A stretch of DNA of 30,356 nucleotides from Candidatus Bathyarchaeota archaeon (GTDB lineage: Archaea; Thermoproteota; Bathyarchaeia; Bathyarchaeales; Bathycorpusculaceae): positions 1-30,356 of the forward strand of contig CAVZKL010000021.1 of the NCBI GenBank assembly GCA_963775895.1, written 5' to 3'. Under the pieces are notes generated by a model. That model was given only the letters and a program-made list of their open reading frames with translations. It was not told where the DNA came from and ran no database searches. This document shows, one piece after another, positions 1-30,356 of the stretch. Every line of letters starts with the position of its first letter. Within the stretch, counting starts at the first letter, position 1. A program made the translations under genes and the position numbers.

Positions 1-200
1 TTAGATTTATTAGTGGTACTGAAAATGCATTAAGGTTAAAGGCGCAGGAGAAGTTCTCTCCATTCCAAGATTGAGCGCAGAAGTGCACGTTTCATTCACA
101 CACTCTCGCGCGCGCGAACCTTATTTTTTCTCTATTAACTGAAGTTTTTGCTAGTCTCTCGTGATTTTACATTCAAAATCTAACTTCTGCAGTATCTTTT

Positions 201-215
201 TAGAAAAACTTATAT
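201..215 (+). promoter_or_regulatory. Probable BRE/TATA of the thermosome promoter
   Basis: AGAAAAA-CTTATAT about 50 bp upstream of the ths start, matching archaeal BRE+TATA architecture. Confidence 0.5.
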
Positions 216-263
216 TGTGAGGCTGTTTTTCATTGTGACGCAAAAAGGAGGCTTGTATAAGGT

Positions 264-1925
264 TTGTCACAACAATCATCTGGCGGAGTTCCAGTTCTAG
301 TATTGAAGGAAGGCTCAAGCCGATCAAGAGGACGAGAAGCTCTACACACAAACATCGAAGCTGCAAGAATAGTGGCAGAGAGTGTCAAGAGTTCCCTCGG
401 ACCAAAAGGCATGGATAAAATGCTCGTTGACAGTTTTGGCGACGTCACCATAACGAGCGACGGACGCACGATCTTGGACGAGATGGACATCCAACACCCA
501 GCGGCTAAAATGATGCTAGAAGTCGCGAAAACACAGGACAACGAGGCTGGCGACGGAACAACAACAGCTGTAATAATTGCAGGTGAACTGCTGAACAAAG
601 CTCAAGAACTGATTGAAAGAAACGTTCATCCCACGATAGTAATCGACGGTTACAAGAAAGCTGCAGAAAAAGCGTTGGAAGTACTTGAAAACATAGCTAT
701 AAAGATAGACCCACAGACCACAGACTTTCCGAAGAAAGTTGCGATGACATCGATGGCAAGCAAACTAGTTGCAGACCACAGAGAATACTTGGCCGACATC
801 ACCGTCAAAGCAATGCTGGCAGTTGCAGAAAAAGATGACGGCAAATACAAGGCAGACGTAGACGACGTCAAAGTCGAGAAGAAACCAGGCGAATCAATAG
901 GCGACACGAAACTCATTCAAGGAATCGTACTCGACAAAGAAATCGCCCACTCAGGAATGCCCAAACGCATTGAAAAAGCAAAGATTGCACTACTCGACTG
1001 CCCACTTGAAATCGAAAAGACAGAATTTGACGCAAAGATCAATATTGAAAGCCCTGAGCAGATGGAAGCATTCCTCAAGCAGGAAGAAGATATGTTGCGC
1101 GACATGGTTGAAAAAACAGTCAAGACTGGAGCGAACGTTCTCATGTGCGAGAAGGGTATTGACGACATGGCTCAACACTTCTTGGCTAGAAAGGGAATAC
1201 TTGCAGTCAGAAGAAACAAGAAATCAGACATGGAAAAACTGGCTAAAGCCACGGGTGGAAAAATAGTAACAAATTTGGACAGCATAACCTCAGAAGATCT
1301 CGGCTACGCTGCGCTCGTTGAAGAACGCAAGATAGGCGACGACAAAATGACTTTCGTAGAAGGATGCAAACACCCAAAGGCGGTCACAATACTCATAAGA
1401 GGAGGGACCCAACGTCTCGTCGACGAAGCAGAAAGATCAGTGCACGATGCTCTGTGTGTCGTCAGAGACGTGATTGAAGAGCCAAAGATTGTCGCTGGAG
1501 GAGGAGCGCCGGAGTTAGAAGTTGCACGCATGCTGAAGAAATACGCAGAGACTCTGCCTGGAAGAGAACAGTTAGCAGTAAGAGGCTTCGCGGAAGCTCT
1601 TGAAGTAGTACCGACCACGCTCACGGAAAATGCTGGGCTGGACCCTATCGACGTATTGTCCGAGTTGAGAGCGAGACATGAAAAAGGCGAAACATGGGCA
1701 GGAATAGAGGTAAACAGCGGCAAAGTTCAAGATATGGGTAAAGCCGGAGTCTACGAGCCCTTGGCTGTCAAGAAGCAAATAATCAAATCTGGCACAGAAG
1801 CTTCAACGATGATACTCAAAATCGACGACGTTATTGCTGCAGGCAAGACGAGAGCTCCCCCGATGCCCCCAGGAGGACCAGGTGGCCCCGGAGGCGGCGG
1901 ATACCCAGGAATGGGGGAGTATTAG
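264..1925 (+). CDS. ths: Thermosome (group II chaperonin) subunit
   Basis: 553 aa; [20 protein letters not shown]-binding motif, [14 protein letters not shown], Gly/Pro/Met-rich C-tail; TTG start with AGGAGG upstream. Alpha versus beta subunit not resolved. Confidence 0.97.
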
Positions 1926-1928
1926 AAC

Positions 1929-2177
1929 ACGTCTGAAAAGACCAAAGTCGTAATAGGACCACCCAAAATCACCCGTTTCGAAAAAGCGAGAATAGTGGGG
2001 GCAAGAGCTCTACAGATTTCGATGGGTGCCCCCATACTCATCGAGGTGTCAAAAGGATTCGCGGGCACGATTGAAATAGCATTGAAGGAATTAGATGCAG
2101 GCATATTGCCGATGACGATAAGAAGAACACTGCCAGACAGCACCTACCAGGACATTCCGTTAAAATGGCTCTTGTAA
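1929..2177 (+). CDS. rpoK: DNA-directed RNA polymerase subunit K (Rpo6)
   Basis: Frame upstream of the listed ORF reads [34 protein letters not shown] (Rpo6/Rpb6 signature T-R-[FY]-E-x-A-R-x-x-G-x-R-A-L-Q). The only start-like codon before the signature is ACG at 1929. Confidence 0.92.
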
Positions 2178-2190
2178 GAACATCGATAAC

Positions 2191-2679
2191 TCAATTCTCT
2201 TTTTTTGATTTTTCAACAATTCTCTTTGCCATGCGGAGCGTCTTTTCGATCTTAGTCCAGTGGGCACCTTGCCAGTAGATTTGTCCGCACTTTGAACATT
2301 TCCAGAACTCTTCGTAGTGATCGAGCGTTCTTTTCTGCACCTTCCCTGCTGCTTCTTCTGAAGAAACTGGTCTGACAACAGAGTTGCATTTTGGGCAACG
2401 CGAAAACGACATGTCTATCTCAAGCGCGATGTTAAACCTCTCCGCAAGCTTCGCCAACTTGTCCTCGCCAGTCTCTCCTTCTGCATAGAATGCGTCGATG
2501 CCTTTGCCGACTGCTCTCTGGTACAGCTCAAAATCCCGTGTGAGCAGAATTCTGTCCTCATCTTTTGCCATCGCAAGGAGTTGAGAATCTTCCATGTTGT
2601 TCGAGTACTCAACGTCCTGACCCAACATACGAAGCCAGCGCGTCAGCTTCCCCAACATGCCGTCAGCGAGAAACTTCAA
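2191..2679 (-). CDS. Mut7-C RNase (PIN-like) domain protein with Zn ribbon
   Basis: KFLADGMLGKLTRWLRMLGQD, LLTRD, RCPKCN, CSKCGQIYWQGAHW: typical Mut7-C/DUF82 pattern. Confidence 0.9.
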   Translation of the reverse strand: MKFLADGMLGKLTRWLRMLGQDVEYSNNMEDSQLLAMAKDEDRILLTRDFELYQRAVGKGIDAFYAEGETGEDKLAKLAERFNIALEIDMSFSRCPKCNSVVRPVSSEEAAGKVQKRTLDHYEEFWKCSKCGQIYWQGAHWTKIEKTLRMAKRIVEKSKKEN

Positions 2680-2682
2680 AGG

Positions 2683-4020
2683 CTAAGCTCTCCGAATTAT
2701 CCTACCGCTTCCTCCCTTGGCTATGATTTCCCCTTCATCCATGACGAGTTGACCACCGACAAAGGTTTTTACAGGCTTACCTTCGACCTCACGTCCATCA
2801 AACGGGGAGAACTTGGCTTTTGATTTGAAGTTTGACGAATCGATTCTAAACTTTTGCCTAAGATCTACAACTGTCAAGTTCGCGTCGTTTCCCTGCACCA
2901 AAAATCCTTTGCCCTTAATGTCAAAGATCCGCGAAGGCTTCTCGGACAGAAGCCTCACGATATCCGCGATTGAGAGTCGTCCGTGCTTAACCTCGGTGAG
3001 CAAGAGTGGCAGAGTAGTTTCAAGGCCTGGGATGCCAACTTTGACGTCCCAAACAGATTCGGCCTCTTTTTCCTTCAACGAATGCGGCGCATGATCCGAA
3101 CCAATCATATCTATCCAACCCCGTTCTATGCCATCCCACAACGCCGCCTGTTGCTGTTTGTCCCTGATTGGAGGCATGGTTACACCCAAGTTGCCTACCT
3201 TCTTCACGTCTTCGAACGTAAGCAAAAGGTGATGTGGAGTCGCTTCACACGATAACCGCATCCCTGATTTTGCACCAGCAATGATTTCCAGAGCTTCCTG
3301 AGTACTCACGTGACAAAAGTGCAAGTGCATCTTTGCTCTTCTGGCAATATCCAGAATCCGCTTTGCGGCCTTTGATTCTACGTTTGCAGAGTGGACTTTC
3401 AGAAAAGCGACGAGGTCATTCTTCTTGTCACGCTTGGACTCTTCCTCGCCCTTCCTCAGCGCATTCATGTCCTCTGCGTGAACAGCGGTGGAAAGGCCGA
3501 ACTTGCTCACGGTTTTGAAAGCGAGTAACACGCTTCGATCATCGTTGACATCCAATCCGCCAACTTGATCAGCCATGAAAAGCTTGAAACCGAACGGGCC
3601 TTCTTTAACGATCTCCTGTATTTCTTTAAGGTTTCTAGGAAATTCTGACCGGAAACCGACATCAACGAGGATTCTACTTTCGGCTAGGTGAATACGATTT
3701 CTCAGGGTTGCTGCACTCATTGTCACAGGTTCATTGTTTGGCATGTCCACAACTGACGTGAACCCGCCCGCGGCTGCCGAGGCTGTTCCAGTGAAGAAGT
3801 CTTCCTTGTACGCCTTGCCTTCGTCGCGAAGGTGAACGTGAACGTCGATCAGTCCTGGAAGAACCAGCAGACTCTTCAGGTCAAATCGCCGGTCTGGCTT
3901 AGGCATGTTTGCTTCCTTGCCGATTTTGAAGATCTTACCGTCCTCAATGGCTATACTGCAGTCAGTTATGGCCCTATTCACGTAGGCTTTGCCGTTAACC
4001 AGAACAGAATCGACGATCAT
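2683..4020 (-). CDS. pyrC: Dihydroorotase (amidohydrolase superfamily)
   Basis: PGLIDVHVHLRD, AAAGGFT, DMPNN, HAED, CHVST, GSDHAPH, KFSPFDG; ATG at 4020 preferred over the upstream start at 4041. Confidence 0.88.
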   Translation of the reverse strand: MIVDSVLVNGKAYVNRAITDCSIAIEDGKIFKIGKEANMPKPDRRFDLKSLLVLPGLIDVHVHLRDEGKAYKEDFFTGTASAAAGGFTSVVDMPNNEPVTMSAATLRNRIHLAESRILVDVGFRSEFPRNLKEIQEIVKEGPFGFKLFMADQVGGLDVNDDRSVLLAFKTVSKFGLSTAVHAEDMNALRKGEEESKRDKKNDLVAFLKVHSANVESKAAKRILDIARRAKMHLHFCHVSTQEALEIIAGAKSGMRLSCEATPHHLLLTFEDVKKVGNLGVTMPPIRDKQQQAALWDGIERGWIDMIGSDHAPHSLKEKEAESVWDVKVGIPGLETTLPLLLTEVKHGRLSIADIVRLLSEKPSRIFDIKGKGFLVQGNDANLTVVDLRQKFRIDSSNFKSKAKFSPFDGREVEGKPVKTFVGGQLVMDEGEIIAKGGSGRIIRRA

Positions 4021-4172
4021 TTGTGGGTACTTCCTTTTCAATGAATAGCGTGCGGTGGACTGTTAAAAGTTTCTCCATAATGGAAGAAAGGGAGGTGGAG
4101 AGACTGTTGTACATGAATTCTGAACTATTTCTCTTACTGGTGCAGGAATTCTTTTTAACCTTTCGGGTTTTG

Positions 4173-5081
4173 CTAAGTCAGTATCTTGAAAAAGTCTCTT
4201 TCGGTCAGGATGCCAACCAACTTGCCATTCTTCACAACTGGCACTGCGCCAATGTCTTTTTCCCGCATAGTTCTGGCTGCTTGACCTACATCCGTTTCCG
4301 GTTCTACCACTGATACGTTTTTGGAGGCTATCTCGAGAGCAGGTGTGTTCAGCACTTGACCTATTGTTCCCGAGCGCAAGTGTTTGAAAACATCACCGCA
4401 GCCGAAGAATCGGAGAATATCCATTGCAGTCACAATGCCCACGAGTTTGTCGTCTGACACTATTGGCAACCTCCTGAAGCCTCGAGTGACCATTGTTTTC
4501 TCTGCTTCGAAAATGGTTGTCTTAGGCAAGGCTGTAACCACTTTTTCTGACATGATTTGAGCGGCTGTGACACTGCTCGTCCGGTCAGCAAAGAGAATCG
4601 CGATATCGCGTTCGGTCACTATGGCCTTTACACTATCGTTTTCATCGACAACCGGCAGGCCGCCAAGGTTGGATTCTTTCATCTTTTCTATTGCTTCACC
4701 TATCTTTGCCGACGTTTTGATTGATATCACTTTTTGAGTCATGATCAGTCTGATCGGCTCGTTCAACGCTTTGAAGAAGTTGCCTCCGAATCTTTGTTGG
4801 ATAATTTCAAACCTTTTACCGCCGCCGAGGTAGTCGACGATGTCCATCGCTGTTACGATGCCTTCGAGGTGTTTGGTGCCTGGGTTGGCAATCGGGAGAC
4901 GACGAAAACCTTCTTTCGCCATCTTCTGAATTGCGTCGTAGACAGGCATTGTGGGCGCTGCCATGACGACTGGGCTTTTTGCGATCGTGAGGATCTCACC
5001 CTCATGCTTCTTGGTTGGATGCGATTTCAAGTCAAGATTTCCCGATCCTCTAAGTGTTCTTCTGTAGCTTTCTCGGCTCAT
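4173..5081 (-). CDS. CBS-domain protein (four CBS repeats)
   Basis: Repeated RRLPI/GGLPVV/GAVPVV ... GIVT/GILTERD CBS motifs. Confidence 0.92.
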   Translation of the reverse strand: MSRESYRRTLRGSGNLDLKSHPTKKHEGEILTIAKSPVVMAAPTMPVYDAIQKMAKEGFRRLPIANPGTKHLEGIVTAMDIVDYLGGGKRFEIIQQRFGGNFFKALNEPIRLIMTQKVISIKTSAKIGEAIEKMKESNLGGLPVVDENDSVKAIVTERDIAILFADRTSSVTAAQIMSEKVVTALPKTTIFEAEKTMVTRGFRRLPIVSDDKLVGIVTAMDILRFFGCGDVFKHLRSGTIGQVLNTPALEIASKNVSVVEPETDVGQAARTMREKDIGAVPVVKNGKLVGILTERDFFKILT

Positions 5082-5093
5082 TTAATCTTCCCT

Positions 5094-5894
5094 CTAACCA
5101 ACAATAAGTCTCGCGATGTCTTCTCGATCGACGATTCCTAACAGTTTACCATTCTTATCCTTAACTGGAACCCGACCAATGTCTTTGGAAACCATCACTC
5201 TGGCAACTCTGATCGCTTTAGTGGAAGGAGGAACCGCAATCAAGTTTGTCTGCATCACCGAAGAGATCTTCGGAGATTCTCTGAAACGTCCTTTCCTTGA
5301 TTCAAAGGCAGGGAGAACGACACCCGTTTCCAGAAGATCCTTTTGCGTTACTATACCCACTAACTTCCCATTCTTCACGACGGGGAGCCCTGCAAAGCGC
5401 GTTTCGTTCATAAGACGCCAAATCTTTTCAACTTCATCGTCTGGGGAGCACGTTACAACATGTTTTGTCATTATTTCAGAAACATCTTTCACGAATCTTT
5501 CAGGACTGTTCTTCATCAAGGGTTCGATGAAAGTTTCTAAGCCTACAACTCCTCGGTAGGTTTTGTCATCGCTCGAAACAGTAACTGGAGCGTACCAAAC
5601 ATCAACGCGAAGCATAGCCTTGAAGGTTGACGTCACGTCATCATCCAAGAGAGCAACATGTCTCGCCGGCGTCATTATGCCCTTTACTTTCATAGGCGAC
5701 ACGGATGACGTGATGGTCATCATGTCTCGCCGTGAAACTTTTCCAAGAAGTTTCTTGTTTGCGTCAGTTACTGGAATTATCCTCAGGTTAAAATCTCTTA
5801 ATAACGCGCGCGCCTTTGTTGCTGGTTCATCTTCGTATATGGACGGATGCTTCGAGTCCATGATTTCCTTGACACGCAAAAGATCTCCTCTCAC
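5094..5894 (-). CDS. CBS-domain protein (four CBS repeats)
   Basis: RIIPVTD, GLPVVKNGKLVGIVTQKD, GRVPVKD..LLGIVDREDI. Confidence 0.92.
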   Translation of the reverse strand: MRGDLLRVKEIMDSKHPSIYEDEPATKARALLRDFNLRIIPVTDANKKLLGKVSRRDMMTITSSVSPMKVKGIMTPARHVALLDDDVTSTFKAMLRVDVWYAPVTVSSDDKTYRGVVGLETFIEPLMKNSPERFVKDVSEIMTKHVVTCSPDDEVEKIWRLMNETRFAGLPVVKNGKLVGIVTQKDLLETGVVLPAFESRKGRFRESPKISSVMQTNLIAVPPSTKAIRVARVMVSKDIGRVPVKDKNGKLLGIVDREDIARLIVG

Positions 5895-6487
5895 TCCTCA
5901 GTTTCAAGTTCGACTTTGCAGTCTTCGCAGAGATATTCGCCGTTGGTTTGCGTTAAGTTGTCGGAATAAAGTCCGCAATGATCACAGTAGCCAGTCAGAG
6001 ACGCCGATTCCCTCGTCGCCTCCTCCTTGATGTTTTCCCCCTCTATCATAGCCTTCTCCTGCATTGTTTCAAGCAATTCCGGCATTACGTTCAGAATGTC
6101 TTTTCCCGTTACTACTCCGACAAGCTTTCCTTTGTAGATTACAGCCAGACGCCGAATGTCCAGCCTGCTCATTCTCTTGGCCGCATCGCTCATCGTCGCA
6201 TCAGGTTCAATCGTTATGAGAGGCGAAGTCATCACCTTCCTAGTCTTAACGCTATCCGGTTTGAGGTTCTTAGCCAGAACGCGCACCACAAGGTCTCTCT
6301 CGGTGATTATGCCAAGCGGTTTGTCATCTTTGGTCGTCACTACTATGCAGCCGTATTCGTGCTTGGCCATGAGCTGCGCCACCTTGTTGACAGTAGCGTT
6401 TTCATCCACTGTTACGGTCGGACTGCTCATGACGTCTTTAACGAGCAGTTTAGGCCTCAATCCGATTTCAGCCATAGTTTCCACCAC
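5891..6487 (-). CDS. CBS-pair protein with C-terminal Zn ribbon
   Basis: VKDVMS, GIITERDL, RRLAV; C-terminal CDHC...CEDC. Start may be ATG at 6475. Confidence 0.9.
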   Translation of the reverse strand: MVETMAEIGLRPKLLVKDVMSSPTVTVDENATVNKVAQLMAKHEYGCIVVTTKDDKPLGIITERDLVVRVLAKNLKPDSVKTRKVMTSPLITIEPDATMSDAAKRMSRLDIRRLAVIYKGKLVGVVTGKDILNVMPELLETMQEKAMIEGENIKEEATRESASLTGYCDHCGLYSDNLTQTNGEYLCEDCKVELETEE

Positions 6488-6648
6488 GTATGCGAAGACT
6501 AGGATTACCGAGATTTAACTTCACACAACTCAAGAGAGACGCCCTAATTTAAAACTTGCCTTACTCCCGCGAGACAACCAAACTCGATTTCCAGTCAAGT
6601 TTTATTAATCCAGACATTCAATGCAGAATATCCCGTGAGGTAGATTGA

Positions 6649-7548
6649 ATGTTGAAGACCAATGAAGAGAGGTTGGTGAAGATTTCAGTGGTTGGAGAAG
6701 TTGTCAGCCCTGTTGTCAGAGGAGATGTTTACAGGATCTCAGCTCAGGGCAACCCCGTGGTTCTTCCTGGTGTGGGTGGGATAACCTATAACATCAGAGT
6801 CGGCGATCCGGCATGCGGATGGGAAGCGGACCATGTGGAACCGGGAATAAGCGTTGAAAACAAGGAGAACGACCCCAGATGGGGACAAGGCGCGAATACA
6901 GCTTTTAATTTGCTTTCATGCGTCGGAAATGAGGCGTCTGTGATAACCGGCGAGGCAAAGGGCGCTAAAGGAGTCGTCACTGGCAAGCACGGCGGCATAG
7001 AGCACGTGCTCATAGATGTTCAACCTGAGATCATGAACAAACTCGTGATAGGAGACAAGTTTTTAGTGAAAGCCTTTGGAGTCGGCCTGAAACTGCTCGA
7101 AACGCCTGAAATTTCAGTTATGAATCTGGATCCAACCTTCCTCAAGGCAATGAGACCGAGAATATCAAAGGGAAAACTGGAAGTCCCCGTTACTCATCTG
7201 GTTCCTGCTGCAACGATGGGTTCAGGTCTGGGCGCCAACCAATGTTATTCAGGCGACTACGACATTCAACTTTTTGACGACGACGTGAGAAAGCAGTATG
7301 AACTCGATGATCTCAAACTTGGAGATCTCGTCGCAATAATCGACGCGGATCACACGTTTGGAAGAATATACAGACATGGCTCCATATCCGTGGGAATTGT
7401 CGTCCACACGAACTGTGTCATAGCTGGACATGGACCAGGCGTTACGACGCTGTTCACGTCTAAAACAGGAAAAATCATCCCAAGAATCGACAAGACGGCC
7501 AACATAGCATCTCTTCTTAAGCTCAGAAAAGATACGTCGAGCCGCTGA
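6649..7548 (+). CDS. DUF4438 family protein (function unknown)
   Basis: PGVGGITYN, ADHVEPG, SCVGNEA, VTGKHGG, GDYDI, GHGPGVT motifs recognised as DUF4438; GAGG RBS upstream. Confidence 0.8.
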   Translation: MLKTNEERLVKISVVGEVVSPVVRGDVYRISAQGNPVVLPGVGGITYNIRVGDPACGWEADHVEPGISVENKENDPRWGQGANTAFNLLSCVGNEASVITGEAKGAKGVVTGKHGGIEHVLIDVQPEIMNKLVIGDKFLVKAFGVGLKLLETPEISVMNLDPTFLKAMRPRISKGKLEVPVTHLVPAATMGSGLGANQCYSGDYDIQLFDDDVRKQYELDDLKLGDLVAIIDADHTFGRIYRHGSISVGIVVHTNCVIAGHGPGVTTLFTSKTGKIIPRIDKTANIASLLKLRKDTSSR

Positions 7549-7677
7549 CGACGCTTCCTAGCCTCAAAGCGTCCAACATTTTATCAACAACGATCTCGTC
7601 GCACGGAACGTGAGAACAGATATATAAACAGGCAGATCGAATTGTTTGCTTGAAGGAAAGTTTAGGAGTAAGCAAGA

Positions 7678-7971
7678 TTGCCATTTAAACGAAAGAGTCG
7701 CGGAAGATCAAAAGGCGGTAAAGGTAGCAGCGGAGTTATTCAATGCGCTAGCTGTGGGGCGACGGTGCCTCGTGACAAAGCCAAAAAAGTCACTAGAAGA
7801 CACTCAATAGTTGACTATCAACTCGCAAAAGAGCTCCGGCAGAAAGGCACTTACATTGAAGCACCATCGACGACAAGATATTACTGCGTATCGTGCGCGG
7901 TGCATCGAGGCGTCGTAAAAGTAAGGGCAGAAAACGAACGAAGAATGCGCACTCGCCCAAGAAGATTCTAA
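7678..7971 (+). CDS. rps26e: 30S ribosomal protein S26e
   Basis: MPFKRKSRGR, CASCG..VPRDKA, YCVSCAVH..VVKVR. Confidence 0.96.
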   Translation: MPFKRKSRGRSKGGKGSSGVIQCASCGATVPRDKAKKVTRRHSIVDYQLAKELRQKGTYIEAPSTTRYYCVSCAVHRGVVKVRAENERRMRTRPRRF

Positions 7972-7972
7972 A

Positions 7973-8599
7973 TCAGCTAGCCACCTTTTTCTTTAGTTCG
8001 GCGTAAACGTAGGAACCTCTCTGCAACACTGTGAGGTTCGTGATAACTGCAAGAACTATCATAGCAACAGTCATCACTGCGGTAGGTTGAAAGAACAAGC
8101 CCACTAGACTTGCAATGACCAGAATCAACATTCGTTCGGCTCTCTCCGCGAATCCAATCGATTCCATTTTGATCCCAGCAGCCTCGGCCCTCGCTCGACT
8201 ATAACTCACGAGCAATGAACCTATCATCGCCAACAAGGTCCAGTACATTCCCCAGTAGCGAGGTTCCCAAAGACCGCCCACTATTATGCCCACGTACACG
8301 GCGGCATCAGCGTACCTGTCAAGAAGTGAGTCTAGAAAACCACCGAAGACTGTGGTTTGTCCATAAAGCCTAGCAACTACACCATCCATAGCATCACACA
8401 AGCCAGAAAGCAACAGCAGCACAATTGCAGGCAACAGAAAGAACTCGTTGTATCTCCAATTTGCGTACGCAACTGCCGAAAGAAAAGCCAAGATCACTCC
8501 GATGATCGTGATCGTGTTCGGCGTCAGTCCGGCCTTGTGTGCTATCCTTGCTTCAGTCGCGAGCATGTCTTGGATTTTCTGTTTCAACCTTGTCAGCAT
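7973..8599 (-). CDS. pgsA: CDP-alcohol phosphatidyltransferase (archaetidylinositol-phosphate synthase-like)
   Basis: TPNTIT, DAMDGVVAR...GGFLDSLLDRYAD signature, SYSRARAE, ERAER. Confidence 0.9.
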   Translation of the reverse strand: MLTRLKQKIQDMLATEARIAHKAGLTPNTITIIGVILAFLSAVAYANWRYNEFFLLPAIVLLLLSGLCDAMDGVVARLYGQTTVFGGFLDSLLDRYADAAVYVGIIVGGLWEPRYWGMYWTLLAMIGSLLVSYSRARAEAAGIKMESIGFAERAERMLILVIASLVGLFFQPTAVMTVAMIVLAVITNLTVLQRGSYVYAELKKKVAS

Positions 8600-8667
8600 C
8601 AGAAATGCTTCCGGCAATCTGTATTTAAGCGTGGATATGTTATCTCTGAAGTTAAAAGGTGTTTGTA

Positions 8668-8961
8668 ATGATCAGCGTCACGACAATAAAGCTTGACAGT
8701 AAGAATTGCACAGGACTGCGCGCCGACCTGCCCGACAGCCCACCTTTGCTGCTCATAATAGCCGAAAAAGGATTCGTAATGTGCGGATTCTTGAACGTTG
8801 AGAGCGCTGAAAAACTCGGCGTAACCGCAGCGGTCGTGAGCGGTGTCAAGACTTTTGACGATGTGCTCAATGGACAAGTGAGAACAGTTACATCGAAGGC
8901 CAAAAGCTTGGGCGTTGAAGTCGGAATGAAGGGAGCTGACGCTCTGAGATTCATGTGCTGA
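8668..8961 (+). CDS. YunC/DUF1805 family protein
   Basis: PLLLIIAEKGFVMCGFLN, AAVVSGVKTFDDVL, GMKGADAL. Confidence 0.85.
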   Translation: MISVTTIKLDSKNCTGLRADLPDSPPLLLIIAEKGFVMCGFLNVESAEKLGVTAAVVSGVKTFDDVLNGQVRTVTSKAKSLGVEVGMKGADALRFMC

Positions 8962-9012
8962 AACGTCACTCAAGCAACACCATGAAACTCCAGAAAACAT
9001 TCAAGGTTTGAT

Positions 9013-9618
9013 TTGACCTTGTCTAACAAAGAACTCTTAGACAGTGTGGCGACAGAAGTCGTGGTTTGTCCAAAGTGCCGCCTTTGGAAAACCCGAAAGA
9101 AAGCGGTACCGGGTGTCGGTAACCCTGAAAGCAAATTGGTTCTAATCGGAGAGGCTCCTGGTCGATCAGAAGACAGCGTGGGAGAACCATTCGTGGGAGC
9201 GGCAGGAAAATTCTTGGACGCGCTATTGTTTGAAATCGGTTTTTCAAGAGCCGAAGTTTTCATTACCAACGTTGTCAAATGCAGACCGCCCGAAAATCGT
9301 GCCCCTCAACCTGATGAAATCGAGACGTGTACTCCTTACCTGAATAGGCAGATAGGCATCATTCAACCAGCAGTAATAATTACTTTGGGCAAGCATTCGA
9401 CCGCTTATGTTTTCAACAAAGCAAAATTACCTTTCCACAGCATCACGCAGGCGCATGGGAAGATTTACGAAGCCGATATTCTTGGTATGAAAATCGCGGT
9501 TTTCCCAACTTTTCATCCTGCCGCTGCACTGTACAACGCACAGTATGAGAGTCAGATACGAGAAGACTTCCAAGTGATAAGGAAAGAGCTTCTGAAGAGA
9601 AACCTAGTCAAGCCGTAG
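9013..9618 (+). CDS. udg: Family-4 uracil-DNA glycosylase ([4Fe-4S])
   Basis: CPKCRL, IGEAPG..ED..GEPFVG.AG, TNVVKCRPP.NR.P, PTFHPAA. Confidence 0.95.
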   Translation: MTLSNKELLDSVATEVVVCPKCRLWKTRKKAVPGVGNPESKLVLIGEAPGRSEDSVGEPFVGAAGKFLDALLFEIGFSRAEVFITNVVKCRPPENRAPQPDEIETCTPYLNRQIGIIQPAVIITLGKHSTAYVFNKAKLPFHSITQAHGKIYEADILGMKIAVFPTFHPAAALYNAQYESQIREDFQVIRKELLKRNLVKP

Positions 9619-9665
9619 TCTCTTTTTGTTTGGCAAAAAATCGTTCTCCGAGTCGCGGATAGTCT

Positions 9666-10436
9666 TCACGCGCTTACTGCGGGCGGAGGACGAACTGATT
9701 TGCCCAACTTTCTATGCAACGCAATGCGGTACAGTTTTCTTAATGATTTCACGAGCCTTTCAACGCTCGGCAAGCCAGAGTATATCAACGGAATGCCGTC
9801 ATATTCTGCCAATCTCGTAGAGTATTCGTCTGGCGGTGTTCCGTGGAAAATGACGACCCTAGGTTTCAAACTGCTGACGCGAACGATGAGCATCGGTGAA
9901 GTCCCGTCGTCAATATTCGTGAAAATCAAAGCGCGCTCTGTGGTAGCCCCGAAAAGTTGACCGAATTCGTGTCCCGAAAGAGTCTCAACAGCTCGTTGAG
10001 TGTCCACGACGGTGTAGCCGTTGATTTCTCTTGCACATCTATCGACACAAGCCACAATCTTACCATCTATCGCCTTACACAGGTATTCCACTCGCACAGG
10101 CAACGGAAACTCGCGAAGGTCAACGATGGCATTACTAGGCGAACTGGTAAGCTTGGCGAACTCGTGCGTGAATCGACTACCGCGCTCTTCATCAAGCTTC
10201 AACAAAGCCCAGACAAATCTCCTAACGAATCTCGCTCCAGGGCTCGGTCGTCTTCCACTCTCATAGTCGCTGATGACTGATGAAGAAACGACCATCTTAT
10301 CTGACAGGTTCATCTGAGAAATACCGAAAAGCTCACGCCACTTCCGCATGGTCGCTCCTGGTTTGCTTGAAAGAATTATCTCGCCAGCAATCCGTCTGGC
10401 CAGAACGGACTCGCGAGCACTGAACGATGCAGCCAT
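9666..10436 (-). CDS. XRE-family HTH transcriptional regulator (archaeal COG1709-like)
   Basis: IAGEIILS..PG.TMRKWRELFGISQ..L...SVISDYESGRR.SPG; GATTERALIFT. Confidence 0.85.
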   Translation of the reverse strand: MAASFSARESVLARRIAGEIILSSKPGATMRKWRELFGISQMNLSDKMVVSSSVISDYESGRRPSPGARFVRRFVWALLKLDEERGSRFTHEFAKLTSSPSNAIVDLREFPLPVRVEYLCKAIDGKIVACVDRCAREINGYTVVDTQRAVETLSGHEFGQLFGATTERALIFTNIDDGTSPMLIVRVSSLKPRVVIFHGTPPDEYSTRLAEYDGIPLIYSGLPSVERLVKSLRKLYRIALHRKLGKSVRPPPAVSA

Positions 10437-10719
10437 TCAACTACAACCTGGTTTTGCCCTGTAACTTCCCCTAAGAACAACGCGAAATATAAAAAGCTAA
10501 TTGCCGCGCAGTGGCAGCACGCCAAACAAGGGTGCAGCACGAATACGAGAAAGATAACCGAGCACGACTATCGTCTCTCCGGCGCACCACGCCTCAATAT
10601 CTATAGAAAACCGGACCACAAGAAGAACCACCCTAACCAGAGGGCAAATAACTCTTCAGATGAGCGCACAGTAAGAGATTCAGCGCCAAATCTCATGTTC
10701 GGTGTTACAAGTCACGCGT

Positions 10720-10802
10720 GCATATTTGGATCCTAATATTCACGATACATTGAAACCGAGGAGGGGGAGGGTACACAATAAGCTTTTTTTCAGCGAATAA
10801 AC
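10720..10802 (+). repeat. Conserved non-coding element, copy 1 (inverted partner at 30230-30311)
   Basis: GCATATTTGGATCCTAATATTCACGATACATTGAAACCGAGGAGGGGGAGGGTACACAATAAGCTTTTTTTCAGCGAATAAAC; differs from the reverse complement of 30230-30311 by 2 substitutions and 1 indel. Confidence 0.97.
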
Positions 10803-10918
10803 ACCTCATAACCGCTCACCCATCCAATGTTTCATAAGCTTGAAGACCGAACAACATCTTAATATCAACAAACTTCCACAAGTGATAACACCAAAAACGC
10901 ACTCAAGCGGATGAAAAA

Positions 10919-11818
10919 ATGGGATACCATGAACTCTTCGTTTCACCATCAAACATCTTCAGCGGACTCCAAACACCATACGCGAAAGCAGACTACATAA
11001 TCCTCGGAGTCCCCTTCGACGTCACGAGCACCTACCGAACGGGCGCAAGATTTGGACCCACAGCCATCCGACAAGCATCACTCAACATCGAAACCTACAG
11101 TTTCAGAACCGGAATCGACCTAGAAGACCTACGGCTCCACGACCTCGGCGACCTCCACGTCTCAACAGACACCACAAAAACCCTAGAAATGCTTCAAAAA
11201 GTAACAGAAGACATCACAAAAACCCACAAGACACCCGTAACCATCGGAGGAGAACACACCATAACCTACGGCATAACCAAAGGCCTAGGAAAAAAATCAC
11301 AACAAACCGCCATCGTCAGCTTCGACGCACACCTCGACCTAAGAAACGAATACTCAGGACTCAAAATGTCCCACACAACCTTCATGCGAAGAACCAACGA
11401 AGACGTGAAACCAGCCAAAATCATCGAAATAGGAACACGCGCAGTTTGCAAAGAAGAACTCGAATACGCAAAGCAAGCCGGCGTAGAGTTCTTCACAACA
11501 CACGACATCAGAAAAGAAGGCAGCCAAACCATAGCAAACAAGCTAAAACAAAAGCTCGCAAACTACCAGAACATCTACTTAACAGTCGACATGGACATCC
11601 TCGACCCAGCGTTCACACCAGCCGTTCAAAACCCCGAAGGAGACGGCCTAGAAATGCACCATCTCCTAGACATCCTGAGCACCGTCTGCGACAAACGCGT
11701 CATCGGGTTCGACGTTCTAGAAATCGCTCCCCAATACGACCAAGGAATCTCCGCAGTTCAAACCGCAAAAGTAATCTTCGAAATGCTCTGCAGCATCGAA
11801 AAATCAAGAAGAACCTAA
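10919..11818 (+). CDS. speB: Agmatinase (ureohydrolase family)
   Basis: GVPFD.TSTYR.GARFGP.AIR, GGEHT, FDAHLD, SHTT, DMDILDP. Confidence 0.93.
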   Translation: MGYHELFVSPSNIFSGLQTPYAKADYIILGVPFDVTSTYRTGARFGPTAIRQASLNIETYSFRTGIDLEDLRLHDLGDLHVSTDTTKTLEMLQKVTEDITKTHKTPVTIGGEHTITYGITKGLGKKSQQTAIVSFDAHLDLRNEYSGLKMSHTTFMRRTNEDVKPAKIIEIGTRAVCKEELEYAKQAGVEFFTTHDIRKEGSQTIANKLKQKLANYQNIYLTVDMDILDPAFTPAVQNPEGDGLEMHHLLDILSTVCDKRVIGFDVLEIAPQYDQGISAVQTAKVIFEMLCSIEKSRRT

Positions 11819-11907
11819 CAACAAAAGAACCCAGTTAACTCTTTAAGAACTAGGACAAGAGATTTTAGGAAAACCCAAACATAAAAGCACCCAGGTCCAG
11901 AACGGAG

Positions 11908-14600
11908 ATGGCGCAGAGACACTTAGAAGAGTTTTCAGCATTGAAACACAGCCCCCTAATGGAAAGGAAAGGGGAACCCACGGCCCTCATGACCACCCAC
12001 GGTACAACAGAGAAGAAAGAAAACAAACACTGCTTCCCCCCCGTTGCTCCAGAAAACCTACCATGTTCATACTTCGTGTCGGCCACTTACGACGGAAAAA
12101 CCCGCAAAGCCCTCATCAAACTCTACGAACCAATTTCCAGCCAGATCTATTTCTGGTACGACAACACCCAACACCAACCATACTGCCTGACAAACCTTTC
12201 CCCATACGAACTTGAAAAAATCAGCCGCGTCACTCATCACGAAGGCTTCGACCGTTTGGAAAACGTCGAAAAATTCGATCCATTGTCGAACAAAAAAGTA
12301 AACATCACAAAAATAATCACCAAGGACCCGCTAGCCATCGGCGGACGTCCATTCTGGATGCATCAGAGACATAATACCCGAAGACTTCCCAAAAGTCTCA
12401 GAAGTACCCGTGAACCCTGACGACATCAAAGTCTGGGAATCAACCATAAAATACTATCAATCCTACATCTACGATCAAGGACTACTTCCCGGAATGATCT
12501 ACGAAGTCAAGGAACTCCAAACTTGTGATCAAGAAACTCGAAGACGTTGAAAGAACGGTAAGCCAAATACGAGACACGTTCAAGGATGCAACACCCGAAG
12601 AGTTAGATTTCATCGAAGAATGGGCAAGACTACTCGAATATCCAGCCCCCAAATTCCGACGCGTCGCCCTCGACATCGAAGTTCTCGCACCAATTCCCAC
12701 CAGAGTGCCAGACCCGAGACAAGCAGCCTACCCCGTTATCTGCGTTTCACTCTGGAGCTCAGACAAACCCAAGAGAGTTCTTCTGCTGAAACGCAAAGGA
12801 ATCCGTGAAGGATCAGAACACTTACCCGCAGACGTGAAGCTCGAAGAATTCGACACGGAAGACGAGCTGATCAAAGCCGTTCTGGAAGAACTTTGGAATT
12901 ACCCCTTCGTGTTAACGTTCAACGGAGACGACTTCGACCTGAGGTACCTGTTCCATCGCTCGATGAACCTCGGAATCAGGACAAACGAGATCCCAATAGA
13001 AGTAGGCAAACGATCCTGCACGCTAAACTACGGAGTTCACATAGACCTCTACAAATTCTTCTTCAACCGTTCAATTCAGATCTACGCCTTCAACAACCGC
13101 TACAAAGACGTCACTCTGAACGACGTTGGCAAAGCCCTGATAGGACTAGAAAAAATCCCGTTAGCCAAGACCCTAGGCGATCTCACCTACAGTGAACTGG
13201 CGAAATACTGCCTCAGAGACTCTGAAATCACCTACAAACTGACGAGTTTCGAAGACGAACTCGTGATGAAGCTGATCCTAGTTCTGACGAGAATAAGCAC
13301 CATGCCCATGGAAGACGTCACAAGACAAGGAGTTTCGCGCTGGATACGCAACTTCCTGCAGCGCGAACATCGCAAAAGGAACATGCTTATCCCAAGCCCT
13401 AAGGAAATCTTGGCAACAAAAGGCAAAACAGCAACCAAAGCAATAATCAAGGGCAAAAAATACAAAGGCGCAATCGTCGTCGAACCCGTCCCAGGCGTAC
13501 ACTTCAACGTTGCCGTAATGGATTTTCCAAGCCTATACCCGTCGATAATAAAAGTGTGGAACCTCGGATATCAATCCATCCTCTGTTCACATCCAGAATG
13601 CCGGAACAACGTAATTCCAGACACGCCACACTGGGTTTGCACCAAGAAACGAGCCCTAGAAAGCCTATTGATAGGTTCCTTGAGAGATCTGCGCGTCCAA
13701 TGGTACAAGCCCAGATCCAAAGATAAATCGTTGAATACCGACCTGAGAAGCTGGTACAACATCACTCAGGGCGCTCTCAAAGTCATTCTGAACGCAAGCT
13801 ACGGAGTGTTCGGGGCTGAAACATTCGATCTGTACTGTCCCCCAGTGGCCGAGGCAACGGCGGCGATCGGCAGACACTCCATAACTCAGATACTTAACAA
13901 GGCAACACAGCTGAGCATTCAAGTGCTCTACGGCGACACGGACAGCATTTTCCTAAAGAACCCATCGAAACAGCAAATCGAGGAACTGGCGCACTGGACA
14001 GAACAGAAACTCAAGATGAGTTTGGACGTTGACAAGGTGTACAGATACGCCGTCTTCAGTTCGCGCAAGAAAAACTACCTCGGAGTCTTGGAAGATGGAA
14101 CGGTCGACGTTAAAGGACTAACGGGAAAGAAGAAGCACATACCGACGTTCATCAAGAAAGCCTTCGACAAGATGAAAGACCGACTCGCAAAAGTGAAAAC
14201 ACCCGCAGAGTTTGAGAAAGCTAAGGAAGACATCGTCGAAATCGTTCGTGATTGTTACATGAGATTGAAAAGGCGAGAATGGGAAAATATGAACGAGCTT
14301 GCGTTCAACGTTGTTCTGGGCGAGGAAATCGAGCACTACACGAAAACCACGCCGCAACACGTCAAAGCCGCGAAGATACTGCAAGAAAAAGGCGCGGAGT
14401 TGAGGGCGGGTGACCTGATAAGCTTCGTAAAGACATCGAAGCCTCCAAACGTCAAACCAGTTGAACTGGTAACAAAAAGTGAAGTCGACGTCGACAAGTA
14501 CATCGCCTATCTGCGCTCAACATTTGATCAAGTTCTGGACGCCCTAGGACTGGAATTTGACGAGATCATAGGCCTGACGAAACTAGAAAGATTCATGTGA
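11908..14600 (+). CDS. polB1: Family-B DNA polymerase, PolB1 type (two apparent frameshifts near 12352 and 12511)
   Basis: N-terminal YDGK..KALIKLY..YFWYD; bridging frame GCIRDIIP..VWESTIKYYQSYIYD.GLLPGM; ExoI DIE, FNGDDFD, YCLRD, DFPSLYPSII, KVILNASYG, YGDTDS, KKNY. Confidence 0.93.
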
Positions 14601-14607
14601 ACAACGC

Positions 14608-15165
14608 TCAACGCTCCGCAGCGACCCTCAGTCCGTGAGACTTCAAAGGTTCAATAATTCCTTTTCTACTAATGATTGAGAGCAGCGTGTAACCGAGTCC
14701 TGCGATCACGATGAGACTACTTATCGTTATGCTAACGATCATCGCTCCCCACGCAGGCAAAACATTTAGAACCTGGGGAGACAGTATTCCCGGAAGCACC
14801 CATAGATAACCCCCGACAATCACGCCTATGGGAAAAGCTCCCATTATACACGCAAAGAAGCGATGTCTTCTCAGTAGAAAAATGACGCTCGCCGCAATCA
14901 GATTCGCGATCGGCCCAAAAATAACGTCTTGCGGCGCCAAGAAATAATAAGCGTTCGTGAGGAAGCAACCGACAGTCACGCCACCCACTACCGGAATTCC
15001 AAGGAGCGCGGCCAAAGGAATAAGACAGTCTGCGAGACGCAGTTGGATTGGCCCGTAAATCGTTGGATTACCAATCGAAACCATTTGAATAATGTTCACT
15101 ATCACGTACAAAGCAGCAAAGACACTTGCTAAGACCAGATCTCTACTATCAAATCTCGTTTTCAA
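14608..15165 (-). CDS. queT: QueT-family transporter (queuosine/archaeosine precursor S-component)
   Basis: Hydrophobic; FAALYV, YGPIQLRLAD, GVTVGCFLTN, DVIFG: QueT pattern. Confidence 0.85.
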   Translation of the reverse strand: MKTRFDSRDLVLASVFAALYVIVNIIQMVSIGNPTIYGPIQLRLADCLIPLAALLGIPVVGGVTVGCFLTNAYYFLAPQDVIFGPIANLIAASVIFLLRRHRFFACIMGAFPIGVIVGGYLWVLPGILSPQVLNVLPAWGAMIVSITISSLIVIAGLGYTLLSIISRKGIIEPLKSHGLRVAAER

Positions 15166-15228
15166 TGCCTCCGCAACCCGGGATTTCTAGGGCGGATCGG
15201 GCGGAGGCCCCGCTCACCCGCCAAACAT
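15166..15228 (-). promoter_or_regulatory. Structured GC-rich 5' leader of queT (candidate riboswitch)
   Basis: TTTAATTA TATA-like box at 15256-15249, then a ~60-nt leader with competing stems GGCGG/CCGCC and GCCUCCGC/GCGGAGGC; the second covers GGAGG next to the start codon. Confidence 0.55.
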
Positions 15229-15281
15229 TTAGATCTGAATAGTCTGGCTAATTAAATGTTCCTGAAGAAGCATGCGCTCAG

Positions 15282-16186
15282 TCAACGCTTCACTTCAATA
15301 CTGATATGCTGGAAAACAAAAGCCAAAATCGTCGTCAAGGCAACCAGAAGCGAAGTCACCAAGACCGCCTGTCGCTCGGTTAATGGGTTTCGGTACGTGA
15401 TGAGCGTCAACAGACTCCTCCTGTGGTCCGAAGAAAGTTTATTCCCGTCGAAAGAAAGGGTTGCCTTCCTGCGATAAAAAAAGAAAGTGAGCAAAATCAA
15501 AGCCGAATTGAAAATGTAGGGCAGAAGAGAGATCGCCAAGATGAACTTCAAATCGGATATTATGGCAAACGAAGCCAACGTCGTTCCAATGGCAAACGAT
15601 CCTGTGTTGCCCACAAATATTCGCCCACGAAGATTCAGGGCAGCAAGCACGAGCCAAGTTATCAGAGGCGCGTAAAGCAGGTTGGCGTTTGAAACCGACA
15701 TTGCCATTAGCCCTATCAAGACTATTGCTGGACAAATTGTTTCCAACCCGTTTAGGCCGCCAAGCTGGTTAACAGTGTTGGTAAAAATCGTCACCAACAC
15801 AGGGATCATTATAAAGTAGTAATAGACGCCGAAATCAATCCTCGCCCATTAATGGAATAGTCATGTAAGTTCGCAGTCTCAATCCGTAGGCGAAGGAGCT
15901 GAGCGGAATTGCTGCAATCAAAGGTAGAAAGGCCTTGTAACGCCATTTCAAGTCAACCCAGTCATCGAGCATTCCCATAAAACCGCCGAACAGGATACAC
16001 ACGGCCAATATCAGAGGTGCTGAAGACGCCAGACTCAGAGGCAAAGATGTGCTGTCTGGTTCCTATGACGTTGAAAAAATAGAGAAGGAAGAGATACACG
16101 ACGCTGATCATGACGTAGAACACGCCTAACCCGTTAGAAATGAGAGGCTTGTTTGGCTTGTGCTGGTCGGGGACTTTGGGAAACAA
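15282..16186 (-). CDS. Glycosyltransferase family 4 (MraY/GPT/AglH-like polyprenyl-P HexNAc-1-P transferase), two apparent frameshifts
   Basis: Three ORF pieces join: PDQHKPNKP..G.G, GMLDDWVDL, NTVNQLGGLNGLE, IFVGNTGS; lies directly downstream of aglB. Confidence 0.85.
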
Positions 16187-16198
16187 TGCCCCGTCTCC

Positions 16199-18477
16199 TT
16201 AAGTGCTTGGGTAATCTTGGTTGTATTGGTCCCAGTTGATCTTGTAGAGGCATACTAAAGGCACGAGTCCACCATAATAGTTCTGTGAATCCGTCGATGA
16301 CAGGGTCTCGCCTGAGAAGAACTCTTCCTGGAAGTATGTGGGCTGTGTAACGTTTCCTGCGTCAGGATCCGTTACACCGTTGACTGTGCACCAACGGTCT
16401 TTGCCCCAACTCATCAACTTGTAAACCGTCGAGTTGAGACCAACGTCATTCCAGATCCCATTGGTTGTTGGTGAAGTTCCCGAAGGTTGTCTCGTTCTGC
16501 CAAGAAGAAGCTGGGTCGATGAGACTCTGATTGATGAATCTCTGTTGCGCGTTGCCCGAGATCTTTGCCATCCAAGTCCATTTTCCATTGTCACCGCCCG
16601 CCCAATCAACCCAGCTACCCTGATAGCTGAAAGTGTCAAAGACAAGTACGTATTTCGTGTATTTTGGATCGTACTGTTTGAGCATCTTGAGCGAATTACT
16701 CTCGTTTGCCATGAAAGCAAAACCAGTGTTCTCTATGGCCGTGTTGTTTATGGTCGTGTTGTCTGATAGCGTTGTTACGTTGCCTTCTACCGTTATCCAC
16801 AACCCGTAGTCCCACCAAGCAACAACGACAGTGCTCTGGTCATGCAGATTGGACAGGTAAGTCAACATGTCCAGCCACTCATTCACAGGCTTGCCGGGAA
16901 CTGCTGCAAGACTGCCTGAAGAGATTGTAATTGGCGCGTAAGCTGAACTGATGGCCTCAGGAACCCCACCGTACTGCGGCGAAAACGCCAAGTTGGTCAT
17001 CAAAACAATGAATATCAAGAAAACCGCCGCTCCGCTGAACTCTTTCCCTACGTGTTCCAGTCCGAACTTCTTCTTTACGGTCACTTTAGGCGGTTCTCTA
17101 ATGAGGGACACAAATGGCTTGAGCAGACCCACTATCCCGACACCTGCCAACAGAGCAAACGCTGGAGCCAGCAGATACAGGAGGCGCACCATCGAAGCAG
17201 CAAAATAGGCCGCTGTCAAACCAAAAAGCAACACGAAAAGATTCTTGGTCGTTGGGTTCCTTGCAACGAAGAACAGGCCAACTGCAAAAAAGAGTATGCC
17301 AATTCCGAGGTCGTAATATATTGAACCCCAAGAAGATATTCTGTGTTCCGCCACAGACTCCACGAGCGGGTTAGCACTTGCAAGGAACGGGTTCAGGACT
17401 CTAATAAACTTGCCAGCTATGCTGTTCGTTCGCCCCCGCTGCGAAAATAACAGTGAAGCTACCTACCAAACCGACCAAGATTCCAACAGCCAAGGCAAAC
17501 TTGGCTCTTGCCGAAGCTAAATTACGCAAAACTTCATTCAGACAAAGCAGAAGGAACACGCCTAGAACAGGTAACACTGCGTAGCTTGTAACGTACCGCG
17601 GCGCCAGAAATGGTGCTTGTATCGCCACTAGCAGACCAAGTCCAAACGTCAGGCTGTAGGCGAAGAGTACGCGTCGCGTATACCTTCGTAGCACGAGCAA
17701 AACGAAAACGAAGAGTACGGTCAGATCGAGCAGGTAGTAAGCTGCTCCCCATCCCATCACGGAATAGGCCAAGCAGGCTGCACAGGCCAGCGAGTATTTT
17801 ACTGATGAGCCGATAGATCTTTCTTCGTCAATTGCCCTCGGGAACATCAAAAAGAACAACAAGAAAGAGAACGTGGTCATTTCGGTCTCGAACCAGCCCA
17901 GATTGGTTCTTGATATGAATGACGGTTCTAATGCTAGAAAAATGGCGGCAAGAAAGCCAACGGGTTTCCCTCCGATTTCCTTTCCAATGAAATAGATGAT
18001 CAGCACGCACAACGTTCCTGTTATCACAGGGAGAAATGAACAGAAGGTCATGAAGTCAACGTTAACGCCAAAGAGAGAGAATAGGTCATAAAGAGATGCC
18101 GCGGTAAGCGGGATAGAAGGTAACGTTTCGGTAGCCATGTTGATTCCAGTTGGGAACCAAAAGTGTGTATCAATCCACTGTGTTGGCCAGTAAGGTGATA
18201 ACAGACCATTCTTAACCATGTAGCTGGCAACACTGAATTCAAAGTACGAGTCGAATTCAGACATCTGTAGCTGTCCTGTCCCTAATTGCTCCCAACGAAG
18301 CGGAAGAATTCGGACAGTGAAAGCGACGAAAAGTATGAGAGCTAATGTTGCGAAGGTCAGTATCGCGCTATGGTTGGTTTTGATTCGGAGTTTGCCCAAG
18401 CTTTTCAGACCGTTGGAAAAACGTTCTCTCGAAAAGACGTTGCTGGGCTTCACTTTGGCTTCATCTCTTTTTAACAC
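16199..18477 (-). CDS. aglB: Oligosaccharyltransferase catalytic subunit STT3/AglB, two apparent frameshifts
   Basis: SEFDSY, multiple TM helices, SVAEH, SMVRL, WWDYG, DNTT motifs across ORFs 17401-18477, 16446-17363 and 16199-16720. Confidence 0.93.
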
Positions 18478-18588
18478 ATTTCTTTTAGGTGTTTTATTTT
18501 CCTTGCGGTAGTCGTAAAGTTAAGATTGTTGACATGAGAGGCGCGGTTCATATATACCTTTCCAAAGTTCAGAATTGAGAAGATCAAA

Positions 18589-19750
18589 TCAGGTGACCGC
18601 GGGTTTGCGCTTGTACCCAAACCTTTCTGGATCATATAGCGGAAATGTTGACAGTCTGGCTTTGGCGATTCTTTCACGTATTCTTACGTTCAGAATAGAA
18701 CCTTCTTGAGCTTGAGACACCTCAACATATCCCATGCCTACACCCATTCTAAGAAGCGGTGAAAACGTGCCGCTTGTCAGTCGACCCACTGGCTGTCCAG
18801 CCGCGGAAAAAAGCTCAAATCCAGACCGAGGTATCCCTTGATCTATCATCTTAATTCCGACACGTTTGCGTTTAATCCCAGCATCTTTCTGTTTGAGCAA
18901 TGCTTCTTTTCCGATGAACCGCTCTTTCTGCCACTTGACAACAAAACCTAAGCCCGCCTCCAAAGGCGTTGTGCTTTCATCTATGTCGTTTCCGTAGAGG
19001 CATAGTCCCGCTTCCAGCCTAAGAGTATCTCTCGCCCCAAGACCGCAGGGTTCTATTCCCAAGTTTCTTCCGGCCTCAAGAACCGCGGCCCATAACTTCA
19101 GCGCATTTTCGGGTTTGACTCGTTGAGGCATTCCAGATGAAGACTTCAAAGCCATCCTCGCCCGTGTAACCCGTACGTGAAAGAAAAACATCCACGCCCG
19201 CAAGAGTGCAACGGCCGCACTTGAACCTTCCGATCTTGCTCAAATCTTCATTGGAGATTTGTTGGAGTGTTTTTTCAGCATTGGGGCCTTGAACCGCACA
19301 CATTGCCACAGTGTCCGAAACGTTTTCAATATTCACTTTGAAACCATGCGCGTTTCTTCTGAACCAATCCAAATCTTTTTCGCGGTTGCTCGCGTTAAAA
19401 ACCACCAAAAATCCTTCTTCCAGCCGGTAGACGACAAAGTCGTCGACTATTCCACCCCTTTCAGTGCACATAACCGAATATTGGGCACCAAGCGACGAAA
19501 GGATTGAAACATCGTTTGTTATAACAAAGTTCAAAAACCGTTCGGAATCTTCACCTTTTACCAGCATGCGACCCATGTGGCTTATATCAAATATGCCAAC
19601 ATTGTTGCGCACAGCCAGATGTTCCGGCGCGATATCTTTGTAGTAAAGAGGCATTTCGAAGCCTGAAAACAAGGTCAACTTTGCTGTCTTTGCGTGCACT
19701 CCGTACAACTGTGTTCTGCGAGGCTTCCCGCTCAAAGTCTTTTTCCCCAC
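18589..19750 (-). CDS. gcvT: Glycine cleavage system aminomethyltransferase T, one apparent frameshift near 19120
   Basis: FSGFEMPLYY, EHLAVR, FDISHMG, SRTGYTGEDGFE, GLGARDTLRLEAG..LYG. Confidence 0.93.
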
Positions 19751-19923
19751 GTGACAGCTACTTCAATCGGTTTCACATCTACATCAATCGGTACCAATGA
19801 AAGTTTCTTTCCGCAATTCGGGCATTTTCCGTCGACTTCATGCAGTATCTCATCTGGCGGTCTAAGTTCTGGGCCTTCATAAAGCACATGGCCACAACCT
19901 TGACACGCCACACGCTGAGGCAT
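19732..19923 (-). CDS. Small Zn-ribbon protein
   Basis: 63 aa; CQGCG...CPNCG; AGGAG RBS upstream; overlaps gcvT start. Confidence 0.8.
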   Translation of the reverse strand: MPQRVACQGCGHVLYEGPELRPPDEILHEVDGKCPNCGKKLSLVPIDVDVKPIEVAVTWGKRL

Positions 19924-20158
19924 AATAACATGTTCTCCTTGTTACGACAGGAACTAAATGGTCCTGACATATTTATCGGTTGCTGGGCAAGAGAATGCCA
20001 CAGTCTCCTCAAAAGCCGTAAATTGCCATGATGCGGCTTTCTTGAGCTTAGATTCGGAGATTTGGATTAACGTGCGCGCGCAAAGCAAAATCTTAAACCA
20101 GTACTTGATCCTAGATAAAATAAAACACGGACAACCGCCGAGTCCCCTGTGTCAAGCT

Positions 20159-22227
20159 ATGACCAAGTACACACTTATTATTACTGAAAAGCCTGATGCC
20201 GCGCTTAGAATTGCTACAGCACTCGATAAAAAAGAAAGCCCCAGAAAAGTGTATGACAATGGCGTGCCCTACTACATCGCCAGACGCAACAGAAAAATCG
20301 TTATCGTTCCGGCACTCGGACATTTGTACACGATTACTGGCGATCAACTGGGAAGAAGTTACCCGGTTTTCAACTTCAAGTGGGTGCCACGTTACCTCGT
20401 TGAGAGAAAGGCCGTTGGAATTCGAACCTGGCTTCACACTATCACAAAACTGGCAGAACAAGCAGATATTTTCATCGACGCATGCGATTACGACGTAGAA
20501 GGGTGCATCATCGGATACTGCATACTCAAATATGCGTGCAAGGGCAAAGAACTAGACATCGAGACGCATGAAATTTTCGACCTTGACAAAGCAGGACATT
20601 GAAAAAGCATATGAAAAACTATTGCCACACCTCGATTTCGGTCAAATAGAAGCTGGGCGCACTAGACACGAAGTCGATTGGCTCTACGGTATTAACCTCT
20701 CTCGGGCCTTGATGTTGGCAATAAAAAACGCAAGCGGAAACTACGCGACCCTCAGCACTGGAAGAGTTCAAGGTCCGACCCTCAAATTTCTGGTTGACAG
20801 GGAAAAAGCCATTGGCACATTCGTCCCAACCCCATATTGGAAAGTGAAAGCTCTGATCGAAATCCACGGGCAGATTTTTGAAGCAAAGTATGAAAAAGAA
20901 GTGATCGAAGGCCAGGAAGAAGCAGAAACTGTAGTAAGTGCGTGCATCAGCAAGAAAGGTGAGGTTAAAGAGATTGATGTTCGGAAGGTTTTGCAACCTC
21001 CACCGTGCCCTTTCGATCTAGGCACGCTTCAAAATGAAGCATACGGCCTGTTCAAATGCGCGCCACAGCGTACTCTGAGTGTCGCTCAACAGCTCTATCT
21101 GAACGCGCTGATCTCTTATCCGAGAACCGACAGTCAAAGACTTCCTGCCACAATAGGATATGAAGCGATACTTCAGAACTTGGGCAGGATTGAACCAGTA
21201 CACGAAACTGACGAAGGAACTTTTGGCCAAACAGACTCTGAGGCCAAAGGAAGGAAAGAAAAACGATCCAGCCCACCCAGCTATTTATCCAACTGGTAAT
21301 CCACCAGAGAAGACATTCGAGCTTACTGAAAAAAGAATCCTGGATCTGGTGATTCGCAGATTCTTGGCGGTTTTCGGCGAGCCAGCCGTCAAACAGAACG
21401 TATGGATCTCAATAACGACAGATGGACATCGTTTCTACTTGAGCGGAAGTCAAGTACTTAGTAGGGGGTGGATGCGTTTTTATGAACCATATGTCAGATT
21501 TCAAGATGTTATTCTGCCACCATTAGAAAAAGGGCAGGTTATCAATATCAAAAAAGTGTTTCTGGAAAGCCGGTTCACAGAGGCACCTCCAAGGTACAAT
21601 CCGAACAGTTTACTCCGAAAGATGGAGCAAACAGAAATCGGCACCAAAGCAACGAGAGCCAACATCATACAAACACTGCAAGACCGCGGCTACGTTCAGG
21701 GTGAGCACATGACGGTTACAACCTTAGGCTCAGAAGTGTGCCATATCCTAGAAGCTCATTGCCCCACCGTAGTATCGACCAGTTTGACGCGAGAACTTGA
21801 AAAAAGCATGTTAAAAATTCAGGAAAAGAAGGAAAGTAGAGACAAAGTTCTGGCAGAAGCCACTGGAATATTGAAGCCAGTCTTGGAAGCCCTCAAGCAA
21901 AACGAGAAGGCGATTGGACAACAGTTGGCTGGGGCTTTGAAAATCTCAAGACTTGAAGAAAGAACCGTAGGCGCCTGCCCAGTGTGCAAGTCAGGAAAAC
22001 TTGTAATAGACTACTCGAAAAAGACTAGAAAACGGTTCATTGGATGCACGAATTATTTCAAGGGACTCTGTAACACTTCGTTTCCAATCCCCCAGAAGGG
22101 CGCTGTGAAACCAAGCAGAAAGACATGCGTTCACTGTGGTTGGCCAACTATTGAAACTAGGATTGGAAGGCGACCTTGGATTCTATGCTTTAACACAGAC
22201 TGTCCTCCGAAGTCAAGGAGCAAGTGA
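20159..22227 (+). CDS. topA: Type IA DNA topoisomerase, two apparent frameshifts (near 20560 and 21190)
   Basis: Toprim ITEKP, GHL, ACDYDVEG; STGRVQGPTL; active-site ISYPRTDS; AHPAIYPT; IGTKATRA; C-terminal Zn ribbons. Confidence 0.95.
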
Positions 22228-22442
22228 TGGATGAACGTGTTCTACGCGACCTAGAAGCTACAGCTGGAGATTAGCGTGAATTGCGCGACAATGTGTGAAA
22301 ATCTGACAAGGAAGCGGTTCAGTGAAAAAAGCAGCAACAGACGTTTGCTGGAAAGAGTATTTAAGTGAGGTTGTGATGAAACATTTAACGGGCTAATGGG
22401 CAAACGAGGTTGCTTAACACATAATCAAAACTGGAGAACAAC

Positions 22443-22871
22443 TTGATGTCAAAGACAGTTAAGAAAAGCATATCTTCAATTTCGTTTTCTTTGAATAGGC
22501 TCTATCGCGCTCTTTCGACTACAGGGCGATCAAGTTTCATCCTACCGGTAATTGTGATTGCAGCAGTCATCTTCTTCTTCGGGGGCGGACTGTATGACAT
22601 CATCATGAAACCACTTCCAGCTGTCTATTACGGCGGGCGGTTCCTATTCCTCTATCCGCAACTTTCTGAGCAGTTTATTTCGGATAGCATTGTTTCGATG
22701 ACCGTTTATGTCTTGGGCATCGTGGGACTACTAGCTGTGTACCAGAGTACGAAAAACGTTTACAGGCCGAGACAGGCGTACATGATGATGATCATGGGAA
22801 CAGCATTGCTGCTAATTGCTTACATATTCTTGGAAGCCTCAATACGGCTGAAAATAAGTGGTGCTGTCTAG
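22443..22871 (+). CDS. Membrane protein, OST3/OST6/DC2(OSTC)-like oligosaccharyltransferase accessory subunit
   Basis: Three TM segments; FFGGGLYDII..P...FL...L..QFISD.IVS....LG..GL resembles the OSTC/OST3 TM module (from memory, not a search). Confidence 0.65.
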   Translation: MMSKTVKKSISSISFSLNRLYRALSTTGRSSFILPVIVIAAVIFFFGGGLYDIIMKPLPAVYYGGRFLFLYPQLSEQFISDSIVSMTVYVLGIVGLLAVYQSTKNVYRPRQAYMMMIMGTALLLIAYIFLEASIRLKISGAV

Positions 22872-22877
22872 TCCTAT

Positions 22878-23375
22878 TCACCAAGGATTGCTTTTCAGTT
22901 TGAGCTTGTAGGCCACATAATTCGTTATTAGATGAATAGGCGGAGTCAACAACAGAACAGTTACAATTAGCTCCCAGCTTCGCGCTAGGGAGAGAGGAAT
23001 CGAAAAGAGAATCGCACCAAGTATGAAGTCGATCTGATCCACGACCGGCAACAATCCTCCAGGTGGAATGTTGAGCCTACGCTTTAAGAAGGCACCAGTT
23101 AAGTCTCCGACTAGTGCGCCTAGGGAAACAATGAAACCAAACATTATCGGGTAATCAAAAACCGCGGTTTCAGCGAGACCTGTGACTGTTCCAATTGCCA
23201 GCCCCGCAAAGAAACCACGATAAGTCTTGTTTTTCCCAAAGATCGGCCTCCCGTCTGGCAGCGTTTTTCCAAGATCAATCGATTTTCCACCTCCAGCAAG
23301 CACGGGCACGGCGTTTGCACAGTACGCTGGAAATATGAATTTCAACGCTTCAATGATCAATTGTGTTGCGTCCAT
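22878..23375 (-). CDS. carS: CDP-archaeol synthase
   Basis: PAYCANAVPV, ID.G....DGR.IFG.NKT.RG, GDL.GAFLKRR, DQIDF, LK..PW. Confidence 0.95.
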   Translation of the reverse strand: MDATQLIIEALKFIFPAYCANAVPVLAGGGKSIDLGKTLPDGRPIFGKNKTYRGFFAGLAIGTVTGLAETAVFDYPIMFGFIVSLGALVGDLTGAFLKRRLNIPPGGLLPVVDQIDFILGAILFSIPLSLARSWELIVTVLLLTPPIHLITNYVAYKLKLKSNPW

Positions 23376-23387
23376 TTGTGAACCCCA

Positions 23388-24084
23388 TTAGTGAAAGGTA
23401 TGATCATGTATTCCGGTTTGCCCGATTCGCAGATCATATTTCGCTGACGCAAGTTTTACAGGATTTTTTTCCACTTCTGCTCTTATTATTGTTGGGTTTT
23501 CCGTGAGCCTCAGCGCCAAGACCGTGTCGGCCCAGAATTTCAAGACTCTTGTGGCGACAGGTTCGACGCTAACTGGCAATTCATTGAACACCGCGTGGAC
23601 CTGACTCGTGAGTAAAACTCCGATTTTTTGAGTTTTTGCAGTCTGTGCAAGAACTGCTAGTTGCCTGTTAAGCTCTCGGTTGAGTTCAAAAGTTTTTGAA
23701 GGTGACTCAGCGATTCTCAGACGATAAAGTGAAGTTATCGTGTCGAAAACTACGAGTTTGAAATTCTTGTTCAAATAGTCAGTAAGATGATCGACTAGTG
23801 CTGTTTGTTCGCGAAAGTCTTCAGGTCTGGCGAGAATTATGAGCTCAGAGATTTCATTGTAATCGTCAGGTGCGATCTGAGAAAGCCTGCGACCCGAGAA
23901 GGTTCTTTCAGTATCTACGAACATTGCTTTGTAGGCCGTTTTTCGCACAATTCGCGGCACACTGCATGGCAAGCGTAGTCTTGCCTGTTTCTGCCTCTCC
24001 ATAAACGAGCGTTAGACTCGCAACTGGGAAACCGCCCATCAAAGACTCGTCGATTGCTCTGCAGCCCGTTGGAATTTTCTCCAA
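23388..24084 (-). CDS. radB: RadB-like RecA-family ATPase, one apparent frameshift near 23935
   Basis: IPTGC..ID..L.GG, Walker A GEAETGKT, FVDTE, VVFDTITSLYR, TSQV; no RadA N-terminal domain. Confidence 0.8.
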
Positions 24085-24165
24085 GTTAAAGCACGTCAAC
24101 AGATATAAATTGCCAAACTATAATGTGTTTTGCGTTTGCACACTTCAAATTGCTAGGACTGCCGT

Positions 24166-24828
24166 ATGAAAGCAAGAATAGCCGTGGTAACCGTTTCGGG
24201 AAGAGCCTACTACATCATCGTCAACGAGCTTAAGAGAAAAAACATTCCTTTTCTAAGCTTGACCCCTCATGAATCTGTTCCGATAGGAATCAAAGTTGTC
24301 ATAACGACAGAAGCTGAGAAGAGATTTGTAAACCATGAGAGAGTCTTAACGTACAAGCCTGGTGTCGAACCTTCAGTCTTGGCAAATGAAGCTTTGCAGA
24401 TTGTTCAAGGAAAAGAGACCTTCGAGAAAGTTATCATAGGCGTAGACCCGGGTGAAGTGTTCGGTTTGGCAGTACTGGCGGGTGGGCGTGTTATGGAGAC
24501 AGACAACTGTTACAGTGTAAAAGATGCACTTAGCAGGATTGAATCAATGGTTCGAGATCTTGAAAGTGTGCCTGTGGCATCGATCTCCGTAAAGATTGGC
24601 AACGGAGTTCCTGAGTGCGAAGAGAAATTGTTCCGTGCACTCGACAAGTCACTGCCAAAGAGAGTTACGTTGGAAAGCGTGAGAGAGGAAGGAACAGATT
24701 CTCGTCTAGACGAAGCGAAACATAGAAGAGGGTTAAGGGATATAGTGTCGGCAATACAAATAGCTGGGAGAATTGGGCAAACGTACCGCAGGAGAAAAAC
24801 GGATGAATCGTACGGTCGAAAAGGATAA
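24166..24828 (+). CDS. Hypothetical protein with C-terminal RNase H-like (YqgF/RuvC-type) fold
   Basis: IIGVDPG..FGLAV, KIGNG, VREEGT, DIVSAIQIA acidic pattern. Confidence 0.65.
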   Translation: MKARIAVVTVSGRAYYIIVNELKRKNIPFLSLTPHESVPIGIKVVITTEAEKRFVNHERVLTYKPGVEPSVLANEALQIVQGKETFEKVIIGVDPGEVFGLAVLAGGRVMETDNCYSVKDALSRIESMVRDLESVPVASISVKIGNGVPECEEKLFRALDKSLPKRVTLESVREEGTDSRLDEAKHRRGLRDIVSAIQIAGRIGQTYRRRKTDESYGRKG

Positions 24829-26117
24829 GACTCTGGTGGTCGACGGACCGGCCTCTGTGACATTGTGTTCGGGGAAAGTGGAGGTCTTTGGATCTGAATT
24901 AGCATTAACAAGCAGAGTTGTTATTCGCGAGGGAAAAAGGCTTCCTTTCTTAGTTCAAGAGAAAGCCGTGCTTGACATCTCTGTTGGGGACAAAGCAGCT
25001 GCTGAAGAAGTTGACGGCAGTACGATTCCTTCCTCATGGACGGAATCGGCAGAACAGCTGCTTGAAATTCAGACCAAAACCGCGATCGGATTGGTTCTCG
25101 GAACGGTTGATTCTGGAAAATCGAGTTTTTGCACTTATCTAATCAACAGAATTCTTGCTGATAAACGGAAGGTTGCGGTTCTGGATGGCGATTTGGGCCA
25201 ATCAGATGTCGGGCCGCCTTCAACGATTGCTTATGCCATTGTGTCCAAACCACTCACTGATCTGTTCAATTTGCAAGCAAGAAGTGCTTGTTTCATTGGG
25301 GAAACATCACCTGGCAACGTTACAGAGGAGATGATCCGAGGCCTATCGTTGCTCAAGAAGGAGATCATCGTCAAAGACCTAGACTTTCTCATTGTAAACA
25401 CTGATGGATGGACTGAAGGCGAATGCGCTGTGAATTACAAACTTAGGCTGATCGAAGAACTTAGCCCCGACTTGATCTTCTCCATCCAACAGCAGGATGA
25501 GTTGGGACCAATCATTAACGGGCTTGGAAGATTCAGGATAATCTCGGTAGAGTCACCTTCTGCGATAAGGCAAAGAGATAGAGAAAAGCGAAAGAGCCTG
25601 CGAGAGCTTGGGTACAAGAAATATCTTCGGACACCGAGAGTTCAATCTCTCTCCTTGAGCTGGGTTAAGATCGAAGGGGACGAATCTTTCGGGCTGAGTA
25701 AAGGTCGCACCCTCACCAGGGAAGCAAGAAAAGTCAACGAGATGCTTGGAATGAAGCCTCTGCACGTTGCCGAGTTAACTGACAGGATCAACATAATCAT
25801 CGGCAAGAAACGCTGGATTAGTCAAGACAACATAAAAAAGGTGGAAGAACACACGAAGAAAAGAATTGTCGTGACAAGAAAGGGCGAAGAAGAAGGGCTT
25901 CTTGCTGGGAATGTATGACGCCAACAGAAAGTTTCTCGGCATTGGAGTGGTACAAGAGATTGATTATCTGAGGAAGGCAGTGAAGGTTCTCAGTCCGGTT
26001 TCGGATGAGGTCTCGATCTTGGTTTTGGGCAAGATCAAACTTGATAAGAACATGAAGGAGATTTCTCCGCCTGAGGAAAACAATGTGGATTTTGGGTCTT
26101 TCAATAAGCTTTTCTGA
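24803..26117 (+). CDS. Clp1/Grc3-like polynucleotide 5'-hydroxyl kinase, one apparent frameshift near 25907
   Basis: VDGPASV, P-loop GTVDSGKS, DGDLGQSDVGPP, NTDGW, RxRxxRxxLR; the C-terminal GLLxG..D...FLGIG continues in ORF 25902-26117. Confidence 0.88.
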
Positions 26118-26773
26118 ACAGGTTTCTTGACGGGCAAAGCTTATTCAATGGGCAAGAGTCACAAAGCGGGGATCTTGCTTTGCAGTATTTCCTGCCGTGA
26201 AGGATGAGAAGTACGTGGACTGCTAGGTAGTTTTGACGGCTGTACGATGATTGAAGAGTCTGGCGGACGGCTTCGTAATCAGCATTCGCAGATGCGAGGA
26301 ATAATCGTTTTGAGACCCTGTTGACGTGAGTGTCGACTGGCACCGTTGCTTTGTTAGCAGCAAACAGCAAGACGACGTCGGCGGTTTTCGGTCCAACGCC
26401 GTGGAGTTGCATCAGCTCGGTTCTTGCCTCTTCAAGAGGTTTTGACAGCACAGACTTCAAATCGCCACTATACTTTTCGAGAACTGTTTTTGAGACTTGT
26501 TTTATTACTTTGGCCTTGTTTCGGTACAGTCCCGCGACTTTCAAGCAGGCTTCTATCTGTCTTGTTTGGGCGTTGGCCAAGGTTTCGGCGTTTATTCGAA
26601 AATCGTTCGACAGTCTTTCGAAGGCCTTTCTGAGTGTTTCTGTCGTTTGTGTTTTGCGAGATGATCGTTAGGATGAGGGTTCTGAAGGGGTCAGCTGCAG
26701 ATTTCGTCCATCTAGGCATCTGGTATGTGCGTTTAAGCACTTTCAGGATTTCTTCAGCGTGTTTGTTAACCAT
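26101..26773 (-). CDS. nth: Endonuclease III (HhH-GPD, Fe-S), one apparent frameshift near 26628
   Basis: DPF..LI.TIISQNTND, GLYRNKA, L.GVGPKTA, VDTHV.RV..R, C-x6-C-x2-C-x5-C. Confidence 0.93.
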
Positions 26774-26845
26774 CAGATGGCTCCTATCTTGAAAGTGATA
26801 AATAGTGAAAACGTGAACCTATAAATAGCAAATGGAGAGAGCGCA

Positions 26846-27217
26846 GTGGAACGGGCAAGAGTCGTAAAGGACGAGATAGTCGAGCAGAACACGCGTTTTC
26901 TCGCCGTCTACGTTGAAGCGAAGAATTCGTGCTTGGTATTGTTGAGTGAGAAAGAAGATAAGATGGGTACGTTGGTTATTGCCGTTCCAAGACCGAAAGA
27001 TTTGCTGGGTCCTCCGTCTTCTTCCGTGCTTTTAGGCGACAAGAACTCTGCTACTGCGCGCATGTTCGCGGAGTATCTTGCGATGCGGAAGGAGAAGATC
27101 GCGTTGGTTTCGGTTTATCTTGAAACGATGGATGAAAGGCAGGCGCAATCGGCGTTCAAACGCTTGCTGGACAAGGTGACCTTTGAACAACCTCAGAAGG
27201 AGGGGTTGACCGCTTGA
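26846..27217 (+). CDS. Proteasome assembly chaperone PAC3/PAC4-like protein
   Basis: KMGTLVIAVP...SSVLLGD.....ARMFAEYLA.R..K..LVSV.L resembles the PAC3/PAC4 fold pattern (from memory). Confidence 0.6.
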   Translation: MERARVVKDEIVEQNTRFLAVYVEAKNSCLVLLSEKEDKMGTLVIAVPRPKDLLGPPSSSVLLGDKNSATARMFAEYLAMRKEKIALVSVYLETMDERQAQSAFKRLLDKVTFEQPQKEGLTA

Positions 27218-28635
27218 GTCTGAGAGAATTTCTCAAGCAGATGGAAAAGCAAAAAGAAGTACTCCATGTAGAAGAGAGCGTGTCACCTCGTTTTGACATT
27301 TCCTACGTGGTGAGATGTTTTGACAAGGATGGACCAATAATCTTGTTTGAAAACGTGAGAGGCTTCAAAACGAGAGTCGTTGCCAACGTTTCAGGAACAC
27401 GCGGCAGGATGTGCAGGGCACTCAACGTAAATTCGGAGGGGCTTTACAGAAAACTGGCCGATGCTTGGCGTTCACCCGTCAAAGCTAAGACTGTGACGAG
27501 CGCTGCGGTGAAGGAGCGTAAGGAGAAGGCAATAGATTTGACGAGGATACCGGTCTTGACGCATTTTGAGAAGGATGCAGGGCCCTACATCACTTCGGGT
27601 GTCGTGCATGCTAGAAGCGCTGACGGCGAGGTTGAAAACCTTTCTGTTCATCGCCTTCAGGTCTTGGATAAGCACCATATGGCCATCCGCTTGGTTCCAC
27701 GTCATCTTTTCAAGCTGTGGCGAACGGCAAAGGAGAGTGGAAAGGATTTGGATGTTGCGATTTCTATAGGCGTTCATCCAGCCGTATTGTTGGCTGCTGC
27801 TTCTCCTGTGCCTTTCGGTTTGAACGAATATGATGTTGCCAATGCTTTGATGAACGGTCGTTTGAAATTGGCTCAGTGTGAGAGTGTTGATGCGGCGGCT
27901 CCGGCTGAAGCGGAATTGGTTCTGGAAGGAAAGATTTCGGCGGCAGAAGTTGCGGAGGGACCGTTCGTTGATGTAACTGGAACTTATGACGTTCAGCGTG
28001 TGCAGCCTGTGGTCAACGTGGTGGGAGTTATGCATAGAGAGGATTATGTCTATCACGCTCTTCTATCGTCGGGGGCGGAGCATATGCTTCTGATGGGGTT
28101 GCCGCATGAGGTTTTGATTTGGGAAGCGGTCTCAAAGGTTGTGCCCAAGGTTTACGCCGTTAATCTTTCAAGAGGCGGAAGCGGATGGCTTCATGCGATC
28201 ATCTCCGTTGAGAAACAGTTAGAGGGTGACGGCAAGAACGCTCTGCTGGCGGCGTTTGGGGCACACCCAAGTCTGAAACACGCGGTGGTTGTCGATTCCG
28301 ATATTGACGTTTTCGACGTTTCAGAGGTTGAGTGGGCCATAGCAACGCGTTTTCAGGGGCGTGAAGATCTTGTGTTGATAAGTGATGCCCGTGGTTCGAC
28401 GCTGGATCCTTCAGCGGATCAGGAGAAAGTGTTGACTTCGAAAGTCGGTTTCGACGCCACAAGGCCTTTTTCGAAACCGAAAGAGAAGTTTGAGAGAGCG
28501 AGAATTCCAGGTAATGATGATCTTGAACGACTGGTTCGAAGGCTGGGCGGAAAATCACTTAAAGATCGGGTTGACGTAATAGCAAGAGGTTTGAAAACAG
28601 GAAGTAGGTTGGATTGGGTTGACGGAAGAAAGTAA
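27214..28635 (+). CDS. ubiD: UbiD-family prFMN decarboxylase (probably anhydromevalonate-phosphate decarboxylase of the archaeal mevalonate pathway)
   Basis: SLREFL, DAGPYITSG, SVHRL, EGPFVD.TG.YD, VVVDSDID, EWAIATR, GSTLDPS, K.G.DAT. Substrate assignment is inference. Confidence 0.9.
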   Translation: MSLREFLKQMEKQKEVLHVEESVSPRFDISYVVRCFDKDGPIILFENVRGFKTRVVANVSGTRGRMCRALNVNSEGLYRKLADAWRSPVKAKTVTSAAVKERKEKAIDLTRIPVLTHFEKDAGPYITSGVVHARSADGEVENLSVHRLQVLDKHHMAIRLVPRHLFKLWRTAKESGKDLDVAISIGVHPAVLLAAASPVPFGLNEYDVANALMNGRLKLAQCESVDAAAPAEAELVLEGKISAAEVAEGPFVDVTGTYDVQRVQPVVNVVGVMHREDYVYHALLSSGAEHMLLMGLPHEVLIWEAVSKVVPKVYAVNLSRGGSGWLHAIISVEKQLEGDGKNALLAAFGAHPSLKHAVVVDSDIDVFDVSEVEWAIATRFQGREDLVLISDARGSTLDPSADQEKVLTSKVGFDATRPFSKPKEKFERARIPGNDDLERLVRRLGGKSLKDRVDVIARGLKTGSRLDWVDGRK

Positions 28636-29107
28636 GAAGGAAAGTGAGTCTATTCTGAGAGTTGCGGATGTAATGGTCAGAGAAGTGATTACTATCGATG
28701 AGGAGTTGACGGTCAAGGAAGCTGCGGAAATAATGAACAAGTTTGAGATTGGATGCGTGATCGCTGTGAGAAGAAGCAAGACTATGGGGATTTTGACGGA
28801 GCGAGATCTGCTGAAAAGGGTTGTTGCTGAAGGAAGGGACGCTTCCAAGATTAAGGTTAAAGATGTTATGACGAGTCCTTTGGTCGTTGCCGAACCGGAC
28901 ATGGACTTGGGAGAGGCGGTGAAGTTGATGTTTCAGATGAAGATCAAGAAACTTCCGGTCGTTGATGGTAAGAAGCTCGTGGGGTTAGTGAGTCTGACTG
29001 ACATTGCTCGTTTCCAGCCTCAGATGATCGTGGTGTTGAAGCAGCTTGCGGCAAGTCAGGGTGCGCCGAAGAGTATGCAGAAAGTCATAGATCGCTACGT
29101 GGTATAG
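28619..29107 (+). CDS. CBS-pair protein
   Basis: VADVM, GILTERDLL, IKKLPVV..KLVGLVSLTDI. Confidence 0.92.
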   Translation: MTEESKKESESILRVADVMVREVITIDEELTVKEAAEIMNKFEIGCVIAVRRSKTMGILTERDLLKRVVAEGRDASKIKVKDVMTSPLVVAEPDMDLGEAVKLMFQMKIKKLPVVDGKKLVGLVSLTDIARFQPQMIVVLKQLAASQGAPKSMQKVIDRYVV

Positions 29108-29171
29108 GCCTCGTTGGGTTCACGGGCTTCGAAAGAAGTATAAGCGCCCTTTTTTTCATTCTATCACTGCA

Positions 29172-30229
29172 ATGAGAACGCTAGTCTTGGAAGTTGATCC
29201 GGAGCGGCCCGATTTAGAGAAGGTGCGCAGGGCTGCGGATTTGATTAGGAGAGGCGGTTTGGTTGCTTTTCCAACTGAAACGGTTTACGGGCTTGGGGCA
29301 GACGCTTTGAACGCTGAAGCGGTGTTGGCGGTTTTCGAAGCGAAGAAGCGTCCGCTCGATAATCCTCCGATCGTTCATGTGTGCAGTGTGAGGGATGTTT
29401 ACAGGTTGGCTGAAGAGGTTCCTGTGAAGGCTAGGATGTTGATGAAAGAGTTTTGGCCCGGTCCGCTGACTTTGATTTTGCGACGCTCGGACATCGTGCC
29501 TGACGTTACGGTGGCAGGCTTGGACACTATCGCCGTCAGGATGCCCAGGCACAAAGTTGCGTTGGCGCTGATCAGGGGGAGTCGTTGTCCTATTTCGGCT
29601 CCGAGCGCGAATCTTTCGGGGAGACCCAGTCCGACGATGGCGGGGCATGTGTTGGAGGATCTTGACGGCAGGATTGATGCCGTTCTGGATGCTGGGTCTA
29701 CGCGAATCGGGGTGGAGTCGACGGTTTTGGATTTGACTGTTGATCCGCCGCAGGTTCTGCGGCCCGGTGGGACGTCTTTTGAGTTGTTGAAGAGGAGGCT
29801 GGGGGAGGTGGAGCTGAACGTCTGCGGTGACGGCTGAGAAGGATTTGCCGTGTGAGACGGCGCGTTCGCCTGGGGTTAAGCATAGGCATTATGCTCCTAA
29901 GGCTGATGTTGTGCTGGTTGAGGGTGGGTTGTCGGCTGTGACTGCGAGGATCAGGGAGTTGGTGGAGTTTTATGGTCGCGTAGGGAAGCGTGTTGGTGTG
30001 CTCTGCACCGACGAGACCGTGGAGTGCTACAGTGCGGATGTGGTGAGGTCTGTTGGAAGCAGGAGCTGATTTGGCGGCGGTGGCGCACAACTTGTTCGGG
30101 CTTTTGAGGGAGTTTGACTCGGAGGGTGTGGACGTGATTGTTGCTGAAGCGTTGCCGATGGAGGGGTTGGGGTTGGCTGTTATGAACAGGCTTCGCAGGG
30201 CTGCGGGGTACAAGATCGTTAAAGCTTAG
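29172..30229 (+). CDS. sua5: Threonylcarbamoyl-AMP synthase Sua5 (TsaC + SUA5 domain), two apparent frameshifts (near 29822 and 30062)
   Basis: VAFPTETVYGLGA, K.RP.DNP.IVH, FWPGPLT, APSANLSG.PSPT, GVEST, SPG.KHRHYAP; final frame AHNLF..LR.FD...GLG.AVMNRLRRAA ends at TAG 30227-30229. Confidence 0.95.
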
Positions 30230-30311
30230 GTTTATTGGCTGAAAAAAAGCTTATTGTGTACCCTCCCCCTCCTCGTTTCAATGTATTGTGAATATTAGGA
30301 TCCAAATATGC
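30230..30311 (-). repeat. Conserved non-coding element, copy 2 (inverted relative to 10720-10802)
   Basis: Reverse complement GCATATTTGGATCCTAATATTCACAATACATTGAAACGAGGAGGGGGAGGGTACACAATAAGCTTTTTTTCAGCCAATAAAC; begins immediately after the sua5 stop. Confidence 0.97.
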
Positions 30312-30356
30312 CGGTGTGGCTTGGGTCACAAAGCATGGAACACCTGTGGTCTTGTC

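Follow-up and report, generated by a model that had tools for sequence, protein, structure and literature searches.

The stretch of DNA analysed here (the window; 30,356 nucleotides) lies on contig C21 of a Candidatus Bathyarchaeota genome of 1.77 Mb (G000; 88.76% complete, 28 contigs) and carries two near-identical copies of a short element, inverted and facing each other across 19.4 kb of housekeeping genes (Table 1). The block comprises speB, the genes for a family-B DNA polymerase, QueT, AglB/STT3, GcvT, topoisomerase I and CarS, a RadB-like gene, and the genes for Clp1, EndoIII, UbiD, a CBS protein and Sua5. The gene contexts are those described in a first-pass annotation of this DNA: the HTH gene and speB stand beside copy 1, and the stop codon of the Sua5 gene (30227-30229) directly adjoins the 3' end of copy 2. 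A TATA-like box of speB's own sits between copy 1 and the speB ATG. The transporter remnant on the outer side of copy 1 matches G006 (69.6% over 112 nt, E=9e-7) and retains the motifs LGWFFL and IFLVF. No tRNA or tmRNA was found within the window, and no Cas1 family member among the 28 window ORFs scanned. A casposon or linear element was rejected despite the presence of a family-B polymerase, since the rest of the block is housekeeping in nature and syntenic in congeners.

Table 1 Features of the window, with coordinates counted from its first nucleotide
Feature	Position	Strand	Basis or remark
HTH_3/HTH_31 gene, outer neighbour of copy 1	9666-10436	-	Own TATA-like promoter; syntenic with G001 at 1651 kb
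Degraded 3' remnant of EamA-family transporter gene, outer side of copy 1	10463-10650	-	
Copy 1, A-type	10694-10802	+	Repeat search, blastn, nhmmer, alignment, translation
Copy 1, weakly conserved 5' extension	10694-10719	+	
Copy 1, imperfect palindrome	10721-10740	+	
Copy 1, gene-start-derived core	10726-10767	+	TTG plus 13 codons = LDPNIHDTLKPRRG
Copy 1, 3' tail with seven-T run	T run 10784-10790; end 10802	+	
Block of housekeeping genes between the facing copies (19.4 kb)	10803-30229	n/a	
speB, arginase family, flanks copy 1	10919-11818	+	
Sua5 (threonylcarbamoyl-AMP synthase)	29091-30229	+	Three frames: 29091-29837, 29818-30069, 30047-30229
Copy 2, A-type, inverted, facing copy 1	30230-30337	-	Repeat search, blastn, alignment, translation
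Copy 2, core	30230-30311	-	
Copy 2, T run	30248-30242	-	
Copy 2, TTG homologue	30305-30303	-	
Copy 2, outer extension	30312-30337	-	

Alignment of 10720-10802 (+) with 30230-30311 (-) confirmed the near-identical inverted pair of 83 bp reported before, the cores of ~83 nt being 2 substitutions and 1 one-base indel apart; in copy 2 the old reading frame is shifted by a one-base deletion. A repeat search of the window returned the inverted arms 10754-10802/30230-30278 (49 nt, 96% complementary) and 10694-10756/30275-30337 (63 nt, 83% complementary); the weaker outer extension of 26 nt is likewise real. The contig ends 19 bp past the extension of copy 2, which is 33 bp past the match and 45 bp past the core, and contig C15 ends inside a copy. 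The suggested assembly break in the repeat at the window end is plausible but not general: among the 56 ends of the 28 contigs, these are the 2 that lie in or close to a copy.

The first-pass annotation took the element to be present twice, whereas the genome holds 36 copies by blastn (36 matches at E<=1.2e-14) and by nhmmer (36 matches at 54-68 bits). The next best nhmmer matches, at no more than 15.5 bits, are reverse-strand matches on the palindromes of the same loci. Units are ~85-175 bp long and ~95% identical (93-100% over 80 bp), and comparison of flanks showed that the 36 copies have unique ones, with few strain-variant or paralogous flanks only. On a crude ORF map 28 of the 36 overlap no ORF of at least 70 aa, and in the remaining 8 the overlap is with short ORFs or the ends of ORFs. 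Nine of 10 congeners, and other genera as well, carry related copies, the 5' ~50 nt being conserved across a family-level clade of Bathyarchaeia, and the motif has been kept over family-level time at 7-44 copies per genome. The congeners show 7-12 pattern matches per 2.3-2.4 Mb versus 36 in the 1.77 Mb of G000, and in related genera the element is assembled as a modular mosaic from tandem units of 58-62 bp. Phage and plasmid collections gave no match, and IMG/VR no exact pattern match. The element is, as had been proposed, a conserved, dispersed and oriented chromosomal one, multi-copy in related genomes. It also belongs to no named family, with 0 Rfam matches at gathering score and, in a permissive search, nothing beyond noise (mir-362, snoPyro_CD and PK-repZ, E 0.66-9).

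The core is a copy of the upstream region, the start codon and the first 14 codons of a conserved small gene. The start codon lies inside the palindrome described below, and translation from the TTG of every copy yields LDPNIHDTLKPRRG or a near variant. The intact gene of G000 is on contig C22, where the copy reads on for 123 aa into a family that we label P0001 (115-123 aa, four predicted helices; 57% identity by tblastn). Database homologues of P0001 start with LDPNIH or MEPNIH, and the element also lies 40-70 nt before the homologous gene in the genomes G303, G375, G390 and G349. The earlier description of the element as non-coding is right in that the copies hold short open frames only; it calls for qualification in that the core reproduces the start of a conserved small gene, start codon and 14 codons included. 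P0001 itself has sub-threshold Pfam matches only (SSV1_D-63, E=0.013; DUF6730, E=0.02), and its AlphaFold model (pLDDT 73.6, four helices) found no Foldseek PDB match at E<=0.001 (best E 1.1).

Two forms of the element occur in G000. The longer B-type (8 copies) retains codons 15-23 of the P0001 gene. The A-type (28 copies, including both in the window) is a derivative in which a small hairpin of the codon 15-23 stretch is flipped, which removes an ATG (the gene's own start is the TTG, not that ATG) and yields six or seven consecutive T. A-type copy number is raised three- to five-fold over congeners. Variation in 24 distinct copies from congeners amounts to 4, 19 and 50 at the first, second and third codon position, respectively. 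This third-position bias could mean that the copies are kept master-like by gene conversion, or that they are themselves constrained and not inert. In the genera g33 and g47 many copies carry in-frame stops, and the corresponding figures (83, 102, 94) show no bias.

The sole palindrome of the element is internal. It is 18-20 bp long, A+T-rich and centred on GGATCC, spans the start codon and is perfect in congeners. Terminal inverted repeats are lacking, as the aligned 5' and 3' ends of the copies are not complementary, and a 7-nt inverted match flanks one copy only (C16:69066). No target-site duplication was seen either, the flanks sharing no direct repeat in an alignment with fuzzy boundaries and subfamily-specific extensions; on both points alignment of the copies agrees with the first reading of the window pair. 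With respect to the downstream gene, 19 copies have the same direction and 16 the opposite one, and such random orientation suits an element acting at the level of DNA better than one that regulates genes. A promoter or terminator of the neighbouring genes, already discounted in that first reading, was rejected on the same ground, and also because speB and the HTH gene have TATA-like boxes of their own.

Four of the five element sites that are syntenic with the congener G001 are empty there, where empty can mean insertion in G000 or loss in G001; at one of them an intergenic region of 182 bp in G000 compares with 6 bp in G001. As to enzymes, Y1 transposase (PF01797) gave 0 matches in G000, with matches in the control genomes, and the TnpB zinc ribbon (PF07282) gave one sub-threshold match only in this 88.76% complete genome.

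The copies coincide with points of breakage and rejoining of the chromosome in evolution. Of the 30 gene gaps that contain an element, 5 retain synteny with G001, compared with 773 of the 1128 remaining gaps (Fisher P=1.1e-8; 2.0 of the 2.35 Mb of G001 compared, with crude ORF calls); among gaps shorter than 1 kb the figures are 3 of 11 and 742 of 964 (P=7e-4). The 19.4-kb block of the window is one collinear block in G001 (1167-1188 kb) with different neighbours. In G001 and the congener G005 the EamA gene is intact and lies between the HTH gene and a different block of 12-16 kb, and ~1.65 kb (two genes) has been lost at the junction beside copy 1. The interior of the pair on contig C7 likewise forms a single block that is collinear in G005 and G001 and has its breakpoints within 22-150 bp of the elements, and the block of the pair on contig C10 is inverted relative to both. 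In the block map, neighbours have been exchanged between the window block and that of the C7 pair. The element is absent from these block boundaries in G001 and G005. Two inversions and a flip would fit the recorded adjacencies of G001, G005 and G000, as one such series among others. Among contigs assembled from four DNA runs, joints at the copies were not seen, nor did any of the pieces listed span the copies; since contigs break at such repeats, structural variants are undetectable in them and the result says nothing about such variants.

We regard the 83-bp unit as probably a member of a non-autonomous, dispersed Bathyarchaeia repeat family that inserts and recombines. Its core was copied from the start of the P0001 gene, of which the B-type form keeps a longer part, and the A-type derivative has multiplied. 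Copies would insert into intergenic DNA, as the empty orthologous sites suggest, and because they are ~95% identical they would serve as substrates for ectopic recombination, which would leave them at the junctions of inversions and block translocations. In the window, the 19.4-kb block appears to have replaced another element-flanked block relative to the congeners, the two genes at the junction being lost in the process. Copy number, gene-start origin, empty sites, enrichment at synteny breaks and the bias towards facing pairs are direct observations; the manner in which copies spread, and the causation of the rearrangements by recombination between copies, are inferred. The element is best read as MITE/REP-like, in a variant form that originated from a gene start. 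Several observations stand against this: the ends are fuzzy, with no terminal inverted repeats or target-site duplications found, no transposase of the families searched (Y1 and TnpB) is tied to the element, and the orientation of neighbouring copies, described below, is left unexplained by random insertion followed by homologous recombination.

The Sulfolobus solfataricus MITEs SM1-SM4 occur in 25-44 copies per genome (PMC10969869, in the part of that article available to us). Compared with MITEs as presented in that part, the element is similar in being ~85-175 bp long, intergenic, present in 36 copies and without a transposase of its own, in showing presence/absence differences between related genomes, and in its association with genome shuffling. 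It differs from them in lacking terminal inverted repeats, in that no target-site duplication was seen and no cognate insertion sequence found among the transposase families searched (Y1 and TnpB), in deriving from the 5' end of a cellular gene and not from IS ends, and in that close neighbours face each other. The REP/BIME elements of bacteria are mobilised by RAYT (Y1) transposases. The present element resembles them as an extragenic, palindrome-containing repeat that is long conserved, forms modular mosaics in related genera and probably acts as a recombination substrate; in contrast, its host is an archaeon, no Y1 transposase was found in G000, a start codon lies within the palindrome, which is rich in A+T, and adjacent inverted doublets are lacking. 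Putative mobile promoters represent the propagation of promoters in prokaryotes. Here, too, the upstream region and start of a gene have been copied to many unrelated loci; unlike mobile promoters, the copies are not aimed at downstream genes, and in the A-type a T run follows right after the start region.

Neighbouring copies less than 30 kb apart face each other in 10 of 13 cases and diverge in none (P=3e-5). The ten facing pairs enclose 4-26 kb each (4.2 kb in the closest inverted pair of G000), and no diverging pair is closer than 49 kb. G349 (P=0.008) and G390 (P=0.048), which represent two other genera, show the trend as well, with smaller gaps between facing than between diverging copies, and homologous recombination leaves this equally unexplained. 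Pair mates are not parent and daughter copies, being no more alike than random pairs (mean identity 0.568 versus 0.569 overall). None of the explanations tried accounts for the facing-pair bias. One that builds on it is programmed cassette shuffling, in which a site-specific recombinase, probably of the tyrosine type, would cross over at the palindrome spanning the start codon. Facing pairs, whose asymmetric tails lie inside, would then delimit chromosomal cassettes for this enzyme to invert, excise and reinsert. Pair interiors are indeed single collinear blocks, inverted (C10) or exchanged (C7 and the window). Since a palindrome used for crossover lacks polarity, it would permit inversion as well as excision, and an integrating circle with a tail-palindrome-tail arrangement would yield the tails-inward geometry; a double-tailed palindrome exists at G368:C110:1879-1930. 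There are ~10 tyrosine-recombinase matches in the 1.77 Mb of G000, and integrase-driven inversions in Thermococcales provide a precedent (PMC5495485, in the part available to us). As in the Thermococcales inversions of that part, and in invertible segments and shufflons, inverted copies bound segments, here of 4-26 kb, at least one of which is inverted and two exchanged relative to congeners. The segments differ from such systems in being large housekeeping blocks, not phase-variable loci, and in having no recombinase gene beside the copies: all tyrosine recombinase genes are at least 2.8 kb from any copy (the nearest lies 2.8 kb from the C9 copy), and no serine recombinase was found in G000. 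An nhmmer search found no bare palindromes or double-tailed sites in G000, at least 8 copies are unpaired, the block boundaries in G001 and G005 have no element, and the loss of ~1.65 kb beside copy 1 is not a clean site-specific exchange. We consider both the recombinase-driven crossover and the cassette role of the facing pairs unlikely.

It is quite unlikely that each copy is a functional transcription unit, that is, an active promoter and start site giving a short RNA or a peptide of 17-70 aa, and no less doubtful that the A-type transcript would end at the T run acting as an archaeal terminator. As the unit stems from the 5' end of a genuine gene, the promoter and start of that gene are probably included in it. 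Read from the TTG, all 36 copies stay open over 17 codons or more, the A-type run of T6-T7 lies 58 nt after the TTG, and congener copies vary mainly at third codon positions. Against this, several copies have frame-changing one-base indels in the 14 core codons (LKRGG... instead of LKPRRG...), the peptides diverge after residue 16, many of the g33 and g47 copies are interrupted by stops, the copies of these genera vary without codon-position bias, and a canonical TATA box at a fixed distance was not seen. Nor would transcription explain the synteny breaks and facing pairs. The small-RNA gene offered as an option in the first-pass annotation gains no support, and a structured RNA was rejected: five folds on both strands were no better than shuffled sequence (z-scores -0.74 to +0.96), the window has no Rfam match at gathering score, and 20 related loci have matches to tRNAs only.

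A family of protein-binding sites seems very unlikely. The palindrome would be the operator of a dimeric DNA-binding protein, possibly an autoregulating P0001 protein, and the dispersed copies, with as little likelihood, a regulon, a titration sink or polar boundary sites of chromosome organisation. In favour of such a role, the palindrome changes symmetrically on both arms between genera (ATATTTGG...CCAAATAT versus CTATTTGG...CCTAATAG); its retention over family-level time fits as well, and the convergent-pair geometry resembles that of polar boundary elements. However, the neighbouring genes are unrelated and randomly oriented, the helical bundle modelled for P0001 matches no DNA-binding fold and its Pfam matches are below threshold, and identity of 93-100% over 80 bp far exceeds the need of a binding site.

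Summed contig depth of the element compared with its flanks was 4453 versus ~25, 406 versus 7, 141 versus 5 and 294 versus ~4 in the metagenomes X1, X3, X6 and X7, respectively, so that the repeat is multi-copy in four independent metagenomes from four studies; X1 is possibly the sample from which the genome came. An assembly artefact, chimera or adapter, envisaged at the outset as what could undo the finding, is therefore practically excluded: the contig ends near or inside copies, the indel errors of the assembly and some fold-back contigs would suit it, but it is contradicted by this depth, by the unique flanks of 36 copies and by the related copies in congeners and other genera.

Bathyarchaeia are abundant uncultured archaea of sediment and soil whose genomes come from assemblies only, and to our knowledge their mobile and repeated DNA is almost undescribed. 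The dispersed repeat family accounts for the places at which gene order is interrupted between species of a genus, indicates where assemblies may break and provides a concrete marker for tracking genome rearrangement. It is unusual among dispersed prokaryotic repeats as a copied gene start with a palindrome over the start codon, and in the nearly invariable facing orientation of close neighbours. Should this orientation rule stem from a dedicated system for recombination or boundary setting, an archaeal chromosome would be organised or reshuffled in a novel manner. It is doubtful that a recombination system operating across the chromosome uses the start-codon palindrome as its crossover site and moves housekeeping cassettes of 4-26 kb as units; if one did, Bathyarchaeia would have a built-in, site-directed reshuffling of gene order, possibly with polar boundary sites.

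Two further candidates were considered and rejected. The ...ATTGAAAC motif, which we take to resemble the 3' end of CRISPR repeats, raised the idea of a CRISPR-like solitary repeat, but a k-mer scan found no array in the genome, the CRISPR-DR families of Rfam gave no match, and the core is coding-derived. An origin recognition box was discarded since the TTCCA-N-TGGAA dyad is absent from the element and canonical boxes occur at the true origin. At that origin, located ahead of orc1/cdc6 (G000 C18:25749-27020), there are two TTCCAGAGGAAA boxes, in agreement with the ORBs of Pyrococcus (PMC1904270).

The first-pass annotation had described a near-identical, inverted element of about 83 nt as present twice in the window. 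Alignment bears out the two inverted stretches, whose cores differ by 2 substitutions and one single-base indel, and a repeat search of the window resolved them into paired arms of 49 nt (96% complementary) and 63 nt (83% complementary). The surroundings are also as described, with copy 1 flanked by a divergent HTH_3/HTH_31 gene and the arginase-family speB gene, and copy 2 abutting the Sua5 stop codon. The count, however, was too low. A blastn search with the 109-nt unit gave 36 matches of 83-100% identity in the host genome G000 (28 contigs, 1.77 Mb, 88.76% complete, 3.46% contamination; the window is contig C21), and a profile of the 55-nt core recovered all 36 again (54-68 bits). Other profile matches scored at most 15.5 bits, mostly reverse-strand hits on palindromes of these loci, which sets the family apart as discrete. 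The window element genuinely belongs to a family of dispersed repeats in Bathyarchaeia that had not been described. Flanks of the copies are unique, except for a few strain-variant or paralogous contigs. Four metagenomes, each from a different study, had a summed contig depth over the element 28 to 180 times the depth over its flank. On a crude ORF map, of assemblies of a kind that contains indel errors, 28 of the 36 copies overlap no ORF of at least 70 aa and the remaining eight overlap either short ORFs or the ends of ORFs. Orientation relative to neighbouring genes is random by the same calls (downstream gene 19 co-oriented and 16 opposite, upstream gene 17 and 18).

Two forms can be told apart by their ends, A-type (28 copies, including both in the window) and B-type (8 copies). 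They differ in a small hairpin with a T-rich loop in A and an A-rich loop in B, and the A-type hairpin is, in effect, the B-type hairpin inverted. With the inversion an ATG is lost (not the start of the gene discussed below, which is TTG) and six or seven consecutive T are gained.

Several loci of congeners have a small ORF after the element in the same orientation, one of which was taken as P0001, our name for a conserved small-protein family. The sole P0001 homologue in G000 directly follows a B-type copy on contig C22. Translated from the TTG of TTGGATCC, all G000 copies give LDPNIHDTLKPRRG or a near variant, and in the C22 copy the frame stays open over 123 aa and enters the conserved domain. 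All 112 database homologues of P0001 are from Bathyarchaeia, unnamed or 'hypothetical' and without Pfam domains; many start LDPNIH... or MEPNIH..., and the element lies upstream of the homologous gene in four further genomes (G303, G375, G390 and G349). Minor-allele counts at codon positions 1, 2 and 3 were 4, 19 and 50 among 24 distinct congener copies, and 83, 102 and 94, plus in-frame stops, among 33 copies from three other genera. The conserved core is therefore the beginning of a P0001-family gene (start codon and the first 14 codons), and the palindrome covers the start codon. The B-type tail corresponds to codons 15-23, and the dispersed copies are truncated copies of the 5' end of the gene. 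The P0001 protein is modelled as four helices (pLDDT 73.6), for which structure and family searches gave no structural match and no significant family match. The intact gene and its B-type element adjoin a 9-kb island whose 14 ORFs lack Pfam matches and which has a tyrosine integrase gene at its end; the island may be an integrated mobile element.

The element was matched in nine of ten congeners, where only the 5' ~50 nt are conserved and the palindrome is perfect (CATATTTGGATCCAAATATG). A 32-position pattern, allowed at most two mismatches, matched 21 of the 401 genomes sampled from the class, and its reversed control matched none. At up to three mismatches, congeners have 7-12 matches per 2.3-2.4 Mb and four genomes from other genera of the family 20-44. 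In these other genera the element is modular, with tandem units of 58-62 bp, each comprising the palindrome, then ...ATGYWGAAAC and ...AGAGGGGTAGGTC. In genus g33, where units of differing subtypes form direct tandem pairs, the family has a mosaic architecture (BIME- or BOX-like). Exact matches in a 185,579-species collection are in records titled Bathyarchaeia or Bathyarchaeota, apart from 4 of 50 loci titled Acidoferrum, Acidiferrales or Thermoproteota.

Copies of the element mark REARRANGEMENTS. For the first three copies tested, left and right flanks map apart in congeners. We then compared gene order genome-wide with one closed congener, G001 (2.0 of 2.35 Mb; best-hit orthologues from crude ORF calls, mean amino-acid identity 68.6%). 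Adjacency of orthologue-bearing G000 genes was kept for 773 of 1128 element-free gaps versus 5 of 30 element-bearing gaps (Fisher P=1.1e-8), and among gaps under 1 kb for 742 of 964 versus 3 of 11 (P=7e-4). Of the five syntenic element sites, one, beside a tRNA, is also occupied in G001 and the other four are empty there; at one empty site the intergenic region is 182 bp in G000 versus 6 bp in G001. The four empty sites are evidence for insertion or loss of the element. Breakpoints lie 22-150 bp from the copies (C10 and C7 pairs against congeners), and the C10 pair, whose copies face each other, encloses a block inverted relative to congeners G005 and G001. Intergenic DNA beside the copies, and near breakpoints, often contains short runs of alternating CG (GCGCGC...). 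tRNA genes are also common neighbours of copies (6 tRNAs within 60 kb from related loci); they frequently converge on the element, ~55 nt away from it at their 3' end, and one contains an intron and precedes the copy in G000 and G001 alike.

The interior of the window pair (10.9-29.8 kb) is a single collinear block in G001, at 1167-1188 kb, and the left flank maps to G001 1651-1656 kb. That flank is preceded in G001 and G005 by an EamA gene and a block of 12-16 kb, which in G000 sits on C7, likewise between a facing pair, and whose right neighbour there is the neighbour of the window block in G001 (1190-1191 kb). Thus the two blocks have exchanged places, both bounded by facing copies. Only a degraded EamA remnant is left on the copy 1 side, and G000 lacks a counterpart of the intact EamA gene of G001 and of the gene adjacent to it. 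The gene for a family-B DNA polymerase of 691 aa lies 1.7 kb inside the left copy; a casposon origin was rejected and the enzyme is taken as chromosomal, given its synteny in congeners and the absence of any Cas1 family among the block ORFs scanned. The housekeeping genes for AglB/STT3, GcvT, topoisomerase I and Sua5 span two or three frames, and at seven places the window has single bases absent from contigs of other metagenomes; the splits are probably one-base insertion errors of assembly rather than true pseudogenes.

On G000 contigs, ten '+ then -' gaps between neighbouring copies span 4.2-25.9 kb, three '- then +' gaps 49-113 kb, two '+ +' gaps 1.3 and 8.5 kb, and two '- -' gaps 8.1 and 58 kb. 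When orientations were randomised at unchanged positions, 3 of 100,000 trials gave at least ten facing pairs among neighbours under 30 kb apart; such close neighbours number 13, versus 13.0 expected at random. In lists of pattern hits, possibly incomplete, facing gaps were shorter than diverging ones in G349 (medians 38 vs 100 kb, P=0.008) and G390 (81 vs 248 kb, P=0.048), and not significantly shorter in G001. Pair mates in G000 are not mutual nearest relatives. This facing-pair rule does not arise from homologous recombination among copies inserted at random. It is predicted by a cassette model, in which the palindrome would be a polarity-free crossover site and the tails part of a mobile cassette. 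One palindrome in G368 has the asymmetric tail on both sides, as two overlapping opposite-strand copies, the form expected of a circular junction under the cassette model.

Coordinates of the element copies and associated features (window positions unless a contig or locus is named)
Feature	Location	Remark
Copy 1	10694-10802	+
Copy 2	30230-30337	-
49-nt arms	10754-10802/30230-30278	
63-nt arms	10694-10756/30275-30337	
Sua5 stop codon	30227-30229	
Family-B DNA polymerase	12525-14600	
Split genes	16199-18477, 18589-19750, 19958-22227, 29091-30229	last, Sua5, three frames
Extra single bases	15843, 16057, 16456, 16957, 17432, 19120, 25905	
C22 island	C22:53065-62441	L147:5035-14411
CG runs	e.g. 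C10:104400, C4:8000, C19:63480	congener loci L039, L046, L047, L064
tRNA-adjacent copies	C17:46300-46445, C27:60568-60856	also L039, L046, L047, L055, L057, L058, L092, L114, L117
Intron-containing tRNA	C17:46445	
Tandem subtype pairs	G349:C3:87908-88000, G349:C3:919120-919209, G390:C1:2023081-2023173, G395:C79:19529-19622	58-62 bp period
Double-tailed palindrome	G368:C110:1879-1930	L105/L115
Likely replication origin	C18:25000-25750	L120
orc1/cdc6	C18:25749-27020	
Self-complementary stretches	C22:1-9095, C24:14868-16428	91% and 86%

The element behaves most like MITE or REP-type repeats in being intergenic and non-autonomous, in its gain or loss between species and in its location at recombination junctions. 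It departs from their defining structure, since it has no RAYT and, in agreement with the first-pass annotation, no terminal inverted repeats or target duplication were found. Two traits are unusual, its origin from the start region of a gene and the convergence of close neighbours. Searches of phage and plasmid collections and IMG/VR viral contigs gave no match to the element. G000 has no Y1 transposase or serine recombinase hits, a single sub-threshold TnpB zinc ribbon hit and about 10 tyrosine recombinase hits, none adjacent to any copy. An origin box was rejected, as the likely origin upstream of orc1/cdc6 carries TTCCAGAGGAAA boxes instead, resembling Pyrococcus boxes quoted in PMC1904270. 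Rfam searches and folding came out against an Rfam family or stable fold, and a genome scan found no CRISPR array.

The likely origin on C18 contains two TTCCAGAGGAAA boxes, one of them with a G-rich string after it, together with a TTCCATTGGAA dyad and a stretch rich in A+T. C22 and C24 each have a stretch that matches itself in reverse complement, either a large palindrome or an artefact of fold-back assembly. Contig C2 is a variant, at 90-96% identity, of parts of C16, C23 and C7, and its arrangement departs from theirs exactly beside element copies, which indicates that the bin includes either a second strain or a chimeric contig.

Follow-up and report, generated by a model that had tools for sequence, protein, structure and literature searches.

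In a 1.77-Mb Bathyarchaeia MAG (completeness 88.8%), the genome of a mesophilic archaeon from peat/wetland, we found that a dispersed repeat of about 85 nt stands at the head of kilobase-scale tracts in which the element's own strand is rich in A+C. The tracts are polar, independent of gene orientation and derived relative to congeners, they carry a one-sided transition spectrum, and the copies at their heads come as convergent pairs. From these observations we infer a causal part for the element, the kind of enzyme at work and a role of NucS. We propose, with middling confidence, that a DNA transaction which treats the two strands unequally has a polar boundary marked, and probably created, by the 85-nt element.

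The window that we analysed is an entire contig of 30,356 nucleotides. It holds two elements, at 10694-10802 (+) and 30230-30337 (-), which form an inverted pair with 83-96% complementarity. Copy 1 has a conserved core at about 10720-10802, in which a near-palindrome (ATATTTGGATCCTAATAT), ATTGAAACCGAGGAGGGG, a T7 run within a 3-4 bp hairpin and GAATAAAC follow one another, and copy 2 adjoins the sua5 stop codon and ends 19 bases short of the contig end. Tract 1, with an A+C-rich + strand, extends over 10020-15720, starting about 0.7 kb 5' of copy 1 and fading by about +5 kb. It contains speB (arginase/agmatinase family, 10919-11818, +), co-oriented with copy 1, and the gene of a family-B DNA polymerase (polB, 12525-14600, +); their keto skews at the third codon position (p3), given in the coding sense for all window genes, are -0.79 for speB and -0.34 for polB, falling along the latter gene. 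Tract 2, with an A+C-rich - strand and a G+T-rich + strand, occupies 27700-30229, running inward from copy 2 and ending at +2600, with a weaker tail reaching back to about 26 kb. Three + strand genes anti-oriented to copy 2 lie there, namely ubiD (UbiD-family decarboxylase, 27214-28635), a CBS-domain protein gene (28619-29107) and sua5 (29172-30229), with p3 skews of +0.26, +0.41 and +0.51, respectively. Pfam placed speB, PolB, UbiD, CBS and Sua5 all on the + strand.

Our recount agreed with the base counts of an earlier note on this DNA: A+C makes up 47/60 at 11161-11220 and G+T 47/60 at 30121-30180, of the first 40 speB codons, 35 have A or C in third place, and G or T closes 43 of the final 54 sua5 codons ahead of the TAG at 30227-30229. 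Measured in 500-bp windows, the A/C bias that it described as fading 3' of copy 1 went from a keto skew of -0.376 at 11001 to about -0.1 by 15 kb, and the G/T bias said to build towards copy 2 was +0.13 at 26 kb and had grown to +0.308 at 29501.

Both window elements belong to a family with 36 genomic copies of 88-99% identity. The prediction of a sawtooth with its sign set by the element strand was borne out when the copies were aligned by orientation. Averaged over 35 of the 36 copies, the oriented keto skew at +100 to +2100 was -0.179 (z = -12.3 against random sites with an sd of 0.0145; 0 of 20,000 permutations as extreme), and in the upstream control at -500 to -2500 it was -0.003. The skew set in about 0.1-0.5 kb upstream of the element with a sharp step, held a plateau of about -0.24 from +300 to +1000, was half gone by about 1.7 kb and reached about 0 by +5 kb; on the element strand, A and C each gained about 0.05 and G and T each lost about 0.05. 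For comparison, the keto skew of the genome in 1-kb windows has an sd of 0.096 and exceeds |0.3| in 1.1% of windows. Skew was at or below -0.15 in 23 of 35 copies, above -0.10 in nine and above -0.05 in six, so that the oriented skew expected at other copies holds for the mean of the 35 and fails at those six. The copies sit in the first 15% or so of their own tracts, with the tract head 0-2.4 kb upstream of the element at no fixed offset.

The bias was strongest at p3, and co- and anti-oriented ORFs shared its strand sign genome-wide, in keeping with the earlier claim that it does not depend on gene orientation. Within 0-1.5 kb and in the element-strand sense, p3 skew was -0.45 in co-oriented ORFs (n=18) and -0.28 in anti-oriented ones (n=11). 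Among the 60 ORFs of the genome with the most A/C-rich p3, 22 fall in the 5 kb downstream of a copy, each of them co-oriented with it; this zone also holds 18 of the 40 with the most G/T-rich p3, and every one of the 18 is anti-oriented. In non-coding-like bases the skew was -0.13 on the downstream side and -0.21 on the upstream side. Changes at first and second codon positions in the tracts had the same sense (G>A 15/454 vs A>G 7/530; T>C 31/567 vs C>T 7/530), indicating that the tracts drive amino-acid change too, in core genes such as speB, PolB, Orc1/Cdc6 and ribosomal proteins.

Adjacent copies formed 10 convergent, 3 divergent and 4 same-sense pairs (P = 0.00025), and the convergent pairs lie 4-26 kb apart. 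Since the copies come as convergent pairs, the mirror image seen in the window is the rule. The expected signs, negative skew at the + copy and positive skew at the - copy, were found in about 7-8 of the 10 convergent pairs, most clearly on C4, C7, C10, C16, C18 and C21. Skew is about zero in the middle of convergent pairs and mostly within about 0.1 of zero on their outer flanks; the exceptions are +0.20 and +0.24 in the first kb past the - copies of C7 and C18, and -0.31 ahead of C14, where another copy lies.

We compared the MAG under study (G000) with 10 congeners (G001, G004 and G005 among these), 11 genomes in all. The bias was far weaker in syntenic orthologues of five congeners. The p3 skew of speB is -0.79 here vs -0.07 to -0.16 in four congeners, and that of an anti-oriented gene at C18:115340-116203 is +0.77 here vs -0.08 to +0.23 in five; equal bias in orthologues, which would have told against the earlier note, was thus not seen at these two genes. 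Four congeners likewise have a ubiD p3 skew of about +0.2, and in G005 speB-polB is moderately skewed (p3 -0.47 to -0.28) with no element there. Related copies in the congeners lack downstream skew in the first 500 bp (10 copies from G001, mean -0.015; 12 from G005, mean -0.04).

At p3 sites polarised with all outgroups in agreement, changes on the element strand were G>A 24/51 vs A>G 4/68 and T>C 17/31 vs C>T 2/89. The congener controls gave G>A 58/312, A>G 89/443, T>C 77/245 and C>T 81/535, the drop in reverse transitions here amounting to 6 events and the control branches differing in length. The element-strand spectrum fits repeated resynthesis of this strand on its complement. When polB, orf170 and speB were polarised in a three-taxon comparison with G005 and G001, the changes of the G000 lineage were G>A 37 vs A>G 24 and T>C 27 vs C>T 22; for polB alone they were evenly balanced, with G>A 21 vs A>G 21 and T>C 15 vs C>T 20. 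Weakly asymmetric overall and symmetric in polB, these changes speak against a purely G000-specific origin of the left tract; the symmetry of polB together with the skew of G005 at speB-polB implies that part of this tract predates the species.

The earlier note had also expected skew peaks to coincide with the element, and they did so at 23 of 48 strong-skew segments; the other 25 are element-free, among them a 20-kb zone of orientation-independent skew at C15:24-44 kb. With 25/48 segments free of it, 6/35 copies unskewed, congener copies unskewed and G005 skewed without it, the element marks the tract head and is neither necessary nor sufficient; it may be a cause or may be co-located. No second repeat family anchors the element-free tracts, the only candidate found being a small 8-member 29-nt repeat. 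The motif GCGCGC was rejected as an anchor, being present in 141 of 634 intergenic gaps and within 600 nt upstream of just 10 of the 36 copies. Promoters of tRNA genes were likewise rejected as tract heads (35 tRNA genes, mean skews within 0.05), and both tRNA-adjacent tracts are integrase genes.

The repeat is the main dispersed family of the genome, the other families being the 29-nt one and one with 2 members, and nhmmer detected no diverged further copies. It is short, non-coding and dispersed in near-identical copies, as REP and MITE repeats are. Alignment of the 36 copies with their flanks revealed no terminal inverted repeats or target-site duplication, and Y1_Tnp was found in 0 of 11 genomes by a transposase search that covered Y1. 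No recurrent neighbour gene was found in -3 to +5 kb around the copies, and no nickase or barrier protein was found. Two copies were compared with congeners together with their flanks, and both lie at synteny breakpoints. The G- and T-runs of the element are kept at 88-99% identity though surrounding neutral sites are near saturation, and sub-families of the repeat have one end in common across species. Copies with the variant CAT>CAC were skewed in 12/12 cases vs 14/23 of the others (Fisher P about 0.012, hand-computed); C is likewise the base at this site in the nearest copies of G004 and G005, so the variant may be a sub-family marker.

Several known types of element were tried and rejected. 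A solitary CRISPR repeat-spacer unit was considered, as the element has a ATTGAAAC ending that we take to resemble the end of a CRISPR repeat, and a crude k-mer scan of the assembly revealed no array. No Rfam family reached the gathering score in the window, and fold energies of both strands fell within those of shuffles (z -0.45 to +1.05), which argues against a known structured RNA and against structured RNA or DNA in general. The GAAAC..GGGG of the element may resemble an ORB box; an archaeal origin with ORB boxes beside orc1/cdc6 was rejected, since 35 of the 36 copies have no Orc1/Cdc6 nearby, the sole such gene found (C18:25749-27020) lying 1.9 kb from one copy. A promoter of the downstream gene was rejected as well, because the first ORF is co-oriented in about half of the cases, distances vary, and copy 2 adjoins the 3' end of sua5.

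The earlier note had read the element as a polar site where the opposite strand is repeatedly exposed or resynthesised. The spectrum agrees with a re-made strand, and the claim is weakened by an element that is neither necessary nor sufficient; deamination driven by heat is neither needed nor implied, as the host is mesophilic. In the mechanism that we favour, the element strand would again and again be removed and resynthesised on its complement, or, what amounts to the same, would be an obligate lagging strand, over 2-6 kb in the element's 5'->3' direction and 0.3-0.5 kb behind it. Changes borne by the complement would become fixed, giving G>A and T>C on the element strand, and changes on the element strand itself would be erased, suppressing A>G and C>T; each convergent pair would write two mirror-image gradients into the 4-26 kb that it encloses. 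As the underlying event, we would put first a polar site of replication-fork arrest, where the nascent strand is resected and the fork restarts; second, a nick that recurs on one strand, with 5'->3' excision and filling of the gap; and third, a one-way initiation site. The sign of the step at the copies would fit the element strand as lagging if leading strands are G/T-rich, as PMC6159521 states and the orc1 loci of G001 weakly indicate, but the skew fades within 5 kb and does not persist to the next origin.

A profile search for NucS_C gave no match in G000 and matches in 9 of 10 congeners, and tblastn with the NucS ORFs of G001 and G005 found no match in G000. Loss of nucS in G000 is not proven by this, because the MAG is just 88.8% complete. 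MutS and MutL were found in none of the 11 genomes, which argues against nick-directed repair in place of NucS, and EndoV and UDG genes are both present, so that loss of either was rejected. According to one study (PMC6159521), transitions rise about 50-fold when EndoMS is lost, G and T accumulate on leading strands, and asymmetry without EndoMS is modest over whole replichores, e.g. 185 C>T vs 105 G>A. This gain on leading strands fits an element strand that is lagging or re-made. Dominance of transitions and a difference between nascent strands are common to both cases, with NucS not found here; unlike the asymmetry given in PMC6159521, the one seen here is local, polar and near saturation. 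An apparent lack of NucS/EndoMS mismatch repair would let asymmetry accumulate fast, and the related copies of the congeners may be unmarked because NucS is present there.

An alternative that we consider rather unlikely is that the tracts have another cause (fork-pause or fragile sites, exposed single strand) and that a mobile repeat inserts near their heads, its orientation set by the exposed strand, as in single-strand transposons. It would account for the half or so of strong tracts that have no element, for the variable offset between head and copy, and for the repeat family without tracts in congeners. Near-identical copies in saturated flanks are expected of recent insertions, and the skewed speB-polB of G005 points the same way. 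At C2:13,050 a divergent nrdD intergenic region, skewed in G005 too, forms the head of the tract, and the element lies 1 kb inside the tract. Against this, the copies cluster at the beginning of tracts and are not scattered, no transposase partner was found among Y1_Tnp in the 11 genomes, and neither a target duplication nor a terminal inverted repeat is seen in the copy alignment. At loci syntenic in five congeners, the strongest tracts occur in G000 alone, but those congeners have NucS, and a silent pre-existing site is possible there.

We regard as distinctly unlikely the reading that convergent pairs are cis-ends of a dedicated system bounding 4-26 kb cassettes, which would be copied inward from both ends by nick- or end-primed resynthesis. 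If it were true, the arrangement would resemble a linear replicon that is bounded by inverted terminal repeats and sits within the chromosome, and the genome would have many site-specific polar initiation or arrest sites with local hypermutation of adjacent genes.

Transcription is a highly improbable cause. The element would be a portable strong promoter and the tract transcription-associated mutation, fading as RNA polymerase terminates. Highly expressed genes away from elements are A/C-rich at p3 (thermosome -0.30 and -0.23; EF-1alpha -0.37), a ribosomal-protein operon lies 0.6-8 kb downstream of the copy at C27:39477, and the palindrome, read by eye, has TATA-like halves. However, the sign is wrong: an exposed non-template strand gains G+T, and the would-be non-template strand here loses C>T and A>G. 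Anti-oriented downstream genes are about as frequent as co-oriented ones, the skew begins 0.3-0.5 kb upstream of the element, the T7 run on the element strand is presumably an archaeal terminator signal, and the tRNA genes as a class have no tract. Selection for C/A-ending codons in expressed genes, added to an ancestral skew of regional or replication origin and to an element that is close by through coincidence, is largely refuted and hardly tenable: the genome-wide p3 mean of -0.08 (coding sense; lower in expressed genes), the ubiD skew shared by four congeners, a polB about equally skewed in G005 and a weak - to + shift across both orc1 loci of G001 speak for it, but it cannot give G/T-rich p3 in anti-oriented genes and leaves skewed non-coding DNA, the permutation result and the excess of convergent pairs unexplained.

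The polar boundary that we favour has parallels in known systems. Tus-Ter of E. coli and RTS1 of fission yeast are short orientation-dependent cis sites in opposed groups with one-sided flank effects, and at RTS1 the DNA behind the site is resected over kb distances and synthesis past it is error-prone. Opposed orientation defines a zone here as it does at Ter; Ter, however, traps forks in one large terminus, whereas the pairs here enclose short segments of 4-26 kb. We know of no polar fork barriers in archaea. As reported in PMC3020120, termination in Sulfolobus occurs by random fork collision. The strand-displacement gradient of vertebrate mtDNA likewise makes one strand A+C-rich and the other G+T-rich through transitions. 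That gradient tracks how long or how often a strand is unpaired or copied. It is a single gradient per small genome with two origins, unlike the at least 23 repeat-anchored chromosomal tracts of 2-6 kb described here, in which reverse transitions are also suppressed. The Pol I mutation footprint at the ColE1 origin reportedly decays over a few kb. In that system (PMC3167613), error-prone Pol I leaves a strand-specific footprint anchored at the start site, as here, but in a laboratory plasmid with an engineered polymerase, a single site and a known polymerase hand-over. REP/BIME and MITE-type repeats are also short, lie between genes, have no ORF and exist in tens of near-identical copies that contain a palindromic module; the repeat described here differs from them in that we saw no terminal inverted repeats or target duplications in its alignment and found no Y1 transposase.

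To our knowledge, no dispersed repeat is known to head a compositional gradient, and our literature search found no description of a repeat-anchored local skew or an archaeal polar barrier. Strand-composition skew is the main sequence-only read-out of chromosome copying, and in prokaryotes it normally takes the form of a few replichore-sized steps; here, in a class of archaea that is uncultured, a single small repeat is linked to dozens of sharp, oriented, kb-scale sawteeth. They would be the footprint of a one-directional copying or repair process and appear new to the literature. Should the element prove to be a polar barrier or a site of nicking, no cis-element of this kind would have been known from archaea before, and it would give a handle on fork arrest and restart there; if a missing NucS reveals the footprint, mismatch-repair-free genomes could serve as natural maps of strand asymmetry.

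The skewed sequence was recovered at 90-99% identity in contigs of four independent runs and is therefore not an assembly artefact. Read by eye, the sua5 frame has at least two breaks (the ORF of the N-terminal domain is 29172-29837, and the remainder lies in shifted frames), and several further window genes are split. Contigs from other runs differ by 1-nt indels at 16456, 17432 and 28563, so the split frames are likely due in part to assembly indel error rather than decay. Strain divergence was not raised in the left tract in the single run covering it, and in contig pieces of three runs it was 4.4-5.0% in 27.7-30.2 kb vs about 1-2.5% in the middle of the window.

The window spans all of contig C21, and in it the copies of the ~85-nt element at 10694-10802 (+) and 30230-30337 (-) form an inverted pair. 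Profiling keto skew, (G+T-A-C)/N, in 500-bp windows showed that it was -0.376 at 11 kb, weakened to about -0.1 by 15 kb, stayed near 0 across 16-25 kb and then rose to +0.308 at 29.5 kb. In 1-kb windows over the genome (G000; 1.77 Mb in 28 contigs, 47.7% G+C, 88.8% completeness, 3.5% contamination), the standard deviation of the skew is 0.096 and 1.1% lie beyond |0.3|. Our recount agrees with the counts of the earlier note, namely 47/60 A+C at 11161-11220, 35 of the first 40 speB codons ending in A or C, 47/60 G+T at 30121-30180, and 43 of the last 54 sua5 codons ending in G or T. Since the speB, PolB, UbiD, CBS and Sua5 genes all lie on the + strand, the two tracts (the kilobase stretches of strand-biased composition headed by the element) are opposite in sign within genes of the same orientation, as had been claimed for speB and sua5. 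The skewed stretch was also found in metagenomes from peat, wetland and freshwater sediment (11 studies).

A k-mer screen showed that this element far outnumbers any other dispersed repeat family of G000, and blastn and nhmmer gave the same count of exactly 36 copies. We superposed the flanks of 35 copies by element orientation and found that the element strand, read in the element's 5'->3' direction, is A+C-rich downstream, with A and C each up by about 0.05 and G and T each down by about 0.05. The 500-bp bins read -0.215, -0.215, -0.164, -0.127, -0.113, -0.097, -0.058 and -0.048, then about 0. At 100-bp resolution, the skew climbs between -500 and -100, is -0.257 in the 100 bp just 5' of the element, forms a plateau of about -0.24 at +300 to +1000, has roughly halved at +1.7 kb, and vanishes by +5 kb. 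The mean oriented skew was -0.179, compared to a mean of 0 and a standard deviation of 0.0145 for random sites and orientations (z = -12.3); the alignment to every copy proposed in the earlier note thus yielded a sawtooth whose sign follows the element strand. Taken singly, 23 of the 35 copies carry an oriented skew of -0.15 or below, but six lie above -0.05 and have no tract.

Adjacent copies on multi-copy contigs comprise 10 convergent (4.3-26 kb apart), 3 divergent (49-113 kb) and 4 same-sense pairs, with P(>=10 convergent) = 0.00025 under random orientation. About 7-8 of the 10 convergent pairs, most clearly those on contigs C4, C7, C10, C16, C18 and C21, run from negative skew at the + copy through about 0 in the middle to positive skew at the - copy, indicating that the mirror image described for the window is a general rule of G000. 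Outside the pairs, the skew mostly stays within about 0.1 of zero, except for +0.20 (C7) and +0.24 (C18) in the first kb past the - copies, and -0.31 ahead of C14, where a further copy is present. Core genes lie between convergent copies, including a ribosomal-protein operon, the only Orc1/Cdc6 gene found, two PolB paralogues and nrdD. The Orc1/Cdc6 gene (C18:25749-27020) sits anti-oriented inside the tract of the copy C18:28918-28983, with a third-codon-position keto skew (p3) of +0.32; most congeners have two such genes.

These facts require that, no more than about 0.5 kb from the element, some strand-asymmetric process undergoes a sharp, oriented break, with an effect that dies away over 2-6 kb. 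Our preferred reading, held with about even confidence, is that the element is, or lies exactly at, a polar DNA-transaction site. For the 2-6 kb length scale, a tract-length-limited process, for instance an arrested fork that is resected and restarted or excision that begins at a strand-specific nick, fits better than a pure fork-direction change. The latter would presumably call for a new initiation every few kb. That polar DNA transactions leave strand skew is nothing new; in the literature we found no account of repeat-anchored, convergent kilobase sawteeth by the dozen in a prokaryotic chromosome, and we know of no polar barrier or site-specific nick system in archaea.

To compare host genes, we used congener genomes, the Candidatus Bathyarchaeota/Bathyarchaeia MAGs that carry the element pattern. 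The block of speB, orf170 and polB through ubiD, CBS and sua5 is syntenic in congener G001, and its speB-to-GCV_T part in G005. The p3 of speB is -0.79 in G000 versus -0.07 to -0.16 in G001, G002, G008 and G009, that of sua5 is +0.51 versus +0.13 to +0.36 in four congeners and -0.20 in G005, and that of CBS is +0.41 versus -0.17 to +0.27. In the strongest tract, the anti-oriented gene C18:115340-116203 has +0.77 versus -0.08 to +0.23 in five congeners. According to the earlier note, its claim would be refuted by equal bias in orthologues lacking the element; for speB the bias is far weaker in the four congeners. In G005, speB (-0.47/-0.37) and polB (-0.31) are skewed with no element nearby. 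This, the symmetric polB changes on the G000 lineage, and a ubiD p3 of about +0.2 in four congeners count against a purely G000-specific origin. A weak pattern across the region therefore came first, and what is new is the sharp element-adjacent peaks.

For the substitution spectrum of five genes, we kept to sites identical in all 4-5 congener orthologues and wrote changes on the element strand. Third-position transitions were G>A 24/51, A>G 4/68, T>C 17/31 and C>T 2/89, with transversions G>C 5/51 and C>G 1/89; congener controls (each versus the others) gave 58/312, 89/443, 77/245, 81/535, 16/312 and 26/535, respectively. Forward transitions are thus about 2-2.5-fold higher and reverse transitions 3- to 7-fold lower than in controls, the latter resting on 6 events and on control branches of different length. 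Within these limits, the drop in reverse transitions is beyond what a higher mutation rate alone predicts. The drop is predicted by repeated re-making of the element strand from its complement, and also by a fixed replication direction in which the two nascent strands are made with unequal fidelity.

The element could instead be a passenger that targets such polar sites, which we consider unlikely, though less so than the other alternatives. Several observations weigh against simple causation by the element, the six copies with no tract among them. Skew peaks coincide with the element only in part: among 48 segments with |skew| >= 0.22 per kb, a correctly oriented element accompanies 22, 25 are element-free and 1 is a mirror neighbour. 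Tracts begin between 0 and 2.4 kb upstream of their copy, and copies retain their own G- and T-runs although surrounding neutral sites are near saturation. Element-free strong segments include two phage-type integrase genes beside tRNA genes or fragments (C23:15689-16774 and C18:103696-104709); the coding strand of such genes is extremely A/C-rich (p3 -0.65 to -0.70), and the integrase of NucS-bearing G001 (L015:1050-2250) is skewed likewise, so integrated elements carry skew of this kind. Another such segment is a divergent nrdD locus, where the intergenic region C2:12700-13100, between nrdD and a Pfam-unmatched gene, has strong mirror skew on both sides (+0.43/-0.42), which is conserved in G005 (L041:3900-4100) with no element at the switch point. 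In C15:24-44 kb, a 20-kb element-free zone with housekeeping genes including HMG-CoA reductase and the CCA-adding enzyme, the + strand is G/T-rich whatever the gene orientation, with a sharp right edge at about 44 kb. Windows above an absolute skew of 0.25 make up 0.5% and 2% in an unbiased 800-kb sample of G001 versus 2.8% in G000; the sample still contains 2-3 orientation-independent zones.

As for the element itself, alignment of copies gives the order near-palindrome, ATTGAAACCGAGGAGGGG, short hairpin, GAATAAAC. Most copies have T7 as the hairpin loop and the others A6 (7-8/36; e.g., C18:28918-28983, C22:54140-54197 and C13:14137-14191), the latter being an inverted hairpin of the kind yielded by template switching in a quasi-palindrome; each form occurs with and without tracts. 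The 5' half alone is common to congeners (matches in 9/10), where it heads other repeat sub-families. The element matched no Rfam family and folded no better than shuffles, no recurrent gene was found beside copies, and no Y1 transposase was found in the genus. Synteny breaks at both copies whose flanks were compared with congeners: neither in G001 nor in G005 does speB adjoin the sequence to the left of copy 1, and one side of C16:10849-10930 matches G005 contig C1, the other C20.

In the element-strand sense, p3 at 0-1.5 kb downstream is -0.45 in co-oriented ORFs (n=18) and -0.28 in anti-oriented ORFs (n=11); the corresponding values are -0.30 and -0.26 at 1.5-3 kb and about -0.05 and +0.09 far from copies. 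Among 1386 ORFs, 18 of the 40 most G/T-rich at p3 lie within 5 kb downstream of a copy, all 18 anti-oriented, as do 22 of the 60 most A/C-rich, all 22 co-oriented. Non-coding-like bases are skewed as well (-0.13 downstream and -0.21 in the 400 nt upstream of copies), so the independence from gene orientation claimed at the outset stands, and the tract skew is not due to codon choice. In expressed genes remote from elements, namely those for thermosomes, EF-1alpha and EF-2, p3 lies between -0.23 and -0.37, which we read as an ordinary preference for C/A-ending codons that reinforces the tract in co-oriented genes and works against it in anti-oriented ones. That transcription makes the tracts is improbable to us; selection or chance is very hard to credit, with 0 of 20,000 permutations reaching -0.179.

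We also searched for repair genes. A NucS_C profile was positive in 9/10 congeners and in no place in G000, and tblastn of G000 with the NucS ORFs of G001 (L079:5930-6754) and G005 (L080:5599-6411) gave no match. The genes flanking nucS in G005 are both assembled mid-contig in G000; in G005 some 2 kb separate nucS from nrdD, and it is the G000 orthologue of this nrdD that abuts the C16 copy. These results are suggestive of nucS loss from this 88.8% complete genome. MutS and MutL were not found in any of the 11 genomes, and G000 may be without any known mismatch repair; EndoV and UDG are present. According to PMC6159521, EndoMS cleaves G/T, G/G and T/T mismatches, transitions become about 50-fold more frequent when it is lost, and C>T and A>G arise preferentially on the leading strand; by this convention, the element strand within a tract behaves like a strand that is lagging or re-made. 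A UDG-family uracil-DNA glycosylase gene (9013-9618) lies 1.1 kb upstream of copy 1, and the UDG gene of congener G004 is likewise about 0.9 kb from a full-length copy (C176).

Numerous core genes are broken up into 2-3 neighbouring ORFs, including STT3/AglB, GCV_T, topoisomerase (three pieces), sua5 and nrdD paralogues (window 16446-22227 and 29172-30229; C2:10492-12695; C16:8549-10635). Contigs from other runs have 1-nt indels at 16456, 17432 and 28563 of the window, suggesting assembly indel errors over pseudogenes. The sole other repeat family in the k-mer screen is small, with 8 members and a longest of 29 nt (C9:77853-77881 and seven other places), and was not seen as an array in a crude scan. 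GCGCGC occurs at 1.30 per kb outside long ORFs versus 0.45 per kb genome-wide (about 3x) and in 141 of 634 intergenic gaps of G000, and may be a general intergenic signal of the genus.

Follow-up and report, generated by a model that had tools for sequence, protein, structure and literature searches.

The window, that is, the whole 30,356-nt stretch of bathyarchaeal DNA that was analysed, carries on its minus strand a queT gene, the product of which matches the QueT family of ECF transporter S components (PF06177, E 2.9e-21, 76.7 bits versus a cut-off of 33.7). Ahead of queT lies a leader which had been singled out, from the letters of the window, as a possible archaeal riboswitch. The leader occupies a 116-nt intergenic gap, its upstream neighbour at 15282-15809 on the minus strand being a glycosyltransferase family 4 fragment, and its GC content of 0.56-0.57 compares with about 0.39-0.41 beside it in 100-nt windows. 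When the minus strand is read out from 15228 to 15163, exactly the sequence used in the original prediction is obtained, and all of the elements and pairings then described are found in place (Table 1).

Table 1. Positions of the features of the queT leader, on the window unless a locus is named
Feature	Positions	Strand	Pairing, basis or remark
TATA-like box TTTAATTA	15249..15256	-	sequence; 34 nt from its start to the first base of P1
Leader motif, whole covariance-model match	15164..15225	-	model R1, 73.4 bits, E 1.8e-16
P1 5' strand GGCGG	15218..15222	-	pairs with 15191-15195
Invariant G-U after P1	15216..15217	-	G and U in 100/100 rows of alignment A3; start of L1
P2 5' strand GAGCGG	15210..15215	-	pairs with 15199-15204, one A.C mismatch
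Anti-SD GCCUCCGC	15201..15208	-	spans the P2 loop and P2 3' strand; pairs with 15167-15174
CCG, 3' foot of P2	15198..15200	-	can pair with CGG 15178-15180; C, C and G in 100/100 rows
P1 3' strand CCGCC	15191..15195	-	covariation
A-rich tail CUAGAAAUCC	15181..15190	-	L3 of the predicted pseudoknot fold; invariant AAA and C run
CGG, partner of CCG 15198-15200	15178..15180	-	C in 100, G in 99 and G in 97 of 100 rows
Helix B 3' strand GCGGAGGC	15167..15174	-	contains the Shine-Dalgarno GGAGG (15168-15172)
Start region	15157..15165	-	TTG 15163-15165, 2 nt past the SD stem; ACG 15157-15159
queT, putatively regulated gene, ECF transporter S component	14608..15165	-	PF06177
~235-aa protein behind the motif	L088:354-1061, L094:1512-2210, L112:360-1070, L119:360-1070; also L211		membrane protein without a Pfam family; L211 from its translation

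The TTTAATTA box (15256-15249) is followed 26 nt further on by GGCGG (15222-15218), the first strand of the basal helix P1. Since this TATA-like box starts 34 nt upstream of P1, transcription is predicted to start just before P1, a few nucleotides away, at about 15224-15227. Among 129 homologous leaders, a regular-expression search found a TATA-like hexamer starting 27-37 nt upstream of P1 in 72, and no TATA-like hexamer in 52.

The original prediction had cautioned that the Shine-Dalgarno sequence (SD) GGAGG lies only 2 nt from the TTG, so that the start of queT might be misassigned. This caution proved justified: the conserved start lies two codons downstream of the TTG, and is an ACG in the window, 8 nt after GGAGG and aligned with the ATG, TTG or GTG of relatives. 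In 28 leaders compared, the conserved start lies 7-9 nt after the SD and is ATG, GTG or TTG in 21, ACG in four and ATA in three. The seven near-cognate starts are the ACG of the window and of three relatives (L002, L029, L030), and the ATA of L019, L021 and L022; in L002 the neighbourhood of the queT start is free of in-frame ATG, GTG and TTG codons. The ACG of the window is identical across contigs of four runs; these are DNA contigs, a search for RNA runs with the sequence having given none.

Further upstream on the same strand, the glycosyltransferase ORF (15282-15809) covers only positions 70-159 of a 160-position profile and has a short ORF (15835-16044) just upstream, while the adjacent ORFs 16446-17363 and 17401-18477 resemble the halves of one large membrane protein. 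The first of these two contains a WWDYG motif, which we take to be typical of the oligosaccharyltransferase AglB/STT3. Both regions, 15282-16044 and 16446-18477, may consist of split genes.

Distribution of the Leader and Downstream Genes

A QueT search of 61 relatives gave a match in 52 genomes. In the 30 best loci, the same leader was found directly upstream of queT 28 times, and in the two others (L025 and L028, in genomes G052 and G060) it lies one gene further upstream than the queT locus searched. The gene order in these two is motif, queT, queC and a second queT, the latter without a motif of its own. From the 28 leaders the consensus GGCGGGUGAGUGGG-CCUCC-ACCCGUUCCGCC-AUAGAAA-CCCCGG-N3-5-GGAGGU was derived, and the covariance model R1 was built on them.

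In the 1.77-Mb genome to which the window belongs, R1 has a single match, which is the leader itself (15164-15225, minus strand, 73.4 bits). The motif is present in 50 of the 52 relatives with a QueT match (it is absent from G045 and G054) and in one of the nine relatives without such a match (G046), the downstream ORF of which is among the 128 scanned with Pfam as described below. Where a genome has two QueT paralogues (G001, G002, G018, G027, G032) it also has two motifs, and wherever both QueT copies are placed, each motif abuts one of them. In G027, one queT copy (L026, on contig C2) is read in two frames, with tblastn pieces 1-115 and 112-181, and its leader has a degraded P2 (GUGAA...CCAACC); it looks like a decaying copy. 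The second motif and queT of this genome are on contig C10.

R1 was applied to two samples of 151 genomes each. It matched 89 in that of the class and 27 in that of the phylum, where four families outside the class have a match (f44 in 9 of 15 genomes, f56 in 3 of 3, f60 in 2 of 2, and one more). The sample of the Asgard phylum gave matches at E<=0.01 in 12 of 151 genomes, ten of them strong and several inside megabase contigs. A QueT-like ORF stands right behind ten of these 12 matches; of the other loci, L272 looks spurious and L261 stops at a contig end. The two marginal matches in 151 genomes of the phylum to which a Methanobacteriota-labelled genome belongs (about 25 bits) have no QueT behind them and are ascribed to chance. 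A pattern scan of named records was also made, which is uninformative as to bacteria: among the 80 matches listed, 17 passed the model, namely 14 Bathyarchaeia or Bathyarchaeota MAGs, one Methanomethylicota MAG and two Promethearchaeota (Asgard) MAGs, and the 63 that failed were mostly GC-rich bacterial chance matches, with one Methanobacteriota-labelled archaeal record. The original prediction had tied its case to conservation among queT orthologues, and the leader is indeed kept across the orthologues of two archaeal phyla, with covariation.

Altogether, 129 full-length model matches of 30-86 bits were collected, an antisense match of 21 bits (L083:277-341) being excluded. An ORF lies directly behind the leader in 128 of them (L127 reaches the contig end), and 124 of these 128 ORFs match Pfam QueT at E<=0.001. 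The four other loci (L088, L094, L112, L119) encode a membrane protein of ~235 aa without a Pfam family, which may be either a QueT that has diverged or a so far unrecognised transporter of deazapurines. A comparison of such an unannotated 236-aa protein with alignment A4 by hhalign gave 98.7%, a figure which is not independent because A4 contains this protein and three of its relatives. The next gene was examined in the 126 loci with at least 400 nt after queT: a same-strand ORF follows within 150 nt in 70, QueC being encoded in 36 of these 70, while the remaining following ORFs are mostly unrelated genes. The regulated unit in many relatives is thus a candidate queT-queC operon.

Known RNA families do not account for the leader. 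With Rfam 15, no family reached its gathering score in the whole window, no match at E<=10 was obtained in 15000-15400, and none at E<=1 in 20 diverse homologous loci. The leader had originally been set apart from preQ1-I, and its comparison with the Rfam preQ1-I, preQ1-II and preQ1-III families points the same way, with no match even at E<=10. Full-text literature searches, judged from their listings, returned no description of an archaeal queT leader. This structured queT leader is real and occurs widely, and it is apparently undescribed.

Helices P1 and P2

Folding of the single sequence gave minimum free energy z-scores of -0.96 for 111 nt, with 38 of 200 shuffles folding as well, and of +0.20 for 66 nt, with 107 of 200 shuffles folding as well. 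Because these scores are not significant, single-sequence folding is uninformative, and the analysis of the helices relies on comparison. Covariation in P1 and P2 was counted on alignment A3 (101 rows, including the antisense match L083:277-341), in which many rows are related, so that cell counts overstate the number of independent events.

The P1 helix GGCGG/CCGCC of the original prediction finds support in compensatory changes, both at its outer pair (GC in 81 rows, AU in 8, GU in 5, UA in 3 and CG in 1) and at its inner pair (GC in 88, CG in 12). P1 is also predicted independently by RNAalifold, which on alignment A6 proposes P1 plus G9.U44 only. The extension of P1 into a long hairpin, here called P2, likewise stands. 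In most leaders P2 is formed by G(A)GUGGG with CCCAC(C)C, with one A.C mismatch, and its variable pair is U-A in 89 rows, C-G in 6 (the group of the window, L099 and L106) and G-C in 1 (L036). Over P1 and P2 together, 98.4% of cells hold standard pairs and 31 cells are changed on both sides; the covariation score of 0.148, versus 0.060 in shuffles, was matched by 0 of 500 shuffles.

These results bear on the explanation according to which the GC-rich leader would have arisen by chance or would belong to a coding region. The single-sequence z-scores are what this explanation has on its side. Against it, no minus-strand ORF of at least 50 aa covers 15166-15281, the length differences between leaders are not multiples of three, and the paired positions carry compensatory changes. 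In addition, the 129 full-length matches stand before the same gene family, and the contig of a related strain (run X1) aligns to the window over 15137-15226 only, diverging on either side. The class-wide matches, the 129 leaders before queT and the P1/P2 covariation together refute this explanation, the probability of which is virtually nil.

The Anti-SD:SD Helix

In the window, GCCUCCGC (15208-15201) pairs over 8 bp with GCGGAGGC (15174-15167), the TTG lying 2 nt beyond. Such complementarity has to be judged with care. Mononucleotide shuffles of the G-rich 3' region give a mean run of 5.7, versus mostly 6-7 observed, and in only 11 of the 129 cases is the real leader better than 95% of its shuffles; this shuffling was therefore rejected as a test, being non-discriminating, since G-rich and C-rich strands pair by composition. 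As the shuffled runs are nearly as long as the observed ones, the case for the helix has to be made from covariation rather than from complementarity alone.

Covariation was counted on alignment A6 (model R2), which was fitted to this helix and hence favours it. On A6, each of the six pairs has rows in which both partners differ (55 cells), which was equalled in 0 of 500 shuffles; after a slide of -1, A6 retains pairing in 89% of the 209 cells counted. An alignment-free test was also performed by swapping partners between leaders: the loop of a leader pairs with its own 3' region at -18.58 kcal/mol versus -16.85 +/- 0.19 kcal/mol for swapped ones, a difference reached in 0 of 2000 permutations. 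Judged from the sequences, the clearest evidence for the helix is provided by leaders in which both strands depart from the usual form and still match: CCUUCC/GGAAGG in L104, L114 and L121, CCACC/GGUGG in L077 and L078, CUCCC/GGGAG in L063 and L065-L067, UUUCCGAC/GUCGGAA in L075 and L076, CCGAC/GUCGG in L133, CCCUCU/AGAGGG in L116, and CUCGCA/UGCGAG in the Asgard locus L177.

In the RNAduplex examples listed, the anti-SD:SD pairs extend through CCG:CGG, and the whole is called helix B hereafter. The CCG:CGG part is beyond the reach of covariation because its sequence never varies. In the leader of the related strain (run X1), which co-occurs with that of the window, positions 15174, 15183 and 15190 are changed and one G is missing at 15208; this is the L002-L006 type, with an anti-SD:SD helix shortened from 8 to 7 bp.

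The hairpin and the stem over the SD had been described as mutually exclusive. This is general: the P2 3' strand gives at least 3 nt to the SD duplex as well in 125 of 128 sequences, so P2 and helix B cannot both be complete. Since each of them covaries, both are under selection. For the window, the two calculated energies are nearly equal, with -19.0 kcal/mol for the P1+P2 hairpin and -18.6 kcal/mol for helix B alone.

Invariant Positions and a Predicted Pseudoknot

Eight unpaired positions (G9, U10, U44, A60-A62, C64 and C66) are invariant in 100 of 100 rows, C65 of the tail being conserved in 98. All eight fall at the junction of P1 and helix B in the predicted fold where both helices coexist, and the invariant G-U 15216-15217 is a candidate for a residue of a binding pocket. 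No role for the tail is seen in the hairpin fold. P1, helix B and the tail are retained by leaders almost devoid of P2 (L133, L270). Both P1 and the anti-SD:SD helix covary next to an A-rich, invariant tail, and their simultaneous formation would make an H-type pseudoknot.

A different pseudoknot had been proposed originally, by pairing of the loop CGGGG with UCCCG of the tail, and this one is disfavoured. The strands pair in 91.6% of cells, but with 0 changes on both sides, and their covariation score of 0.031 is at the shuffle level of 0.032. Leaders that lose the G run (L122, L125, L131) still keep CCCGG. The tail CCCC might instead pair with the P1 5' strand; this was also rejected, given that leaders with GGCGC in P1 retain CCCCGG. 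The k-turn consensus includes tandem G.A pairs. A k-turn or L7Ae site was rejected as well, most leaders having no tandem G.A opposite GUGA.

It has also to be considered that the leader might work without a ligand, through fixed or heat-dependent translation, or through a protein or another RNA bound to the invariant nucleotides. The C-rich loop can indeed sequester the SD without any ligand, complementarity of G-rich with C-rich strands is common by composition, and the small-molecule ligand is itself putative. However, the stems covary across two phyla in which about 15 unpaired positions do not change at all, an aptamer-like pattern, and the association with one transporter family and queC is strict. 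Such a leader is further opposed by the lack of a conserved partner gene in cis, the ORFs after queT being QueC in 36 of 70 cases and mostly unrelated otherwise, and by the GU/GUU internal loop, which as read from the sequence lacks the tandem G.A of a k-turn. We consider a leader working in any of these ways quite unlikely, and one that would bind a small molecule is retained in what follows.

Physiology and Candidate Ligand

The part of PMC5372724 drawn on here places bacterial queT genes behind preQ1 riboswitches and QueT among predicted queuosine-precursor importers, with end-product repression as the rule for the known preQ1 classes before queT. According to the same part, preQ0 serves archaea as the precursor of archaeosine and is believed to be salvaged by them, their arcTGT inserting preQ0 as the free base.

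The host genome encodes a tRNA-guanine transglycosylase (TGT, E 7.6e-54) and, elsewhere, an EcfT-like gene (PF02361, E 2.3e-35). The TGT match (G000:C28:32990-33962) is in two pieces, the longer of which has an in-frame TGA and an in-frame TAG; this could reflect a frameshift, a split gene or an assembly error. No match to QueD was found in this genome, which is 88.8% complete, and QueC gave only partial, N-terminal matches of the PP-loop type (27.9 bits, positions 4-55 of 210). QueC is the preQ0 synthase, with 7-carboxy-7-deazaguanine as its substrate. Because TGT and EcfT are present, QueD is absent and the QueC matches are partial, the gene content of this 88.8%-complete genome is consistent with dependence on an imported, salvaged deazapurine. 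The most likely ligand is preQ0 (7-cyano-7-deazaguanine) or a close 7-deazaguanine.

Proposed Mechanism

The leader shows the general traits of riboswitches, being a conserved cis element with covarying stems, invariant junction nucleotides and coherent regulated genes. The original view of a riboswitch ahead of queT therefore holds as a candidate, the leader being conserved and P1, P2 and the anti-SD:SD helix covarying. In our reading, it is probably a cis-acting translational OFF riboswitch of a new class, with preQ0 or a related 7-deazaguanine as the ligand, controlling queT.

The RNA would begin a few nucleotides before P1 and adopt one of two exclusive folds. In fold 1, P1 would be stacked on P2 in one long hairpin, with the anti-SD locked in P2, the SD free and translation on. 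In fold 2, P1 would be kept while the strand running from the anti-SD to CCG leaves P2 and pairs with CGG...GGAGG as helix B, giving an H-type pseudoknot. Its loops would be L1, made of GUGAG and the G run, L2, which is UU (AU in the window), and the A-rich L3, ending in CCC. The mechanism would thus amount to a strand exchange, in which a C-rich strand quits the P2 hairpin and captures the Shine-Dalgarno sequence in the pseudoknot. Fold 2, which hides the SD, is the putative aptamer: the pseudoknot is taken as the ligand-binding form because the invariant unpaired positions meet there and because the P2-poor leaders keep it. The ligand would bind at the junction of P1 and helix B and stabilise fold 2, so that a plentiful deazapurine would bury the SD and turn translation off; this direction is suggested by the physiology only.

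The same RNA might also answer to another ligand, such as 7-carboxy-7-deazaguanine, preQ1, the archaeosine base, guanine or another purine, perhaps as an ON switch locking fold 1. The near-equal energies of the two folds would allow switching in either direction, and preQ0 was chosen from the association with queT and queC only. A queT-queC operon in a genome without the earlier pathway would also fit import of the QueC substrate, and the ~235-aa proteins without a Pfam family in L088, L094, L112 and L119 are not clearly QueT. Opposed to these alternatives are the invariant tail, which has a role only in the SD-hiding fold 2, and the end-product repression followed by the known preQ1 classes before queT; preQ0 is moreover the free base that arcTGT inserts in archaea (both points from the part of PMC5372724 used above). 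Another ligand or an ON switch is therefore unlikely, and an OFF switch for preQ0 or a related 7-deazaguanine remains the preferred reading.

The most far-reaching version of this reading combines a riboswitch class seen so far in archaea only, the sensing of preQ0, a ligand-driven strand exchange that buries the SD, and ~235-aa proteins acting as deazapurine transporters; the combination has about an even chance of being right. If it is, the class would be widespread in Bathyarchaeia, and present in Methanomethylicota-type and other Thermoproteota as well as in Asgard archaea, and it would mark the unannotated ~235-aa membrane proteins as new deazapurine transporters. To our knowledge, very few riboswitch classes are known from archaea and none is confined to them. 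With 89 of 151 sampled genomes in one class, the motif is abundant, and it extends to the Asgard archaea. It is linked to one pathway only, and its length of about 60 nt puts it within reach of direct biochemistry and structure work. If preQ0 is bound, the leader would represent a fourth architecture for 7-deazaguanine sensing and the first regulatory RNA tied to archaeosine metabolism. It would also show SD-dependent control of translation in a clean form in lineages without a genetic system, and provide a ready marker of deazapurine salvage genes in uncultured archaea.

Comparison with Known preQ1 Riboswitches

The predicted pseudoknot resembles in outline that of preQ1-I (RF00522), which in the part of PMC8752633 drawn on here is of the H-type and consists of a P1 of 5 bp, an A-rich L3 after the P1 3' strand and a second helix containing SD:anti-SD pairs, and which, following the part of PMC5372724 used, is placed before queuosine-precursor genes, transporters included. 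The differences are nevertheless substantial. The leader has no match to the RF00522 model and is found here in archaea only; its L1, of about 10 nt, can form a competing hairpin (P2), and its helix B has 9-12 bp with an internal loop. Its L2 is UU, without the specificity cytidine of preQ1-I: just ahead of the P1 3' strand, U stands in 94 of 100 rows at the first of two positions (A in 5, C in 1) and in 100 of 100 at the second. PreQ1-I measures roughly 34 nt, and the leader, with about 60 nt, is about twice as long.

PreQ1-II (RF01054), also known as the COG4708 motif, is a bacterial family of the Lactobacillales. In the account of PMC8752633, as far as it was drawn on, the SD of preQ1-II is hidden in a pseudoknot helix next to the pocket, upstream of queT/COG4708. 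The leader shares this placement, with 124 of 128 downstream ORFs being QueT and a covarying SD helix. It differs in having no RF01054 match and no hairpin in the 3' loop, the tail from P1 to CCCGG being 6-20 nt long without conserved pairing.

In preQ1-III (RF02680), the same part of PMC8752633 describes an aptamer coupled to a separate SD:anti-SD helix. The leader would resemble it in this coupling and is distinguished from it by the lack of an RF02680 match and by the location of the anti-SD inside the putative aptamer's own hairpin, in competition with P2. Judged from its sequence, the leader is not a member of preQ1-I, and its regulatory logic is that of the preQ1 riboswitches.
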